Shown: positions 1 to 64,000 of the stretch, piece by piece
Position numbering within the stretch: the stretch's first letter is position 1
How the letters are laid out: every line of letters begins with the position of its first letter
IMG/VR virus record: IMGVR_UViG_3300042879_006196
Span: 1 to 64,000 of that record
Strand: one strand, 5' to 3'
DNA: 64,000 bases
Position numbers and translations under genes: made by a program
The notes under the pieces: model-generated
What the model was told of the DNA's origin: nothing
Databases searched by the model: none
The model's input: only the letters and a program-made list of their open reading frames with translations

Positions 1-207
1 ATGGAATACATTGTAAAAGTAACTGGCTTGGCTCAGGTCGAACAGTTTTTAAAAATGGATGCAGAATCCGAAGAAGAAGCAATAATTGAAGTGAATAAGT
101 ATGAACTCTGGAATGATGGTGTTTGGAAATTCGTTCAACTTAACGATATTGATAGTGTTGATTTATTTCAACACCTCAACACTATCAATGGTGTTGAAAT
201 AAAATGA
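1..207 (+). CDS. Hypothetical protein of the local KVRVTG...ELWNDGVW paralogue family
   Basis: ORF similar to 47825..48016, 48013..48184 and 48429..48632. Confidence 0.75.
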   Translation: MEYIVKVTGLAQVEQFLKMDAESEEEAIIEVNKYELWNDGVWKFVQLNDIDSVDLFQHLNTINGVEIK

Positions 208-599
208 AAACTGAAGAGTCACTGGAAAAATCCAGAATAATCGAACAAGTCAAGCAACTTACCTATGAAGAAATCAAAGAACATAGCTGCACAAGTTATG
301 AACAAAAACAGATAAAACTACTCAATCGTATTGCTGATGATGTGGCTTTGAGAATTTCAGAATACATGAATGGAGGAGAGTATGATCCTTCGTATAAAGT
401 TGGTAAATGCCTTGTAAATCCAAAGAAACTTGAAGAACATTTGAACAGTGTATTTAATGTAGAGTTTAGGGTTGAATTTTTTGATGGCAATTATTGTTAT
501 GCCGCTCCCCCTTTGCCTCCAAGATATTATATACGCTTCAAAGCCGATGTTTCGAAACCTAAGTGGTGGAAGGCTTGGTTCCAACGTAAAAATAAATAG
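204..599 (+). CDS. Hypothetical protein
   Basis: 131-aa ORF with ATGA overlap to the upstream gene. Confidence 0.75.
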   Translation: MKTEESLEKSRIIEQVKQLTYEEIKEHSCTSYEQKQIKLLNRIADDVALRISEYMNGGEYDPSYKVGKCLVNPKKLEEHLNSVFNVEFRVEFFDGNYCYAAPPLPPRYYIRFKADVSKPKWWKAWFQRKNK

Positions 600-600
600 A

Positions 601-822
601 CATCAAATACTAATGAGAAAATAATGAAAAGAAGTTTTACAAAAAAACTACTAGATAAAATAGGTATAGTTCTGCTTGGAGCTTTAGTTGCGCCTATTAT
701 TACAGTTTTATCATCAAATACTAATGAGAAAATAATGAAAAGAAGTTTTACAAAAAAACTACTAGATAAAATAGGTATAGTTCTGCTTGGAGCTTTAGTT
801 GCGCCTATTATTACAGTTTTAT
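601..822 (+). repeat. Perfect 111-bp tandem duplication
   Basis: 601-711 is identical to 712-822. Confidence 0.95.
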
Positions 823-926
823 ATTTAGCTCTACTGTTTAATGAAATCAGAACTTATTTTTATTTTAAAAAAGCATTAAAGAAAGCTAAGCAAAAACATC
901 AAAATGGAATATGTGAAAGTGATTAA
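624..926 (+). CDS. Small membrane protein with an internal 37-aa duplication
   Basis: Hydrophobic segment IGIVLLGALVAPIITVL occurs twice. Confidence 0.6.
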   Translation: MKRSFTKKLLDKIGIVLLGALVAPIITVLSSNTNEKIMKRSFTKKLLDKIGIVLLGALVAPIITVLYLALLFNEIRTYFYFKKALKKAKQKHQNGICESD

Positions 927-994
927 AAATATTACAATTTTAAAATAATAAGAAATGAGATTGCAATTCTTACAATTCTTACGTACATATAAAT

Positions 995-1180
995 ATGACA
1001 GTAAAAGAACTAATAGAAAAGCTGCAAGTGATTGAAGACAAAAGCCAAGAATGTATAGTTAATGACGGTGACAACTTCTGGGACATTTGGTCGTTGTGTG
1101 AAGGAGAAGACGATGCTGGTGTTGTGTGGGGATATGAGAAAGAAAGCTATGTTGAAATCAGAATTTTTAGTGACATTTGA
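995..1180 (+). CDS. MTVxELIE-family small protein
   Basis: N-terminus MTVKELIEKLQVIEDKSQEC matches ORFs at 38549, 58159, 58729 and 59712. Confidence 0.75.
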   Translation: MTVKELIEKLQVIEDKSQECIVNDGDNFWDIWSLCEGEDDAGVVWGYEKESYVEIRIFSDI

Positions 1181-1260
1181 ATATTCTTCTAGTATCCCCC
1201 GACATGTGGCTGTCAGATTGTGTTTTTCCAGGTTTAACATTTTTAAAGTATAATAAATGT

Positions 1261-1470
1261 ATGAAAGAAAATGATCGAAAAAATGTAAACTCGTCAATGG
1301 GCTTTTTTGGCTGGTTGACTCTCCTATTCATTGGCTTGAAGCTGACAAACTATATTACCTGGGATTGGGTATGGGTTCTTTCACCTTTGTGGGTTCCATT
1401 TACTCTTATGATTGGCATTTTGATATTGTTGAAAATTCTTGTCAAATCTGATAAAAAGACAAACAAATGA
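1261..1470 (+). CDS. Small phage membrane protein (GFFGWLTLLFIGLKL..I.W.W.WVLSPLW type)
   Basis: ATG follows the repeated promoter; two hydrophobic segments; pattern common in phages. Confidence 0.7.
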   Translation: MKENDRKNVNSSMGFFGWLTLLFIGLKLTNYITWDWVWVLSPLWVPFTLMIGILILLKILVKSDKKTNK

Positions 1471-1688
1471 ACTTCAAACAAAAATCTGTTGCTTTCATAG
1501 AGAGATATCAAAGAGAAATGTCTCCAAGAAAGCCTAAATATTGCATGTGTAAGTATACCCCATCGTGTTCGGAGTATACCAAGCAAGCTATTTCAAAACA
1601 TGGTGCTTTTATTGGCTGGATCATGGGAGCTTGGAGAATACTAAGGTGCAATCCAATGTCTAAAGGAGGCTTTGACCCTGTAAAATGA
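1467..1688 (+). CDS. yidD: Membrane protein insertion efficiency factor YidD-like
   Basis: YQR..SP, CxYTPSCSEY, AI.KHG...G...G..RILRCNP...GGFDPV motifs. Confidence 0.9.
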   Translation: MNFKQKSVAFIERYQREMSPRKPKYCMCKYTPSCSEYTKQAISKHGAFIGWIMGAWRILRCNPMSKGGFDPVK

Positions 1689-2046
1689 TAGATGTTTTTG
1701 TAAATATTTTGAATTTTATTTCACAAGCAATTGCTTGGTTATTTCTAATTTGTTGTGTATCTTATTTCATTTTATTATTTATCTTTGATGAAGAAACTCG
1801 ACTCTATTGCTGTCTTGGTGCATTAGTTGGTTTTCTTTTAAGTGATTTTTCTGATAAAGATTAAGCAAGATTTTTTTAGATATTTTTCGTATAAATAACT
1901 ATGAATATTAATTTGCAAAAAATAGATAGATTGCAAAAAGAATACGAAAGATTAATCTCTTTAGAGAGATATGATGAAGCACAAATGGTAAAATCACAAT
2001 TAGAAACTGAAAAAAATCATTCTTTGAATGAGGATCATGTCGGGCA

Positions 2047-2559
2047 ATGAAAAAAACTTTCATTTTACTTAATGAAAAAGTTCTCAAGTTCAGAGAAGCT
2101 TTGGTTATAGGTAGTGACGGTAAGCCTCTTGGTGTAATAAATACTAGAGAAGCCTTGAATATTGCAAAAAACGAGGGTTTGGATTTATTTGCTGTAAATA
2201 CAAACGTTTCTCCAGTGGTTTGCAAAATCGTTGACTATGGTCGCATGAAATATGAAGAAGATAAAAGAGAGCGAGCCAACCATAAAGCTAAACAAGAAAC
2301 TAAAGAAATAAAAATTTCCCCACGTATTCAGCAAAACGATCTCAATACTTTTACAAAAAGAGCAATTGAATTTTTGGAGCATAATGATAAAGTAAAAATC
2401 ACTTGTGTTTTCAAACATCGTGAATTAGAACACTCTGAGCTTGGATTGAATAAAATCGAGATTATGCTAAAGAATTTGGAAGATTATTGCTCTTATGAGG
2501 GCAAACCTATTCTCAACGGCAAATACATGTCCATAACTGTAAACCCAAAGAAAAAATGA
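2047..2559 (+). CDS. infC: Translation initiation factor IF-3
   Basis: NE..., GLDL..V......VCKIVDYGRMKYE, KEIKISP.I...D, FL...DKVK motifs. Confidence 0.92.
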   Translation: MKKTFILLNEKVLKFREALVIGSDGKPLGVINTREALNIAKNEGLDLFAVNTNVSPVVCKIVDYGRMKYEEDKRERANHKAKQETKEIKISPRIQQNDLNTFTKRAIEFLEHNDKVKITCVFKHRELEHSELGLNKIEIMLKNLEDYCSYEGKPILNGKYMSITVNPKKK

Positions 2560-3458
2560 TCTTAGAAGAATTACATAAATTGGGATATGATAATGTATTT
2601 CAAAAATCTAAGTATACAATGCATGTGCTTGTTAATGACAAAAATCGAGTGAGTGAATTACAAAAAATTGCACACAATCTCAATGGAGTGTATGATTCTA
2701 CACCAACAAGCAGTAGTAGTGTGGGTAAAGTTAAAGTTGATAAGTATACCATTTTTGTCAAACCTATGAATAAACAAGGTGATGATTCTTATGGAAGGCA
2801 AAACGAACAGTTTTTCGTAGAAATGCTTAATAAGTATGCCGATAAAATTGATTTTATTGTATTTAATGCCTTAAACGCAACAAAAACTATTTCTTATACT
2901 AAGCATGAAGATGTCTCGAAAACTAAAACAAAAATACGAAACAAAGCTGATGTTAAAATTATTGGTAAAGTGGATGTAAATTTAATATCCATAAAACAAG
3001 AAAATGCTCAAATTTGGGAATCTGCTGACACCTATGCAAAAACTTTGGTTAAATTGTATGTTCAAAAAATGTTGATGGATAATCTTGTTACTCTTGAATT
3101 TGAAAATGGAGTGTATAAAATTTTTCCTAATATTGCCATAGAGTGTACAGACGATGAAGCAAAAGATGTGGTTTTTGGTGATGATATTTTGAACAATGGT
3201 TTTATATGTATTAAAAATTTCGAAGAGAGTGATTTTGTTTTAGAAAAAAATATATTGTTCATCAGATGTGATCAGATTGTGTTTAATATGAAAGACCTAA
3301 AAGACTATCAAAAACCTTTTTTTTTAATCAGAAATGACAGCACTAGAAACTGTGCATATAAAGGTTTGAGAATTCTTGCATGTTATGCGAGCAGAATTAA
3401 TAAAAACGTGCATACAATTTATATGAAAGACAGAATAGATTTTCCAGGTTTAACATAA
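2556..3458 (+). CDS. Hypothetical protein, possibly a PD-(D/E)XK-type nuclease
   Basis: E...KADV...ISIK arrangement resembles a restriction-endonuclease-like core; weak. Confidence 0.45.
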   Translation: MILEELHKLGYDNVFQKSKYTMHVLVNDKNRVSELQKIAHNLNGVYDSTPTSSSSVGKVKVDKYTIFVKPMNKQGDDSYGRQNEQFFVEMLNKYADKIDFIVFNALNATKTISYTKHEDVSKTKTKIRNKADVKIIGKVDVNLISIKQENAQIWESADTYAKTLVKLYVQKMLMDNLVTLEFENGVYKIFPNIAIECTDDEAKDVVFGDDILNNGFICIKNFEESDFVLEKNILFIRCDQIVFNMKDLKDYQKPFFLIRNDSTRNCAYKGLRILACYASRINKNVHTIYMKDRIDFPGLT

Positions 3459-3474
3459 TCTTGTTATAATTATC

Positions 3475-4080
3475 ATGCAAGTATTTATGCCCTATGCGGA
3501 TTTTGAAAAAAGTGTTCAAGCACTTGATGACTCGCGGCTTAGAAAACAAGCCTTAGAATCAACTCAATTATTAGACATCATGTTCAATATACCAACAAAA
3601 ACAGGAAAACCTCGCAAAGGTTGGATGACACACCCTGCTTTGATAGCTTGGCAAAGCACTCCTGGTGCCTTGATAGAACATTTAATTCACAATGTAATTG
3701 AAATTGAAAAGAGAGGATTCAAAACTGACTACGCAACAGCTAAAATCAAGCAATATGCAACATTCACGACAAGCCTGTTACGCCCAATTTGGCTAGGTGA
3801 CGAAGCAATACACTCTTCACACAGAATCAGATTATTGCAAAAAGGCTTCGAAGAGAAATTCAAAGACAGTAAGAAAGCTGACGAAACAATAAAATGGTAT
3901 TCACAGTTTAGCTGGGATGAAATGAATCATGATGATTTTTTTAATCAAGAATATTTTTGGGCTACAAACATTACTAGCAATTCTTATGATTTGTCTCAAC
4001 GTGTAGAAAAAAATACATTGAAGCTGAAAAAGGACTTAATCGAAAAATTTGGCACAAATCCTTTTGTTTCTAGCGTATAA
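3475..4080 (+). CDS. Pyrimidine-dimer DNA glycosylase-like protein (DenV/MSMEG_6728 type)
   Basis: MQ.FMPY.DF....ALD..RL.KQ..E..Q.L, GW..HPA...W, HSSHR..LL.K. Confidence 0.8.
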   Translation: MQVFMPYADFEKSVQALDDSRLRKQALESTQLLDIMFNIPTKTGKPRKGWMTHPALIAWQSTPGALIEHLIHNVIEIEKRGFKTDYATAKIKQYATFTTSLLRPIWLGDEAIHSSHRIRLLQKGFEEKFKDSKKADETIKWYSQFSWDEMNHDDFFNQEYFWATNITSNSYDLSQRVEKNTLKLKKDLIEKFGTNPFVSSV

Positions 4081-4090
4081 TTATATTGTT

Positions 4091-4384
4091 ATGAATGTAG
4101 AAAAATTTAAAAATCTTGTCTCTTCAGGCGAAAAGTGTGTGGTTAAACTCGGTGCCTCATGGTGTTCTCCATGTAAAGCTCTAGACAAAGAAATTGATCT
4201 TCTTTTATCTGAACATCCAGAAGTGGAAACCAAAATCTTTAAAGTAGATATTGATGATAGCCCTGAGCTTGCTCAAGAACTAAATATTATGTCTGTCCCA
4301 GTTTGTGTTTTTATTGGCGACAACACTTACACAATCAAAAAAGGACTTTTGGCAAGACAGGGAATTTTCGAGTGGATTAAATAA
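4091..4384 (+). CDS. Thioredoxin
   Basis: WCSPCK active site, VDID...ELA....IMSVP. Confidence 0.9.
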   Translation: MNVEKFKNLVSSGEKCVVKLGASWCSPCKALDKEIDLLLSEHPEVETKIFKVDIDDSPELAQELNIMSVPVCVFIGDNTYTIKKGLLARQGIFEWIK

Positions 4385-4442
4385 TTTATTTATTGCCGCT
4401 TACTGAGATTGTGTTTTTAATTTTAAAAAAAGAGAAAAAAAA

Positions 4443-4850
4443 ATGAGTATGGATTTAAATTGTGTATATAAGGAAGTTTTTACGAGTAAGTTTAACAAAG
4501 AATTAACATTTGTAGATGCTTTGCATTTACCCCAACAGCCATCAGGCACTGATGCTTATTTCATTATGTACTGGTCTGATGATTGGAAAGTACAAATACC
4601 AAATAAGACGAATCAACAAATATTTGATTCTTACTGTAAATATATTGTAGAGAAAAATCCTTCTTTATTTGAGATTAGGGCTTTTGCTACAGATTTTAGT
4701 GAATCTGTAAAATTGGCATTAGGTGCATTAGACCCTGAGGATTGCAAAACTGTTTATTATAAAAGCTCTTACGATTTCTTTTTAGAAGAAGCGAATAATT
4801 TTTTTGAGAAATATGGCGGGATAGAGAATGTGGAGTTTTATGTTAATTAA
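4443..4850 (+). CDS. Hypothetical protein
   Basis: 135-aa ORF on the dominant strand. Confidence 0.7.
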   Translation: MSMDLNCVYKEVFTSKFNKELTFVDALHLPQQPSGTDAYFIMYWSDDWKVQIPNKTNQQIFDSYCKYIVEKNPSLFEIRAFATDFSESVKLALGALDPEDCKTVYYKSSYDFFLEEANNFFEKYGGIENVEFYVN

Positions 4851-4896
4851 ACTTTAACACAATCTGATACACAATCTGAAACCTGAAGACACACTA

Positions 4897-4917
4897 TCGC
4901 CTCAATTTCTGAGGCGA
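4897..4917. terminator. Hairpin between convergent transcription units
   Basis: TCGCCTCA-ATTTC-TGAGGCGA. Confidence 0.55.
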
Positions 4918-4968
4918 ATAAATCAACTAATCGCCTCAGAACACACAGCAAACACTCAGATTGTGTGT

Positions 4969-5142
4969 TTATTTTTTAAGCACTAAAAATAATGTGAGCA
5001 GAGAAAGTAAAAGCGAAGCTAAGCCAACAAATGCACCAAAGATTGTGCCGAATGTATTCCAGAAAGCCATTTTTGTAGTCCAGCCTGTGTTTACCACCAC
5101 TTGCTTTGCATTTATCTCAACATCATGTTCTTCGCTTTCCAT
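4969..5142 (-). CDS. 57-aa membrane protein
   Basis: MESEEHDVEI...FGAFVGLASLLLSLLTLFLVLKK; GGAGG Shine-Dalgarno just upstream on the - strand. Confidence 0.65.
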   Translation of the reverse strand: MESEEHDVEINAKQVVVNTGWTTKMAFWNTFGTIFGAFVGLASLLLSLLTLFLVLKK

Positions 5143-5151
5143 TCCTGCCTC

Positions 5152-5397
5152 CTAATCTGTAAACTTTTGTAATTTTTTTGCTGTATTTAATGAAGTATAC
5201 ATTTCTGGGCTCACACCCTCAGGTAAATCACCCAGCAATCCTAATTTAGAAATCAATACTGGTTTATCCTCTGTTAAAACATTGGAAAATTCACTCGGAT
5301 CAAATTCAGATTGTGTTTGTTTTGAAATTAAATCTTGTGCCATTTTCGTAACAAAAGAAATTTCAAACTGTGATTTACCTAAAGGAGTGATTTTCAT
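5152..5397 (-). CDS. Hypothetical protein
   Basis: 81-aa ORF with GAGGA upstream; middle gene of a three-gene - strand unit. Confidence 0.65.
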   Translation of the reverse strand: MKITPLGKSQFEISFVTKMAQDLISKQTQSEFDPSEFSNVLTEDKPVLISKLGLLGDLPEGVSPEMYTSLNTAKKLQKFTD

Positions 5398-5400
5398 AAG

Positions 5401-5484
5401 TTATTCCTCAAATTTTATATGACCGAACAAAGTGTTGAACATTTCAGTGTAAAAATCTATGATCGCTTTTTCAAATTTCTTCAT
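5401..5484 (-). CDS. 27-aa peptide MKKFEKAIIDFYTEMFNTLFGHIKFEE
   Basis: GGAGGT Shine-Dalgarno upstream; CGTATAAT -10-like element on the - strand near 5550. Confidence 0.5.
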   Translation of the reverse strand: MKKFEKAIIDFYTEMFNTLFGHIKFEE

Positions 5485-5625
5485 GTAGTGTATTACCTCC
5501 TATTACACAATCTTTGTGTTTTTTGAAGCACTACTTTGAGCTACATTTAATTATACGGTTTTTTAATTACAAAAACCTGTTGAAAATTATGAAACTATTG
5601 ATTAGTAACTCTCGTATAAATTATT

Positions 5626-6111
5626 ATGGCTATAATATCACTAGCGAAGGCTTTAAAAATAAAAAATCGAATCACAAGTAAAATTACATCTATCAAAAAA
5701 GAAATTTCTGCACATAATGCTTACTTGGTTGACAAAGATATTCCTGTTGATGAAATTAAACTACAAGTTGATGTAAATAATTCAATTAAAGAATTGGAAA
5801 AACTCACAGCATTTCTTGTAAAGGTCAAAGCAGAAATCAATAAAAGTAATTCGGATTCTGCTGATCTAATTTTTGAGCTTTCTGAGACTAAAGGATTGAT
5901 TGCTTTTTACGAAAACTTAGATTGTTCACAAAATTTATCGTCTTATTATAGACCACAATCTAACGATATAAAAAGGGTTCAAATTGATGTAATTCAACAA
6001 AACTTAATTGTAAAAACTTTAATCAAAAAGTCTGAAAAATTACAAGATCAGTTGGATGAATTCAATGCAGTTAAAAAAGTAGTTATTGATGATGAAATTT
6101 TAGAGCTGTAA
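5626..6111 (+). CDS. Coiled-coil protein resembling the DIP1984 family
   Basis: SLAKALK.KNR...I..., K.EIN.SN, C-terminal L...LD.FNA; recognised from memory. Confidence 0.5.
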   Translation: MAIISLAKALKIKNRITSKITSIKKEISAHNAYLVDKDIPVDEIKLQVDVNNSIKELEKLTAFLVKVKAEINKSNSDSADLIFELSETKGLIAFYENLDCSQNLSSYYRPQSNDIKRVQIDVIQQNLIVKTLIKKSEKLQDQLDEFNAVKKVVIDDEILEL

Positions 6112-6432
6112 CATTTTGCTCCTTTGGGGGCAAAGAGGCAATCTGACAGAAATATTTTATTTCTGTGAGCAAAAAAAAACACTGTATGTTGAAAAACAGT
6201 TTATTGAAAAAGAAGAAGATGTGGTCAAAATTCACGAAAAATAACCATTGTCAAAATTCATTGATATAAAACTTAAAATTGACAACTCAAACCTTTTCTG
6301 CTCTTTACAGATTGTCTCATTTTTTTATAACAAAACATCAGCAGAAGCCAAATAAACTTCAGCTAACAAAATCGCCCATCTTTTCGGAGGTGGGTTTTTT
6401 TCCAGATTTAACAATCTGAGAGTATAATTGGC

Positions 6433-7545
6433 ATGACATCATTTGATACACTTTATCACAAAGGCAAAAACGGAGAACTTCGACAATGGCGCACTTGGGC
6501 AGACGGAGATTCTATTTATACTGAGTATGGCTTAGTTAATGGAGCTTTACAAACCTCCAGAAAAACATGCACTCCTAAAAACATTGGAAAGAAAAACTTC
6601 ACCACAGCATCTGAGCAAGCTATTGCTGAGTCCAAATCTCTGCATAAATTCAAAATAGAGAGGAAATACTCAGCCACAAAAGAAGAGGCACAAATGCCTC
6701 TATTGTTACCGATGCTTGCTGGCAAATATGATGCTAAAAAACATAATTCACATTATTTTTGCCAGCCTAAGCTAGATGGTGTACGATGTATTGCCAGATG
6801 GGAAGGAGATTCTGTTGTCTTGTATTCAAGGCAAGGCAAGATTTACGATGTTAAGCACATTTCCGAGCAATTAAAAGATGTACTTGGTAAAGATGATGTC
6901 TTTGATGGTGAAATCTACATTCATGGATTGTCTTTACAATCTTTAATTTCATTGGTTAAAAAACCACAATCTGATTCATTGAAGTTAGAGTATCACATCT
7001 ATGATTATCCTGTTGTTAATGGCAATGAAGACCTCACCACTCAGGAAAGACTAGAATTACTAGCTGATATTAATATTAGTAATAAGCAAAGCTTACAGAT
7101 TGTGTGTGGGTATGATATTGGTTATGACAAAAACGCTATTACAGACTATCAAAGCAAGTTTTTAGCCAATGGCTATGAAGGTCTAATGCTTAGAGAAAAA
7201 GACAGTAAGTATCTTTGGGGTTATCGCTCTAATGATTTGCTCAAAGTAAAAACTTTCCAAGATTCTGAATTTCTTGTGGTAGACATCATTGAAGGAGAAG
7301 GAAAAATGGAAGGACATGCTGTTGTTATCTGCAAGAATGATTTAACAGATGATACTTTCAAAGTAACACCTAAAACCACAATGGAATCAAGAAAAGAAAT
7401 CTATGATAATAAATCAGATTATGTGGGAAGAATGTACACAGTAAAGTATTTCGATAGAACTGATGATTTAATTCCAAGATTTCATGTTGGTATTGCTTTT
7501 CGAGAGGATTTAGATTTTCCAGAAAATTCCACATTGCATAATTAA
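6433..7545 (+). CDS. ATP-dependent DNA ligase
   Basis: PMLA, QPKLDGVRC (motif I), FDGEIY, GYEGLMLR, LLKVK, FDRT...PRF. Confidence 0.95.
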   Translation: MTSFDTLYHKGKNGELRQWRTWADGDSIYTEYGLVNGALQTSRKTCTPKNIGKKNFTTASEQAIAESKSLHKFKIERKYSATKEEAQMPLLLPMLAGKYDAKKHNSHYFCQPKLDGVRCIARWEGDSVVLYSRQGKIYDVKHISEQLKDVLGKDDVFDGEIYIHGLSLQSLISLVKKPQSDSLKLEYHIYDYPVVNGNEDLTTQERLELLADINISNKQSLQIVCGYDIGYDKNAITDYQSKFLANGYEGLMLREKDSKYLWGYRSNDLLKVKTFQDSEFLVVDIIEGEGKMEGHAVVICKNDLTDDTFKVTPKTTMESRKEIYDNKSDYVGRMYTVKYFDRTDDLIPRFHVGIAFREDLDFPENSTLHN

Positions 7546-7617
7546 GTATATTCAGATTGTGTGGAAAAGTTTGATTCACTTTATAAAAAACTTAAATATC
7601 GAGCGTATATATAATTG

Positions 7618-8145
7618 ATGAAGAAATTAACTCAAAAACAATACAACATAGATAGGCAAGTAATTGAAATTGATAATTCCTATGGCGAAGTTTTCTTTCC
7701 AGTAAAATTGAAAGAAGCATATTCTGTTTTTGACAATCATTTAAAAGTAAATTATATTGTCAAACAAATACATTTGAACCCAATTTACAAACATACAATC
7801 AAAGTGAACGATGAAGGTTTGACAGTTTTGGAAATTAAGGGTGCCAAAAGTCCTTTTTTGGTTGAATTCATTTTAGACGTAAGTCTTGAAGAATTCAAAC
7901 GAATTGCACATCTTGCTTTGACAAAATTTGAAGAAAATTTTGAATTTGACCGTAAAAAAGACTATTTTATTTGTAAATTGTATCCTTGTAAATTAAAAGA
8001 TTTTCAGCATCGAAAAGAAATAGAAAAACACTACAAAGGAACACGTTATGACGGTCGTATTTACCAAAGCTTTTGTCAAGATACAAATTCTTTACAAAAA
8101 GAAATAATGCTTTGTGAAAATAATCCTAATCAAGCGTATATATAA
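7618..8145 (+). CDS. Hypothetical protein
   Basis: ORF behind a GCGTATATAT -10-like element. Confidence 0.7.
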   Translation: MKKLTQKQYNIDRQVIEIDNSYGEVFFPVKLKEAYSVFDNHLKVNYIVKQIHLNPIYKHTIKVNDEGLTVLEIKGAKSPFLVEFILDVSLEEFKRIAHLALTKFEENFEFDRKKDYFICKLYPCKLKDFQHRKEIEKHYKGTRYDGRIYQSFCQDTNSLQKEIMLCENNPNQAYI

Positions 8146-8148
8146 TTG

Positions 8149-8283
8149 ATGAAGAAATTAATCTCTCTCGCACTCGTCGTTATGGCACTTTCGATGGTAG
8201 CATGCAATTCTACCACCACTGCCACCGAAACCAATGCCCCAGCACCTGTTGCCGAAGGCAATGCACCAGCAAAAGCTAAGTAA
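8149..8283 (+). CDS. 44-aa putative lipoprotein
   Basis: MKKLISLALVVMALSMVAC: basic N-terminus, hydrophobic core, lipobox Cys, then an Ala/Pro/Thr-rich tail. Confidence 0.7.
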   Translation: MKKLISLALVVMALSMVACNSTTTATETNAPAPVAEGNAPAKAK

Positions 8284-8360
8284 GCTTCAGCTAACGAAAT
8301 CGCCCATCTTTTCGAAGGTGGGTTTTTTTCCAGATTTAACATTAACGAAGTATATTAGAT

Positions 8361-9869
8361 ATGAATAATTTTATTAAAACACCATTCGAAATTACGGACG
8401 CATACAAGCTTTCTCACTGGAGACAATATCCAGAAGGAACCACTGGTGTGTACTCCAACTTTACACCTAGAAAATCACGAAGACCAGGAATTGACAAGTT
8501 TGTTTTCTTTGGAATGCAAGCTTTTTTACAAGAACTTAATGAGCAATTTGACAAAAATTTCTTTTCATTAACAACAGAAGAAGCTGTTCAAAGATTTGAT
8601 GCTTTTTACATTGGATTCTTCGGATTATCAAATCCACACAGCAATGAACAAGTTGGTAAACTTCACCAACTAGGCTATTTGCCGATTAGGATAAAAGCTT
8701 TACCTGAAGGCTCTGTGGTTAATCATAACATTCCTGTGGCAACTATGCAATCTACACACGAAGATTTCTTTTGGTTTACACAATGGATCGAAACTTGGAT
8801 GTCAGATTCAATTTGGAAACCATCCACTTCGGCAACCACTTCTTTTTATTATCGAAAAATATTCAATTTTTACAATAAACTTACATCCGATAATGATTGG
8901 TTTGTAGATTGGCAAGGACATGATTTTTCTATGAGAGGCATGTCAAATGTGCTTGACGCATGTGCTTCTGGAGCAGGACATTTGCTCAGCTTCAAAGGTA
9001 CAGACACTTGCCCTTCACTTTCATGGATTAATGAATATTATCCTGGTGAAAATGGTTTGCTTGGAAGTTCTGTCCCAGCTACAGAACACTCTGTACAAAC
9101 TGCATTTTTGCCTGAAGTAAGTAACGATACAGATGTTTGTGACGAACAGTACACGGCTCATACTCTTGAGCTTTATCCAGAAGGGATTGTATCTCAAGTA
9201 AGTGATGGATATGATTTTTGGCGATTCGTAACTGTCATTTTGCCTAAGTTCAAGGAACAAATCATGTCTAGAGATGGTAAATTTGTCATCAGACCTGATT
9301 CTTCTCCTAAAACTCCTGTTGAGGTTATCATCGGTGACTCAGAGGCTCCAGAAGGCACACCTGAAAACAAAGGATTAATTGAATGTCTGTATGAAATTTT
9401 TGGTGGTACTTTCAATTCAAAAGGCTATAAAGTATTGGATTCGCATATCGGTGCAATTTATGGTGATTCTATCACGCTGGAATACGCTGAAGCTATTCTT
9501 TCTGGTCTTGAAAAGAAAGGATATTCTTCTGACAATATTGTGCTCGGCATAGGGTCATTCACTTATCAATATGTTACAAGAGACACTCATGGCATAGCAA
9601 TTAAAGCCACTGCTGTTTCTTCTGGTCGCGGAGAAGATCAAAAGTGGAGAGCTACTTACAAAGACCCCAAAACAGACAACTCAGGTAAGAAATCAGCTAA
9701 AGGTTTCTTAAGAGTGGATATGTTTGATGGAGATTATGTTCTTTCACAAAATGTCACACAAGAAGAAGAAGGCGGCGCATTGGAACTTGTCTACGAAAAT
9801 AGCAAGATTCTCAGATCGGAATCCTTCGCAGAAGTTCGACAAACACTCTCTGGGTTTTTACCCAACTAA
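8361..9869 (+). CDS. nadV: Nicotinamide phosphoribosyltransferase-like protein (NadV/Namat)
   Basis: TDAYKLSH..QYP, HDF..RG, VPATEHSV, V.D.YD, VIRPDS, IYGDSIT, KDPKTD...KKSAKG. Confidence 0.95.
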   Translation: MNNFIKTPFEITDAYKLSHWRQYPEGTTGVYSNFTPRKSRRPGIDKFVFFGMQAFLQELNEQFDKNFFSLTTEEAVQRFDAFYIGFFGLSNPHSNEQVGKLHQLGYLPIRIKALPEGSVVNHNIPVATMQSTHEDFFWFTQWIETWMSDSIWKPSTSATTSFYYRKIFNFYNKLTSDNDWFVDWQGHDFSMRGMSNVLDACASGAGHLLSFKGTDTCPSLSWINEYYPGENGLLGSSVPATEHSVQTAFLPEVSNDTDVCDEQYTAHTLELYPEGIVSQVSDGYDFWRFVTVILPKFKEQIMSRDGKFVIRPDSSPKTPVEVIIGDSEAPEGTPENKGLIECLYEIFGGTFNSKGYKVLDSHIGAIYGDSITLEYAEAILSGLEKKGYSSDNIVLGIGSFTYQYVTRDTHGIAIKATAVSSGRGEDQKWRATYKDPKTDNSGKKSAKGFLRVDMFDGDYVLSQNVTQEEEGGALELVYENSKILRSESFAEVRQTLSGFLPN

Positions 9870-9913
9870 TTGACATCGGGCGAGAAATCGCCCGATTCTA
9901 CCAATACTATATT

Positions 9914-10732
9914 ATGAAAGCAAACGATCCAAACATACTATCACTGATGCAAATCAAAGACCAACATGGAACTATCATCCCTTGGGAATACAATCTCTTT
10001 CCAGATGGTCAAGTGCAATTTAAAATCAAAAAGAGTTATTTAGAAAATCAAGGACTGAGTTTAGAAGTAAAAGCATCCTTGTGTAATCCAACTATTTTAG
10101 ATTTATTTAATCAACTAAAATTCACTTTACCCTTTTGCTCGTTTAATATAAATTACTACTATGGAGCCAGATGTGATAAAAGTTCAACAGACGAATATAT
10201 TGTTTGCAATGTTGCACAACAACATGCCTCCACTGAGTATAGTACATCGTTTTTAGCACCACATTGTAACAAATTGCTTGAAAGTGATATGTACAAATAT
10301 TACATTCCAGATTGCATCAATTTAAATGATTATCATTTAATTGTCTGCCCTGATGAATCAGCTTTTGAAAGATACGAAGAATTCATTGAAAATCACAATT
10401 GTATGATCTGTGAGAAAGAAAGAGATCAAGATACAGGTAGAATTATTTCACACAAAATTCCAAATTTCTCGCCAAATTTCAGAAAAGTGTTAGTAATTGA
10501 TGATCTTTGTGATGGAGGTAATACCTTTATGTCTGTTGCAGATAGTATGCCTTCAGAAACAGAAAAACATCTATTCATTTTTCATGGTGTATTTAGTAAT
10601 AATGCTTTGGAAAAATTAACAGAAAAATTTGACAAGATATTCGTTTCTAATTCTTTACCAAATTACAAAGAACAAATGGCTAGAATTCCAAATTTTGAAG
10701 ATAAAGTGGTGGTTTTCGATGTCTGGAATTGA
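9914..10732 (+). CDS. Ribose-phosphate pyrophosphokinase-like protein (Adps-like)
   Basis: FPDGQV, AR.DK, PH, PD..A..R, VIDDLCDGGNTF PRPP-binding motif, HG.F. Confidence 0.88.
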   Translation: MKANDPNILSLMQIKDQHGTIIPWEYNLFPDGQVQFKIKKSYLENQGLSLEVKASLCNPTILDLFNQLKFTLPFCSFNINYYYGARCDKSSTDEYIVCNVAQQHASTEYSTSFLAPHCNKLLESDMYKYYIPDCINLNDYHLIVCPDESAFERYEEFIENHNCMICEKERDQDTGRIISHKIPNFSPNFRKVLVIDDLCDGGNTFMSVADSMPSETEKHLFIFHGVFSNNALEKLTEKFDKIFVSNSLPNYKEQMARIPNFEDKVVVFDVWN

Positions 10733-11102
10733 TTTTTCTCTCTCTGCAAGACAAATTGCAGAGATGATACACTCTGTTACGTGCCAAATCCCAAGAATGG
10801 ATGGGTCTGTTGTATTAAAATGGGAAAAGTTGTCTGAGGATGAAAAAGTATTAGCAGAAAAAGCTGTGATTGATTTGTATTCCAATCCACCTAGAACTGC
10901 TGAAGAAAATCACGAACTTTGGATGGATTTTAAATTGAAAGATGGTTGGACTTTAGGTGATTTTGATTACAATAACAAAAAACATCCATGTCTTATTCAT
11001 TTCAAAGATTTGCCTCCCTCAGAAGTGTGTAAAGATATTGTTTGGGAACATTTAATCAATGCCTTTCGCTCATTTTATTCTGAGAATTCTAACTCAAATT
11101 GA
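10719..11102 (+). CDS. RyR-domain protein
   Basis: E.NHE.WM..KL.DGW..G......KKHPCL..F.DLP.SE..KD signature. Confidence 0.8.
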   Translation: MSGIDFSLSARQIAEMIHSVTCQIPRMDGSVVLKWEKLSEDEKVLAEKAVIDLYSNPPRTAEENHELWMDFKLKDGWTLGDFDYNNKKHPCLIHFKDLPPSEVCKDIVWEHLINAFRSFYSENSNSN

Positions 11103-11126
11103 ATTACCTCTAACGTATATAAATTA

Positions 11127-11993
11127 ATGAGAGATTATTCAGAAAAACATTGTTGGCAGTATGACATCAGATTGAAAAATTTTGATCTTGATTTGAAAGA
11201 GGCTAATTTTACTGAAAACTATACACACAATCTCACTGTAAATGATTTCGAATACAAACATGTTGTAGATACAAAAGAAAAACAAGAACTTAAAAAATTT
11301 ATCGAACGACATGAATGGCTTGGTAATTTGTCACAAATGACAACACATTGGTTTGGTGCCTATCACAATGGAAAACTAGCTGGTGGCATTTTGTTCAATA
11401 TGCCAAATGCTTTTAGTAAGATTCTTGGAGAAAACACACCTGATTTAGAAAGACTTATCAGCAGAGGGGCATGCATTTCATGGTCGCCAAAATGTTTGGC
11501 ATCGTCTTTTATGATGTGGTGTATTAATTGGATGGTAAAAAACACTCAATATAGATTGTTCACAGCTTATTCTGATCCTGAAGCAAAAGAACTAGGAACA
11601 ATTTATCAAGCGTGTAATTTTTACTATCTTGGAAAAAATTCAGGAACTTTGACCAGATACATTAACCCCTACTCTGGTAAGATTGTGTCAGATAGATATT
11701 TTAGAACTACTTCAGCATATAAAAAATATGCCAAAGAGCTAGGCATTCAATGGCAGAAGTCGTGGAATAAACCAAATGGCAGAATAAATATATCTGCCGT
11801 CCCGAAAGAAATCATGGATCAATTAAGAAAAAAATCTAAAGAAAAAATATCTGAAACTCAACCAATCATTTCAACGTATAAACATAAATACGTGTATGTT
11901 TTAGGTGAAAATAAAAAAGAAACCAAAAAACTCAGAAAAGAATTTGAACTTAGAAATAAAACTTATCCTTATCCTAAAGAGAGAGGGCAGTAA
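11127..11993 (+). CDS. Mom-like GNAT (putative DNA adenine modification)
   Basis: FIE.HEWLG, LI.R, AYSDP...ELGTIYQACNFYYLG motif typical of Mom-family proteins. Confidence 0.7.
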   Translation: MRDYSEKHCWQYDIRLKNFDLDLKEANFTENYTHNLTVNDFEYKHVVDTKEKQELKKFIERHEWLGNLSQMTTHWFGAYHNGKLAGGILFNMPNAFSKILGENTPDLERLISRGACISWSPKCLASSFMMWCINWMVKNTQYRLFTAYSDPEAKELGTIYQACNFYYLGKNSGTLTRYINPYSGKIVSDRYFRTTSAYKKYAKELGIQWQKSWNKPNGRINISAVPKEIMDQLRKKSKEKISETQPIISTYKHKYVYVLGENKKETKKLRKEFELRNKTYPYPKERGQ

Positions 11994-12028
11994 TTTTCCA
12001 GGTTTAACAAAAACGGAATATAATCAAT

Positions 12029-13171
12029 ATGAACAATAATTCAAACAATCAACGAAGTGCTCCATCTGCTAAAATTATTAGACTTGGTGAAGGAGCATTT
12101 ATCACTGTCGTTATGGATGGTGAATCTTTGACTTTAAGAGCATCTGACTCTCAAGAATCATTTGACAAAGCATTAGAGGCTTGCAAAGCTGAAGACTGGG
12201 ACTTGCTTTATACTTGCATGAGACCTGTGAAAAAATATGTCTCTGAAATCAAAGGTGTCGAAATTAATGAAAATGGTGTGTTTTACAATGGTGAAATTAT
12301 TAACAACACTTTGTCAAAGAGAATTTTGGACTTTGCATTGTCTGGTCTTGATTCAAAACCATTGTGTAAGTTTTTAGAAAAACTCATGAATAATCCTTCT
12401 AGAAGAGCAGTGAATGAGCTTTACACATTCTTGGAACATCAAAACCTACCAATCACTGATAATGGTAATTTTCTTGCCTATAAGGGTTTGCTTTCAAATT
12501 ATTACTCAATCACCTCTGGTAGTGCACAACTTATCCAAGGAACAGTTAAAAGTGGCAGTATTTACAATGGTATTGGTGAAGTCATTGAAATGAAGCGTAA
12601 TGATGTTGATGATGATAAAGACAGAGGTTGCTCTTATGGGCTACATGCTGGAACTATGGAATATGCAAGTGGTTTTGCACAAGGAAAATGCGTGATTGTT
12701 GAAATTAATCCTGCTGATGTTGTAAGCATTCCTGTAGATTGTAATTTCCAAAAGCTGAGAACATGTAAATATAAGGTGGTTGGAGAATACGAAGCACCTC
12801 TTGTTGAACCACTCTATGCATCAAATTGGATTGAAGATGATATTGGATGTGATTGCACAGATTGTGATTGTGTAGAAACTACTGAGACTACAGAAGCCTC
12901 TGAGATTACCTTAGACACATCTAGCAATCCAATTGAAGTTTTTGCATTCGATACACCTAATTCAAGCTGGATTGATTTTGTTGAATGGGGAGTGAATGAA
13001 GAACTAGATCGTGTATTATCGGTGGTGCTTGGAACTGGTGAATCAATGGATTTCATTCATGTCCCACTGTGGCAATTCAGTCAATTCCAGAAATCTGTTG
13101 AATCAGGACAATCTGCTGGTAAGTTTTTCCACCAATTTATCAAATCAGTGTATGAGCAAATTCAGTATTGA
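12029..13171 (+). CDS. rIIB: rIIB-like protein with C-terminal KTSC-like domain
   Basis: NPS..AV.ELY.FL....LPIT..G.FLAYK, EM.R..V..D....CS.GLH, V.INPADVVSIP.D....K.R.C.Y.V; tail SS.I....VP....F....SAGKFF...IK. Confidence 0.88.
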   Translation: MNNNSNNQRSAPSAKIIRLGEGAFITVVMDGESLTLRASDSQESFDKALEACKAEDWDLLYTCMRPVKKYVSEIKGVEINENGVFYNGEIINNTLSKRILDFALSGLDSKPLCKFLEKLMNNPSRRAVNELYTFLEHQNLPITDNGNFLAYKGLLSNYYSITSGSAQLIQGTVKSGSIYNGIGEVIEMKRNDVDDDKDRGCSYGLHAGTMEYASGFAQGKCVIVEINPADVVSIPVDCNFQKLRTCKYKVVGEYEAPLVEPLYASNWIEDDIGCDCTDCDCVETTETTEASEITLDTSSNPIEVFAFDTPNSSWIDFVEWGVNEELDRVLSVVLGTGESMDFIHVPLWQFSQFQKSVESGQSAGKFFHQFIKSVYEQIQY

Positions 13172-13235
13172 AAATGAAATCGGGCAAAATCTGCCCGATT
13201 TTTTCCAGCTTTAACATAACCTGATTATTATAGAT

Positions 13236-13628
13236 ATGAAAGAATTCGGAAGTTTAGTAAATTACATCAAAACTGTGGCTACCAAAGGTATGCCAGCACC
13301 CCAAGTGGGAATGGGCGCAACCCTTCTTTGCTACACAGATAGACACGCTTGCACTGTCACAAAAGTATTCGAATTGAATAAAAAACTTTATGTTGAGATA
13401 CAGCAAGATTTTGCCTTTCGTATAGATGGAAATGGCATGAGTGAATGTCAAAAATATGATTTCAAACCTAATCCAAATGGATGCACTTACACTTATAGAT
13501 GGTGTGAAAAAAAGCAAAGATGGCTTAAAGTGTTCTTCAACGAAGAAACTAACAGATACAATTTAATTCAAAATGCATTTGGTTTATCTATTGGTAAAAG
13601 AGATGAATATTATGATTTTTGTTTTTAA
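13236..13628 (+). CDS. Phage hypothetical protein
   Basis: ORF starts directly at the repeated promoter. Confidence 0.75.
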   Translation: MKEFGSLVNYIKTVATKGMPAPQVGMGATLLCYTDRHACTVTKVFELNKKLYVEIQQDFAFRIDGNGMSECQKYDFKPNPNGCTYTYRWCEKKQRWLKVFFNEETNRYNLIQNAFGLSIGKRDEYYDFCF

Positions 13629-13665
13629 TTTAGCGTATAATAGATTGTAATTGAAAATTAAATAT

Positions 13666-13963
13666 CGGGGTGTGGTGAAATCGGTAGACACAACAGACTT
13701 GAAGTAAATTTGAGTGCTTGCATGACCCTTTTAGTGCGAGTAGAACCAGTCAAACTCGGTGAAGGCTTTGAAATGCTAATACCGAGCCAAGCCTAGAAAT
13801 AGGAAGGTGTAGAGACTAGACGGCTGGGCGATAAAGGAAATAAAAAAATCGCAAGGTATAGTCCAGAGTACAAACAAGAAAAATCTTGGTGGTGAAAACC
13901 ATAGTGCTACGAAAATCTGTCGGTAGCAATACTGTGAGGGTTCAAGTCCCTCTGCCCCGACCA
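13666..13963 (+). tRNA. trnL: tRNA-Leu(UAA) interrupted by a group I intron (exons 13666-13700 and 13912-13963)
   Basis: Joined exons give the stem-loop ACAGA-CT-TAA-AA-TCTGT, a long variable arm, GGTTCAAGTCC T-arm and CCA end. Confidence 0.92.
13701..13911 (+). ncRNA. Group I intron (211 nt) in the tRNA-Leu anticodon
   Basis: Inserted after U34 and ends in G; P/Q/R/S-like elements AAACTCGGTGAA, AATACCGAGCC, GTGTAGAGACTAGACGG, AAGGTATAGTCC. Confidence 0.9.
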
Positions 13964-13967
13964 ATCA

Positions 13968-14042
13968 GGGCTTATAGCTTAATGGTAAAGCGCTCGGCTC
14001 ATAACCGAAGGAGTGTAGGTTCAATCCCTACTGAGCCCACCA
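13968..14042 (+). tRNA. tRNA with CAU anticodon (Ile2 or elongator Met)
   Basis: GGGCTTA/TGAGCCC acceptor stem, CTCATAA loop, GGTTCAATCC, CCA. Confidence 0.9.
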
Positions 14043-14111
14043 ATCACACAATCTTAATTCAATAATTTGCCCGATTTTTTCCAGATTTAACACAATCTGA
14101 TTATAATAAAA

Positions 14112-14477
14112 ATGACATTTTTTGAAAACTTAATGATAGCACATTTTATTGGAGATTGGATTCTCCAACCTTCATCAATGGGAATACAAAAATCTTCCAA
14201 TTGGAAAATTAGATTTTTGCATTGCTTAATTTACACCGCTTGTTTTTTCTGGCTTAACTGGATTGCCTGTTTGTGGATTTTTATAACCCATTTTATCATT
14301 GACTCGTATATGCCTCTATTTTGGTTTAGAAAATTAAGAGGTGATTTTAAAACCATTGAAGAATTTAAAACTTCTTTTAACACACCTGCTGGCTTTTTTA
14401 TAAATGTTGTACTTGATCAAATTTTTCACATTATCACATTTTTGCCTGTAATTTTGTCCGTAAATTACAATAAATAA
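14112..14477 (+). CDS. DUF3307-like membrane protein
   Basis: AHFIGDW.LQ, LHC.IY, THFIID, DQ.FH motifs. Confidence 0.8.
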   Translation: MTFFENLMIAHFIGDWILQPSSMGIQKSSNWKIRFLHCLIYTACFFWLNWIACLWIFITHFIIDSYMPLFWFRKLRGDFKTIEEFKTSFNTPAGFFINVVLDQIFHIITFLPVILSVNYNK

Positions 14478-14478
14478 A

Positions 14479-17400
14479 ATGATTAATACAGATTGTGTGA
14501 AAATATATGAGGAAGAATATCAGGTGAGCAAGCAGGTGAGCCATCAGCAGGTGATGGATCGGGTGATGACTCTAGTGTGGTATCAGATTCGCCACGAGGT
14601 AGAGGATCAGGTATTAAGTGAGGTGTGGCTTAAGGTGTGGTATGATTAATACAGATTGTGTGGAAGTAAAAAAACAGGCACATAATCAGCTAAGGAATCA
14701 GGTGTTGAATCACGTGCGGTATCAGGTGTTGAATCACGTGCGGTATCAGGTGCTGAATCAGGTGTGGTATCTGGGGAGGGATCAGGTGTGGGTTAAGGTG
14801 TTTAGATGATTAATACAGATTGTGTGGAGATAAAAGATTGGGGTCATATAGAGGATCACGTGGAATATCAAACTTCGATTCAGGTATCAAATGAGGTGTG
14901 GAAGCAGGTGTATCTTCATCTGAGGAATCGAATGAAGAAAGAGATGTATTTCTACTTAAGGTGGGAGGTGTGGTTTAAGGTGTGGTTTGATTAATACAGA
15001 TTGTGTGGAGATAAAAGATTGGGGTCATATATTGGATCATGTGGAATATCAAATTTCGACTCAGGTGTCAAGTGAGGTGTGGAAGCAGGTGTATTCGCAG
15101 GTGAGAAATCAAACGATGGATGAAATGTATTTCTACGAGAGAAAACAGGTGTGGCTTAAGGTGTGGTTTGATTAATACAGATTGTGTGGAGATGTATGAG
15201 ATTAAAGATCAGGTGTGGGATAAGGTGGAGTATGAGGTTTCGATTCAAGTGAGGGATCAGGTGTGGGGTTATTTGTATTCCCTCATAAGGTACGAGGTGA
15301 GGCTTAAGGTGTGGTTTGATTAATACAGATTGTGTGGAGATAAAAGCGATTAGATATCAGGAGAGAAAACAGGTATGTGATCAGGTGAGAAATCAGGTGG
15401 GGAATGAGGTGAGGAATGAGGTGTGGCATCAGGTAGAGTATCAGGTGTGGGCAAAGGTGTGGTGGTCAGGTGAGGGGAATCACTTGAGTGATCGGATTTT
15501 CAAATGATTAATACAGATTGTTTAAAGGTGAAGGTTGAAGATCAGGTGCAGAATCAGGTGTATAATCTCCTAAGGATTCATGTGAAGCTCCAGTTGGACT
15601 ATCAGGTGTGGGATCGTTTGTTTTGGGAAATGCGGTGGAAGGTGTTCAAATGATTAATACAGATTGTGTGGAGATATTTGAGATTGAAAGTAAGGCGTAT
15701 GATCAGGTTATGGAACTGGTCTATTATCAGGTTTGGGAACAGGGGTGGTCGAGGGTAAGAGTGTATATGTGTCGTGAGGTGTTCAGATGATTAATACAGA
15801 TTGTGTGGAGATATTTAACATTAAAGATCGAGTGGGGGAGCAGGTGATATTTGAGGTGAGGATTAAGGTGGTGGATAAGGTGTTGTGGAAGGTGTATGAT
15901 TGGGCGAGGGATCAGGTAAAGGGTAAGGTAAGAGTGAAGGTGTTCAGATGATTAATACAGATTGTGTGGAAGTGAAGAATCAGGTGAAGAATCAAATGAG
16001 GAATCATGTACAGTATCATGTGCAGACTCAGGTGTATGAAAAGGTAGATTATCAGGTGTGGGATAAGGTGTGGTATCTAATGAGGAATAAGGTGATAAAT
16101 GATTGATATAGATTGTGTGGAGATATTTGAGATTAGAGATCGGGTGAAAAATCAGGTGGTGGATAAGGTGTTGTGGAAGGTGTGGTATCTGGCGAGGAAT
16201 CAGGTGAGGGGTCAGGTGTATCTAAAGGTGTGGGATAAGGTGTGTGATCAAGTTGTGTGTCAGGTGTGGCTTAAGGTGCTCAAATGATTAATACAGATTG
16301 TATGGTAGTGAAGAATCAGGTGAAGAATCAGGTGTTGGATCAGGTGAGTTATCAGGTGTGGGATCAGGTGCTGTATCAGATGTGGCATCAGGTGTATCAT
16401 CACGTGAGGGATCAGGTGTGGTATCAAGTGGAGGATCAGGTGTATGATAAGGTGTGGCATCCTGTGAAATATCGGGTAAAGGGTCAGGTGTTCGATGATT
16501 AATACAGATTGTTTGAAGGTGAAACATCAATTTAAGAAAGTGGAATCTCAGGTGTGGGATCAGGTGATAGATGATTAATACAGATTGTGTTGGAGTAAAT
16601 CATAAAGTATTTTTTGAGAATGTGTCCTTTGAATTGTGGCATCAGACGAGGAATAATCTAAGGTGGCAGGTGAGGAACCAGGTGTGGTTTAAGGTGTATC
16701 TTCAGGTATGGCATAAGGTGTTCAGATGATTAATACAGATTGTGTGGAGATATTTGAGAATCGAAATCAGGTGATAACTCAGTTGAGTGATCAGGTGAGT
16801 TCGAATCTGGTGCATAGTCAGGTGTGGTTTAAGGTGTTCAGATGATTAATACAGATTGTGTGGAGATATTTGAGAATCTAAATCGGGTAGAGGGTAAGGT
16901 GAGGCATCAGGCAAGAGATCAGGTGAGTAATCATGTGTGGTATAAGTTGCGGGATAAGGTGTGGTGGGAGATGTGGTGCTACGTAAGAGTGAAGGCGTGG
17001 AGGAAAATGTTCGAATGATTAATACAGATTGTGTGGAGATGTATGATAATATTGAGTTATGGTGGAAGGTGACAGATAAAGTGTATGCTGTGGCGAGGAG
17101 TCAGGTGCAGAATCAGGTATTGTTTCATACAAAGACTCATCCTAAGGTGAAACTGAAGGTGAAAGATCAGGTATATTATGAGGTGCTCAGATGATTAATA
17201 CAGATTGTGTGGAGATATTTGAGATTGAAGATCAGGGTTGGGATCAGGTGAGTGATCAGGTGAGTGATCAGGTGGAGTATCAGGTGTGGGAGCAGGTGTG
17301 GTGGAAGGTGTGGGATCAGGTGTGGTATCAGGTGTGGTATCAGGTGTGGTATCTGGCGTGGGATAAGGCGTGGGATGAGGTGATAAATGATTAATACAGA

Positions 17401-18082
17401 TTGTGTGGAGATGTATGAGATTGAAAATCAGGTGTGGGATCAGGTGAGTGATCAGGTGGAGCATCAAGTGTGGTATCAAGTGGAGCATCCTTTGTATGCT
17501 CAGGCGAGGGATCAAGTGATGAACCAGGTGTGGCTCAAGGTGTTCAGATGATTAATACAGATTGTGTTGAGATATTTGAGATTGAAGATCAGGCGTTGGA
17601 TCAGGTGAGTGATCAGGTGGAGTGGGAGGTGTGGCATCATGTGGAATATAAGGTGTGGTATAATGTGAGTAATCAGGTGAAAAACCCAGTGTGGTTTAAG
17701 GTGTTCGTATGATTAATACAGATTGTGTGGATGTGAAGGTTGAGGATCAGATTTGGCGTCAGGTGAGTTATCAGGTGGAGTGGGATACGCGGCATCATGT
17801 GGAGGTGTGGTATAATGTGAGTAAGCAGGTGAAAAACCCAGTGTGGTTTAAGGTGTTCGTATGATTAATACAGATTGTGTGGGTGTGAAGGTTGAGGATC
17901 AGATTTGGTGTCAAGTGGAAAATCAGGTGGAGTGTCAGTTGTCGTACTGGGTATGTGATGAGGTGAGATTTGATGCGGTTGATACAGTTTGGCATGAAGT
18001 GGGGTATAAGTTGTATGATCACATGGTTTTTCCAGGTTTAACATTACCCGATTATACTGGATATGATTCAAAAAAAAGATGA
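14479..18082 (+). repeat. MINTDCV micro-ORF array, block 1 (22 units by manual count)
   Basis: Repeat (A/T)TGATTAATACAGATTGTGTG at 14479, 14642, 14806, 14987, 15168, 15316, 15504, 15650, 15787, 15948, 16099, 16284, 16495, 16571, 16726, 16842, 17015, 17191, 17387, 17548, 17709, 17861; each opens a QVW-rich ORF that ends in the next repeat, except the last (17861), which runs on into the rIIA promoter. Confidence 0.95.
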
Positions 18083-20204
18083 CTTTGTAATCGACATGAA
18101 TTCCTCATTTGCACAACGAAAGTTCTCAGTTAAAACTGAGAATCTTGCTCATTTGTTCGACATAATGAGAAATTACATTTACTCAAACAAAATTCTTGCA
18201 GTTATTAGAGAGTACTCTACAAATGCAATTGATGCAAACATAAAAAATAACTTTGCATCTAGACCAATTTCAATCACATTGCCTACGTACTTCGAACCTA
18301 CATTTTCTGTAAGAGACTATGGCGCAGGTTTGAGCGAAGAAGAAATTTTTGAAATTTATTCTAGTTATGGAGAATCCACTAAAAGAGAAAGCAATGAATA
18401 CATTGGTAATCTTGGTATTGGAAGCAAATCTGGCTTCGCTTATTCTGATTCATTTACCATTACTTCATTCCATAATGGAACAAAAAAAATCTATGAAGCT
18501 TTCATTGATGAATCACAAATTGGTACAATTGCAAAAATTCATGAAGAAAAAAATGACAGTGAAAGCGGATTGTTAATATCTATTTCTGTTAATAAAAATG
18601 ACATCAATTATTTCAAAATTGAAGCAGAAAAGTTTTTCATGTGGTGGGATGTTACACCTGAATTTATTGGTGTCCAACCTGATTTTATGTCTCAATTTTC
18701 AACATACAAAAATGAATATTCTTCTAGTATTTGTCAAATCTTTTCAAAAAGATATTCTGAAACTTCAATTTCAGTTAAAATGGGTAATATTCTTTATCCA
18801 GTTACAAATTTTGATAAAATTGATTGTGATTGGTTGAAAGGTTTGTCTGTTGTCATTAAAGTAGGGCTTGGAGAAGTAAGTCACTCCGCTTCAAGAGAAT
18901 CTCTTGAAATGAATAGTTTAACTGTAGATACAATTAATACATATCTTCAAAAAATAAGAGAGACACTTACAGCACATTTCCTGAAGCAAATTGATGATTG
19001 CAAAACACCTTGGGGCGCAATCATAGAATATCATAATATGTCTTTTTTCGCTCAACAAACGATTGGTAAAAAAATATCTTGGAAAGGTAAAACTCTATCA
19101 ACGCAGTTACCGTCTAGTTTTCAATATTGTTTCTTTGATACATACTACAAAAAATGGAAGAAAAATGTAACTGTTCGATACTCCGCTGGAGACAGTGTGG
19201 CTTTTATTTTGAATGATGGAGGTTTTCCAGCGTCACAAACTAGAGCAAGGCTTCTAGCCGCACGTGATAAACTCAACAAGACAAACCTTTACACAAGTAT
19301 CATTTACATAAAAGGTTCAATCTCAGACACAAATGATTTACTAAAAAGTGACGAATTGATTGGATCAAATTATGTCAAGCTTTCAACGGTATTAGCAATT
19401 CCTACTAAAAATAAAAGTAAAAAAGCTGTTGCTGGAAAGATTCTTGAATGGAATTCCACAACAACATTTCCATACTCTACTTGCTGGGACTCTGTAGATA
19501 TACCAGACAGTGATGAAGAAATGATTTATGTTGAGATTGAAAAATTTGTGCCTGTCATGAGCAATTTTAATAACAGTAGCCGAGCGAGGTTTTATGATCT
19601 TAAAAATTGTTTGAATTTGATTCGTGATGTGGATAATAAAGTTTTCAAAATTTACGGAGTAAAAGCTGGTCAAAAATTACCTAAAAATTTTATTAGTCTG
19701 CATGATTACATGGAAAGGATGATTGTAAAATTCATTAAAACAGACGATTTTGTTGATAGTTATGTTCAACATGCAATTAGTCAAGTTAATTTAAGAACAT
19801 CATTCTTGAGTAGTGCAAGAACTCTAATGCAAACATTTGATACTGATATAATGAACAAATTCAATGATGTAAAATGCGAAAAGCTCAAGGCAATGTTTTA
19901 CTTTACTAAGCCTATGATGAATAAATTTTATCATCTTTTGACGAACATAAAAAACATTTCATTTCATTTTCCTAAAATAACCACTGCCTTGTCAGAGTTG
20001 GATGATTTGAAAGACAAAAGATTACAAGTTTGGAATCAAAACAAAAATTATTGTTTGGAAAATTATCCAATGATTGAATTTCATTATTCTCCAAACACTA
20101 TGGCTTTGACAAAAATGTTTGAATATGTAAATTCAATTCACGCAACACAAAACACTGAGAGGCACAAAAAGCCAATCAAAATTTCATCAAAAATTAATGT
20201 TTGA
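18063..20204 (+). CDS. rIIA: rIIA-like protein (N-terminal GHKL ATPase)
   Basis: Y.NK..AVIRE...NA.DA, F.VRDYG.GLS, YG.STKR.SN..IG.LG.GSKS.FAYSDSF, S.SRESL. Confidence 0.9.
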   Translation: MIQKKDDFVIDMNSSFAQRKFSVKTENLAHLFDIMRNYIYSNKILAVIREYSTNAIDANIKNNFASRPISITLPTYFEPTFSVRDYGAGLSEEEIFEIYSSYGESTKRESNEYIGNLGIGSKSGFAYSDSFTITSFHNGTKKIYEAFIDESQIGTIAKIHEEKNDSESGLLISISVNKNDINYFKIEAEKFFMWWDVTPEFIGVQPDFMSQFSTYKNEYSSSICQIFSKRYSETSISVKMGNILYPVTNFDKIDCDWLKGLSVVIKVGLGEVSHSASRESLEMNSLTVDTINTYLQKIRETLTAHFLKQIDDCKTPWGAIIEYHNMSFFAQQTIGKKISWKGKTLSTQLPSSFQYCFFDTYYKKWKKNVTVRYSAGDSVAFILNDGGFPASQTRARLLAARDKLNKTNLYTSIIYIKGSISDTNDLLKSDELIGSNYVKLSTVLAIPTKNKSKKAVAGKILEWNSTTTFPYSTCWDSVDIPDSDEEMIYVEIEKFVPVMSNFNNSSRARFYDLKNCLNLIRDVDNKVFKIYGVKAGQKLPKNFISLHDYMERMIVKFIKTDDFVDSYVQHAISQVNLRTSFLSSARTLMQTFDTDIMNKFNDVKCEKLKAMFYFTKPMMNKFYHLLTNIKNISFHFPKITTALSELDDLKDKRLQVWNQNKNYCLENYPMIEFHYSPNTMALTKMFEYVNSIHATQNTERHKKPIKISSKINV

Positions 20205-20474
20205 ATGACTTAGTTACCAACATGCAGAAAATTTAATCATGAAGTTTTTCAATAAATTCTTCTCACTGATTCAGATTGTGTGCATGTTGGTAATTTTGCC
20301 TTTTGCATTCTTTTACTTAACTATTTTAGATTTTTTGGATTACCAAAAATCAAAAAAAATGTAACTATTCTTGAATAGTTATCGTAAATAAAATTGTATT
20401 ATAGATTGAATCTTTTATAGAATTAGTGTGTAATACATTTTTTCCAGGTTTAACAAAACAGGATTATAATTAAC

Positions 20475-21569
20475 ATGGTTGAACAATTAACACAAGAACA
20501 AATAGACAGTTTTCCACGATTCAGAGATAAGTGGACAAACATCGGACGATCCACTGGCAGAGCTGACCTTTCAGTTGTAAAGCCAATTATCAACAAAATT
20601 TATGAGCAGAAAGATCTTGAAGCTCCAAAGTACTTCTTCCATTTTGGCAATCCGATGGATATGCTCAATGGACGAGTGATTTGCAGAATGCTCAACAGTT
20701 TTGATCCAAAAAATTATCAGAAAGATACAATCAATCTTGATAATGACTTCATGCGTATCTTTGATATGACCTATCAAATGTATTCTGAACAATTCGATTT
20801 GAAATCTGCACATGGTGTGGATTGGAGCGAAGACATCAAGCTTGGAATGCTTTCACATTGCCAAAATCTTTTGAAGTCTAAAAACATGCTTGCATACAGA
20901 AAAGAACTGGAAACTGATGTTCTTTATGGCAACCATGAAGCACACAATCTGGCTTACTACGAATTCTGGGACGAATGGTTCAAATTTGACTTCTTAAAGC
21001 CAATGCATGCATTTTTTGAACTCGCTAACCATCTTGGATGGTGGTGTGCTGAAAAAGAAGTGGCATATTTGTCAGACAAACCTGATGAAGTGCACGTGGA
21101 TGAACTAGGTAGACTTCACAACACCGCAGGACCAGCTGTCAAATACAGAGATGAATTCTCAATCTACTGCATCGAAAGCCATAGCGTTCCTGCCCACGTG
21201 GTAGAGGCACCAGACACAATTACAGTTGAAGAAATTGATTCTCAAACAAACGCTGAAGTTAGAAGAATTTTTATGACACAATTTGGATTCGAAAGATATT
21301 TCCAAGAAGCAAATTGTCAAATTATTGACCAGGATTTTACTGTTGTTGATTATAACAAACAAGAATCTATGCCAAGAATGCTCGTAAAAACTAAATTTGA
21401 TGATGTGTATTTGATCGGAACTGATGGCTCCACAAATCGTGTTTACTACATGCCAATTGGTAATGTAACCACAATCAAAGAAAGATTGGGTGTGAACATC
21501 AAAACCTGTAAGCAAGCACATGAAATCATTTCAGGTGTGAAAGAATCAAATATCATTTCGCAAAGCTAA
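20475..21569 (+). CDS. DUF6745-like protein
   Basis: N-terminal LT.EQ....R.KW..IG.ST..AD; C-terminal LH...GPA..Y.D.......VP..VV..P..IT...I....NAEVRR..M...G.ERY; recognised from memory. Confidence 0.75.
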   Translation: MVEQLTQEQIDSFPRFRDKWTNIGRSTGRADLSVVKPIINKIYEQKDLEAPKYFFHFGNPMDMLNGRVICRMLNSFDPKNYQKDTINLDNDFMRIFDMTYQMYSEQFDLKSAHGVDWSEDIKLGMLSHCQNLLKSKNMLAYRKELETDVLYGNHEAHNLAYYEFWDEWFKFDFLKPMHAFFELANHLGWWCAEKEVAYLSDKPDEVHVDELGRLHNTAGPAVKYRDEFSIYCIESHSVPAHVVEAPDTITVEEIDSQTNAEVRRIFMTQFGFERYFQEANCQIIDQDFTVVDYNKQESMPRMLVKTKFDDVYLIGTDGSTNRVYYMPIGNVTTIKERLGVNIKTCKQAHEIISGVKESNIISQS

Positions 21570-21599
21570 TATGTATAATAAATAACAAGGATAAAAAAA

Positions 21600-22037
21600 A
21601 TGACAAAAACCATTAAAAAAACCAAAGCTCAGAATAACCTTTCTGAAATTCAACAATTCGCCACTAAATCTAGCAACGATTGTCGCATCATTGACAAAAT
21701 TGAAGTGGGGCAGTGCGTGAGACAAGGGGATGTTTACATCACCCGAATCGAAAACTTCTCGAAAGTGGGATGCACTAAAGCAGGGCAAAAACTTGCTCCT
21801 GGTGACACCCCTGGCTCAAGACATTTTGTAGATGCACACGTTACTACTTGGCAAAATGAAAACACTGGAAAAGTTGTGCGAAATGAAGTGGGATTCACAT
21901 GTAAAGGATTGCTCCTTGAATGCGATAGAAGCTTCAAGGTCACACACCCTGAACATGCCCATTTCTATCTCCCTGCTGGCTCTTATGAAGTGAGCTATCA
22001 AGTTAACACCAAAGAAATGGCTAGAGTACTTGATTAA
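21600..22037 (+). CDS. Conserved small partner of DUF6745-type genes
   Basis: RQGDV, LA.G...G.RH, .THPEH....LP.G.YEV..Q, terminal RV.D. Confidence 0.7.
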   Translation: MTKTIKKTKAQNNLSEIQQFATKSSNDCRIIDKIEVGQCVRQGDVYITRIENFSKVGCTKAGQKLAPGDTPGSRHFVDAHVTTWQNENTGKVVRNEVGFTCKGLLLECDRSFKVTHPEHAHFYLPAGSYEVSYQVNTKEMARVLD

Positions 22038-22078
22038 AATCTAAAAACAACACACTCACATCTTTTCCAAAAACACCG

Positions 22079-22113
22079 AAGAGGACAATTCAAATATTGT
22101 CCTCTTTATTTTT
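22079..22113 (+). terminator. Intrinsic terminator closing the DUF6745 operon
   Basis: AAGAGGACAAT...ATTGTCCTCTT followed by a T-run. Confidence 0.8.
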
Positions 22114-22164
22114 CAATTTTTGCCCGATTTTTTCCAGATTTAACAATTATTATTTATATTAAAA

Positions 22165-25100
22165 ATGATCAACACAGATTGTGCGGAAGTAAATGAAAAA
22201 GTGAATCCTATACAGCATCATGCAATTAATCAAGTACAGTATGAATTGGAGATTGAAGTTTGGGATATGGTAAAATGTAAGGTATCAGGTGAGGTAAGTT
22301 GTCAGGTGTTCGATTGATTAATACAGATTGTGTGAAAGTGGAACATCCAGTGTGGACTCAAGTGCGAGATCAGCTGTTCTCTCAGGTGCAGTGGAAGGTG
22401 TGCCATAACGTGCTGACTCAGGTGGAGTGGAAGATGCATGATCAGGTGTGGTGGAAGGTGTTCGATTGATTAATACAGATTGTGTTAAGGTGTGGGAGAA
22501 AAAGGATAAGGTGAGGGGTCAGGTGTGTTATCAAGTGATGGGTCAGGTAGAAGATCAGGTGCATGGTCCTTTGTTTCGGGAAATGTGGTGGCAGGTGTGG
22601 TTTGAGGTTTTCAAATGATAAATACAGATTGTGTGAAGGTGAGGGAGAAAAAGATTCAGGAGTGCGATCAGGTGTATGAGCAGGTGTATGAGCAGGTGTA
22701 TTGTCAGGTGAGTAATCATGTGGAGTATCAGGTGTGGGAGCAGGTGTGGTGCAAGGTATGTAAAAAAGTGTGGTTTAAGGTCTATAATGATTAATACAGA
22801 TTGTGTGGAGGTGAGGGAGAAAAAGAATCAGGCGACTGAGCAGGTGTATGAGCAGGTGTGTGAGCAGGTGGGGTGGAATGTGGAGTATCAGGTGTGGGAG
22901 CAGGTAGAAGATCAGGTGTGGGATCGTTTGTTTTGGTACTCGCGCTTTGAGGTGTTCAAATGATTAATACAGATTGTGTGGTGAAGAAGCAGGTGTGGGA
23001 GTATGTAGAAAGTCAGGTGTTGTGGAAGGTGTATGATTGGGTGAGTGAGCAGGTGAATTGGCAAGTGGAGATTCAGTTGTGGGATAAGCTGTTTGCTCAG
23101 GAAAGACATCAGGTACGGCATCAGGTAAAAGTGAAGGTGTTCAAATGATTAATACAGATTGTGTGGAAGTTGAAAGCCATGTGAAGAATCAGGGGTTTGA
23201 TCAGGTGTGGAATCAGGTGGAACTTCAGGTGTGGGGTCAGGTGTGGGATTATTTGTGGTGGAAGGTGTGGCTTGAGGTGTTCGAATGATTAATACAGATT
23301 GTGTGTATGATTGGGTGAGTGGTGATTGGGTGAGTGATCAGGTGGAGCTTCATGTGAGGAATCAAGTGCGGGGTCAGGTGTGGGGTCAGGTGTGGGATAA
23401 GGTGCGGGATCAGGTGGAGTATCAGGTGTGGGAGCAGGTGTGGTTTGAGGTGCTCAGATGATTAATACAGATTGTGTGGAAGATCAGGTGGAGTATCAGG
23501 TGGAGTATCAGGTGGAGCTTCAGAAGTGGGGTCAGGTGTGGGATGAGGTGTGGTGGAAGGTGTGGCTTGAGGTAAGTGATCAAGTAAGGGATCAGGTGTT
23601 TTATAAGGTGTGGTTTGAGGTGTTCTATGATTAATACAGATTATGTGGTAAATAAGCAGGTGTGGTGGCATGCAGAAGATCAGGTGTTTTCGAATATGCG
23701 TGATTGGGTGTGGTGGCATGTAGAAGATCAGGTGTATGATCAGGTAAGGATATTGGTGCAGATTCATGTGTGGGATCAGGTGGGGGGTCAGGTGTATGAC
23801 CAGGTGTTCTATGATTAATACAGATTGTGTGAAGGTAAAGAAGCAGGTGTGGGAGCATGTAGAAAATCAGGTGTGGTTTGAGGTGTATGATTGGGTGAGT
23901 GAGCAGGTGAATTGGCAAGTGGAGATTCAGTTGTGGGATGAGGTGTTGTATCAGGTGTTGTGGATTAAGGTGTTTAGATGATTAATACAGATTGTGTGAA
24001 GATAAAAAATCAAATGTATGATCAGGTGGAGTGGAAGGTGTATGATCAGGAGTGGTGGTATCGGGTGAGCATTCTAGTGTTGGATCAGTTGGAGTATAAG
24101 GTGTGTAATCAGGTGTGGTGGGAGGTGTATAAGGGTGTGTGGCAGGTGTTAAAATGATTAATACAGATTGTGTGGAAGATCAGGTGTGGGATCAGGTGGA
24201 GCTTCAGGTGTGTAATCATGTGTGGTATCATGTGAGGTATCAGGCGTCTCAGCAGTTGGGGGTTAAGGTGAGAGGTCAGGTGAAATACAAGGTGAGGTAT
24301 CATGTGAGAGATCAAGTGGTGTGTGAGGTGTGGTATGATTAATACAGATTGTGTCAAGGTGAGGGAGCAAGATAAGGTGTGGGATCAGGTGTGGTGGAAG
24401 GTGCTCAAATGATTAAAACAGATATTGTGAAAGTGAAACGTGAAAATCAAATGTGTTTTAAGATTTATCACAATTTGGAACAACAAGTGCACTGGAATAT
24501 ACTTTATCTGGTGAAAGCTCAAACGAAAAATAGACTTTTTGCACAGAAGAATCTGCTGGGTAGGATTGTAGATCGCGAGATCAAAAGGCGCTCAAATGAT
24601 TAATACAGATTGTGTGGTTGTGTGGAATCAGGTGAGACATCAGGTACGGCATCAGGTAAAAGTGAAGGTGTTCAAATGATTAATACAGATTGTGTGGAGG
24701 TATGTGAGATTAATCATGTATGGACTCAGGTGAATTATAAGGTGACACATCAGGTGAAGAGAGTGGCATCTCAGGTTCACTCTGAGGTGAGACATCAGGT
24801 ACGGCATCAGGTGTGGTGTGAGGTAGAGGATCAGGTGGAGTGGAATGTGTGGAATAAGGTGCTGGGTCAGGTGTGGAATCAGGTGAGGATTCAGGTGTGG
24901 TATGATTAATACAGATTGTGTGGAAGATCAGGTGTGGGATCAGGTGGAGCTTCAGGTGTGTAATCAGGTGAGGTATCAGGTGAGGTATCAGGTGAGGGTT
25001 CAGGTGTGTGATAAGGTGAGGGGGAGGTGGTGCTACGTAAGAGTGAAGGTGTTGTTTAAGGTGTTCAGATGATTAATACAGATTGTGTGGAAGATCAGGT

Positions 25101-27430
25101 GTGGGATCAGGTGGAGCTTCAGGTGTGTAATCAGGCGAGGTATCAGGTGAGGTATCAGGTGAGGGAGGAGGTGTCTGATAAGGTGAGGGGTCAGGTGAGA
25201 TATAAGGTGAGGCATCATGTGAGAGATCAGGTGGTGTGTGAGGTGTTCTATGATTAATACAGATTGTGTAAAGGTGAGGGAGCAAGATAAGGTGTGGAAT
25301 CAGGTGCAGGATCATGTGTGGTTTGAGTTGTGGTATAAGGTGCGGGATCAGGTGAAGATTGAGGTGAGGTTTCAGGTGTGGGTTCAGGTGTTCAAATGAT
25401 AAATACAGATTGTGTGGAAGTGGAAGATGATTCAAATTTGACTAAAATGAAACATGTGTTGACTCATGTGCGCGATAGGGTGGAGGTTAGGGTGTGGTTT
25501 GCGGTGTCGGCTCTTGTGGAATGTCGGTATTGGTATGAAGTAAGAGATAATGTGTTCTAATGATTAATACAGATTGTGTGGAAGTGAAACATCCAGTGTG
25601 GGGTGAGGTGAGGGAACAGGCAAGGGTTACAATAGTTTATCATTTGTGGCATCAGGTGTGGTACCAGGTTGCGTGGGATGTAGAGGATCAGGTGTTGGAT
25701 CAGGTGTGGAATCAGGTGTTCTAATGATTAATACAGATTGTGTGGTAGCGAAGAATCTGGTGCGGAATCAAATGAGGAATCATGTACAGTATCAGGTGCA
25801 GACTCAGGTGTATGAAAAGGTAGATTATCAGGTGTGGGATAAGGTGCGATGGAAGGTGTATGCTCAGGTGCGGGATAAGGTGTTTAGATGATTAATACAG
25901 ATTGTGTGGAAGTGAGGGAGCGGGATCAGGCGTGGAAAAAAGTGCAGAATCATGTGTGGAATCAGGTGCAGGATCATGTGTGGTTTGAGTTGTGGTATAA
26001 GGTGCGGGATCAGGTGAAGATTGAGGTGTGGAATAGGGTGTGGTGGAAGGTGTTCAAATGATAAATACAGATTGTGTGAAAGATCAGGTGTGGAATCAGG
26101 TGTGGAATAAGGTGTTGAATCAGGCGTGGGGTCAGGTGGAGTATCAGGTGGAGATTCAGGTGTGGGATCAGGTATGGATTCAGGTATGGAAGGTGTGTTG
26201 TAAAATACAGAATCAGGTGTGGCATGATTAATACAGATTGTGTGGATGTATGTGATAATAATTATCAGTTTTGGTATGTAGTGTCTCAGGTTCAGGTTGA
26301 GGCAAATCAGGTGGAGATTCAGGTGTTTAGACAAGTGAGGAAACTAACGTGGGCTCAGGTAAGATATCAGGTGACACACAAGGTAATTGATCAGGTGTGG
26401 TATGATTAATACAGATTGTGTGAAAGATCAGGTGTGGAATAAGGCGCTGGATCAGAAGTGGGGTCAGGTGAGGAAACAGGTGTGTGAGCATGTATGGGAT
26501 CAGGTGTGGAATAAGGTGTGGGATCGTTTGTTTTGGGTAAGATTCAAGGTGAAGTATCAGGTGTGGCATGATTAATACAGATTGTGTGAAAGTGAGTGAG
26601 TGTGATAAGGTGCAGGATCAGGTGAGACAGCAGATGCGGGATCAGGTGAAAGATCAGGCGTTGAAGGGGTTTATTCAGGTATATTGGCAGGTGAGTAATC
26701 AGGTGGAGTATAAGGTGTGGGAGAAGGTGATCAAACAGGTACGACTTCAGGTGTGGTATGATTAATACAGATTGTGTGAAAGAGCAGGTGTGGAATAAGG
26801 TGCTGGGTCAGGTGAGATACAAGGTGAGGTATCAGGTAGAGGATAAGGTGGAGTGGAAGGTGTTAAATCAGGTATATGATAAGGTGTTTAAATTGAATTA
26901 TAAGGTGTTGAAAAAGGTGTTCAGATGATTAATACAGATTGTATAGAGATATTTGAGATTGAAGATCAGGCGTTGGATCAGGTGAGTGATCAGGTGGAGA
27001 TGGAGGTGAGGTATCAGGTGAGATATAAGGTGAGGCATCATGTGAGAGATCAGGTGTGGTGTGAGGTGTTCTATGATTAATACAGATTGTATAGAGATAT
27101 TTGAGATTGAAGATCAGGCGTTGGATCAGGTGAGTGATCAGGTGGAGATGGAGGTGTGGCATCATGTGTTGGATCAAGTTGTGGGTGAGGTGTGGTATCA
27201 GGTGTGGTATCAGGTGAATTATCAGGTGTGGTATGATTAATACAGATTGTGTGAAAGTGAAACGTGAAGATCAATTGTGTTTTAAGATTTATTATAATTT
27301 CGATCATAAAATGCACTGGGAGATGATGTATCAAGCGCATTACAAACCCCAATATCAAGCAGAATATTATTTATGCTGTAATATTTACAATAAAGGATGG
27401 AAGCAGATAACAGAGCAGATATTCAAATGA
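22165..27430 (+). repeat. MINTDCV micro-ORF array, block 2 (32 units by manual count)
   Basis: Repeats from 22165 to 27233 at about 75-230 bp spacing; first ATG lies directly behind the promoter at about 22126-22160. Confidence 0.95.
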
Positions 27431-27968
27431 TGAATCACTTCAAAGATTCCTTTTTTATGAAACATCCCACTGGACTCCGCGACAAAAAATGATCCCTCTT
27501 TAATGCAGAATAAAACACCTTTTCATCACCCTTTTTGTACCCCACACCTGACCAAAAACAAGGCTTCACACACACTAATTTATATGCCTTTCTGTTCATT
27601 TTTTACTCTATGAATTCCTATATGAACACACAATCTGAAACACGATCTCTATATCCCTAATACAATTAAGATACAATTAAAAAATCACATATTCATTATG
27701 CATTTTTTTCACCTTCCACCACCTCAAATGATAAAAAAAAAATTACACAAGATATATATGATTTTTTTCAATTTTTTCTACTCTATGAAAAATTAATGAG
27801 ATTTTTTGTCAAATCATTTTTCATCTCTGAAAAAATCATATCATTTTCTCTTTCTATTTTTTTCTGATTTTCGCCCGATTTTTCCTCATCAATTTTGCCC
27901 GATTTTTTCCAGTTTTAACATTTTCTTTTTATAATGTTTCCAAGACAAATTTCGTAGAATGTAGTGGT

Positions 27969-30900
27969 ATGATTAATATACATAATGTAGAATTGAATGA
28001 CAAGGATTACATAAAAATAAAAGATTTCATTTCTTCCCATGTAAATGAAAATGTCTGGTTTCGTGTGAATGATCAAGTGAGGAAATATTTCTGCCATAAA
28101 CACAGAGGTAAAATTTATAAGAGGATGTTCAAATGATTAATATAGATTGTGTGAAGGTATTTGATATGAAACAGGTGTGGGATGAGCTGACTTTTCAAGT
28201 GAGTGATCCAGTGGATAAGCATGTGCTGTCTGACGTGTGGTATCAAGTGAGGGATAAGGTGTGGATTCAGGTACGATTTAAGGTGTGGATTAGGGTGTTG
28301 TTATGGTTAATACAGATTGTGTGAAGGTGAGGGTGCTGAATCAGGTGAGTGATCAGGTGCGGGATCAAGTGAACTATCCAGAGGCAAATCATGTGCTGTC
28401 TGACGTGTGGCATCAAGTGAGGGATCAGGTGTGGATTCAGGTACGATTTAAGGTGTGGATTAGGGTGTTATGGTTAATACAGATTGTGTGAAGGTATTTA
28501 ACCTAATACAAGCGTGGGATGAACTAACAACTTATCAGGTAAGGTATTCAGTGAAATATCATGTGCTGCATAATCTCTGGTATGAAGTGGGGGCTGGGGT
28601 GAAGATTGAGGTGAGGCATAAGGTGTGGTTTGATTAATACAGATTGTTTGAAGTAAAAGTGATTAGATATCAGGTAAGTGATAAGTTGTGGGAGTTGGTG
28701 ATCAGACAGGTATGGAATCAGGTGAGGTATAATGGTCGGTGGCATCAGGTAGAGGGGAGGGTGCGGGATCGGTTGTTCAAATGATTAATACAGATTGTGT
28801 GGAAGTGAATTATAGGGGGTGGATTCAGGTACGATTTAAGGTGTGGTTTGAGGTGAGAGATCGGGTGTGGCTTGAGGTAAGTGAACATCCAGTGTGGAGT
28901 CAAATTTTTTTCCATCAGGTGTTTGAAAAGGTGGAGTGCGAAGTGTGGTATGATTAATATAGATTATGTGAGGGTGAGGAATCAGGTGGGTGAGCAGGTG
29001 AGCTGTCAGGTGTGGAATCAGGTGTTTGAGCATTTAGAAGATCAGGTAGAGTATCAAGTGTATAATCAGATTTTGTCTGAGTTGCATGATCAGTTGTATT
29101 ATAAGGACTGGGAGGTGTGTTATAAAATACGGCAAAAGGTGTGGTATGATTAATACAGATTGTGTGAAAGTGGAGAATCATGGTTGTTGGCAGTTTAGGG
29201 ATCAGGTGTGGTATCAAGTGGAGCAACAGGTGTGGCACAAGGTGTCTAATGGGGTTCGGGATAGGGTGTGGATTAAGGTGTTCAGATGATTAATACAGAT
29301 TGTGTGAAGGTATTTGAACTAAATCAATTGTGGAATCAAGTGAGTGATCAGGTGGAGTGGAAGGTGCGTGATGAGGTAGAGTATAAGGTGTGGCTTCAGG
29401 TAAGATACAAGGTGTGGGATCAGGTGCAGTTTTGGGTAAGATTCAAGGTGAAGTATCAGGTGTGGCATGATTAATACAGATTGTGTGGAAGTGAAACATC
29501 CAGTGTGGACTCAGGTGCAGAATCAGGTATATTGGCAGGTGAGTAAACAGGCATGTCATAAGGTGGAGTGGAAGGTGTGGCATAAGGTGTGTAGTGGGGT
29601 GCGGGAATGGGTTGTGTATCAGGTGTGGGATCGGGTTGTGTATCTAACGTTAAATGATTAATACAGATTGCGTGAAGGTATGTGAGATTAATCATGTATG
29701 GACTCAGGTGAATTATAAGGTGACACATCAGGTGAAAAGAGTGGCATCTCAGGTTCGCTTTGAGGTGATGAGTCAGGTGTGGGATCAGGTGTATTGGATG
29801 ATGTGGCAAAAGGTGGTGTGGTATGATTAATACAGATTGTGTGGAAGTGGAACATAAAGTGTTGGAGACGATGTGGTATCATATGTGGGAAAAGGTGTGC
29901 TATGGGCTGATATTTCAGGTATGTAGTGAAGTGAGGCTTAAAGTGAGGCTTAAGGTTTTTGTTTGAGGTGTGGTATGATTAATACAGATTGTGTGGAGAT
30001 GGTGCGTCCAGTGTGGACTCAGGTTCGAAATCAACTGTTTACTCAGGTGCAGAATCAGGTAGATCATAAGGTGAGGGCTCAGGTGTTCTTGAACGTGTGG
30101 TCTAAGGTGTGGGATCAGGGGTGGTATCAGGCGTGGGATAAGGTGATAAATGATTAATACAGATTTTGTGGAAGTGAAAAATCAAATGTGGGGTGAGGTG
30201 AGGGATCATGCGTGGTTGAAGGTGTGGTATCTGGCGAGGAATCAGGTGAGGAACCAGGTAAATGATCAGGTAAGTGGTGAGGTGATTAGTCTGCTTGTGT
30301 ATCAGGTGTGGCATCAGGTGTTGTATCAGTTGACTGATATGGTTTGGAATAAGGTGATAAATGATTAATACAGATTGTGTGGAAGTGAAAAATCATCCAC
30401 ATATGCAGGTAAGACAGCAGATGAGACACAGGGCGTGGTTTCAGGTGTGGAATCAGTTGGTTCCTATGGTTTGTGATCATGTGTGGAAGCACATGTATAT
30501 TCAGGTGCAAATTCAAGTGTTGGATAAAGTGATGTATGGATTGTATGAAGAAGGTGAACAATCAGGTGTGGCATGATTAATACAGATTATGTGGGCTTAC
30601 TCGGAGCGGCAAAAACTCAGGCTCAAAATGAAATTAACAGTATTGTGCAACTTGAAGTGTGGGAGAAGGTGATCAGTCAGGCATGGCTTAACACGTGGCA
30701 AAAGGTGTGGTATGATTAATACAGATTGTGTGAAAGTGGGGAATCCAGTGGGGAATCAGTTGGGGTTTGAGGTGAATTTTCAGGCGAGGTGGCAAGTGAT
30801 GTCTCATGTGGAATATGTGGTGCGGCATGATGTGAGGGATCAGCTGGAGTGCAAAGTTTGGTATATGTGGTGGAAGGTGTGCAAATGATTAATACAGATT

Positions 30901-33178
30901 GTGTGAAAGTGGAAAATCAAGTGTTTAATGAGGTGCAGAATCAGGTGTGGTGGAAGGTACATGCTCAGGTGTTCCGTAAGCTGAGAGGTAAGGAATGGTT
31001 GGCTGAGTTGTGGCAACAGAAAACATATGTTGTCACGTATCAGAATCAGGTTCTACTTAAAGTAAAACTTCAGGTGTGGTATGATTAATACAGATTGTGT
31101 GGAATTGTATAATGAGGTTTCGAATCAAGTGAGGGATCAGGCGTGGGCTCATGGACTTCAGGCGTGGTGGCAAGTGAGGAATAAGATAAGGTATCAGCCT
31201 TGGCATCAAATTAGTAGGAAGGTGAGAAAACAGGTATGGTATGAGGTGTGGTATGATTAATACAGATTGTGTGAAAGTGTATAATGAGGTGCAGAATCAA
31301 GTGAGGGATCATGTGTGGATTAATACAGATTGTGTTAATACAGATTATGTTGAATTGTATTATGAGGTTTCGATTCAAGTGAGGGATCAGGTGTGGTATC
31401 AGGCGTGGGATAAGGTTTGGGATCAAGTGAGGAATAAGATGAAGTATCAGGCTTGGCATCAAATTAGTAGGAAGGTTAGAAAACAGGTATGGTTTGAGGT
31501 GTAGTATGATTAATACAGATTTTGTGAAAGTGGAAATTTGGGTGTGGGATCAGCTAAAGAATCATGTGAAAAATGAATTTAGTAGTGAAGTGTGGCAACA
31601 GGTAAATGTTAGGATGTGCGATCAGGTGTGGGAGAAGGTGATCAGACAGGTACGATATAAGGTGTGGTATGATTAATACAGATTGTGTGAAGATATATAA
31701 TAGTAAAAATCCAATGATTGATCATATGTGGGATCTAGTGACAACCCAATCGTTTTATGAGTTTTTGAATTATGTGCTTTTCAAGGTAAAGAGACAGATA
31801 TGGAATAAGGTGTGGCTTGAGGTGTTCAAATGATTAATACAGATTGTGTGGAATTGAGCCATCACGCGCTGGATCAAGTGAGCAACAATACGCGGTATCA
31901 GCTGGAGTGGAAGGTATGGGCTCATGTGGATCATGCGGTAAAACAGATTGGTTTGCCGTTTAAGGTAAAGTTGCAGGTATGGAATAAGGTGATAAATGAT
32001 TAATACAGATTGTGTAAGGAATAAGATGAAGCAGAAGCACTTGGATTTTAGACATCAAACGCAAAAGTATGTATGGGCTAACTTTATATTAGGGCTTGAG
32101 TATCGTGTGAGACTTAATGTCTGTAGTAAGCTTACGAGTCAGATATATTATCAGGTGAGTGTATATATTTATAATAAGGTGTATGATGATTAATACAGAT
32201 TGTGTGCAGATAAATGATGATGAATATCAGGTAAAAAGTCAGAAGTATAAACATATATCTAATGAGATGTATCTTGAGGTGTGGTATGAGATGTCTCAAA
32301 AAGTATTATATTTTTCTGTGCGTGAGTTGTGCATTAAGGTGTTTAGATGATTAAAATAGATTGTGTGGAGATTAAGGTTCAACATCACATTTGTCTTGTG
32401 CACATTCATGTTTCTAATCAGGCTTATCAGGTGTGGGACAAGAATTGTAAAGGAGTGTGTTTTCCAAGGCGTCAGTTGTGGTTTGAGGTGTTTAGATGAT
32501 TAAAACAAATTGTGTGGAGATTAAGGTTCAAGATCAGATTTGGTTTGTGGATCATTATTTGTCCAATGAAATGTGGTGTCAGGCTTTGAACAATACAGTG
32601 CTTTGGGCAATTCCTAATGTGGTAATTTATAATGTGCGCGATAAAGCTTGGATCAAGGTGTTTAGATGATTAACACAGATTGTGTGAGAGTGGACAGTCT
32701 TGAAATAAAGCATGAAGTTGTTTTTGAGATGAGGAATAAAGTGTGGAATCAAATATATTATCATGTGTCTTGTAAGGTTTGGAGGCTGGTAAAGCTTCAG
32801 GTGTTTGGGTGTTCAGATGATTAATACAGATCGTGTGGATTTGAAAAATCATGATAATCTACATTATCATCTTACTAATTCACCAAGATGGTATGTGTGG
32901 GATCAAATTAATCTTCAAGTGAGGAATCATGTTTCTAAGGTAAGGTTTAAGTTGTGGGATGAGATGTTAAAATGATTAATACAGACTGTGTGAATATAAG
33001 GAATGGTGAAAAAATCCAAATGGATTTGCAGAACCATGTGGATATAGTTGATATCCATTCTGTTCGAAATTCTATTTATTATCAAGTAAGAAGATTAAGT
33101 AATGTAACTTTGATAAGATATAAATTACAAAAGATTTTTTTTGATTATTTGTCTTATGATTTATGTGGGATATTGTGA
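27969..33178 (+). repeat. MINTDCV micro-ORF array, block 3 (30 units by manual count)
   Basis: Repeats from 27969 to 32972; promoter at about 27903-27935; first and last units are the most diverged. Confidence 0.95.
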
Positions 33179-33350
33179 AAAAAAGTGGGAATCAGATTGT
33201 GTTAGATTGTGGTAAATTTATGGATAAAAAGTGGGAATTAGATTGTGTTAGATTGTGGTAAATTTATGGATAAAAAGTGGGAATTAGATTGTGTTAGATT
33301 GTGGTAAATTTATGGATAAAAAGTGGGAATTAGATTGTGTTAGATTGTGT
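33179..33350 (+). repeat. 46-bp tandem repeat, about 3.6 copies
   Basis: GTGGGA at 33185, 33231, 33277 and 33323; each unit carries two AGATTGTG. Confidence 0.92.
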
Positions 33351-33537
33351 TTTTATCGTTGCTCCTGCACACTCACCCCTCACACAATCTGAATTACTAT
33401 ATGAAGCCGATACACAATCTGAGTAATACTGGGGGTCATGGCTCCACAGACGTGCGGTTAAAAACTAAAATCAGATTGTGTATTTACGATCTGAATCAGA
33501 TTGTGTGTTTAGTTTTCGAGCAAATTTTTTTTCGAGC

Positions 33538-33601
33538 AAATGCCCGCATTAACGGGCGGGCAAATTTTTCGAGGAAATGCCCGCATTCGCGGGCGGGCAA
33601 A
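33538..33601. repeat. Two GC-rich palindromic direct repeats
   Basis: TGCCCGCATTAACGGGCGGGCA and TGCCCGCATTCGCGGGCGGGCA. Confidence 0.8.
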
Positions 33602-33918
33602 AATAAAAAAAAATCTGAAACTTTTCGAGATTGTGTATCGTATAATAATATGGAGGTTAAGCTTTTTCACTCTTCTGAACTTTGCTACGAGTAAATGTGC
33701 ACTGCAAGAAAGAAGTGTAGGAAGAATAAGTTTACCTTCTCCGCATCATCTACCAAGTTGTAGAAGGAGCTAGTAACTGCCTTAGGTTTAGGTCGTTGCT
33801 TTTAAGACACAGGTCTAATAGAACAGACACCATCTGCGGGTGGGGAAGTGAGGGGCAGAACCTTGCGTGTCATATACAATAAAATCAATGTGAGTTAATC
33901 GCCACGTTGAAAGTTGGA

Positions 33919-33944
33919 AGGGGGGTTGATTACCCCCTTTTTTA
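33919..33944 (+). terminator. Intrinsic terminator
   Basis: AGGGGG...CCCCCT followed by a T-run. Confidence 0.75.
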
Positions 33945-33946
33945 TT

Positions 33947-34225
33947 ATGAACGATTTCGAGGCTATTGACAGTATAGATTTTAATCACTCTTTTGAGATT
34001 TGGGAAGAGGGTGTGACTTTTTTGTTACCTGGTGATCACATGTTATTTGTAAAGCATGAGGAGCTAGATTATCTCAATGGAAATTCAGATTGTGTTTCAA
34101 AGATTGTTGATTCAGAAAATTTAAATTTCTTTATGGAATTGTTTGCGAAGGCATTTGAGGTTCGTGAGCAGAAGAGGAAAATTTTTCGAGCGAATTTGAG
34201 GCTAATCACACAATCTGGAAAGTAG
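33947..34225 (+). CDS. Hypothetical protein
   Basis: ORF. Confidence 0.6.
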   Translation: MNDFEAIDSIDFNHSFEIWEEGVTFLLPGDHMLFVKHEELDYLNGNSDCVSKIVDSENLNFFMELFAKAFEVREQKRKIFRANLRLITQSGK

Positions 34226-34263
34226 GTTTTTTCCAGGTTTAACACAATCTGATTATAATAGTC

Positions 34264-34542
34264 ATGGCTGATGTTGAATCATACAAAGTTGTGAAGGATT
34301 TCGAGGGCAATGGTTTTCGAGTATCTAAGGGTGTGATCATGCGCAACACTTTTATTGATTCTGGATCAGATTGTGTATCAGTGGTTGGTTCTTCAGTATT
34401 TGTAAACATTCCAAAAGATTGTTTAGAGAAAATCGAAGAGAAGAAATTCGAGAAAAAAATTCGAAAAAAGAAAAAAGAATCAGTGGTGCAATCAAGTTCT
34501 GCAAGAATTTCGAGCAGACCAGACTTATTGAAGAAAGAATGA
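34264..34542 (+). CDS. Hypothetical basic protein
   Basis: ORF at the repeated promoter. Confidence 0.7.
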   Translation: MADVESYKVVKDFEGNGFRVSKGVIMRNTFIDSGSDCVSVVGSSVFVNIPKDCLEKIEEKKFEKKIRKKKKESVVQSSSARISSRPDLLKKE

Positions 34543-34642
34543 AACAATTTGCTTTCAAATTTCGTATATTAAAGTGAAGAACAAAATCTGGTTTTTTCCA
34601 GGTTTAACAAAAACCAAATATAATCAAAGTAAAGAAAACACT

Positions 34643-35104
34643 ATGAGTAGTAAAACAAAACAAACTAACAGTGGCGCAACTGCCACCAATCGTCAAACTA
34701 TGGTCTACGCTCGCGATTCTCGCGGTAGATTCGCAAGTCCAAGTGCAGTGGTAAAGAGCAGCAATAAGAAGAAGGCAACTTCCTCTACTACATCTACTAC
34801 TAGCATTGTGCGAGACAGCAAGGGTCGGTTTTCGAGCAATCGAAATCAATCTGTACCTTCGAAGGCATCTAATGCTAAGAATGGTGGTCTTCCTACATCA
34901 AGTTTCATTAAGACAATCAATATTAATGAAGACAACACTGTTGAAGTGGTCATGACAAAAAATCCTAAGACTGTGTATAAGTATAAGCCCACTTTGAAGG
35001 GATTGTCAAGTCTTCGTTCGACATTGAAGCGTGGCGAAAGCCTTGGCGGTGCTTACAACAAGCACTTGCGTGGTCGAGAGATTTCTCGCACCATCTTCCG
35101 ATAA
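34643..35104 (+). CDS. Basic protein with two RDxxGRF motifs and a KTSC-like C-terminus
   Basis: ARDSRGRF, VRDSKGRF; SSFI........VEV......VY.Y.........GESLG.AYN..LR. Confidence 0.7.
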   Translation: MSSKTKQTNSGATATNRQTMVYARDSRGRFASPSAVVKSSNKKKATSSTTSTTSIVRDSKGRFSSNRNQSVPSKASNAKNGGLPTSSFIKTININEDNTVEVVMTKNPKTVYKYKPTLKGLSSLRSTLKRGESLGGAYNKHLRGREISRTIFR

Positions 35105-35468
35105 GATTTTCGAGCTCAGCTCGAAATAAGTTGAGAATAGAGTAAGAGGAGAACTCTTAACAAGGATCATCGGTTGTAATATTTGTTCCTCCTTGAACAC
35201 TCAACAAAACGTTCTATCTCGAATCGTTCAGCAATGAGCTTCGGAAACATCTCTTCCCAGTAATGGTTAGGAAGTAATAAGAGTAAAGAAACAGTGCAGA
35301 CCCCGTTTGAAATAACAACGTAATTGCACCCTGGTACAAGTCCTACCACCGAAGATAGAAGATTTTCGAGCTCAGCTCGAAATAAGTTGAGAATAGAGTA
35401 AGAGGAGAGCTCTTAACAAGGATCATCGGTTGTAATATTTGTTCCTCCTTGAAGACTCAACAAAACGT
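35104..35468 (+). repeat. 109-bp structured direct repeat, two copies (35104-35212 and 35360-35468)
   Basis: Near-identical copies containing TCGAGC-TCA-GCTCGA, AAGAG-N5-CTCTT and GTTGAG...CTCAAC stems. Confidence 0.9.
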
Positions 35469-35555
35469 CATACACTCTGTGTCAGTGCCAGGTGTTAAGC
35501 TTTAGCCTGGTTTAAACCAAATAAAGTGGTGCTGTGTGTTTATTGATTAGTATAT

Positions 35556-35581
35556 AAAAGCCTCGGATTTCGAGGCTTTTT
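35556..35581 (+). terminator. Intrinsic terminator
   Basis: AAAAGCCTCG-GATTT-CGAGGCTTTT. Confidence 0.85.
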
Positions 35582-35587
35582 CTATTT

Positions 35588-35926
35588 ATGAGAATGAAAA
35601 ATTTATCGAATAAAGAATTGAATAGATTGTTAATGAACAAAAAAGATGAAAATTTATTTCTAAAAAGAAATATTGATCACAGCATTAATCAAATTAGAGA
35701 ATTGAGTGAAGCATCCTCAAATCATTTGAGAGAAATTACTAGTTTGCAAAAAAACATACACAATCTCACCACAGACAAAGAAACTATTGAGGAGAAAAAT
35801 GAAAGCATTGAAAATGAGATTGAGGAAATCGAGGCTGAAATTGATATGAGAGATAGGGAAGGCATTGTGATCAATAGTTATGCAGAGCTAGAGGAAGCTG
35901 GTCAGATGGTGTTTGAAGTTTATTGA
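35588..35926 (+). CDS. Coiled-coil hypothetical protein
   Basis: Heptad-rich ORF. Confidence 0.7.
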   Translation: MRMKNLSNKELNRLLMNKKDENLFLKRNIDHSINQIRELSEASSNHLREITSLQKNIHNLTTDKETIEEKNESIENEIEEIEAEIDMRDREGIVINSYAELEEAGQMVFEVY

Positions 35927-35981
35927 TCAGATTGTGTTTTGGATGAAATTTCGAGTAAATTAGATACGTAGAAGATTGTGT

Positions 35982-36389
35982 ATGAAAATTATTTTCAAAG
36001 AAAATGATAATGGATTGATGTGTTTATTTGACACACGATCTGAAAAGTTTTTTCCCCAAACTGTAGTGGGATGTTGTGTTAGAGACATTGATTCCCCTAA
36101 TGCAAAAGACCTTTTAGATTTAGCAAATCAGATTGCTAGAAAGCCTTTCAAAAATATTTTAGAGTTAGCGCAAAGTATGGTATATCAAGACAATGGATAT
36201 CTTGAGTGTTTATTTGCCAAAGCTTATGTTCAGATTAATCCAGATTTGAAAGAAAAGGTATTAGAGAAATTAAACAAGCCGAAGGTCAATAAGAAGATGG
36301 AGATCAAAGGGAAGAAGGTTAGGAAGCCAAAAGCTGCAATTGAATTTTCGGGTACCAGGAAAAGGGGCAGACCAAAGAAGATTGTGTAA
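35982..36389 (+). CDS. Hypothetical protein with a C-terminal AT-hook-like motif
   Basis: Ends RKRGRPKKIV. Confidence 0.65.
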   Translation: MKIIFKENDNGLMCLFDTRSEKFFPQTVVGCCVRDIDSPNAKDLLDLANQIARKPFKNILELAQSMVYQDNGYLECLFAKAYVQINPDLKEKVLEKLNKPKVNKKMEIKGKKVRKPKAAIEFSGTRKRGRPKKIV

Positions 36390-36434
36390 AAAGCGCGGTT
36401 TTTCCAGCTTTAACAAATTTCGAATATATTGATT

Positions 36435-36644
36435 GTGAAAATATTAAAATTAGCAACAGGCATAATTATATTATCAACAATCATTATGATGATAATGAAA
36501 TTATGCGGGGTAAATATTAGTTGGGATGTAGTCTTTTCTCCAATTGCTTTTACCTTATTCACCCTCACAGGTTTTGCATGGTTAGTGGTGATATCACTCT
36601 TCCTTCTTGTTGTGAGTGATTCTGGTTCAAGGAGCAAGAAATAA
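36435..36644 (+). CDS. Small membrane protein related to 1261..1470
   Basis: MKLCGVNISWDVVFSP; two hydrophobic segments. Confidence 0.65.
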   Translation: MKILKLATGIIILSTIIMMIMKLCGVNISWDVVFSPIAFTLFTLTGFAWLVVISLFLLVVSDSGSRSKK

Positions 36645-37213
36645 TGACAGAAATAATCTTTAATAGAAGTTACATTGAAACACTTTATAGTGCTAACTAT
36701 TTCGGTAGTACTACAGACTATAGCGAAGAGGAAATCGAGCGAAATAAAGAGCGATGGATTGAAGAAATGAAATTGCTTGGCTGGAACCTTGGAGACACAA
36801 TCTTTCTTGAGTATGACTATGTATCCAAAGATATATTAAATGATGAATCTGATGAAGATGAAATTGACAAAGAAGATGAATTTGAAAAGGCTTGTGAGAA
36901 GGCATTAGAAAAAATATCTAGACCTGATGAATCTGAAGAATTTCAATATGAAGAGGGGGTGCCTTACACAGGCGACGAAATCCATTTCACAAATGGAACT
37001 ATCTGGTCATTGCTATTATTTTCTGATTTGTATCCATTATTAACAATGGAAGGCGGCGAAAAAGAGGTGATTCTTATACCTATGTCTTTTGAGCAAATGA
37101 GAGAACAAGGTTTTGTTAAAGATTATTATTTTTTGAATGATGTAGAAGGAGTGCTTAAAGATGCTTTGAAGGGTGGGGCTAAGATTGTGAGAGGAGTGGG
37201 AGTAGCAAAATGA
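36644..37213 (+). CDS. Acidic hypothetical protein
   Basis: TAATG overlap with the upstream gene. Confidence 0.75.
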   Translation: MTEIIFNRSYIETLYSANYFGSTTDYSEEEIERNKERWIEEMKLLGWNLGDTIFLEYDYVSKDILNDESDEDEIDKEDEFEKACEKALEKISRPDESEEFQYEEGVPYTGDEIHFTNGTIWSLLLFSDLYPLLTMEGGEKEVILIPMSFEQMREQGFVKDYYFLNDVEGVLKDALKGGAKIVRGVGVAK

Positions 37214-37422
37214 CCACTGAGAAAATGCTTGAGAAAATCGAGGCTAAAAATGACTTCTCAGATTGTGTGTTATTGGTGGGTTCTTTTGCTTCTTTGAAAT
37301 TTAATTTGGCATGTGTTGGAGATCAAGTGTGGGGTACTGGTCCTCGCGGCGATGAAATTGATACCACACGATCTGAGATGATGTCTGATTATGAGGGGTG
37401 CGCTTGGATTTTCCAGGTTTAA
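37210..37422 (+). CDS. Hypothetical protein, paralogue of 38771..38995
   Basis: EMLxKIE...DCV...VWG....G.EI..TR. Confidence 0.7.
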   Translation: MTTEKMLEKIEAKNDFSDCVLLVGSFASLKFNLACVGDQVWGTGPRGDEIDTTRSEMMSDYEGCAWIFQV

Positions 37423-37441
37423 CAGATTGTGTGTATATTAA

Positions 37442-38089
37442 ATGATGAAATATCTTGTTACTTTGAGCAAATACGACCCCAAAACTGAATCATGTCCCAG
37501 TTTAACAGAAATTCGTAATCATTTGGAGAAGATTTCTTGTCTTCCATATCTGATTGAAAACCAAACACACAATCTGGAAGGATACAAATACAGAATTAGT
37601 GTTCATGATGATTACACATTCGAGTGTGAAATCATGGATGGTGATTCTAAGATTCTTGGATATGTGAATGCAAATTTCGAGGTAGATGATGTTGAAAAAT
37701 ATTACATGGAGAAAATTATCAATGACAGTGATTATGTAGTCAAGACTATTCAAGATTTTGTTCATTATGTTCTTACGGATGACAACAGAGGTGAACGCTT
37801 GAAAATCGAGGTTCATACAATGGGATGGCTTGACCTCAGTTATTATGACACACTTCATAAGCACAGATTTGTTTTTGTAACACAAAATGCATCTAAAGAA
37901 GATTGTGTGGAAAAGCTTTATTCAAAAGCTTTTGATAAAGCTTGGGAACTTGAGATGAATCATAATTGTAATCGCACATGGGATTGTCATGGTTCTCTCA
38001 AGCATCAATTAGAAAATTGTTCTTTCATGATGGATGATAGCCAGATTGATTATTTCAAGAATAGATTGCAGATTTTAATGAATGCTTAA
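37442..38089 (+). CDS. Hypothetical protein
   Basis: 215-aa ORF at the repeated promoter. Confidence 0.75.
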   Translation: MMKYLVTLSKYDPKTESCPSLTEIRNHLEKISCLPYLIENQTHNLEGYKYRISVHDDYTFECEIMDGDSKILGYVNANFEVDDVEKYYMEKIINDSDYVVKTIQDFVHYVLTDDNRGERLKIEVHTMGWLDLSYYDTLHKHRFVFVTQNASKEDCVEKLYSKAFDKAWELEMNHNCNRTWDCHGSLKHQLENCSFMMDDSQIDYFKNRLQILMNA

Positions 38090-38129
38090 TCATATCGGGC
38101 GAAAATTCGCCCGATTTTTCGTATATTAA

Positions 38130-38507
38130 ATGATGAGATACAGAATAACAGTGACAGGAAATGCATACGTGGCAAATACTATAGAAGTGGATGCTGAATC
38201 AGAAGATGAAGCGGTGGAAAAATGGTATAATTCCAAAAGTGACTGGGAAGTTATTCAAGTTGATGACATGGACTTTGAAGTAGAAGTGCTCAACGATATA
38301 AAAAAATACCAAGTAAAAATAAATGGTTGGACTCCCATAACACATTTAGTAGAGGTGGATGCCAAATCAGAAGAAGAAGCAATCCAAGAAGTGAAAAATC
38401 GAGAGATTAAAAATCGAAATGGTAATAGATATATAGAATCTATCAATGAGGTGGGTGGCGTGGATTTTATTTTAATTGCTAATGAGCAGATTGAAGTAGT
38501 TTCTTAG
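38130..38507 (+). CDS. Two-module member of the Y.V.V.G...EV.AESE.EA family
   Basis: Module repeated twice within the ORF. Confidence 0.7.
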   Translation: MMRYRITVTGNAYVANTIEVDAESEDEAVEKWYNSKSDWEVIQVDDMDFEVEVLNDIKKYQVKINGWTPITHLVEVDAKSEEEAIQEVKNREIKNRNGNRYIESINEVGGVDFILIANEQIEVVS

Positions 38508-38548
38508 ATTGTGTTTTCCAGGTTTAACACAATCTGATTATAATAGAT

Positions 38549-38704
38549 ATGACAGTACAAGAATTAATTGAAAAGTTACAAGAAGTTGAAGATAAAAGCA
38601 GAATTTGCTTAGTTGAAGACTCTGATGAGAATTTATGGGAAATTAAACCTGGTGGTATTTACCATTGGTTTTACGAAGGATCGAATGCAATCGTGTTCAG
38701 CTAA
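38549..38704 (+). CDS. MTVxELIE-family small protein
   Basis: MTVQELIEKLQEVEDKSRIC; 51 aa. Confidence 0.7.
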   Translation: MTVQELIEKLQEVEDKSRICLVEDSDENLWEIKPGGIYHWFYEGSNAIVFS

Positions 38705-38770
38705 TATTCCCCGACATGTGGCTGTCAGATTGTGTTTTTCCAGATTTAACACAATCTGATTATAATAGAT

Positions 38771-38995
38771 ATGCTAACAACAATTGAAATGTTAAAGAAA
38801 ATCGAGGGTCACCCAGACTGCCGAGATTGTGTCACAGGTGGGCAGTATTTTACCAGAAGCTACTGGTTAGCCTGTGATGATGAAATGGTTTGGGGTGCAG
38901 ACCCTGATGGGCATGAGATAGAGATGACAAGGGTAGATTTTGAACGGCAATATCAAGGCTATCATTGGGTAACAGAAACAATAGAGGACAAATGA
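38771..38995 (+). CDS. Hypothetical protein, paralogue of 37210..37422
   Basis: ORF at the repeated promoter. Confidence 0.7.
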   Translation: MLTTIEMLKKIEGHPDCRDCVTGGQYFTRSYWLACDDEMVWGADPDGHEIEMTRVDFERQYQGYHWVTETIEDK

Positions 38996-39207
38996 CAAGA
39001 ACAAGAGATGAAATTATGCGTGACATTTGTGATATTTACGACAGAATGAGTGGTGAAAGAATCTCACATGATGGTGAGCTGTCACTATCAGTTATTAACA
39101 AAAAACGAAAATCATTGGAAAATAAATTGAACAAATTAAAAATCGAACTAAATGAAGATGTAAGCGAATATTCCGCATGGACTTGGTGGTTGGAGAATCA
39201 GCTATGA
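38992..39207 (+). CDS. Hypothetical protein
   Basis: GAGGA Shine-Dalgarno and ATGA overlap. Confidence 0.7.
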   Translation: MTRTRDEIMRDICDIYDRMSGERISHDGELSLSVINKKRKSLENKLNKLKIELNEDVSEYSAWTWWLENQL

Positions 39208-39518
39208 CACTTGACGAAGTAATTTTTGTAGAAGGCAGATGGAGAAAAGTTTGTATTCACGCTAAAGGATTCAAGGTGTTTACAATGAGAGGTGAACTAA
39301 TCTATCTTCATCGTTACATTTTCGAGCAACATCATAAAATTAAAGTAGAACCGCCACATCGCATTATTCACATTGATGGCAATAAAATGAATAATTCAAT
39401 TACAAATTTGAGGTTGAGACGCAGAGTTGAAGGCGGCAAAAGCAAAAAACTTGCTAAGTCTGCCTTAAATCAACACAATGATGATCGTAATTTTTCGCCC
39501 GATTTTTTCCAGGTTTAA
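39204..39518 (+). CDS. HNH endonuclease-like protein
   Basis: YLHR.I......I.HIDGNKMNNSITNL. Confidence 0.8.
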   Translation: MTLDEVIFVEGRWRKVCIHAKGFKVFTMRGELIYLHRYIFEQHHKIKVEPPHRIIHIDGNKMNNSITNLRLRRRVEGGKSKKLAKSALNQHNDDRNFSPDFFQV

Positions 39519-39530
39519 CACAATCTGATT

Positions 39531-40025
39531 ATGATAGATATGGGAAAAAGAAAAACTTACAGTTTGACACTTATTCAAGATTTCGAGTGCTTGCAATACG
39601 ACGTAGAAATTCAAGCCACAAGCTTAGATGAGGCAATGGAATTGGCAACAAAACCAGAGAACCGACCAGATTGGGTTAAAGAGGTGATTTCCAAAGCTGA
39701 AGACCTTGGTATTATCGAAGATCGGTGTGAGGTTTGGCAGTTTTGTACTTTAGTAGATGGAGAGGAAGTGGATGAAGATGAATCTGAAGAAGATGAAGAG
39801 GAAACTGTAAGTGTTATTGCCATCAAAAATGGTGTAGTAGAGGAATGTTATAATTTTTCTGGCAAGAACGATGAAATTGCAAAATTAGCTGAGAAGAAAT
39901 TTCTTGAACTATGTAGTGATAAAATTAGCAATTTTGATGAGTACACTCCTGATGACATTACAGCAATCTTGGATGATGGGCTGGCAGAATATGGCGGAGG
40001 ATCAATCAACATCCATTGGTTCTGA
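39531..40025 (+). CDS. Acidic hypothetical protein
   Basis: ORF at the repeated promoter. Confidence 0.7.
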   Translation: MIDMGKRKTYSLTLIQDFECLQYDVEIQATSLDEAMELATKPENRPDWVKEVISKAEDLGIIEDRCEVWQFCTLVDGEEVDEDESEEDEEETVSVIAIKNGVVEECYNFSGKNDEIAKLAEKKFLELCSDKISNFDEYTPDDITAILDDGLAEYGGGSINIHWF

Positions 40026-40058
40026 AGTTTATTAACAATGAAAAGGAAATAAAAAAAC

Positions 40059-40475
40059 ATGAAAACATATAAAGTATGCGTTATGAAGACAACTAGATAT
40101 CAACAAACGGTATTAGTTCAGGCACATAAAGAAATAGAAGCCGAAGAAAAAGTACAATATGATGAGCTGTGGAACGATGATTCTTGGGAATTCAGAGATA
40201 TGCACTGTGATGTTCTAGATGCAGAGGAAACAGAAGAAGATGAAATTGTAGAATGTATTTTGTCAGAAGCTACGCACTTCTGGAGTAATGGGGTTCTTCA
40301 CGAGATAGATGGGACAGTGGTTAAAATATGGATTGAAAATGAGAAAGATTTTATTGAAAATGGCAAAGCTTTTGGCATTAAAATCTATAATTCGGATAAA
40401 GGTCATCATACCTACATAGATGAACAAAACTTTACATTTTTGGGCATTAAACCAGTTAAAATTTCAATCCGCTAA
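40059..40475 (+). CDS. Hypothetical protein, paralogue of 54947..55336
   Basis: MKTYKV...ELW..DSW...LSEATH.W shared. Confidence 0.75.
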   Translation: MKTYKVCVMKTTRYQQTVLVQAHKEIEAEEKVQYDELWNDDSWEFRDMHCDVLDAEETEEDEIVECILSEATHFWSNGVLHEIDGTVVKIWIENEKDFIENGKAFGIKIYNSDKGHHTYIDEQNFTFLGIKPVKISIR

Positions 40476-40536
40476 CCCTAGCAAGGGTTAGCCACCCATT
40501 TTTTCCAGGTTTAACAAAATCTGATTATAATAGACG

Positions 40537-40767
40537 ATGACAATTAAAACTTTCCGTGACCTCCAAGAGGCACTCTCTAAACTAAACGACGACCAACTTA
40601 GCTGTGACCTCATTTTGTACGGAACTCTTGAGGATGATTGGTTCCCTTTCAAGGCAAAACTCAAAATTGCTAATGAAAAAGATATTGACGTGGTTGATGA
40701 CCAACACCCATATTTTGTGTTAGACTTTGAAGGAGACAATGAAGCGAACAATCAAGATATACTTTGA
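40537..40767 (+). CDS. Hypothetical protein
   Basis: ORF at the repeated promoter. Confidence 0.7.
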   Translation: MTIKTFRDLQEALSKLNDDQLSCDLILYGTLEDDWFPFKAKLKIANEKDIDVVDDQHPYFVLDFEGDNEANNQDIL

Positions 40768-41071
40768 ATTGGTGGTGGAAGCATCAGATGAAACACTAAT
40801 TGCAAGTTCACATACAATAAAAAAAAACCCTCTGGGTTGGGGTGAGCAACTTCATTCTGTATTTTATTTCTATGCAGATAAAAAATTATTGGGAGGAACA
40901 TTAAATAATGCAAAAGATTATACAAACAAAATCATTTCACATAGAATACCAAAATGCGAAGAGATTAGTTATGATGAAACCACAAACTCTACAATAATTA
41001 GAATTTTTGAAGAACATAGACCCAAGGTAAAAGATGAGGACAAAGACAATGAAGAAAATGAAGAAAATTAA
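40739..41071 (+). CDS. Hypothetical protein
   Basis: GGAG Shine-Dalgarno; overlapping ORF. Confidence 0.6.
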   Translation: MKRTIKIYFELVVEASDETLIASSHTIKKNPLGWGEQLHSVFYFYADKKLLGGTLNNAKDYTNKIISHRIPKCEEISYDETTNSTIIRIFEEHRPKVKDEDKDNEENEEN

Positions 41072-41297
41072 AGTGATTTTAGAAGTGATTTTGGATATCC
41101 CTGAGAAAATGGAGTTGGGAGTGGATGTAAATGACATTCCCTACTACTTTATTGCAACGGATGGTATGGCTAGACCATTGGAACTTCATCCCAATCTAGG
41201 CTTTGATGTTTCCTACGAAAAAGAAATGGCTAGACCATCTGATGAGGGATGCGAAGTGCTTGAAGTGAATACAAAAATCGAGGAATTAAATGGCTAA
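41049..41297 (+). CDS. Hypothetical protein
   Basis: ORF; start uncertain (41049 or 41058). Confidence 0.6.
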   Translation: MKKMKKIKVILEVILDIPEKMELGVDVNDIPYYFIATDGMARPLELHPNLGFDVSYEKEMARPSDEGCEVLEVNTKIEELNG

Positions 41298-41652
41298 TTG
41301 GATAACAAATACAGTAGAAATTAGAGGTGACAATCAGGAAATCGGTGTCATTCTTGCAATTCTCAATTCTGAAGATTGTGTAATTGATTTTACACAAGTT
41401 GGCGAGAACTTTGAAAATGTAAGGGTAGACCCAGACCCTGCCAATACATTTATTGTTCAAAGAACTGATAATCTTGTGGAATTCGAGGTTGAAACTGCTT
41501 GGCAATCACCTGATGAACCTATCCTTCAACTTTCGAGAGAGTTTCCAAATTGTACGTTTGAGATGTGGAGCCATGATGGTAATCAAGGTTGGCATTCAAT
41601 CTTCAAGGATGGGTTGACCACAGAAATCGAGGGTGAAAATGAACAGTCTTGA
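41290..41652 (+). CDS. DUF1281/YubB ferredoxin-like protein
   Basis: MANW..N...I.G, IDF, F.TAW.SP....QLS..FP...F. Confidence 0.65.
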   Translation: MANWITNTVEIRGDNQEIGVILAILNSEDCVIDFTQVGENFENVRVDPDPANTFIVQRTDNLVEFEVETAWQSPDEPILQLSREFPNCTFEMWSHDGNQGWHSIFKDGLTTEIEGENEQS

Positions 41653-41851
41653 ACTTAACACAGATGGTGGCTTAATCAAAGCCACCATGAACGATGACCC
41701 TGATTATCCATGTATTCAAATGGAAATGGATGGTTTGCTCATTGGGGTTTTCGAGTATGATTCATTGAACAAAATGTTAAGATATAGGATTTACAGCGAA
41801 GACCCAGATGTTGAAGAACCTATTATAAACACAAAACTGATAAGCCAATAA
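41639..41851 (+). CDS. Hypothetical protein
   Basis: GAGGG Shine-Dalgarno-like; overlapping ORF. Confidence 0.6.
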   Translation: MNSLELNTDGGLIKATMNDDPDYPCIQMEMDGLLIGVFEYDSLNKMLRYRIYSEDPDVEEPIINTKLISQ

Positions 41852-41945
41852 TATTGGCTTATCACAACTAGATCAGATTGTGTTTTTAGGATTTCGAATT
41901 TCGCCCGATTTTTTCCAGATTTAACAATTCCCAATTATAATAACC

Positions 41946-42230
41946 ATGAAAGAATTCAAAGTCTTTGACATTAGTGAAATTCCAAAAGAATTTCACTCTG
42001 GAATATCTGAGAAATCAGGATACGGCAACTTCGCTGTTCTTTGGTATAACCATGTTAACTCTAAACCATTAGAACAACATAATGGAGGAGAGATACTTTG
42101 GGATTCTAGGAATGATTCAGGATGTAGTCCCGATTTTCTTCACATTATCGAGCGAGGCGACCATCCTTTGTCAGATTTTTTCATGGACAACGGTGCTAAC
42201 TTCGGTGAAGATGTTTATATTCAGTGGTAA
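41946..42230 (+). CDS. Hypothetical protein
   Basis: ORF at the repeated promoter. Confidence 0.7.
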   Translation: MKEFKVFDISEIPKEFHSGISEKSGYGNFAVLWYNHVNSKPLEQHNGGEILWDSRNDSGCSPDFLHIIERGDHPLSDFFMDNGANFGEDVYIQW

Positions 42231-42276
42231 TTCGCCCGATTTTTTCCAGATTTAACAATTTCCAATTATAATAGAC

Positions 42277-42465
42277 ATGAAACAACACAATCTGCTTGAA
42301 GAAGCATATCAACATTATCAAGACGGTGGAACACCTGCCGTCTGTGATTTCGCTAATAAAGAAAACATCAATGAATGGAGTTTTTGCGAACCATGTGATT
42401 GCGAAACTCCAGTCTTAGAAAACACTTGTTTGGCTTGCGGTCAGACACTAAAAATCGAGCTATAA
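42277..42465 (+). CDS. Small Zn-ribbon-like protein
   Basis: CxxC...CxxC at the C-terminus. Confidence 0.65.
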   Translation: MKQHNLLEEAYQHYQDGGTPAVCDFANKENINEWSFCEPCDCETPVLENTCLACGQTLKIEL

Positions 42466-42467
42466 CC

Positions 42468-42683
42468 ATGAAAATCAAAACAAAAAAACTTTCAGCAATT
42501 GTACCACATAATTCAGATTTTGAGCCAAATGTCCTTCAGATTGGGTATTTGTTAAACAACAGTTGGATTGGAGTACACAACATTTATCGTACAAAAGGTG
42601 GATGGAAGAGTGACAACTACTCTGGTTGGTACAAAACAATCACCGAGTGGAAAGCAAAAACAAAGTGGTGGCTGGAAGATTGA
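42468..42683 (+). CDS. Hypothetical protein
   Basis: ORF immediately after 42465. Confidence 0.6.
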   Translation: MKIKTKKLSAIVPHNSDFEPNVLQIGYLLNNSWIGVHNIYRTKGGWKSDNYSGWYKTITEWKAKTKWWLED

Positions 42684-42815
42684 AATAATATTTCCAAAAT
42701 ACCCACTATTTCCAATGTTGGAAAACCCACAAATATTGGAAATACCAATGACAGAGCACTAACAATTAATTCGCCCGATTTTTTCCAGATTTAACAATCC
42801 CCAATTATAATAACC

Positions 42816-43247
42816 ATGACAACAGTAAACGACATCAAAATTTCAGCAGACAAATCAAAACTCCTAGAAATTGAAGCCTTCCTCAAAAATGAGGATTATA
42901 ATGGCAACACACTAGTACTTGACTTTTCAAAAGTGAGACAATTCCACAATCGGTTTCATGAATTACCCATTTCAGAGTGGACTGTGGATGAAAACGGTTC
43001 CAGCATTTTGTGGTACGCCGCAGATACAGATTCTGAACCTCTTTATTTTGAACTCACCGCATTGGCAGAAGAGTTCCCCGATGCGAAAATCGAATTGATT
43101 TGTGAGGGTTCAGATGTTGAATATTATATGTGGCACAATGGTTCACTCAATGCAAATTTCATGCTTGATTTGGAAGACATGGAAGAATATGACATGGATG
43201 ACCTCTGGGCTGAAGTAAAAAGACTCAAACTGGATGTGGTAAACTGA
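42816..43247 (+). CDS. Hypothetical protein, weakly DUF1281-like
   Basis: LDFSK, L.EEFP...I.L pattern similar to 41290..41652. Confidence 0.6.
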   Translation: MTTVNDIKISADKSKLLEIEAFLKNEDYNGNTLVLDFSKVRQFHNRFHELPISEWTVDENGSSILWYAADTDSEPLYFELTALAEEFPDAKIELICEGSDVEYYMWHNGSLNANFMLDLEDMEEYDMDDLWAEVKRLKLDVVN

Positions 43248-43675
43248 TGATTGATTTTATTTCTAAAGATGTAGATGAAGCATTTGAGGAGTGGACGAAA
43301 CAACCTTTTTGGAAAGCTTTTGTTGAACACGGATTATCTCTTGAAGATAAAAAAAAGGATTTTTACTGCCAGCATAATTATTATTGGAATAAATTGAGCA
43401 AACTTGGATGTAAACCTGGAGATGAAATCCCTATTGATGAATTTCATAGAATTGCTGGGAAATTATTCGATGACTATAGCAAAGCATTCGAAAATATTCC
43501 TCTCAATACGTGTCTGGAATATCTTGCAGAGGAGGAAAACAAGCCCTTGGATGAATTAAGAGTAAAAGATTTAGATAGGGCTACTTTTGCAGGAGTAGGT
43601 TTGATGTTTGCACTAAGAGATTCAATTCCTTTTCATCTGGTAATGTCATATCTACCAGAGGAGGACACAATCTGA
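43247..43675 (+). CDS. Hypothetical protein, tandem paralogue 1
   Basis: SKDVDEAFEE...AFENIPLNTC.EY...H.VMSYLPEEDTI. Confidence 0.75.
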   Translation: MIDFISKDVDEAFEEWTKQPFWKAFVEHGLSLEDKKKDFYCQHNYYWNKLSKLGCKPGDEIPIDEFHRIAGKLFDDYSKAFENIPLNTCLEYLAEEENKPLDELRVKDLDRATFAGVGLMFALRDSIPFHLVMSYLPEEDTI

Positions 43676-44121
43676 TGACAGAACTGATAGGACTCAATTT
43701 GGTTTCTAAAGATGTAGATGAAGCATTTGAGGAGTTTTCGAAAATAATTCCTGAAAATAATGTTTTCGAAGGAGTCTCTTTTGAAGATATAAAAAAGGAT
43801 TTTTATTTGTCCCACAATTATGCTCGCAATGAATTAAGAAAACTCGGTTGGAAGCATGGAGATGAAATTCCTATTGATGAAATACCCTGGAATCTTTTCT
43901 GGTATGATTATCACAAAGCTTTCAAAAATATTCCTCTCAATACGTGTTTCGAATATATTACAAAATATACTGCAAAGAAGAAAAACATACCAGCAGATGA
44001 ATTGACAGTAAAAGATTTAGGATGGGGTACTCGTGTAGAAATAGGTTTGATGTTGGCACTAAGATATTCAATTCCTCTTCATGTGGTAATGTCATATCTA
44101 CCAGAGGAGGACACAATCTGA
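43675..44121 (+). CDS. Hypothetical protein, tandem paralogue 2
   Basis: Same motifs and identical C-terminus as 43247..43675. Confidence 0.75.
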   Translation: MTELIGLNLVSKDVDEAFEEFSKIIPENNVFEGVSFEDIKKDFYLSHNYARNELRKLGWKHGDEIPIDEIPWNLFWYDYHKAFKNIPLNTCFEYITKYTAKKKNIPADELTVKDLGWGTRVEIGLMLALRYSIPLHVVMSYLPEEDTI

Positions 44122-44354
44122 TGGAGGCAATGACACTTACTAAAAGAGCCATTAAAGATTTGATGGCTCAAGGATATTTTAGTCCCACGCCTCATCATCA
44201 AAAGGGCATCAAAGATCTATGGCTTATTGAAATGCAAAAACGAGGCTGGGATATCGGAACTACTGGAGATGGGAATGATTATGATCTAGCCTGTAAAGAA
44301 TCATTAAGGGTTGCACGAACCAAATATAAGATATCAGTAATTTTCCAGATTTAA
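44121..44354 (+). CDS. Hypothetical protein
   Basis: TGATG overlap; the last codons are encoded by the promoter repeat. Confidence 0.6.
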   Translation: MEAMTLTKRAIKDLMAQGYFSPTPHHQKGIKDLWLIEMQKRGWDIGTTGDGNDYDLACKESLRVARTKYKISVIFQI

Positions 44355-44376
44355 CAGATTGTGTTTATAATGTAAG

Positions 44377-44673
44377 ATGATAACAACACCAAAACAAATC
44401 AACACGTTTTTCGACATTCGTGAGTGCGTGAAATTCTACGACATCAAACCCATTAACCCCGATAGATGGAATGAAATTGATGGTTATGATACTCTTCAGG
44501 AATACTATGATGACTACCACCCCAATGTTCTTTTCTTGGATTTTGAAACTGATATCTACGAACTTGAATTAGGAAAACTTGAGAACAGAAACTTTTTAGT
44601 TTTCGAAGGAGAACAAGTATACGACGCACAAACCACGATTCATGTAGTTGAACTTGAAATGCCAAATAAATAA
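44377..44673 (+). CDS. Hypothetical protein
   Basis: ORF at the repeated promoter. Confidence 0.7.
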   Translation: MITTPKQINTFFDIRECVKFYDIKPINPDRWNEIDGYDTLQEYYDDYHPNVLFLDFETDIYELELGKLENRNFLVFEGEQVYDAQTTIHVVELEMPNK

Positions 44674-44774
44674 ATTTCCAGATTGTGTGTGAGGAGGGGG
44701 AATACCTTGTTTCCCCCTCCAAGGGCGGCGCCGAACTAATTTTCCAGGTTTAACATTTTCGAGTTATAATAGGT

Positions 44775-45071
44775 ATGATAGAACTAAACCCTAAACAACA
44801 AGAAGATTTTGATGCCATGCTCATCAAATTTGCATCATCGGATGTGCTTTACGATGAGAAGGAGTTTCTCAAATCGTGGAACGATCAAAACGTGGATGAA
44901 GAACAAATTGCTGAAATTGCAAAAGAGTACGTTTGGGAAGCCTATGAGCATTTAGATGGCTATGATATTGTATCAAAAATAGTTGATATAAAAGACGTGA
45001 TGGAACATCGCTTGAAAGACTACCTTGAGTGGCTTGTCAAAGAAAATAAGATTACAATCAACACTGCTTAA
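44775..45071 (+). CDS. Hypothetical protein
   Basis: Single-gene cassette. Confidence 0.7.
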   Translation: MIELNPKQQEDFDAMLIKFASSDVLYDEKEFLKSWNDQNVDEEQIAEIAKEYVWEAYEHLDGYDIVSKIVDIKDVMEHRLKDYLEWLVKENKITINTA

Positions 45072-45134
45072 TCCCCCTCCAAAGGGGAGACAGCCCGTTT
45101 TTTCCAGGTTTAACATTTCCTGATTATAATAGAT

Positions 45135-46010
45135 ATGAAATCAAAAGCACACGAAGCAGTTTTTAATCAAATGATGTCCCTAATGGAGCAAGGTCATATC
45201 CCTTGGAGAAAGCCTTGGAAGAACTCCGCACCTCGCAATGGTTCTACCAACCGCAGATATTCAGGTATCAACTTTTTCATTCTCTCAGCTAGTGGGTATG
45301 CTGATGAACGTTGGCTAACTTACAATCAAGTGAAAGAACTTGGCGGTGATGTCAAGAAAGGCGAAAAGTCTCGTCAGATTGTGTTCTGGAATATCCTTTC
45401 TAAAGAACAAGACGGCAAGAAAAAAAATATTCCAATCCTTAAATACTTCAATGTTTTTAATATTGAGCAAACTGAAGGAATCAAGTTTTCAAAGGAAGAA
45501 CTAGCCAAACTTGAAGAGTTGCGAAAATCTGAAGTTATTGAAGCTGAGGAGATTATCACTAAATACTCTGACAAACCCAAGACATTGTTTAACTATTCTT
45601 TGGCTTGTTATTCTCCAACTCAAGATACTGTGATGATGCCAGACAAAGCAAAGTTTAACACTACTGAGCATTTTTATGCAACATTATTTCATGAATACGC
45701 ACACAGCACAGGACACGCTAACCGCTTAAATCGTAAAGGTATTGCAAACTTTGACGCCTTTGCTTCAGAGCAATATTCTGAGGAAGAGCTTATTGCTGAG
45801 TTCACATCTGCATTTCTGTGCAATTACGCAGGTATTGACAACACCCTTGAGAACTCTACTGCATACATTCAAGGTTGGATGAAAGCCTTCAAAAATAACC
45901 CTGAAATGATTATAAGCTGTGCAAACAAGGCACAAAAGGCTGTAGATTACATTCTAGGAACAAATTCCGCAACTGAATCGCCAATTGTCAAAACAGAGAA
46001 CACTGCATAA
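45135..46010 (+). CDS. ardC: ArdC-like ssDNA-binding antirestriction protein with zincin-like domain
   Basis: PWRKPW, Y.GIN...L, WLTYNQ....GG.VKKGEK...I.FW, YF.VFNIEQT, FHEYAHSTGH..RL.R, YSEEEL.AE. Confidence 0.9.
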   Translation: MKSKAHEAVFNQMMSLMEQGHIPWRKPWKNSAPRNGSTNRRYSGINFFILSASGYADERWLTYNQVKELGGDVKKGEKSRQIVFWNILSKEQDGKKKNIPILKYFNVFNIEQTEGIKFSKEELAKLEELRKSEVIEAEEIITKYSDKPKTLFNYSLACYSPTQDTVMMPDKAKFNTTEHFYATLFHEYAHSTGHANRLNRKGIANFDAFASEQYSEEELIAEFTSAFLCNYAGIDNTLENSTAYIQGWMKAFKNNPEMIISCANKAQKAVDYILGTNSATESPIVKTENTA

Positions 46011-46073
46011 TCCCCCTCCAAAGGGGAGGCAGACCATATTTTCCAGGTTTAACATAATCTGATTATAATAGAT

Positions 46074-46724
46074 ATGGCACTTGACACAGTTTTCAACAAT
46101 ATCAGCTCACAAGAAATTAAGCACTACACTAAGTATTGGAAATCTATTCAACCCAAAACAGATGAGGAGATTTTCAAGCGTTGGCTTTTCGCCTACACCT
46201 CTATCCATACAACTTGGCAAGGAAACTTGAGAGGATACAATGCAATCAAAAACTTTGATGAGTGGATTGGTAGCAAGCAGATTCTGTCTGAGAAGTTGTT
46301 TGAATCTAAATGCGGTATGCACAACAAACGCACTGAATTCATTTGGAATTTTGCCCAAGATTTTTTCGCTAATACCAAAGATTTTCACAAGCAAAAAAAC
46401 GAGAGTTGGATTGATTTTCGTAATCGCTTAGTTAAAAAGTGTAATGGGATTGGTATTGCAAAAGTAAGTTTCACTTTAGAAATGTGCTTCCCAACACAAG
46501 CTGAAGTGGTATGTCTTGATGTTCATATGTTAAGACTATATGAAATTCCAATATTAAAGTTTGGTAGTAAAAAAGATATTGAAATTTATCAAAGCCATGA
46601 GCAGGATTGGATTCATCGTAGCAAGGCACTCAGAACGTCACCATACATCTCCAGATGTATTTTTTGGGACAAAAAGCAAAAACAATCTGATTCACGCTAT
46701 TGGAGTTGGGTTCTGGAGGGCTAA
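46074..46724 (+). CDS. HhH-type DNA N-glycosylase-like protein
   Basis: GIG.AK.SF...CLDVHMLR resembles the Ogg-type HhH motif with catalytic Lys and Asp. Confidence 0.6.
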   Translation: MALDTVFNNISSQEIKHYTKYWKSIQPKTDEEIFKRWLFAYTSIHTTWQGNLRGYNAIKNFDEWIGSKQILSEKLFESKCGMHNKRTEFIWNFAQDFFANTKDFHKQKNESWIDFRNRLVKKCNGIGIAKVSFTLEMCFPTQAEVVCLDVHMLRLYEIPILKFGSKKDIEIYQSHEQDWIHRSKALRTSPYISRCIFWDKKQKQSDSRYWSWVLEG

Positions 46725-46806
46725 TCCCCCTCCAAAGGGGTGGCAGAGCATTTTTTCCAGGTTTAACATTTCCCGATTATAATAAATGTAAGATTAAAGG
46801 AGAAAA

Positions 46807-47115
46807 ATGTTTAACCACACACTTAACAAAATCGCAGTAGACTTCACTTCCCGAACTGGCTCACGAAAGCGAGTCAGAGTCCCTGTCGCTGGTACTCGCC
46901 ACATCGGTTATCAGCCTGGTCAAAAGGTTGCCGTCGTCGCCTCTGACAAGGGTGGAGTAGAAATCTTCCCCGTCAGTGACCCTAAACGCTATGTCAACAC
47001 CTACACTGTTGAGAAGGATGGTGCAATTCGCATCTCAGCAGAAAAGTTCGGGTTGAAGACAGAAGACCTGTCTGTGACCTGTGACAAGCTCACAAACCAC
47101 GTGTTTGTGGCATAA
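46807..47115 (+). CDS. Hypothetical protein, possibly AbrB/MraZ-like fold
   Basis: AAGGAG Shine-Dalgarno; R.RVP...G..PG.KV and V..DG.IRI patterns; weak. Confidence 0.5.
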   Translation: MFNHTLNKIAVDFTSRTGSRKRVRVPVAGTRHIGYQPGQKVAVVASDKGGVEIFPVSDPKRYVNTYTVEKDGAIRISAEKFGLKTEDLSVTCDKLTNHVFVA

Positions 47116-47318
47116 GACTCGAAGGGGCAGGTATGGGTTGAACCTGCCCCAGACCTATAACGAGCTATGGTATGTAAGGAGAGCTTACATCGCCTCAAAG
47201 ATAACGGAGGTCATGAAACACTCGTTCCCTCACGGGGGGGGGGGGGGGAACCTTATCCCCCTCCAAGGGCTCCGCCGACCAAATTTTCCAGATTTAACAT
47301 ATTTCGATTATAATAGAT

Positions 47319-47603
47319 ATGTTAGATTACAAAACTAGAGAAGAAATTGAAAAAATTAATGCCGACACTTCCTTGGATACTCCAAAATCATTTGCTCCAT
47401 TTTTGAAAGCTGATTTGAATGGTTATAGTACCAACAGCTTAAGGTTTGCTACAGTTAAAGAATGTGACGAATTTTTGAGTGATTGTGCTTCTCGGTGGAC
47501 ATTAGTTCTGGATACAATTTCTTGTGTATCCTCAGATGAACCTAATTATATGTTCACTGAAGGTGAATTGAAAGAGTTAAATGAGGTTGGTGAAGATGCC
47601 TAA
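47319..47603 (+). CDS. Hypothetical protein
   Basis: Cassette ORF. Confidence 0.7.
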   Translation: MLDYKTREEIEKINADTSLDTPKSFAPFLKADLNGYSTNSLRFATVKECDEFLSDCASRWTLVLDTISCVSSDEPNYMFTEGELKELNEVGEDA

Positions 47604-47824
47604 TCCAAATTCCAGACCATGTGTGTTAAGATTTACTCATAATGGGCATAGCTATCAAATTGAATACCCAAGCATCCAGCAAGGGCAAAAAGCTATGCAG
47701 AGTTGGTTAAAGAAAAGCAAAATTGAAAACGTAAAGATTGTGGTGACCAGATAAAGCCAAATCCCCCTCCAAAGGGGAGGCAGACTGTTTTTTCCAGGTT
47801 TAACATTTCGAGATTATAATAGGT

Positions 47825-48016
47825 ATGAAACAAAAATATAGAGTGGTTCTTAGTACAATGGCTTATATGTCGCAAACTTTGGTAGTAGAAGCTGATTCAG
47901 AGAGTGATGCTGAAGATATTGTTTACGATAACGAGCTTTGGAATGACGGTGTATGGGAATACAATGGTATTACTTCTCAAACACCTGAATTAAATTATGT
48001 TGAGGAGGATAATTGA
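47825..48016 (+). CDS. KVRV...ELWNDGVW family protein
   Basis: Paralogue of 1..207. Confidence 0.7.
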   Translation: MKQKYRVVLSTMAYMSQTLVVEADSESDAEDIVYDNELWNDGVWEYNGITSQTPELNYVEEDN

Positions 48017-48184
48017 AACACAAAGTAAGAGTTACTGGTTGGGCTTATGTTGAGCAATACATAGAAGTGAATGCGGAAACCGAGGATGAAGCAGTGGATA
48101 AAGTAGAAAAAGCAGAGCTTTGGAATGATGGTGTTTGGAACTACATTCAGCTTGACGATATTGATTGTGTGGAGGTGGAGAAAT
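48013..48184 (+). CDS. KVRV...ELWNDGVW family protein (TTG start; end approximate)
   Basis: LKHKVRVTGWAYVEQYIEV.AETEDEA...ELWNDGVW; GAGGAGG Shine-Dalgarno. Confidence 0.65.
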
Positions 48185-48359
48185 GAAATTCATTGTTGAG
48201 ATAGGTGACGAGGTTGTTGCTGATTTACTTGGAATTGATCATCTAACACCTGAAGAGATAGAAAAATGTTTAAGTGATAGATATGATGAAATTGATGAGG
48301 TTATTCAAACAGGTTGCGACCAAGCATTAGAGATGTACTTTGATGAAGTGAAAGGATAG
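48183..48359 (+). CDS. Acidic hypothetical protein
   Basis: GGAG Shine-Dalgarno and overlap with the upstream ORF. Confidence 0.6.
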   Translation: MKFIVEIGDEVVADLLGIDHLTPEEIEKCLSDRYDEIDEVIQTGCDQALEMYFDEVKG

Positions 48360-48428
48360 TTTCAATCCCCCTCCAAAGGGGAGGCAGACTGTTTTTTCCA
48401 GGTTTAACATTTCGAGATTATAATAGAT

Positions 48429-48632
48429 ATGAAACACAAAGTAAGAGTTACAGGGTGGGGTTATATAGAAAAATACATCGAAGTGGAATCAGAATCCGAA
48501 GAGGAGGCAGTGGAGAAAGTAGAAAGTGGCAAGTTCGATGGAGTGTTCCAACTTTGGAATGGTGGAACTTGGAAATGTATTATACTTGAAAAAATTGATG
48601 TCGTTGAGGTGGAAGATGCTGTTAAAGATTAA
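48429..48632 (+). CDS. KVRV family protein
   Basis: MKHKVRVTGWGYIEKYIEVESESEEEA. Confidence 0.7.
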   Translation: MKHKVRVTGWGYIEKYIEVESESEEEAVEKVESGKFDGVFQLWNGGTWKCIILEKIDVVEVEDAVKD

Positions 48633-48846
48633 AACCGCCACCACCTACGACGATGCTCATGAGTTTTTGCAGTGCTGGGGTATTGAGAATCCAGAATCTT
48701 ATGGCATAAATAAAATCTTTTCTTTTGATGATTACGAGTTTGAACTATCTGATTTGGAAATAATTGAAAAGATTCTTGATTTGTGGATTGGGAAGTTTTC
48801 AGTACTTCATAGTGAGATTGGGTATGTGGTTACGGAATTTGAATAA
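48616..48846 (+). CDS. Hypothetical protein
   Basis: GAGGTG Shine-Dalgarno; overlapping ORF. Confidence 0.6.
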   Translation: MLLKIKTATTYDDAHEFLQCWGIENPESYGINKIFSFDDYEFELSDLEIIEKILDLWIGKFSVLHSEIGYVVTEFE

Positions 48847-48945
48847 TCCCCCTCCAAAGGGGAGGCAGACTGTTTTTTCCAGGTTTAACATATTATTTTT
48901 ATAATACAAGGAAGATTCAATTTAGATTGTGTATAATTAAAGAGT

Positions 48946-49021
48946 GGCTCATAGGACAACTGGTGGAGTCGCCGCCCTGTCACGGCGGAGATGGAGGGTT
49001 CAATGCCCTCATGGGTCGCCA
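48946..49021 (+). tRNA. trnD: tRNA-Asp(GUC)
   Basis: CCGCC-CTGTCAC-GGCGG anticodon arm, T-arm, CCA. Confidence 0.9.
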
Positions 49022-49027
49022 ACATAC

Positions 49028-49102
49028 TGACACCTAGCTCAACGGTAGAGCTTTTCGCTGTTAACGAAGGGGTTATAGGTTCGAATCCTATGGTGTCAGC
49101 CA
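49028..49102 (+). tRNA. trnN: tRNA-Asn(GUU)
   Basis: TGACACC/GGTGTCA acceptor stem, CTGTTAA loop, GGTTCGAATCC, CCA. Confidence 0.92.
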
Positions 49103-49105
49103 TAA

Positions 49106-49180
49106 GCTGGATTAGCTCAGCGATAGAGCAACCGCCTTGTAAGCGGTAGGTCAAGAGTTTGAATCTCTTATCCAGCTCCA
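49106..49180 (+). tRNA. trnT: tRNA-Thr(UGU)
   Basis: GCTGGAT/ATCCAGC acceptor stem, ACCGC-CTTGTAA-GCGGT, CCA; atypical TTTGAAT T-loop. Confidence 0.88.
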
Positions 49181-49235
49181 CATCCACACAATCTCACCAA
49201 TTTTCCAGGTTTAACACAATCTGATTATAATAGAT

Positions 49236-49940
49236 ATGGAAATCATTTACACAGCTACTGTTGGTTCTAAAATGCATGGTTTGTCAACACCACAATCTGA
49301 CGAAGACACCAGATACATTTACAAACTCTCTCTCAGAGAAGTGATTTCACCATTTGCCACCGATAGAACTAAAACCACTTCTTCCAATGGCGAAGATACC
49401 GAATCTTGGGAGCTAAGAAACTTTGTTAAGCATCTTACCTCAGGCAATCCTACAATGTATGAAGTAATTAAATCACCATTGTATAAAAAAGATGGTGATT
49501 CTGAATTGCTCAGAATAATTCCTAACTATGCTTTTGATGGAAGAAAGATTTTATTGGCTCACATTGGTTATGCTGAGGCACAACTAAAAAGATACTTGAG
49601 AAACTTTAAGCAACCAGCTGAGGCTAACACATTGAAAAGAATACCTAAATCAATTGTTGCCGCTTATAGAGTATTAGCACAGGCTGACCAGCTTCTTAAT
49701 ACAGGAACATTTGAGCCTGTAATAAAAGACTACTCACAATCTTTACATGATAAGCTGATGACAATCAAGTTGATGTCCACTGACGACATCACTTTAGATT
49801 TTGTCAAAGAACATGAGTTAGGTATTGAAAAAGGTATTCAAGATTTGAAGACTATGTTTGAGGATTTGCCAAGTTCAATAAAAGATAAAAAGCCAGATAT
49901 TGATGCCTTAGAGTTACTGCTCATGCAGTTTTACAAGTGA
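49236..49940 (+). CDS. Pol-beta-superfamily nucleotidyltransferase
   Basis: GS..HGL.TP.SD.D.R, D....EL..F...L..GNP...E. Confidence 0.8.
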   Translation: MEIIYTATVGSKMHGLSTPQSDEDTRYIYKLSLREVISPFATDRTKTTSSNGEDTESWELRNFVKHLTSGNPTMYEVIKSPLYKKDGDSELLRIIPNYAFDGRKILLAHIGYAEAQLKRYLRNFKQPAEANTLKRIPKSIVAAYRVLAQADQLLNTGTFEPVIKDYSQSLHDKLMTIKLMSTDDITLDFVKEHELGIEKGIQDLKTMFEDLPSSIKDKKPDIDALELLLMQFYK

Positions 49941-50002
49941 CCCCCTCCAAAGGGGAGGCAGATCGTTTTTTCCAGGTTTAACATAATCTGATTATAATAG
50001 AT

Positions 50003-50245
50003 ATGGATATCAACAACAAGGAGTATATCGAAGATTTAACCTCAATCCGCACAGCTTTTTCTAGTATTTTGTCTGAACTCAAGACTTCGGAAGTCAGAAA
50101 AAAAATCGAATTAAACATTGCTGAACTTACTTTTGCAATTAAAATCTCAGAAATTGAATCTGAAGTTGATGATGAAGAACTGTCAAATGAAGGAGTTCAA
50201 GATTCATTGATAAATGATATTTCTAGTTGTAGTGGTGAAATTTGA
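50003..50245 (+). CDS. Hypothetical protein
   Basis: Cassette ORF. Confidence 0.65.
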   Translation: MDINNKEYIEDLTSIRTAFSSILSELKTSEVRKKIELNIAELTFAIKISEIESEVDDEELSNEGVQDSLINDISSCSGEI

Positions 50246-50442
50246 GGCAACATTTAGAAAATCACATGATTCATGGAATCAATATTGAAGTAGATTGTGT
50301 AGATGATGGAGATGATACTTATTATGAGCTGTACGATGGCGACGATTGTATCAATCTTGGTGTTCCTTTCTATGAAAAGCCCACAGAGACACAAATCAAA
50401 GAATTTTTGATTAAAGAAAAAATTTTGCAAGACCATGTTTAA
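50242..50442 (+). CDS. Hypothetical protein (TTG start)
   Basis: TTGA overlap. Confidence 0.6.
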   Translation: MRQHLENHMIHGINIEVDCVDDGDDTYYELYDGDDCINLGVPFYEKPTETQIKEFLIKEKILQDHV

Positions 50443-50508
50443 TTCTCCCCCTCCAAAGGGGAGTCAGATTGTGTTTTCCAGGTTTAACACAATCTGATTA
50501 TAATAGAT

Positions 50509-50784
50509 ATGAGTCACGATTTAACATCATTACTTATGTGTTGGTTTGACACAGGTACTTTGGATTTTTTGATTATTGATAAAAAAGAAATTTTTGATAC
50601 AACTTTTATTGATATTATCTTTGAAAAAAGAAATTATTTTGAAGATTTTCTAAAATGTGTAAATGGACAGATACCTTCGTGGCTTGAAGACGACCACAAT
50701 ATCTTTGACATTAAACCTTTTGTTGAAGACATATCTTATTCTGATATGATTGTTAGGCTCAAGGCTGGAGGATTGCATCTTTAA
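50509..50784 (+). CDS. Hypothetical protein
   Basis: Cassette ORF. Confidence 0.7.
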   Translation: MSHDLTSLLMCWFDTGTLDFLIIDKKEIFDTTFIDIIFEKRNYFEDFLKCVNGQIPSWLEDDHNIFDIKPFVEDISYSDMIVRLKAGGLHL

Positions 50785-50847
50785 TTCCCCTCCAAAGGGG
50801 AGTCAGATTGTGTTTTCCAGGTTTAACACAATCTGATTATAATAGAT

Positions 50848-51129
50848 ATGATTCAGGAAGAAAAGAATAACAGCGAAAAATTTCCAATCCACATATCAGA
50901 CATGCCTTACTGGTCAGGCATGCCTTACTGGATAACAGTTTTTGGGAAAGTTATAGGAGAAGCTGTTTACATTGAAGTTCACAGCAGTGTACACAAAACC
51001 AAGGTCTGGACAATGCCAACTGGATTCCAAATTGAATACTGGAATGATTACAACAAAACAGCTATGCAAGATATTTTAACTAAAATTGTTGAAAGATATG
51101 GCTTGGTACAAGTGACCCGCTGGGAATAA
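50848..51129 (+). CDS. Hypothetical protein
   Basis: Cassette ORF. Confidence 0.7.
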   Translation: MIQEEKNNSEKFPIHISDMPYWSGMPYWITVFGKVIGEAVYIEVHSSVHKTKVWTMPTGFQIEYWNDYNKTAMQDILTKIVERYGLVQVTRWE

Positions 51130-51279
51130 ATTTCAAACTCAATGAAACGAAGTGTTCACTAAAATAGCTATATTCACCACGGTGGTAAATATAGCACAAA
51201 CTGTGAACAGAGAGCAATCCCCTCATAACAATCTCAGCCCGTTTTTTTCCAGGTTTAACATAATCTGATTATAATAGAT

Positions 51280-51519
51280 ATGGAAAAGATTACCCTTAAC
51301 CTTCAAAACATTGAAGTAGTACTTACACCTGAAGAATTACAATCTTTCTTTTCTGGCGTTCTCAAGTCAGATTTGCATATGAACAATGATTCAGTTTATA
51401 AGCTATTAAAAGTGCTTGAGTATGCAAAGTACCCTGACCAAGAGTATGTACTTCTTAACCCAGAAGGTTGCTTTACAGGTAAGCAACTAGCCGAAAAGAA
51501 TGGTGTCAAGTTTGGATAA
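51280..51519 (+). CDS. Hypothetical protein
   Basis: Cassette ORF. Confidence 0.7.
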   Translation: MEKITLNLQNIEVVLTPEELQSFFSGVLKSDLHMNNDSVYKLLKVLEYAKYPDQEYVLLNPEGCFTGKQLAEKNGVKFG

Positions 51520-51693
51520 TCACGAAGATATTGATTACGAAGAATTATTTAATCTTAGCGAAGAAGAATTATTCTCTTTGATTCAAATTTGCGAAATTGG
51601 TTTATTAAGTATTTTTGCATGGGAATAACCCCCTCCAAAGGGGAGCCAGCCCGTTTTTTCCAGATTTAACAGATTGTGTTTATATTAGATTGT

Positions 51694-51975
51694 ATGATAG
51701 TTAAAACAAAAAACGTTTGGTTTTACAAAAGTTTGGAAGAGTTCCTAGAAGGTTGGTTAGAAGGTTGGTCATTTGACATTGCAATCGAAGACGAAAATGG
51801 CGTAATGCCTATGAGTAACATGAGCAGGAAAGAAATTTTTCAACACTTTGGTACTAACGATGAATTGGAAACTTTTGAAAATGTTCTTGAAAAAACTCCT
51901 GGTAAATATGCTGTGTCTGTACTTTTACCAGTTTCAAAAATGGAATTCATCATATTTCAACTAGATGAAGATTAA
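51694..51975 (+). CDS. Hypothetical protein
   Basis: Cassette ORF. Confidence 0.65.
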   Translation: MIVKTKNVWFYKSLEEFLEGWLEGWSFDIAIEDENGVMPMSNMSRKEIFQHFGTNDELETFENVLEKTPGKYAVSVLLPVSKMEFIIFQLDED

Positions 51976-52043
51976 GTATAACCCCCTCCAAAGGGGAGGC
52001 AGACTGTGTTTTCCAGGTTTAACATTTCCTGATTATAATAGAT

Positions 52044-52226
52044 ATGGACAGAAATGTATATGTAAACGTAACAACTCGTCTCGTCATTCGTTGTTCAGAA
52101 GGTGAGGACATCGCTCAAGTGTTAGCAAACATGGATTACAACTTCATTGCTAGTGGTTTTGATAATGCTGACATTTTTGAAACTGAAATCCTTGACTGGG
52201 AGATAGTTGACAGCAGATACGACTAA
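52044..52226 (+). CDS. Hypothetical protein
   Basis: Cassette ORF. Confidence 0.7.
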   Translation: MDRNVYVNVTTRLVIRCSEGEDIAQVLANMDYNFIASGFDNADIFETEILDWEIVDSRYD

Positions 52227-52243
52227 TAACAAGGAACACAACC

Positions 52244-52480
52244 ATGAAAGAGCCTTTAATAAAAAGAACATTGACCAATAAAAATGAACGCACTGTTGCT
52301 GAAAAAATTCACAAGGATGGCAGACTTGCATATGAACAAGGGTACTGTGAAAACGATAATCCTTATGAAAAATGCTCAGACATTTATTCATTGAAATGGG
52401 TAGCATGGAAAAACTGGGGAAATGGCTGGAGATTTGCTTTGGGGGCTAAGATGCGTTCTGAAAGGGTAGATAGCAAATGA
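52244..52480 (+). CDS. Hypothetical protein
   Basis: AAGGA Shine-Dalgarno; GY...ENDNPY...W..GW pattern. Confidence 0.65.
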   Translation: MKEPLIKRTLTNKNERTVAEKIHKDGRLAYEQGYCENDNPYEKCSDIYSLKWVAWKNWGNGWRFALGAKMRSERVDSK

Positions 52481-52695
52481 AACTCATAACAAGGGATCAC
52501 CCAGATTTCTACAAGTCACTGCCAAACTATGTTTTTATCAGCATAAATGCTGAGATTAACCAAGAAACCAATTTGCCTTTTGATGAAAATCAATACATGA
52601 TAGTTGATATGGATTGGGCATCAGATAATGGTGTTCCGCCTATTGATGATGATGGTTGTGACATGATACTTCATGCAATAGTGGTTAAAGAATAA
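52477..52695 (+). CDS. Hypothetical protein
   Basis: ATGA overlap. Confidence 0.65.
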   Translation: MKLITRDHPDFYKSLPNYVFISINAEINQETNLPFDENQYMIVDMDWASDNGVPPIDDDGCDMILHAIVVKE

Positions 52696-52762
52696 TCTTT
52701 CCCCCTCCAAAGGGGAGCCAGCCCGTTTTTTCCAGGTTTAACATAATCTGATTATAATAGAT

Positions 52763-53449
52763 ATGAAACTATTAGGAGTTAATTCTGACGCAAAAACAAC
52801 AAAAGGCACGAAATATGGTTACCTTACTGGGATTCTCTATCTCGCACCTGCGAAGCAATCAGGGTTTGAAGTCTGTCCTTCACGCTCAGTGGGTTGCACT
52901 GAGGCTTGTTTGTACACTAGCGGTCATGGTAGCTTTCAAAATGTTAAAGACGCACGAATAAGAAAAACACAATGGTTATTCAATGACCGACCAGGTTTTT
53001 TACAAGCTCTGCGGGCTGACGTGAAGGCACTTGTAAAGAAAGCTGAAAAACAAGGTTTAGTCCCATGCGTTAGGCTTAATGGGACATCTGACATAGGGTG
53101 GGAAGGTGTAGCGAATGACCTTATGGCTGAATTTAGTAACGTTCAATGGTATGATTATACTAAAATACAAGCCAGAATGATGCGATATCTTGAAGGTAAA
53201 ATGCCTAGCAATTATCATCTCACTTTTAGTAAGAGTGAAAACAATTGGGATAAATGTCTAGAGGTATTGAAACATGGCGGTAACGTAGCCGCAGTATTCA
53301 ATAAACTACCAGAAACATTCATGGGTTATGCCGTCATTGACGGCGATAAATCAGATCTACGCTTCCTAGACCCTTTTAACGTTATTGTGGGCTTAAAAGC
53401 CAAAGGAATGGCAAGAAAAGATAAATCTGGATTCGTAATAACAATTTAG
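52763..53449 (+). CDS. GP88-like Cys-rich phage protein
   Basis: LYLAPA...VCP..S.GC...CL..SG.G, AR..KT, RLNGTSDI.WE, YDYTK, D..DLRFLDP. Confidence 0.75.
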   Translation: MKLLGVNSDAKTTKGTKYGYLTGILYLAPAKQSGFEVCPSRSVGCTEACLYTSGHGSFQNVKDARIRKTQWLFNDRPGFLQALRADVKALVKKAEKQGLVPCVRLNGTSDIGWEGVANDLMAEFSNVQWYDYTKIQARMMRYLEGKMPSNYHLTFSKSENNWDKCLEVLKHGGNVAAVFNKLPETFMGYAVIDGDKSDLRFLDPFNVIVGLKAKGMARKDKSGFVITI

Positions 53450-53535
53450 TTCTGAATATGAAATTTATTCATTCCCCCTCCAAAGGGGCGGCAGCCCGTT
53501 TTTTCCAGGTTTAACATAATCTGATTATAATAGAT

Positions 53536-54111
53536 ATGACATTATTAGGAATTGACACAGAATCAGGGGGAATTTCATTAGATTATGACTTACTCACGCT
53601 TACTATGTGTATTATAAAGGATTATGAAATTGTAAGAACAATTGATATGAAATTAAAACCAGACCCTATTGATGGTCGTTCCTCATACTATGTTCAAGCT
53701 GAGGCTTTGGGAGTGAATGGCATTAACATTCCAGAACACGATTTGAAAGCTATGCCTTACAAAGAATCAAAACAATTTATTTATGATTGGCTCAAAGATG
53801 CTAAAAATGATTTTGGTAAACTTTTACCTTTTGGCAATGGTGTAAGCAGAGACATTCAACTCATCACTAAATTTACAATCTCACCAAAAACATGGGAGAC
53901 GGTTGTTATGAAAAATCCAATTGAGCTTACTTCTATTGGCAATAACCTTAAAATGCTAGGTCTGATACCTATGGAGCAATCCTTAGCACTTAGCAAAATT
54001 GCCTCATACTTTGGCGTAGAAATTGACGAAGAAAAAGTACACACTGCTGAATACGATGTTTGGCTAGGTACTCAAGTGTTGAAGCACTATAACCAATTGA
54101 TAACAAAATGA
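53536..54111 (+). CDS. DnaQ/DEDDh 3'-5' exonuclease
   Basis: GIDTE.GG (ExoI), AL.VNGI, HTAEYDV (ExoIII). Confidence 0.85.
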   Translation: MTLLGIDTESGGISLDYDLLTLTMCIIKDYEIVRTIDMKLKPDPIDGRSSYYVQAEALGVNGINIPEHDLKAMPYKESKQFIYDWLKDAKNDFGKLLPFGNGVSRDIQLITKFTISPKTWETVVMKNPIELTSIGNNLKMLGLIPMEQSLALSKIASYFGVEIDEEKVHTAEYDVWLGTQVLKHYNQLITK

Positions 54112-54343
54112 AAAAATTCAAACTAGGCGACAAATGCCGAATGAAAAATGATAGAATTAAACAACTAACTGATAAAGATTTAGTGGTTGTTAGTGTATGG
54201 GCTGGTAAGTATGAAATCTATACTGTAAGGTTAGATAAACATTACTACAATGTAATGGGTGATTGGCTGGCAACCATGTAATCCCCTCCAAAGGGGAGGC
54301 AGCCCGTTTTTTCCAGCTTTAACACAATCTGATTATAATAGAT

Positions 54344-54859
54344 GTGAAGGAAACATTTACAATCAAACTAGGAAACACCGCTCACCTTGCAGACCCTTGC
54401 TACACAACCGAAGACGATTACAACAATGGAGCAGGTACACACTTGTACACGCCTTGCGTGAGTGGAGATTGGGAAATCACTGTGCAAAAAAACGAGCGTG
54501 GCGAACTTGTTGTTTTACGAGGTCAATCGCCTGACGCATCACGCTCTAGCAATGTATGGTATTTTGCTTGGGTATTTTCTGGTCAGTTTGGCATCTTTGA
54601 TAGTACAATCTGGGATGATGTAAAAGAAGTGGATAATCCTGATAACTTCTTTGGCAAAGCTACTAACCTCACTCTCAGTGAACAAGGTTGCGGAGTAATT
54701 GATAACGCTGGTTTTGTAACTGGCACTCCTCATGATATCAGCACTTATAATTTAGTAAAATACTTTAACGCTGAAGGTGAGCTTACAGAATTTGAGCTTA
54801 CAGAATTTGAGCTTGTTTCTGCTGAAGAAGATGAAGAAGATGAAGATTTTTCTGATTGA
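54344..54859 (+). CDS. DUF4241-like protein (GTG start)
   Basis: LADPCY, SGQFGIFD; paralogue of 55406..55975. Confidence 0.65.
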   Translation: MKETFTIKLGNTAHLADPCYTTEDDYNNGAGTHLYTPCVSGDWEITVQKNERGELVVLRGQSPDASRSSNVWYFAWVFSGQFGIFDSTIWDDVKEVDNPDNFFGKATNLTLSEQGCGVIDNAGFVTGTPHDISTYNLVKYFNAEGELTEFELTEFELVSAEEDEEDEDFSD

Positions 54860-54946
54860 AAATTTAACCAAAGTCATTCAGTTTCCCCCTCCAAAGGGGA
54901 GGCAGATTGTGTTTTCCAGGTTTAACAATCTGAGAGTATAATAGAT

Positions 54947-55336
54947 ATGAAAACATATAAAGTATTAGTTTATAACACAAGTAGATATTTCCAATGGGTA
55001 TCAGTTCAAGCAAATTCAGAAGAAGAAGCCGAAGAAAAAGTAGAACTTCATGAGCTATGGGACAAAGATTCTTGGTTATTAGATAATGAACACTGTGAAG
55101 TAGATTATGTAGAGACAGAAGAAGAAGAAGTGGCAGTAGACTTGTCAGAAGCTACGCACGTTTGGATTAACGAGACTCTTCACAAGATAGATGATGGGAA
55201 AGGTGTTTTCAAATGGATTGTTGATGGGCAAACACTTGGTATTATAATCACAAATGGGTTTTTTGATTCAAGAATGCATACCAAAATTGATAAAACACTA
55301 TTTGCACTTTTGAGTATTCGACCAGTAAAACTTTAA
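54947..55336 (+). CDS. Hypothetical protein, paralogue of 40059..40475
   Basis: Shared N- and C-terminal motifs. Confidence 0.75.
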   Translation: MKTYKVLVYNTSRYFQWVSVQANSEEEAEEKVELHELWDKDSWLLDNEHCEVDYVETEEEEVAVDLSEATHVWINETLHKIDDGKGVFKWIVDGQTLGIIITNGFFDSRMHTKIDKTLFALLSIRPVKL

Positions 55337-55405
55337 TCCGCTAACCCCTCCAAAGGGGAGGCAGCCCGTTTTTTCCAGGTTTAACACAATCTGATTATAA
55401 TAGAT

Positions 55406-55975
55406 ATGGAACATTATTACACTTTCCAACTTGGCGAACTCGCTCATCTTTCAGACCCTTGCTACAGCACACAGGAAGATGGCAATTACTCAAAGTTCAA
55501 CCAACCTTGCCACCCTGGTCTTTGGGATGCAAAGGTTGCCCTAGATGACGGATGCGTGGTTTCGGTAGAATACTGCCATACTAACACCCTCTTGCTTCAC
55601 AAAGCTGAAATGCAAAACTTCCAAGTTGCGGTAGACAGTGGTCAATTTGGCATCTTTGATGCGAGCATTTGGGAAGATGAAAGCGATTTCGAAGCAAGTG
55701 GAAGTTTCTACAGAGAGTGTTGCGATGCCACTTTGAGTGGTTTCATGGTAAGTCCAATTTACAAACAGGAATATGGCAAATTAAGTGAATTTGGTTTCGG
55801 CTTTGTATCTCGCACAGGGTATGGCGATGGCTCATACAATGTAGAAGCCTACTATAATAATGGAAAACTTGTGAAAGCAAAAATTACTTTCATTGAGCAA
55901 GATGAAAATGATGATGATGACTACGATGAATCAGATTATGATTGGGAAGGAGACCCACTTCACTCTGGTTATTGA
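55406..55975 (+). CDS. DUF4241-like protein
   Basis: LSDPCY, VDSGQFGIFD, F.S.TGYGDGSY. Confidence 0.75.
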   Translation: MEHYYTFQLGELAHLSDPCYSTQEDGNYSKFNQPCHPGLWDAKVALDDGCVVSVEYCHTNTLLLHKAEMQNFQVAVDSGQFGIFDASIWEDESDFEASGSFYRECCDATLSGFMVSPIYKQEYGKLSEFGFGFVSRTGYGDGSYNVEAYYNNGKLVKAKITFIEQDENDDDDYDESDYDWEGDPLHSGY

Positions 55976-56041
55976 GTTTCCCCCTCCAAGGGGGAGCCAG
56001 ATCGTTTTTTCCAGCTTTAACACAATCTGATTATAATAGAT

Positions 56042-56365
56042 ATGGAATTGTTAAAAATTTACAATGATGACCCAGGATTTTTGGGCTCACCAAAACTCTG
56101 TGCTATATTTGAGTGCCTTGCAAGAATTCCTCAAGATAGTCGAGCGGTCAAGCCAACCATTGGTGGAATAAGTATCACTTCTGATGGGTTCATCATTGCT
56201 GACCAGAACTTTCTTGGCTCAGTAGAAGAACTTGAAACAAACTTGTATGGACTATGCGAACATTTTGGTATAGACACTTCAGAAGCTGACTTGTTGCTTT
56301 CTAACGCCTTAGACTGGAGGCAGGGTGGTAACGCTTACAGTGATGCAAGAATACTTTCTTTCTAA
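56042..56365 (+). CDS. Hypothetical protein
   Basis: Cassette ORF. Confidence 0.7.
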   Translation: MELLKIYNDDPGFLGSPKLCAIFECLARIPQDSRAVKPTIGGISITSDGFIIADQNFLGSVEELETNLYGLCEHFGIDTSEADLLLSNALDWRQGGNAYSDARILSF

Positions 56366-56439
56366 CAATTGCTCATCCCCCCTCCAAAGGGGAATCAGCC
56401 CGTTTTTTCCAGGTTTAACACAATCTGATTATAATAGAT

Positions 56440-56805
56440 ATGGAAAGTCTGTCTATCATTCAAATCAATCAAATCAAAGATTCACTTAACAGAATAGAAT
56501 CTAAGTTAGATGCTTTGTTGCAAAATACCACAATACCCTTGTCTACTTGCACATACAAAGATATTACAATTGAATGTCGTTATGTGACTGTGCCTTTTGA
56601 ATATGAGGATGGTGAAATCGAGGAAAACGAGTATACCGTGGTTTCAAATCCTATTGCAAAATTAATTTACTGGGGCATTGATAATGAAGAGCCTGAGGCT
56701 TTGGCATGGGATGAAGGTTGCTGGTTTTCTGTTAGCACTCATGAGCTAAAAACATTCACTGATGAAGACTTAATACAAATGATAAGAAAAATAAATTCAT
56801 ATTAA
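56440..56805 (+). CDS. Hypothetical protein
   Basis: Cassette ORF. Confidence 0.7.
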   Translation: MESLSIIQINQIKDSLNRIESKLDALLQNTTIPLSTCTYKDITIECRYVTVPFEYEDGEIEENEYTVVSNPIAKLIYWGIDNEEPEALAWDEGCWFSVSTHELKTFTDEDLIQMIRKINSY

Positions 56806-56828
56806 CATTTTTATCGTATAATAGGTTG

Positions 56829-56904
56829 GGGTGCATAACTCAATGGCTAGAGTAACTCGCTTTTAACGAGTAAGTTCTGGGTTCGAGTCCCAGTGCACCC
56901 ACCA
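56829..56904 (+). tRNA. trnK: tRNA-Lys(UUU)
   Basis: GGGTGCA/TGCACCC acceptor stem, ACTCG-CTTTTAA-CGAGT, GGTTCGAGTCC, CCA. Confidence 0.93.
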
Positions 56905-56968
56905 ATCCCCCTCCAAGAGGGCGGCAGATCGTTTTTTCCAGGTTTAACACAATCTGATTATAATAGAT

Positions 56969-57673
56969 ATGATTCTTTATCAAGGACCAAGCGAAATAGA
57001 CGGCAAGCCAATCATTGCAATTATGACTGGTTTCAACTCCAAGTCTCAAAATTCAAAAACTGGCGAAATGCCACAAGTTTGGATTATCAGAGATGGAATT
57101 CATCCCGTAGACGCTTTGAGAACTGGTCAAGATGACAGTATCTGCGGTGATTGTATTCATAGACCAAAATATCTTGGCGATGATGCACTCAGAAAGTGGT
57201 CGAGAACGTGCTATGTCAATACAATGGCATTAAGCCAAGTTTATAAGTCATATTTAGCCAATACTTATGAATTGGTTGACCTTGATGAACTGGCAGTAAA
57301 ATTATCAGGGTTGAATATTCGTTTGGGTGCTTATGGCGACCCGGCCGCGGTTCCGATTCACATTTGGGATAAACTTTGTGCACATTGCAAATCTACTGGC
57401 TATACGCACCAATGGAAACGCTGTGATTCACGTTACGCAGAATATTGCATGGCAAGTTGTGATTCAATTCTTGACGTTGTGCAGTCAACCGCGAAAGGCT
57501 ATCGTGTCTATTTTGTGCAAACTGATAACCAAGTAAAGCAAGTAAGCGATATAAAACTTGCTTGGTGTCCAGCAAGCAAAGAAATGGGCAGAGTTACCAC
57601 GTGTTCAAAGTGTATGGCTTGCTCAGGCACTCGCTCAAACCTTCATTCAAATATCAGCATTATGCTCCACTAG
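56969..57673 (+). CDS. Cys-rich phage protein (GP88-related or radical-SAM-like)
   Basis: N.KTG.M.Q.W, SICGDC.HR, CYV, RLG.YGDPAAVP, TGYTHQW, CPA...C..C..C. Confidence 0.65.
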   Translation: MILYQGPSEIDGKPIIAIMTGFNSKSQNSKTGEMPQVWIIRDGIHPVDALRTGQDDSICGDCIHRPKYLGDDALRKWSRTCYVNTMALSQVYKSYLANTYELVDLDELAVKLSGLNIRLGAYGDPAAVPIHIWDKLCAHCKSTGYTHQWKRCDSRYAEYCMASCDSILDVVQSTAKGYRVYFVQTDNQVKQVSDIKLAWCPASKEMGRVTTCSKCMACSGTRSNLHSNISIMLH

Positions 57674-57761
57674 GGCTTCAAAACGCCCCACAGAGCATTC
57701 CCCCTCCAAAGGGGCGGCAGACCATTTTTTCCAGGTTTAACACAATCTGATTATAATAGAT

Positions 57762-58079
57762 ATGGGAAATATTCTTGACGTAACAGTAAGAGATTATACA
57801 ATCCGCTATCATAAGCTCTACGAAGAAGTAGGCACTTTAACAGATGTAGTCATATCAGATGACTATGATAGGATTGATTTGTCATTGGAAGACGATAGCT
57901 TCAACTGTGAAGACCCGTTCGCCCTGATAGAATGGATTTTTAAGAGAACTAAATACAATTCCGAACTAACTGAACTACTTTTTTTTCATTACAACGTGGC
58001 ACAAGGTGTGAGAATTCACGGTAAGTACTATGTTTTCGAGGATTGGAAAGAACTCTACGAAAAACATATTAGTGATTAA
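57762..58079 (+). CDS. Hypothetical protein
   Basis: Cassette ORF. Confidence 0.7.
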   Translation: MGNILDVTVRDYTIRYHKLYEEVGTLTDVVISDDYDRIDLSLEDDSFNCEDPFALIEWIFKRTKYNSELTELLFFHYNVAQGVRIHGKYYVFEDWKELYEKHISD

Positions 58080-58158
58080 ATGATTCACTAATAAATCCCC
58101 CTCCAAAGGGGAGGCAGATTGTGTTTTCCAGGTTTAACACAATCTGATTATAATAGAT

Positions 58159-58299
58159 ATGACAGTACAAGAACTGATAGAAAAGTTGCAAGAGATTGAA
58201 GACAAAAGCAAAATTTGCATGCTTAATGACCCAGAGGGTACATTAGTGAATGAAATTACATGGATTGGTGAGTGGGAGTGTGTTGTAGAAATCAGATAA
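58159..58299 (+). CDS. MTVxELIE-family small protein
   Basis: MTVQELIEKLQEIEDKSKIC; 46 aa. Confidence 0.7.
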   Translation: MTVQELIEKLQEIEDKSKICMLNDPEGTLVNEITWIGEWECVVEIR

Positions 58300-58401
58300 A
58301 ATATTCAGACAAGTATTGCTGAGTGTTCTTTTAGCTTTCCCCTCCAAAGGGGAGGCAGATTGTGTTTTCCAGGTTTAACACAATCTGATTATAATAGATA
58401 T

Positions 58402-58668
58402 ATGAGCGAACTTCATGAAATTAAAAACAAATTTGACGTGGGTGATATTTATCTCTACTATACGCCAGTAGATAACCCATATAAGTTCCGCAAAAGTGAA
58501 ATTACCTATGACGAGCGCAAGGAAACTTTTGACTTTCTTAAGGCAAATGACAAACTCCCAGATTATGTCCAAGATGTTTGGTATGCCCCATCAAGTGGAG
58601 GAGCTAAAAAGCTTTCATTATCCACTGTTAAATACACTGGTGCTTTCATCACTGGAATGCCAGTGTAA
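58402..58668 (+). CDS. Hypothetical protein
   Basis: Cassette ORF. Confidence 0.7.
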   Translation: MSELHEIKNKFDVGDIYLYYTPVDNPYKFRKSEITYDERKETFDFLKANDKLPDYVQDVWYAPSSGGAKKLSLSTVKYTGAFITGMPV

Positions 58669-58728
58669 TCCCCCAAAGGGGAGGCAGATTGTGTTTTCCA
58701 GGTTTAACACAATCTGATTATAATAGAT

Positions 58729-58896
58729 ATGACTATGACAGTACAAGAACTAATTGAACAACTACAAAAGATTGGTGATAAAAGCAAAATTTGCTTAGTT
58801 GATGACGGAGACGGCGGGGCATTAGGTGAAATTAAATCTGTTTATGATGCACAATATGTAGAAATCAACATAAGATATTCATACAAGTATTGCTGA
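58729..58896 (+). CDS. MTVxELIE-family small protein
   Basis: MTMTVQELIEQLQKIGDKSKIC; 55 aa. Confidence 0.7.
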   Translation: MTMTVQELIEQLQKIGDKSKICLVDDGDGGALGEIKSVYDAQYVEINIRYSYKYC

Positions 58897-59171
58897 GTGT
58901 TCTTTTAGCTTCCCCCTCCAAAGGGGAGGCAGATTGTGTTTTCCAGGTTTAACATAATCTGATTATAATAGATATATGGAAGATGAAGCATATTTCTTTT
59001 GGAAAAATTTGGCAGATCTATTGGAGCTTGAATTGATCGGGTGGAGTAATTTTGCAACTGGAACTTTCAGGGACGCCTCACTTAATACAAGCGTTCAAAT
59101 TCAATATTGGTTTGCTAAGAGAATACAGGATAAAATCATAGAATTATGAATTCTGAAGGTATAATAGATAT

Positions 59172-59648
59172 ATGAGCCATCTTTACGAGGATTTAGATTC
59201 AGCTTTCTCCGCACTCTATGATTATAGTTGTGAGGGCGGTTCTTACGGGGTTGATGAAGATGATAATTCCAAAAGCCACCATTATAAAAGTGTCGATGGC
59301 ATGATTCTTATGGAATTGAGCAGGGATTGCTTGGTTTCAACAATTACCGTAGGTGATGAATTCCGTGTAGTGCGTAACCTTGACTGGGAAGACTGGTATC
59401 ACTTTGTAACTGGTGACGAAGAAAGTTTCATTGCATTTGTTTCTGAGTTGATTCCACCGCCTAAAAATACATGGCATCATACTTGCGAAAAATGCTACAA
59501 GCAAAACTCTAGTGTTTCAATGATTTATGACCCATTTGAGTATGATATAAATAACCGCGAGGTGGTACTGGCAACATTGTGTTCAGATTGTTTTAGTGAG
59601 GACTATGGTCTTCAACAAGAATTACACAATCTTGCAATGGAAGTGTAA
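59172..59648 (+). CDS. Hypothetical protein with C-terminal CxxC pairs
   Basis: TATAATAGATAT-ATG start; CEKC...CSDC. Confidence 0.7.
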   Translation: MSHLYEDLDSAFSALYDYSCEGGSYGVDEDDNSKSHHYKSVDGMILMELSRDCLVSTITVGDEFRVVRNLDWEDWYHFVTGDEESFIAFVSELIPPPKNTWHHTCEKCYKQNSSVSMIYDPFEYDINNREVVLATLCSDCFSEDYGLQQELHNLAMEV

Positions 59649-59711
59649 TTCCCCTCCAAAGGGGAGGCAGATTGTGTTTTCCAGGTTTAACACAATCTGA
59701 TTATAATAGAT

Positions 59712-59945
59712 ATGACAGTACAAGAACTAATTGAACAACTACAAAAGATTGAAGACAAAAGCAGAGAGTGCATAATAGATGATGGTGGCGGCGGTGCATT
59801 TTATGATGTTGAATCTGTTTTTACTGAGAGAGAGTATGTACTAATCTCAAGATATTCAAGCGAGTATAATAATTCAATATATTCAAACGAGTATAATAAT
59901 TCAACAGTAGTAATGTGTGAAGAATATTCAGACAAGTATTGCTGA
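59712..59945 (+). CDS. MTVxELIE-family small protein
   Basis: MTVQELIEQLQKIEDKSREC. Confidence 0.75.
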   Translation: MTVQELIEQLQKIEDKSRECIIDDGGGGAFYDVESVFTEREYVLISRYSSEYNNSIYSNEYNNSTVVMCEEYSDKYC

Positions 59946-60020
59946 ATGTTCTTTTAGCTTTCCCCTCCAAAAGGGAGGCAGATTGTTTTTTCCAGGTTTA
60001 ACATTTCCTGATTATAATAG

Positions 60021-60410
60021 ATGTAAGAACATTGAAAAGAGAATAAGAATCGCCCGAATTAAGTATCGGAAAGAGGAGCTGACCCAACAGTGAACTCTAA
60101 AAAACGCTGGGTAATTGGGTAAGACGAGCCACACGTCATAAAGAAAGTGGTGAAGCGGGAAACAAATGAAAGTGAAAGGCTTTCTGGGTTTTTAACTTGG
60201 CATCCGTGTATAAGGGGTATGCTCCCACCGAGGCGATTTTTAATCTTATATCTCTTACAGAATAATGTAAAAAGTTTAGGGGACGCCCTATAGGGACTCA
60301 CGTAACCCGAAATACGTGGTTGAACAATCATGTTCCGATGAGGCAAGTACATCGTTAAATCAATCTGCTAGGGAGGTGGGCTAATTACCCACCCCCGCAT
60401 GTTTTTAAGA
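60021..60410 (+). ncRNA. Candidate structured ncRNA cassette of about 390 nt
   Basis: Full promoter module but no ORF; hairpins CACGTA/TACGTG, CGATG/CATCG, GTGGG/CCCAC, TTACA/TGTAA. Confidence 0.5.
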
Positions 60411-60474
60411 TTCCCCCTCCAAAGGGCAGGCAGATCGTGTTTTCCAGGTTTAACATTTTCGAGTTATAATAGGT

Positions 60475-60741
60475 ATGAGCAGACACTCAGCACAAACAAA
60501 AGATGGAAGAAGCATGGTTATCGGTTTTGATGCCCCCTTAAGCGAATACTTTATTCAGGTATATGGGGACAATGATGAGTTGGTGGCTGACTTTTCTTCA
60601 TCAGGAATGTCAATGGTAAAAATGCACCCACCAATGTCAAATTCAAAAATTCTGGAAACTATTCAGTCAATCATGAGCGATGATGACCAGAAGCGACTGG
60701 CTCCTCAGATTGAACTACTATGCTTGGATTTACCTTTCTGA
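60475..60741 (+). CDS. Hypothetical protein
   Basis: Cassette ORF. Confidence 0.7.
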   Translation: MSRHSAQTKDGRSMVIGFDAPLSEYFIQVYGDNDELVADFSSSGMSMVKMHPPMSNSKILETIQSIMSDDDQKRLAPQIELLCLDLPF

Positions 60742-60810
60742 GCAGATTCCCCCTCCAAAGGGGCGGCAGCCCGTTTTTTCCAGGTTTAACACAATCTGAT
60801 TATAATAGAT

Positions 60811-61209
60811 ATGAGCGAAAAAAACCTAGTTTTTCATGTTTTCGGATTTAACATCATTCAGCGACCAGTTCACAGTTACCTTGATGGCAGAGCGGGAAAG
60901 CTAAGAAGACTTCCACAAATACAAGTAGGTGAAACTGTTAGTTATTATGGGCATTCTCACACAGAGTACGGAAGATGTATAGAAGATGATATTTTTGACA
61001 CAGTAGACGAGGCTTTGGAAGTAGCTAAAACCCGTTTAGAGCATGAAAAATTGTCTTTGGCAGAAAAAATCCAATACCTACAAGAAAAATTAGCAGAGTG
61101 TGAAAATCAAGAAATAAAAATAAAACTTTATGAAGACATTCTGAAGGAAACAGCAATTAAAGAAATGAAAAGACTTGCCAAGGAGAATAACCTTGAAGTT
61201 TCATTTTAA
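60811..61209 (+). CDS. Hypothetical protein
   Basis: Cassette ORF. Confidence 0.7.
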   Translation: MSEKNLVFHVFGFNIIQRPVHSYLDGRAGKLRRLPQIQVGETVSYYGHSHTEYGRCIEDDIFDTVDEALEVAKTRLEHEKLSLAEKIQYLQEKLAECENQEIKIKLYEDILKETAIKEMKRLAKENNLEVSF

Positions 61210-61223
61210 TTAAAAATAAAAAT

Positions 61224-61303
61224 TGGGCATGTTGCATTGTTAAGAATATTTGGAAAATCACCTTTTAGGTTTAAGTGCGGGTTCAAATCCCACTGCTCCA
61301 CCA
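61224..61303 (+). pseudogene. Degenerate tRNA-like element
   Basis: GCGGGTTCAAATCCCAC T-arm and GCTCCACCA 3' end; no recognisable D-arm or anticodon arm. Confidence 0.55.
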
Positions 61304-61366
61304 ATTCCCCCTCCAAGAGGGAGTCAGCCCGTTTTTTCCAGGTTTAACATAATCTGATTATAATAG

Positions 61367-61750
61367 ATGTACCTACAAGGTAACATCAAGGAAAAAAAGA
61401 TGCCAAAATCAGCCCTATATCAATCAGCAATCACAAATCGAAAACTCCTCACTGACCACCTCACGTTAATCGAGGAATATCTTGAAGCAGGAGAAGCGAC
61501 CACAGAAATTTACTTCTATGGTGCGAACAACTCCATCATCAGAAAATACACAAAAACCTCTAAGTGGTCAACATCAATTGGCAAGCAGAGAGTCAGAACA
61601 AGCCATGAGATTTTTGTCTCCATTAATACAGGCTTTCTTCCTCGTGGCACAAAGCGAATGAAGGTGAAAAGCCCATTTGTTGAAAATGAAACCAAGACTG
61701 TTTTGAGTAGTATGCCAGTTACAGTTCAATGCCAATCAATTGCCATCTAG
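61367..61750 (+). CDS. Hypothetical protein
   Basis: Cassette ORF; alternative start at MPKS. Confidence 0.65.
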   Translation: MYLQGNIKEKKMPKSALYQSAITNRKLLTDHLTLIEEYLEAGEATTEIYFYGANNSIIRKYTKTSKWSTSIGKQRVRTSHEIFVSINTGFLPRGTKRMKVKSPFVENETKTVLSSMPVTVQCQSIAI

Positions 61751-61829
61751 TAAGATGGCAATTGATTCCCCCTCCAAAGGGGAGGCAGAAAATTTTTTCC
61801 AGGTTTAACATTTCCTGATTATAATAGAT

Positions 61830-62099
61830 ATGGGTAAGAACCATAAAATCAAAGAAACCTTCGAAGTAGGTAGAAACTTCATCTCAATCTTCCCTGAAGA
61901 ATCCTTCCTTGAGCAACTTGTTCTTGAGGGTGATGTTCTCAAGTTCAAGATGAAATCTGGTGCAAGTGTTTACAGCACTACCATCACTGATACCATGAAG
62001 CGAGAATTGCTCGCTGTTGCCAGAGAAGGTGGCTCAATCGGCACCTTTTACAATACAAGGCTTCGACCCTTGCCTATAACAAAGTCAGATTCTTTCTGA
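61830..62099 (+). CDS. KTSC-like domain protein
   Basis: SFL......L...KSG..VY........GGSIG.FYN..LR. Confidence 0.55.
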   Translation: MGKNHKIKETFEVGRNFISIFPEESFLEQLVLEGDVLKFKMKSGASVYSTTITDTMKRELLAVAREGGSIGTFYNTRLRPLPITKSDSF

Positions 62100-62164
62100 A
62101 TGATAGGGGAATAAAATCCCCTATCTAAAATTTTCCAGGTTTAACAAAACCTGATTATAATGAA

Positions 62165-62304
62165 TGTAAGAACGAAAGTTCTACAAGGTGACGACTCTGC
62201 ACCTTGAGGGGAACGGAATTGCCCCTTGAAACCAGTAGCTCCTGTCAAATGGAGTGACGACATCTATTAAGTGCTTTGGGAATAGTTTCTAGAAAGAGGC
62301 TATT
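62165..62304 (+). ncRNA. Candidate small structured RNA cassette of about 140 nt
   Basis: Promoter but no ORF; AGAAC-GAAA-GTTCT, CAAGGTG/CACCTTG, AGGGG/CCCCT, CTCC/GGAG and GAATAG/CTATTC stems in series. Confidence 0.6.
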
Positions 62305-62366
62305 CCCCCTCCAAGAGCCCCGCCGCCCGCTTTTTCCAGGTTTAACACAATCTGATTATAATAGAT

Positions 62367-62765
62367 ATGACATTAGAACAACTGCAACAAATCTTTCCAG
62401 GTGCTACGGCTGATACTTGGCATCAGCACCCAAACGGTGGTGGATGGGTGCAAAATACTGCAAAGGTATATGAAACTGCTTGGGTTGGCAAAGATGCCGT
62501 AGTGTATGGGGATGCTGTGGTGCTTTGGAATTCTTCTATATCGGGGAATGCTAGGGTGTTGGCTGACGGGTATGGGTCTGGAGGAGAAGAAATGACCTTA
62601 GAAAAAGCGTTGGAGCGGATTGAGTTCCTTGAGAACGCTCTGAACGGAGCGATTGGTTCCTGCATTAAGGATGAGGAATGTGATTTCACGAAAAAGCCAG
62701 AACTGGTGGAATACATTAAGCAAAACTGGTTGAATGCATTAATCAAAGAAATAGATAATGAATAA
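62367..62765 (+). CDS. Protein with a short beta-helix-like repeat fused to an MTLE.AL.RIEFLENAL module
   Basis: HPNGGGWV.NTA.V...AWVG.DAVVYGDA; second half similar to 62758..62964. Confidence 0.65.
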   Translation: MTLEQLQQIFPGATADTWHQHPNGGGWVQNTAKVYETAWVGKDAVVYGDAVVLWNSSISGNARVLADGYGSGGEEMTLEKALERIEFLENALNGAIGSCIKDEECDFTKKPELVEYIKQNWLNALIKEIDNE

Positions 62766-62964
62766 CATGACATTAGAAGAGGCATTGAAACGGATTGAGT
62801 TCCTTGAGAACGCTTTAGACCAAGCCATTGACTTGGCAGTAATCCGAACTTGGGATTTAGGATATATTGTAGCAGGTTATGGTGGTGATAATGCAACTTA
62901 TGACGTTAGAGAGCCACAAAGAGCTTTTCCTGCTCTAGTGGAATACTTGGAGGGGAAGGAGTGA
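62758..62964 (+). CDS. Hypothetical protein
   Basis: MTLEEALKRIEFLENAL. Confidence 0.7.
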   Translation: MNNMTLEEALKRIEFLENALDQAIDLAVIRTWDLGYIVAGYGGDNATYDVREPQRAFPALVEYLEGKE

Positions 62965-63029
62965 AAACCCCCTCCAAGAGTTTCGCTGCCCGCTTTTTCC
63001 AGGTTTAACACAATCTGATTATAATAGAT

Positions 63030-63248
63030 GTGATGTTACCTTACGAATATCTCAACGAAGTGCTTCAAAAGGGCGTTTGCCCAAATTGCAACAAGCCCAG
63101 CAAGTCTATTGACTTCCAATTCTCATATGGCGTGTACGCTGGTGTGATGTGCACTAAATGTGCCATCAATGGCTACAGAGACTCCTGCGGTCACAAGCGA
63201 CCAATGGGCACTAGAGCCGAGTACGAGTCCTTTGGAGAGGATTATTAA
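63030..63248 (+). CDS. Small Zn-finger-like protein (GTG start)
   Basis: CPNC...CTKC. Confidence 0.65.
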   Translation: MMLPYEYLNEVLQKGVCPNCNKPSKSIDFQFSYGVYAGVMCTKCAINGYRDSCGHKRPMGTRAEYESFGEDY

Positions 63249-63311
63249 TCCCCCTCCAAAGGGGCGGCAGATCGTTTTTTCCAGGTTTAACACAATCTGA
63301 TTATAATAGAT

Positions 63312-63515
63312 ATGAGCAGTGATACAAAAGAATCGTTGGTTGTACTATCTCTCCTCGGAGGATTTGTTCCGTTGGTCTTTGCAATAGTGTGTCTCCCCAA
63401 GTATACGGAAGCCTCACTTTATTGGCTGAAGTTCGCCATGACCGCTTCAATTGTGTGTCCCGCAGTTGGATTTACAATTGACAGAGTGTGGAGAAAAGTC
63501 ACAAAAAATGACTAG
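63312..63515 (+). CDS. Small membrane protein
   Basis: Two hydrophobic segments. Confidence 0.7.
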   Translation: MSSDTKESLVVLSLLGGFVPLVFAIVCLPKYTEASLYWLKFAMTASIVCPAVGFTIDRVWRKVTKND

Positions 63516-63723
63516 CATCTATGAAGAACTCAAAAACGCTGGTGTGGAAATCTCCAACTGGCAAAGTGACCTTTATTGTCCAAAAAATGCCCAGACTATC
63601 CCAATAGTCAAAAAGTATGAAAAAGAACACTATATTTCTACTTTCAAAAACTTAAACGACGGTCTCACTTGGTATGATGTTGCTTTTGCTTACGACCCTT
63701 ACTGGTCAAAATTAGGAAAGTAA
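63508..63723 (+). CDS. Hypothetical protein
   Basis: Overlapping ORF; SDLY.P, AFAYDPYW. Confidence 0.65.
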   Translation: MTSIYEELKNAGVEISNWQSDLYCPKNAQTIPIVKKYEKEHYISTFKNLNDGLTWYDVAFAYDPYWSKLGK

Positions 63724-63786
63724 TTCCCCTCCAAGGGGGCGGCAGACCATTTTTTCCAGGTTTAACACAATCTGATTATAATAAAT

Positions 63787-63981
63787 ATGAGCAATAAAAA
63801 GGCTTCAATCAAAAAACGAATAACAATGAATGGCAAAACATCAATTGTTGAAATAGATGTCTTCCAGCCCACTGGACATATGTCTTACTCAGGATTCGGT
63901 GCTCATGGAAGACAAAATCGAAAATCCGAGCGTCGCCAAAATCGAGCTGAAGCTCGCAACGTAATGAGAGGTGCATTTTAA
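63787..63981 (+). CDS. Small basic protein
   Basis: Cassette ORF. Confidence 0.7.
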   Translation: MSNKKASIKKRITMNGKTSIVEIDVFQPTGHMSYSGFGAHGRQNRKSERRQNRAEARNVMRGAF

Positions 63982-64000
63982 TGATTGACCCAAATGAATA

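Follow-up and report, generated by a model that had tools for sequence, protein, structure and literature searches.

Promoter-early stem-loop (PeSL) elements of T4-type phages are composites of a stem-loop, a sigma-70-like early promoter with -35 and -10 boxes about 17 nt apart, and a Shine-Dalgarno sequence and start codon at the 3' end (PMC2839356, PMC4122927). They are repeated between small ORFan genes in a hyperplastic region, and they bound the insertions, deletions, and replacements that distinguish close relatives. Deletion leaves one chimeric element, crossovers have been mapped between the -10 box and the ATG, and degraded half-elements and closely stacked copies occur. Formation of excised mini-circles, detected by inverse PCR, is a further feature of these elements. 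Three other systems resemble parts of this arrangement. Integrons hold one-directional arrays of mostly single-gene cassettes separated by repeated, hairpin-capable sequences, but their cassettes are promoterless, end in attC sites, are expressed from a common Pc promoter, and depend on the IntI tyrosine recombinase. In leaderless genes of Deinococcus-Thermus, a TANNNT/TATAAT box lies 6 to 7 nt upstream of a strongly preferred ATG without a ribosome-binding site (PMC12340547), as is also reported for Thermus phage phiYS40 (Sevostyanova et al. 2007). Host-takeover and early-gene clusters of large virulent phages, such as the SPO1 terminal-redundancy module and the T4 early regions, contain many small genes, each or nearly each with its own strong host-type promoter and a terminator, that encode anti-host functions; their promoters are similar but are not near-identical 40- to 70-nt modules fused to the start codon, and module-bounded shuffling at population scale has not been described for them.

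The locus considered here lies in an uncultivated lake phage (IMGVR_UViG_3300042879_006196; 347,392 bp), of which the first 64,000 nt constitute the window analyzed. An initial annotation had described, between positions 44713 and 63981, about 36 near-identical hairpin-promoter modules of 60 to 70 bp separating ORFs, tRNAs, and noncoding RNA candidates, and this observation is confirmed. A 26-nt promoter string matches 32 places in the window with up to 3 mismatches, all on the + strand, against 0 expected from 100 shuffles. A repeat search recovers a 90-nt family with 36 copies covering hairpin plus promoter and a 59-nt promoter family with 53 copies. A pattern count within the array finds 39 promoter cores (TTYCAGNTTTAACA), of which 36 have the C-rich stem-loop upstream and 29 have an ATG exactly 4 nt after TATAAT. 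The array does not stop at the window end but runs to 68.2 kb of the record, with 53 consecutive cores over 23.5 kb at a median spacing of 454 nt. The core occurs 79 times in the genome, at 1.2 to 68.2 kb plus three copies at 320 to 336 kb, and never on the reverse strand. The description "near-identical" is slightly generous: a 38-nt promoter-to-ATG string is exact in 17 copies, but the hairpin half varies more, with an average of 13 of 62 positions differing between modules when anchored at the -10 box, partly because of small indels. The array and an example module are as follows.

44713 to 63981, + strand: the part of the cassette array that lies in the window, with 39 promoter cores, 36 of them with the C-rich stem-loop.
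58097 to 58114, + strand: stem-loop part of an example module (CCCCCTCC AAA GGGGAGG), with a predicted stem of 5 G:C-rich pairs; in relatives the CCCC/GGGG stem is kept while the loop varies (GCAA, ACTT, ACAA, and others).
58124 to 58158, + strand: promoter part of the same module, comprising a T-run, the -35-like TTTCCA (58125 to 58130), the invariant TTTAACA (58133 to 58139), the -10 box TATAAT (58149 to 58154), and AGAT (58155 to 58158); the ATG of the ORF follows at 58159.

A promoter scan scores every module as TTTCCA, 18 nt, TATAAT, with 10 of 12 matches. In contrast to PeSL elements, the stem-loop lies upstream of the T-run and -35 element rather than between or over the promoter boxes, the density of modules is much higher, with all in one orientation, and tRNA and RNA cassettes are included. 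The stem-loop is only a weak terminator candidate. It is no more stable than shuffled sequence (z between -0.7 and +1.1), its T-run starts 9 to 12 nt after the stem, and only 4 modules pass a terminator scan, although modules in the 1- to 44-kb part of the window have canonical hairpins abutting the T-run.

The cassettes contain ORFs, tRNAs, and ORF-less sequences, as the initial annotation had described, and its gene calls (ArdC, glycosylase, nucleotidyltransferase, and exonuclease) hold.

45135 to 46010, + strand: ORF of 291 aa, an ArdC-type antirestriction protein (ArdcN, 5e-30, plus the zincin peptidase domain MPTase-PolyVal, 2.5e-32).
46074 to 46724, + strand: ORF of 216 aa with a weak 8-oxoguanine glycosylase HhH match (Ogg-HhH, 2.9e-06, 27.4 bits, cutoff 27).
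48946 to 49180, + strand: tRNA cassette (Asp-GTC, Asn-GTT, Thr-TGT) behind the module at 48877, which has no ATG after its -10 box.
49236 to 49940, + strand: ORF of 234 aa, an RlaP nucleotidyltransferase (3e-19); in the relative G001 its orthologue (92% aa identity) has different neighbors.
52763 to 53449, + strand: ORF of 228 aa matching Pfam GP88 (4e-48) and phrog_1617, with no known function.
53536 to 54111, + strand: ORF of 191 aa similar to the DNA polymerase exonuclease subunit family (phrog_192, 2.7e-07).
56817 to 56904, + strand: half-module (only TATAATAGGT, no -35 part) directly in front of tRNA-Lys (56829 to 56904).
59160 to 59648, + strand: half-module (TATAATAGAT only) in front of a 158-aa ORF (59172 to 59648); the orthologous cassette in the related lake contigs L172 and L175 has a full module.
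58159 to 59945, + strand: three paralogous mini-cassettes (58159 to 58299, 58729 to 58896, and 59712 to 59945; MTVQELIE...) interleaved with unrelated cassettes, with a fourth copy at 38541; the copies are 73 to 83% identical in nucleotides.
60021 to 60410, + strand: ORF-less cassette, a conserved (84 to 96% nt) candidate structured RNA of about 390 nt with no Rfam family.
62163 to 62300, + strand: second ORF-less cassette, which shares the 5' motif GTAAGAAC with 60021 to 60410, starting at the 5th base after the -10 box; a similar RNA is present in G001.
44742 to 44779, + strand: module sharing a rare 39-nt promoter allele with the module at 60442.

Most cassettes have no family with a Pfam or PHROG function, and only ArdC points to an anti-host or antidefense role, such that the reservoir of anti-host genes proposed in the initial annotation remains an inference for the others.

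The start codon is in a fixed register with the promoter, a feature that the initial annotation had missed. In this genome it lies 4 nt after the -10 box in 48 modules, 46 of which open ORFs of at least 50 aa, and in other contigs the same holds for 336 of 481 modules, 316 with ORFs of at least 40 aa. Pfam domains begin at residues 2 to 10 of the ORFs, indicating that these ATGs are the true starts, and the median dN/dS of cassette ORFs against orthologues is 0.25. The 4-nt gap leaves no room for a Shine-Dalgarno sequence, unlike in PeSL elements, suggesting that the mRNAs are probably leaderless or nearly so. This inference rests on sequence alone, as the only RNA-labeled runs look like DNA. 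Across 542 modules, position 4 after the -10 box is a pyrimidine in 93% and position 5 a purine in 92%, and ORF-less modules carry a conserved GTAAGA block starting at that same position 5. Shine-Dalgarno use in the rest of the genome is low (15%, against a 5% control). However, the gap is 2 nt shorter than the 6 to 7 nt seen in Deinococcus-Thermus (PMC12340547) and in the other leaderless-looking genes of this genome (TATAAT-N6/7-ATG); a 6- to 7-nt gap occurs only in a minority of modules and in genes outside the putative early class. A polymerase starting at the usual distance would begin on the G of the ATG.

This short distance, together with a 16-nt invariant block (TTTTTCCAGNTTTMAC) that extends conservation well beyond a 6-nt -35 hexamer, raises the possibility that the promoter is read not by the unmodified host holoenzyme but by a phage-specified machine, either an injected RNA polymerase or factor or a phage sigma. 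The genome encodes at least two sigma-like proteins and several giant ORFs of 2,800 to 4,100 aa with no known function. This alternative is considered unlikely, since the -10 box is a perfect TATAAT with TTTCCA at 18 nt. Moreover, a sigma-factor gene lies behind the promoter copy at 320341, which fits an early class and implies that something present before phage gene expression must read the promoter. No Rpb2_6 domain and no T7-type polymerase domain was found, although the control search for the T7-type domain returned nothing anywhere, making that negative result weak.

Homologous arrays occur in lake metagenomes, where more than 80 contigs carry the promoter, and whole genes are swapped, lost, and reordered exactly at the modules among these relatives. 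Of 220 internal ends of nucleotide-level homology segments, 161 (73%) lie within a module, against 19% expected (P about 1e-67), although such ends must fall at cassette borders whenever neighbors differ, whatever the mechanism, and contigs from related samples are not independent. Only 24 of 103 successive shared cassette pairs keep their spacing, and 63 keep their order. G001 is collinear with this genome from 70.6 to 131 kb, yet its array is scrambled. Contig L145 (95 to 98.5% identical) lacks exactly the cassette at 66611 to 67107, and its junction is a chimeric module with the crossover in a shared 12-nt stretch at the -10 box. In contig L113, the modules at 44742 and 60442 are fused, joining the gene upstream of 44.7 kb directly to cassette 60475. 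Fixed cassette order without repeat-bounded indels had been named beforehand as the outcome that would count against shuffling, and neither condition holds.

Because modules share exact stretches of 38 nt and more, short-read assemblers could misjoin contigs at them, and Logan unitigs break at every module and produce spurious joints. An assembly artifact is nevertheless very unlikely to account for the shuffling. The same alternative orders recur in independently assembled contigs from different samples (2-27-2-16-20-48-6-30 in L128, L165, and L163; 42-11-12-..-13-28-..-8 in L172, L152, L186, and L161), and the order of this genome recurs in L157 and L180. The variant arrays are 75 to 90% identical to this genome and are therefore different genomes, and the 12 shared bases at the L145 crossover are shorter than any assembler k-mer.

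A second alternative is that modules are only expression signals, strong early promoters with 3' stem-loops kept alike by selection for promoter strength, with cassette differences arising by ordinary gene gain and loss and by illegitimate recombination; breakpoints would then appear to lie in modules only because these are the sole conserved intergenic sequence. In favor of this view, the most invariant blocks are the promoter elements, which are conserved across two diverged lineages while hairpin loops and spacers vary, and paralogous cassettes within the genome are old (73 to 83% nt identity), giving no sign of very recent duplication. It is considered unlikely, however, because the L145 junction is a clean chimera of the two flanking modules with no loss or gain of bases, and the two modules joined in L113 share a rare allele. 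In addition, adjacent modules are more alike than random pairs in 7 of 7 arrays, indicating homogenization, and half-modules and empty back-to-back modules occur, as in PeSL elements (PMC4122927). The variable blocks on either side of the invariant core are unlinked (odds ratio, 1.07).

A site-specific system, integron-like or HUH/REP-like, in which an unrecognized recombinase acts on the folded stem-loop, is very unlikely. A conserved stem-loop does sit at the cassette borders, and one reverse-oriented copy of the C-rich element lies near 67.8 kb. But no tyrosine recombinase (Phage_integrase, PF00589) or Y1 transposase (Y1_Tnp) domain was found in the whole 347-kb genome, whereas the control search for the former succeeded in 14 of 14 genomes, consistent with the earlier characterization of the array as integrase-free. 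The two mapped crossovers lie in the promoter half (at the -10 box, and between the T-run and the ATG) rather than in the stem-loop, whose sequence is poorly conserved in the sister lineage. Each cassette has its own promoter, and no attC architecture was seen, albeit without modeling of such sites, so that "integron-like" is an analogy only. As in integrons, the cassette pool is large, with 121 protein families in this small sample.

The explanation favored here, with reasonable confidence, is that the array is the early-gene region of the phage, built from self-contained expression cassettes. In this view, each module holds a short G:C stem-loop at the end of the previous gene, a T-run, and a promoter read by the host RNA polymerase that supplies both the transcription start and the translation start. 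As direct repeats of 40 to 70 nt in one orientation, the modules would also serve as substrates for homologous recombination, for which the phage has its own RecA (109489 to 110691), and recombination between them would delete, insert, duplicate, and reorder whole cassettes without breaking their expression, which is the PeSL mechanism. The anatomy, copy number, fixed ATG register, purifying selection on the ORFs, module-bounded rearrangements among relatives, and chimeric module at a one-cassette indel are established by the analysis, whereas early timing, use of host RNA polymerase, the exact transcription start, terminator or 3'-protective activity of the stem-loop, the involvement of RecA, and anti-host roles for the cassettes are inferred. 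The interpretation given in the initial annotation is thus partly supported: the modules are of the PeSL kind and cassette order is not fixed, but excision as circles and capture from outside remain inferences from the repeats.

A more far-reaching reading, which is tentative and judged somewhat less likely than not, is that the module is a "plug-and-play" leaderless expression unit, with a promoter fused to the start codon at a noncanonical 4-nt distance, such that any ORF recombined behind it is transcribed and translated without a ribosome-binding site. The lake population of these phage-G-like giant phages would then share an integrase-free pan-array of well over 100 cassette families (proteins, tRNAs, and structured RNAs) reshuffled by homologous recombination. 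This would be the first PeSL-type system outside T4-type phages, and one in which transcription start, translation start, and recombination site are the same 40 nt. Promoter/stem-loop-mediated shuffling would then not be peculiar to T4-type phages but a convergent or general way for large virulent phages to keep a fast-evolving set of early, probably host-directed, genes. The array also provides a catalogue of small, putatively early genes in which to seek antidefense or host-takeover activity, natural population data on how fast they turn over, and a compact test case for how leaderless mRNAs are made when the -10 box lies only 4 nt from the start codon.

The phage itself is not T4-type, a point also missed in the initial annotation. 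Its portal matches Portal_Mu, with the best cultured match being Bacillus phage G at 29.7% identity, and its replicative polymerase is DnaE-type.

The 26-nt promoter string given in the initial annotation matches 32 places in the window with up to 3 mismatches, all on the + strand, and none is expected by chance. Repeat finding yields a 90-nt family with 36 copies (stem-loop plus promoter) and a 59-nt promoter family with 53 copies. Between positions 44713 and 63981 there are 39 promoter cores (TTYCAGNTTTAACA), of which 36 have the C-rich stem-loop and 29 have ATG exactly 4 nt after the -10 box. The window is the first 64 kb of a 347,392-bp IMG/VR virus record; in that record, the core occurs 79 times and never on the reverse strand, at 1.2-68.2 kb with three more copies at 320-336 kb. 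The hairpin-type array proper runs from 44.7 to 68.2 kb, with 53 cores at a median spacing of 454 nt, and the end previously assigned at 63981 is therefore only the end of the window. The repeated modules that were first noticed are thus confirmed.

In each module, after the stop codon of the previous gene comes a stem-loop, which in this genome is CCCCCTCC-AAA-GGGGAGG, followed by CAG plus a short variable block, a run of 4-6 T, the invariant CCAGNTTTAACA, a 9-nt variable spacer, TATAAT, four bases (mostly AGAT) and ATG. A consensus scan scores every module as TTTCCA, 18 nt, TATAAT, which is 10 of 12 matches. The ORF starts at a fixed +33 from TTCCAG in about 40 of 54 modules, and genome-wide, 48 early modules have ATG at 4 nt, 46 of which open an ORF of at least 50 amino acids (aa). 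Pfam domains begin at residues 2-10 of the ORFs, and orthologue pairs give a median dN/dS of 0.25, indicating that these are real genes that start at the ATG of the module. There is no room for a Shine-Dalgarno sequence. Four cassette ORFs (50509-50784, 50848-51129, 60811-61209, and 47825-48016) have dN/dS above 1 (1.9-4.3) against their closest orthologues, but synonymous divergence is very low in these comparisons (0.02-0.05), such that statistical power is poor.

Sequence evidence alone, which is indirect, favors a transcription start at the A of the ATG. Across 542 modules from all contigs, the 4th base after the -10 box is a pyrimidine in 93% and the 5th is a purine in 92%, and in modules that drive no ORF, a conserved block (GTAAGA, ATAAGA, or GGAAGA) begins at that same 5th base. 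The phage uses Shine-Dalgarno sequences rarely (15%, against a 5% control), and other genes in the genome show TATAAT-N6/7-ATG. Among these are large non-early genes at 170166, 227830, 231049, 277478, 287248, and 315857, outside the window, in which TATAAT (often TGTATAAT) lies 6-7 nt before the ATG, so that leaderless expression may be general in this phage. The gap itself argues against a leaderless transcript: at 4 nt, it is 2 nt shorter than in those genes and shorter than the 6-7 nt reported for Deinococcus-Thermus leaderless genes (PMC12340547), and a polymerase starting at the usual distance would begin on the G of the ATG. On balance, we consider the leaderless reading somewhat more likely than not, the alternative being translation from read-through RNA, with the AU-rich promoter acting as an unstructured initiation region. 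Public runs provided neither transcript ends nor structural variants, since the RNA-labeled runs that hold the sequence are probably DNA, and Logan contigs break at each module with joints whose sides are only 25-56 nt.

The stem-loop is small, with 4-5 G:C pairs, and is no more stable than shuffled sequence (z between -0.7 and +1.1). The T-run begins 9-12 nt after it, and only four modules pass a standard terminator scan. In the sister lineage, however, the CCCC/GGGG stem is kept while the loop changes (GCAA, ACTT, ACAA, TCAT), which argues for a real RNA-level hairpin, and modules in the 1-44 kb part of the window carry canonical hairpins that abut the T-run. A terminator or 3'-protective role is therefore plausible but unproven.

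A second hairpin, or operator, formed by CAGATTGTG and CACAATCTG around the -35 region was considered and rejected. As RNA it folds well (z = -3.3), but the two arms are not associated across 537 modules (odds ratio 1.07, P = 0.77), and each arm is just one copy of a 9-mer that is enriched across the whole genome. This 9-mer, CAGATTGTG (e.g., window positions 38500-38530, 58116-58124, and 58140-58148), occurs 142 times on the forward strand and 100 times on the reverse strand of the 347-kb genome, against about 1.2 expected per strand; it is spread over both strands and lies inside genes. The 10-mer is also enriched in the close relatives G001 and G002 but not in the clade at 51% identity or in a 4.4-Mb metagenome-assembled genome (MAG) that holds array contigs. 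A host uptake-like or Chi-like role is not supported, since this MAG has only 22 copies and distant relatives lack the 9-mer; no function was found for it. A candidate second promoter class, GATTGTGTGGTATA, turned out to be the conserved 5' end of a paralogous gene family. Four large paralogous genes (518-941 aa; genome positions 68906, 72587, 74897, and 303185, outside the window) share a conserved 5' end of more than 50 nt that starts GATTGTGTGGTATAGATATTGC.

The genome encodes a DnaE-type polymerase and a Mu-like portal fused to a DUF559 nuclease, and the best cultured match to the portal is that of Bacillus phage G, at 29.7% identity; it is not a T4-type phage. No blastn match exists in the INPHARED phage collection, and the exact own-type promoter is absent from IMG/VR. 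A search for a phage-encoded RNA polymerase recovered no Rpb2_6 domain, and a T7-type search also gave nothing but was uninformative, since its control was not detected anywhere. Two to three sigma-like genes are present: Sigma70_r2-containing ORFs lie at 320341-320669 and 120036-120176, outside the window, and one (198 aa) lies directly behind the early-type promoter copy at 320341, suggesting a sigma cascade. The simplest reading is an early regulon read by the host holoenzyme, followed by phage sigma factors. Because the 16-nt invariant block around the -35 position is longer than a sigma factor needs, a phage-specified factor remains a rival explanation. Clues to the host are weak. Single promoter-pattern hits in Flavobacterium genomes lie inside a coding sequence and are chance matches. 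Many array-bearing contigs (L231, L233-L235, L237, L239, L240, and L243) are binned in a GenBank MAG labeled "Bacteroidetes bacterium WB6_2A_118," but this is either a weak host hint or a mis-binned phage, and it conflicts with the TATAAT-type promoters seen elsewhere in the phage.

A search with DnaE recovers two close IMG/VR relatives (82-83% aa identity) and a clade at about 51%. The relative G001 (62 kb) starts inside a homologous array, whose modules use TTTCAC instead of TTTAAC and have different hairpin loops. A relaxed promoter pattern found only that contig in IMG/VR, but in metagenomes it found more than 80 lake contigs, some with 20-33 modules. Of 220 internal blastn HSP ends within the array, 161 (73%) lie inside a module, against 19% expected. 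Clustering of 446 cassette proteins from 82 arrays gives 121 families, 40 of them singletons. Against 15 contigs that share at least 4 families with this genome, only 24 of 103 successive shared pairs keep their spacing and 63 keep their order, whereas near-identical strains (contigs L157, L180, and L143) are collinear. As a control, G001 is collinear with this genome from 70.6 to 131 kb at 60-92% aa identity, whereas its array is scrambled. Alternative orders recur in contigs from different samples, which argues against assembly chimeras.

Junctions between cassettes point to exchange between modules. Contig L145 is 95-98.5% identical to this genome but lacks exactly the cassette between the modules at 66611 and 67107. 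Its junction is a chimera in which everything up to the spacer comes from the left module and everything after the -10 box comes from the right module, with the crossover in a shared 12-nt stretch; because 12 bases is shorter than any assembler k-mer, this is a real molecule. Contig L113 joins the module at 44742 to the cassette at 60475, and the two corresponding modules of this genome share a rare 39-nt allele. Adjacent modules are more alike than random pairs in all seven arrays tested, and the variable blocks left and right of the invariant core are unlinked (odds ratio 1.07). Half-modules lie at 56817 and 59160, and empty back-to-back modules lie at 67.1-68.2 kb, mirroring the degraded PeSLs (stem-loop/promoter elements) of the literature (PMC4122927). 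At this end of the array (L009, positions 3100-4200), promoter cores are only 56-89 nt apart with no ORF between them, and one reverse-oriented copy of the C-rich element also occurs there, which look like footprints of cassette loss. In T4-type phages, the mini-circle crossovers were likewise mapped between the -10 box and the ATG (PMC2839356).

No tyrosine recombinase or Y1 transposase domain is present in the genome, but a RecA homologue is present at 109489-110691. Homologous recombination between 40-70-nt direct repeats is the best-supported mechanism, and a site-specific system is unlikely.

The following cassette contents are confirmed, along with the tRNA cassettes:
45135-46010, ArdC
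46074-46724, a weak glycosylase-like ORF
49236-49940, an RlaP nucleotidyltransferase
52763-53449, a GP88-family protein
53536-54111, an exonuclease-like ORF

Most other cassettes have no family. An anti-host role for the array as a whole, as proposed in the initial annotation, is an inference from ArdC, the early position, and the small ORFan content. The proposed interpretation is supported in part: its central idea survives the test that had been set for it, in that cassette order is not fixed among relatives and module-bounded indels occur. The system works like PeSL elements, differing from them in that the host genome is not that of a T4-type phage and that there is no Shine-Dalgarno sequence. 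The module array, the genes opened at its ATGs, and the rearrangements at modules rest on direct analysis of the sequences, but the transcription start, any activity of the stem-loop, and what most of the cassettes do are inferred.

At least two cassettes encode no protein (60021-60410 and 62163-62300). The first is a candidate RNA of about 390 nt, conserved at 84-96% nucleotide identity, with 99 predicted pairs, 2 compensatory pairs, and indels confined to single helices. Both share a 5' GTAAGAAC motif, and neither matches an Rfam family. A tRNA-like 3' piece (T-arm plus acceptor, ending CCACCA) lies at 61237-61307, after ORF 60811-61209; it is not called by ARAGORN but is conserved in G001 and in contigs L160 and L184.

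Elsewhere in the window, at 14479-18000 and 22150-33500, there is a very large tandem array of mini-ORFs of 49-72 aa. Each starts MINTDCVE (ATGATTAATACAGATTGTGTGG), every 150-190 nt, often with overlapping stop and start codons. Their bodies are made of 12-nt (4-aa, xQVW-like) periodic units, GC skew is +0.5 to +0.6, and a homologous array is present in metagenome contig L118.

What the first reader, a model, noticed from the sequence alone, without database searches (positions are those of the whole stretch)
60021..60410. Cassette with a full promoter module but no ORF: candidate large ncRNA
Seen: bounded by the standard modules like any gene cassette, but ATG TAA closes at once. Many local stems are present: CACGTA-N8-TACGTG, CGATG-N9-CATCG, GTGGG-N7-CCCAC, TTACA-N6-TGTAA, GAAAG..CTTTC. 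It starts with the same ATGTAAGAAC as the 62165 element. Inference: a roughly 390-nt structured RNA that I cannot assign to a known family.
Basis: partly seen in the sequence, partly recalled or inferred. Interest (0 to 1): 0.62.

Follow-up and report, generated by a model that had tools for sequence, protein, structure and literature searches.

The report
New structured RNA gene in jumbo phage
This ORF-less cassette is a real, separately promoted gene for a roughly 385-nt structured non-coding RNA; its 5' half belongs to a previously uncatalogued RNA family shared by several uncultivated freshwater jumbo phages, and its function is still unknown.

Summary
Window 60021-60410 lies between two of about 80 near-identical promoter/terminator modules in the early region of a 347-kb jumbo phage. 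It has no conserved reading frame on either strand.

"ATG TAA" is not a start-stop pair. The module ends in ...TATAATAGAT and the RNA begins GUAAGA at 60023.

Homologues exist in lake metagenomes. They show indels that break frames, compensatory base-pair changes, and a folding z-score of -3.9. Contigs of one freshwater metatranscriptome cover the element.

The RNA is modular:
- **5' domain (about 60045-60241).** A 10-bp closing helix P1 and two invariant boxes, UCGCCCGAAUnAAAUAUCGGA and CCACCGAGGCGA, enclose a variable hairpin-rich interior.
- **3' domain.** Four hairpins specific to this lineage, then a terminator.

The clamp domain recurs in at least seven lineages. One is a 379-kb phage whose terminase is only 41-54% identical. 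Some genomes carry two copies. The domain usually stands alone, twice precedes an ORF, and always has tRNA genes 1-8 kb away.

Rfam 15 gives no match. No Ro60, reverse transcriptase or L7Ae partner was found.

My best reading is a stand-alone early RNA whose clamp is a binding platform. The mechanism is inferred, not shown.

The parts
59959..59978 (+). Terminator-like hairpin of the upstream inter-cassette module. It ends the preceding 77-aa cassette.
   Evidence: Flagged by the terminator scan. The module is repeated throughout the window.
59989..60018 (+). Promoter module TTTCCAGGTTTAACA-N9-TATAAT.
   Evidence: The scan gives 10 of 12 matches to the sigma-70 consensus. There are 62 copies in the window, all on the + strand, against 0.9 expected, and 83 in the whole genome.
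60023..60406 (+). Inferred RNA A transcript, about 385 nt, from G60023 to the U-run after the terminator hairpin.
   Evidence: The start is inferred from the register of 582 leaderless cassettes and of leadered cassettes that begin RTAA. Metatranscriptome contigs cover 60076-60390. Neither end has been mapped.
60023..60028 (+). 5'-terminal GUAAGA. It can pair with UCUUAU (60244-60249) or UCUUAC (60253-60258).
   Evidence: Group 2 shows a partial co-change, A-U to G-C at one pair. The same GUAAGA forms the 5' hairpin of RNA B. This pairing is tentative.
60045..60054 (+). P1 closing helix, 5' strand (AAGAAUCGCC). It pairs with 60232-60241.
   Evidence: 5 invariant pairs. Pair 6 is A-U in 6 sequences and U-A in 4. 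Another pair is G-U in 6 and U-A in 2. 89.5% of cells are paired, against 33-45% when the partner is slid. The G-U pair fits + strand RNA only.
60050..60070 (+). Invariant 5' box UCGCCCGAAUUAAGUAUCGGA. It includes the small hairpin CGA...UCG (P2).
   Evidence: Invariant columns in the 11-sequence alignment A3. The box was found in G005 and G006 by pattern scan.
60078..60120 (+). Hairpin GCUG/CAGU (60078-60091). Its loop ACCCAA (60082-60087) can pair with UUGGGU (60115-60120), giving a possible pseudoknot.
   Evidence: The loop pairing co-varies: ACCCAA:UUGGGU becomes AACCAA:UUGGUU in L217 (columns 64/102). The stem GCUG/CAGU becomes AAAG/CUUU in L157 (read).
60129..60150 (+). Helix CCAC (60129-60132) / GUGG (60147-60150).
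   Evidence: CUAC/GUAG in L168 (columns 113/132). CCAU/AUGG at the equivalent place in group 3, L268 (my reading).
60164..60205 (+). Optional 42-nt hairpin insertion.
   Evidence: Absent as one block in L157 and L206. It shares the 11-mer ACUUGGCAUCC with the G005 copy L278.
60214..60241 (+). Last interior hairpin GGG-GUAUGCU-CCC, then the invariant 3' box CCACCGAGGCGA (60225-60236), then the P1 3' strand (60232-60241).
   Evidence: A hairpin directly precedes ACCGAGGCGA in nearly every member.
60277..60354 (+). Lineage-specific 3' domain of four hairpins: 60277-60290, 60299-60318, 60322-60335, 60336-60354.
   Evidence: Nearly identical in all group 1 homologues, with about four variable positions in 130 nt. 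Absent from groups 2 and 3 and from G005 and G006.
60371..60406 (+). Terminator-like hairpin GGGAGGUGGG-CUAAUUA-CCCACCCCC, then GCAUG and UUUUU.
   Evidence: The simple scan did not flag it because the U-run starts 5 nt after the stem. The module's own hairpin and T-run follow at 60410-60445.
62166..62300 (+). It has four hairpins and its own terminator and is not homologous to RNA A.
   Evidence: 5 of 30 pairs change on both sides. Folding z = -2.9. Eleven distinct homologues lie in related contigs.

Best explanation
**What is shown**
- Window 60023-60406 is a genuine, independently transcribed non-coding RNA gene in the early, host-takeover region of a 347-kb uncultivated freshwater jumbo phage.
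- It is one of the few cassettes, among about 80 leaderless single-gene cassettes, that carries no ORF.
- Its 5' roughly 200 nt form a closed domain. A 10-bp helix P1 brings together two invariant boxes, UCGCCCGAAUnAARUAUCGGA and CCACCGAGGCGA. These enclose a variable, hairpin-rich interior of 115-300 nt.
- The clamp domain is the conserved unit of a new RNA family found in several jumbo-phage lineages.
- In this phage a lineage-specific 3' domain of four hairpins and a terminator is fused to it.

**What is inferred**
- The RNA acts as a stand-alone, trans-acting early RNA.
- The invariant clamp is a binding platform for a conserved partner. That partner could be a phage or host protein, or a host RNA machine linked to tRNA metabolism or defence.
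- The variable interior and 3' hairpins act as scaffold or cargo.
- UCGG in the 5' box can pair either with the neighbouring CCGA (hairpin P2) or with the CCGA of the 3' box (extending P1). All three words are invariant, so a two-state clamp is possible.
For: **Genomic setting**
- Promoter module directly upstream and terminator hairpin downstream.
- The host record is a 347-kb virus with terminase, portal, DNA polymerase and other phage genes.

**Non-coding**
- Frames are broken in the homologues.
- No Pfam or PHROG hit for the 97-aa antisense ORF.

**Structure**
- Folding z = -3.9.
- P1 co-variation across 11 sequences.
- Compensatory changes in two interior helices.
- G-U pairs fit the + strand only.

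**Family**
- Group 1 homologues are 84-100% identical. Group 2 shares only the 5' domain.
- Further members: group 3 (L268), two copies in the 379-kb phage G005 and two in G006.
- G005's terminase is 41-54% identical to this phage's.

**Stand-alone use**
- No ORF follows before a terminator or the next module in the window copy, L268, L275 and L278.
- An ORF follows only in group 2 and L274, and the two ORFs are unrelated.

**Presence in RNA data**
- Contigs of metatranscriptome run X18 cover 60076-60390 in two sequence variants, with the highest depth of the 4-kb stretch.

**Context**
- tRNA genes lie within 1-8 kb of every copy.

**Phage-specific so far**
- Absent from 401 sampled Bacteroidota genomes, except for one phage-like 3.3-kb contig binned in a MAG.
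Against: - No partner has been identified. No protein family is consistently adjacent to the element across lineages.
- No transcript ends are mapped. The RNA evidence consists of assembled contigs from one small library, and DNA carry-over cannot be excluded.
- The invariant boxes never vary, so co-variation cannot tell the two clamp pairings apart.
- Interior helices are supported by only one to three independent changes each.
- Two lineages place the domain in front of an ORF, which fits a cis-acting leader equally well.
- The terminator hairpin is followed by a U-run only after 5 nt.
Confidence: 0.55

Rival explanations
1. A cis-acting 5' leader element, acting as a riboswitch-like sensor, a processive antiterminator of the put/nut kind, or a stabilising 5' structure. 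It would sit 25-45 nt after the transcription start and control whatever is transcribed downstream. In this phage the regulated ORF would have been lost, or the target would be read-through into the next cassettes.
For: - The domain is always close to the 5' end, just after a promoter.
- In L274 its P1 3' strand is followed within about 20 nt by a Shine-Dalgarno-like AGAGGA and an ATG.
- In group 2 a 137-140-aa ORF follows 62 nt later.
- The invariant UCGG has two invariant alternative partners, as in a switch.
- Every cassette ends in a terminator, so an antitermination device would have something to act on.
Against: - Five of seven lineages have no ORF behind the domain.
- The two ORFs that do follow are unrelated and of unknown function.
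- The interior varies from 115 to 300 nt with differing numbers of hairpins, which is unusual for a ligand-binding aptamer.
- No Rfam riboswitch or leader model matches.
- The window copy carries its own terminator.
Confidence: 0.22
2. A catalytic RNA or an RNA processing signal. It would be either a new self-cleaving or self-processing ribozyme, or a structure recognised by RNase P, RNase Z or RNase III that defines RNA ends in the tRNA-rich early region.
For: - The invariant junction nucleotides around a closing helix resemble the cores of small ribozymes.
- tRNA genes lie near every copy.
- The word GCGGGAAA resembles the P element of group I introns. This is my own recollection, not a test.
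Against: - No ribozyme, intron or RNase P model of Rfam matches at E <= 10.
- No CCA end and no T-loop.
- GCGGGAAA is missing from group 3, G005 and G006.
Confidence: 0.1
3. A DNA-level element, such as a replication origin primed by a promoter-driven transcript (ColE1 or T4 oriF style), or a recombination or protein-binding site. On this view the RNA fold would be incidental.
For: - An ORF-less, promoter-driven cassette resembles transcript-primed origins.
- The two boxes could be protein-binding sites.
- The - strand also folds better than shuffles, z = -2.8.
Against: - The G-U pairs of P1 and of the hairpins become C-A mismatches on the other strand.
- Compensatory changes keep pairing, not sequence.
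- Two copies per genome at unrelated positions.
- The element is present in an RNA library.
- The GC-skew profile shows no feature here.
Confidence: 0.06
4. A decayed protein-coding cassette, that is, a pseudogene with no function.
For: - It occupies a normal cassette slot.
- Cassette content is mosaic between relatives.
Against: - No frame or protein similarity on either strand.
- The sequence is 83-94% conserved between phages whose shared cassettes range from 65 to 97%.
- The 3' domain is nearly invariant.
- The boxes are invariant across phages with 41-54% terminase identity.
Confidence: 0.03

Closest known systems
GOLLD and ROOL large non-coding RNAs (Rfam RF01998, RF03087)
   Same: Large, elaborately folded RNAs of unknown biochemical function. 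They are carried by phages and prophages and often sit next to tRNA genes. They were first found by comparative analysis of metagenomes, including lake water (my knowledge of the literature). RNA A is likewise phage-borne, has tRNA genes a few kb away, and is known only from metagenomes.
   Different: No sequence or structure match to either model. RNA A is smaller, at about 385 nt with a conserved unit of about 150-200 nt. Conservation is concentrated in a terminal clamp rather than spread over a large core.
Box C/D-type or Y-RNA-type architecture (a terminal helix juxtaposes two conserved boxes that bind a protein; the interior is variable)
   Same: The conserved 5' box and 3' box are brought together by a terminal helix. 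The interior varies in length and sequence between members.
   Different: The boxes do not match C/D or Ro-binding sequences. No L7Ae-family protein and no TROVE/Ro60 protein is encoded in G000, G005 or G006. This is an analogy of layout only.
Riboswitch and leader RNAs (for example cobalamin, T-box) and phage antitermination RNAs (HK022 put, lambda nut)
   Same: A position close to the 5' end, a closing P1 helix, and alternative pairings of an invariant word. Two family members precede an ORF.
   Different: No Rfam match. Most members have no downstream ORF. The downstream ORFs share no gene family. The interior is not conserved.
tmRNA and tRNA-like RNAs of huge phages
   Same: Huge phages often carry tRNAs and tmRNA. 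RNA A is of tmRNA size and lies in a tRNA-rich region.
   Different: ARAGORN and RF00023 find no tmRNA here. There is no T-arm, no CCA end and no tag frame. The only tmRNA-like signal, at 61279-61291, belongs to a tRNA-gene remnant 0.9 kb away.

Membership tests
Any Rfam 15 family (4227 covariance models) | Score at or above the family's gathering threshold, or at least a weak hit at E <= 10. | tested here: not met
   on the window and on the group 2 copy gave no match on 60000-60430, even with permissive filters.
tmRNA | tRNA-like domain (acceptor stem, T-arm, 3' CCA) and a tag reading frame. | tested here: not met
   ARAGORN finds 5 tRNAs and no tmRNA. RF00023 gives only a 13-nt hit, at 61279-61291, outside the element.
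RNase P RNA | Conserved regions CR-I to CR-V forming helix P4. | tested here: not met
   No hit to any RNase P model. Resemblances such as GGAAAG and GGUAAGA are short words that I noted by eye.
Group I intron | Conserved P3-P8 core, and insertion within a host gene with flanking exons. | tested here: not met
   No Intron_gpI-type hit. The element has its own promoter and terminator and no flanking exons. The P-like word GCGGGAAA is absent from other family members.
Riboswitch / cis-regulatory leader | Located in the 5' UTR of the regulated gene, with a conserved aptamer and an expression platform. | tested here: inconclusive
   The window copy ends in a terminator with no ORF. Two of seven lineages have an ORF behind the domain.
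Y RNA / YrlA | Ro60 (TROVE) partner encoded nearby, and a Ro-binding helix. | tested here: not met
   PF05731 is absent from G000, G005 and G006, while the control genomes score. No Rfam Y RNA hit.
Retron msr-msd, DGR or group II intron RNA | Adjacent reverse transcriptase. | tested here: not met
   PF00078 is absent from G000, G005 and G006.
K-turn RNP (box C/D-like) | L7Ae-family protein and a K-turn formed by the two boxes. | tested here: not met
   PF01248 is absent. The boxes lack the tandem G-A geometry in the correct register (my reading).
GOLLD / ROOL | Match to the family covariance model. | tested here: not met
   No hit. Only the phage and tRNA context is shared.
Independent bacterial-type transcription unit | Promoter upstream, terminator downstream, and evidence of RNA. 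| tested here: met
   Promoter at 59989-60018. Hairpin plus U-run at 60371-60406. Metatranscriptome contigs at 60076-60390. These are contigs only, so the ends are not mapped.

The most novel reading that the evidence does not exclude
The clamp (P1 plus the two invariant boxes) would be the handle of a new class of jumbo-phage ribonucleoprotein or RNA machine. A single conserved partner would recognise the clamp. The highly variable interior would carry lineage-specific cargo, such as decoy, guide or scaffold hairpins. The RNA would be deployed in the first minutes of infection to disarm or re-programme a host system linked to tRNA or RNA metabolism.
Probability: 0.2. Interest if true: 0.85.

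Novelty: new variant of a known kind. Interest (0 to 1): 0.66.

Why it matters
**Why the RNA matters**
- Phage-encoded structured RNAs are few, and most have unknown function. GOLLD and ROOL are the best-known examples.
- This one has a clear transcription unit and a compact invariant core of about 33 nt in two boxes.
- It has members in distantly related jumbo phages and several copies per genome.
- That makes it a tractable new target for RNA structure and function work, including R-scape, chemical probing, pull-downs and cryo-EM.

**Why the setting matters**
- The early region is built from about 80 near-identical promoter/terminator modules that drive leaderless single-gene cassettes.
- At least three kinds of ORF-less RNA cassette are interspersed among them.
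- This suggests that uncultivated freshwater jumbo phages use more RNA-based host-takeover functions than current protein-centred annotation shows.

Tried and rejected
**Searches that found nothing**
- Exact 27-mer of the 3' domain in IMG/VR: no hit.
- blastn of 59900-62400 against 50,697 deposited phage genomes: no hit.
- Group 1/2-specific 5' box in IMG/VR: none.
- The same box in 185,579 species genomes: one phage-like MAG contig and two chance hits.
- 5' box in 401 Bacteroidota genomes: only that MAG contig. One-mismatch hits were at control level and lacked the 3' box.

**Searches that were unspecific or fell outside the clade**
- A short promoter pattern in IMG/VR gave only single chance hits.
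- Terminase relatives G001-G004 are fragments lacking most of the early region. Only G002 overlaps it, and it holds RNA B but not RNA A.
- Contigs fetched through distant homologues of the 238-aa neighbour (P0055, P0049, P0039, P0007) belong to other phages without the element.

**Ideas tested and dropped**
- The group 2 downstream ORF has no relatives beyond its own cluster and no domain. It gives no clue to function.
- Antisense targets of RNA A in its own genome: best matches of 13 nt are no better than shuffles.
- No protein neighbour is shared across lineages.
- Y RNA, retron and K-turn RNP were rejected because the partner protein is absent. RtcB is present only in G005.

**Limits of the structure work**
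- RNAalifold across groups 1 and 2 gave an unreliable interior because the middle cannot be aligned. I therefore claim only P1 and the three co-varying helices.
- No covariance model was built, because regex and nhmmer searches of all held sequence had already recovered every member.

**Literature**
- Searches found no description of this phage group or of the RNA.

Full report
**1. Setting**

The window is the first 64 kb of a 347,392-bp virus record with an estimated completeness of 99%. The record encodes a DNA polymerase, terminase, portal, RecJ-like exonuclease, ribonucleotide reductase and DnaB-like helicase. It is therefore a jumbo phage. Its GC content is about 33%.

No deposited phage is close. 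The best terminase match among deposited genomes is 27% identical.

The first 68 kb hold 83 copies of a module, all on the + strand. The module consists of a hairpin, a T-run, TTTCCAGGTTTAACA, 9 nt, then TATAATAGAT.

In most cassettes the module is followed at once by ATG, so the mRNAs are leaderless. In the window phage and 120 related metagenome loci, 582 of 676 cassettes are of this type.

**2. The observation**

- a module at 59989-60018;
- the next module from about 60410;
- no ORF;
- the five named stems;
- the word ATGTAAGAAC, shared with the element at 62164.

One point needs correcting. The module normally ends ...TATAATAGAT and is followed by ATG. Here it is followed by GTAAGA. The apparent ATG-TAA is the module's AT joined to the RNA's GUAA.

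Leadered cassettes in this phage group start RTAA in the same register. I therefore infer the transcription start at G60023.

The + strand RNA folds with z = -3.9 against dinucleotide shuffles. The - strand gives z = -2.8.

**3. Coding or not**

The longest + strand ORF is 48 aa. A 97-aa ORF lies on the - strand, whereas all genes of the region are on the + strand.

Neither ORF has a Pfam or PHROG hit.

In the homologues the antisense ORF loses its start (L168), is cut to 35 aa (L217), or ends differently (L157). The + strand ORF changes its C-terminus through a 17-nt insertion. Across groups 2 and 3 no frame is shared.

**4. Homologues**

IMG/VR and deposited phage genomes gave nothing at first. 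Scanning JGI metagenomes for the promoter module returned 120 loci from lake-water samples. Within them I found three sets of sequences:
- a 100% identical copy;
- group 1 relatives at 96, 90 and 84% identity;
- a divergent group 2, which shares only the 5' roughly 225 nt and is followed by a 137-140-aa ORF. One group 2 copy lies on a 3.3-kb contig binned into a Bacteroidetes MAG.

A further member came from fetching contigs through homologues of a neighbouring 238-aa protein. This is group 3 (L268). It has a different promoter variant, its own 3' hairpins and a terminator.

A generalised 5' box pattern then found two more sources:
- two copies in a complete 378,848-bp phage, G005;
- two copies in a 75.9-kb contig, G006.

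G005's terminase is only 41-54% identical to the window phage's.

The family so far has 11 distinct sequences in seven lineages.

**5. Anatomy**

*The clamp.* The alignment of all members (A3) shows two invariant blocks. The first is UCGCCCGAA-nn-AA-R-UAUCGGA, at window 60050-70. The second is CCACCGAGGCGA, at 60225-36. Everything between them differs in sequence and in length.

The blocks are joined by helix P1 (60045-54 with 60232-41):
- Five pairs never vary.
- The sixth is A-U in six sequences and U-A in four.
- Another is G-U in six and U-A in two.
- 89.5% of cells pair, against 33-45% when the partner strand is slid by one to three columns.

*Interior helices.* Within group 1, three interior helices show compensatory changes:
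- CCAC/GUGG becomes CUAC/GUAG in L168, and CCAU/AUGG at the equivalent place in group 3.
- Loop ACCCAA pairs with UUGGGU and becomes AACCAA with UUGGUU in L217.
- Stem GCUG/CAGU becomes AAAG/CUUU in L157.

The last two together would form a pseudoknot.

A 42-nt hairpin (60164-60205) is an optional insertion, absent from L157 and L206.

*Two possible pairings of UCGG.* The invariant UCGG can pair with the CCGA next to it, forming a small hairpin. It can also pair with the CCGA of the 3' box, extending P1. Minimum-energy folds of different members choose either option. Because nothing varies there, I cannot decide between them.

*The 3' domain.* It runs from about 60277 to 60354 and has four hairpins. 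It is nearly identical in all group 1 phages and absent elsewhere. It is followed by a GC-rich hairpin and a U-run at 60371-60406.

**6. Expression**

DNA of the stretch occurs in at least 14 lake-water metagenome runs from separate studies.

In one small freshwater metatranscriptome (X18, 35 million letters), four contigs lie inside 60076-60390. They represent two sequence variants, and one of them is the L217 type. They give the highest depth of the 4-kb stretch. No contig crosses into a neighbouring cassette.

This shows presence in an RNA library. It does not give strand, ends or level, and DNA carry-over is possible.

**7. What it is not**

- No Rfam 15 model matches either the window copy or the group 2 copy at E <= 10.
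- ARAGORN finds no tmRNA.
- No Ro60, reverse transcriptase or L7Ae-family gene is present in the three phage records that hold the element. RtcB occurs only in G005.
- RNA A has no complementarity to its own genome beyond chance.
- No protein neighbour is shared between lineages.
- The 5' box is not found in 401 sampled Bacteroidota genomes, apart from the phage-like MAG contig.

**8. Interpretation**

*Shown:*
- a promoter-driven, terminator-ended, non-coding, structured and conserved element;
- a new family defined by P1 and two invariant boxes;
- a modular build.

*Inferred:*
- It is a stand-alone early RNA. Five of seven lineages have no ORF behind the domain, and the window copy has its own terminator.
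- The invariant clamp is a binding platform for a conserved partner. About 33 invariant nucleotides persist across phages whose terminases have diverged to about 50% identity. That argues for recognition by something conserved rather than for a merely structural role.
- tRNA genes lie within 1-8 kb of every copy. This recalls GOLLD and ROOL, but it is context, not mechanism.

The main rival is a cis-acting leader, either a switch or an antiterminator. Its support is the position close to the 5' end, the two ORF-linked members and the alternative pairings.

I put about 0.85 on "real ncRNA gene of a new family". I put about 0.35-0.4 on the trans-acting platform reading.

**9. The 62164 element (RNA B)**

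RNA B is a separate family. It is about 135 nt long, with four hairpins and a terminator. Eleven distinct homologues were found, and 5 of 30 pairs change on both sides.

It shares with RNA A only the initial GUAAGA. In RNA B this word forms the 5'-terminal stem. In RNA A it can pair with UCUUAU or UCUUAC just after P1.

**10. Housekeeping**

No alternative genetic code was used.

Noticed in passing
window 1-64000 (modules listed), continuing to G000:68200: About 80 near-identical modules, all on the + strand. Each has a hairpin, a T-run, TTTCCAGGTTTAACA, 9 nt, then TATAATAGAT. Most drive a single small leaderless gene whose ATG starts 5 nt after the -10 box. In related lake contigs 582 of 676 cassettes are leaderless. 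In many modules a 9-bp inverted repeat, CAGATTGTG...CACAATCTG, brackets the -35 region. Which polymerase reads these promoters is unknown.
   Followed up: partly
window 62164-62300: RNA B is a second ORF-less cassette: a four-hairpin small RNA with compensatory changes in 5 of 30 pairs and 11 distinct homologues. G002 (L015:2391-2540) has RNA B but no RNA A.
   Followed up: yes
window 61279-61303: A 3' remnant of a tRNA gene (T-arm, acceptor strand and CCA) lies just behind the 132-aa ORF. It is conserved in L015, L198, L229 and L235. In run X15 a variant contig continues upstream with letters identical to the anticodon arm of the window's tRNA-Lys (table 7). An intact tRNA therefore sits there in some relatives.
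   Followed up: partly
window about 14100-18000 and 22100-34200: Long stretches have a GC skew of 0.4-0.6 and no long ORF. One 6.3-kb cassette, 27936-34229, has a longest ORF of 115 aa. They consist of tandem units of about 170 nt. Each unit begins ATGATTAATAYAGATTGTGTGAAGG and encodes a small protein of about 55 aa rich in W, V, Q and D. The same array is present in L147. Their function is unknown.
   Followed up: partly
L217:8346-8655, L157 (rc 5271-5584), L229:365-565, and G000 near 64750: A third ORF-less or leadered cassette type (RNA C) begins RTAAGAAACAATTAGCATTGGCGA... It is conserved in many related contigs. I did not analyse it further.
   Followed up: no
window 48906-49201: The cluster of three tRNA genes (Asp, Asn, Thr) is itself one cassette behind a standard promoter module. 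tRNA-Met (13968) and tRNA-Lys (56829) stand alone.
   Followed up: no
L266:3014-3500 (ENA ERZ650304 contig, a more distant phage): The first part of a 1.3-kb stretch without called genes, next to a T4-type RNA ligase gene, holds three repeats of GAGTCTCAATTC...TAATTGAGTGGTG with variable spacers. This may be another RNA array.
   Followed up: no
L273:6890-7100 and L272:400-640 (G005, 379-kb phage): The cassettes after both G005 copies of the clamp domain are also ORF-less and GC-rich. One contains GGCGGUGAAAGUCCGC. G005 uses a different repeated module, AATCGG-N6-CCGAT, then AAAAATCCCC and a T-run. It appears to carry several uncatalogued RNAs. Rfam at gathering threshold finds only tRNAs there.
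   Followed up: partly
window 59172-59648: The 158-aa ORF two cassettes upstream is the best-conserved cassette between relatives, at 91-97% nucleotide identity. Three independent metatranscriptome runs cover it (X17, X18, X19). It has no Pfam or PHROG hit.
   Followed up: no
window 61367-61403: This cassette starts TATAATAGAT|GTACCTACAAGG..., in the RNA-type register. An A-rich leader then runs to an ATG at 61401. The 127-aa ORF called from the ATG at 61367 may really start at the internal ATG.
   Followed up: no
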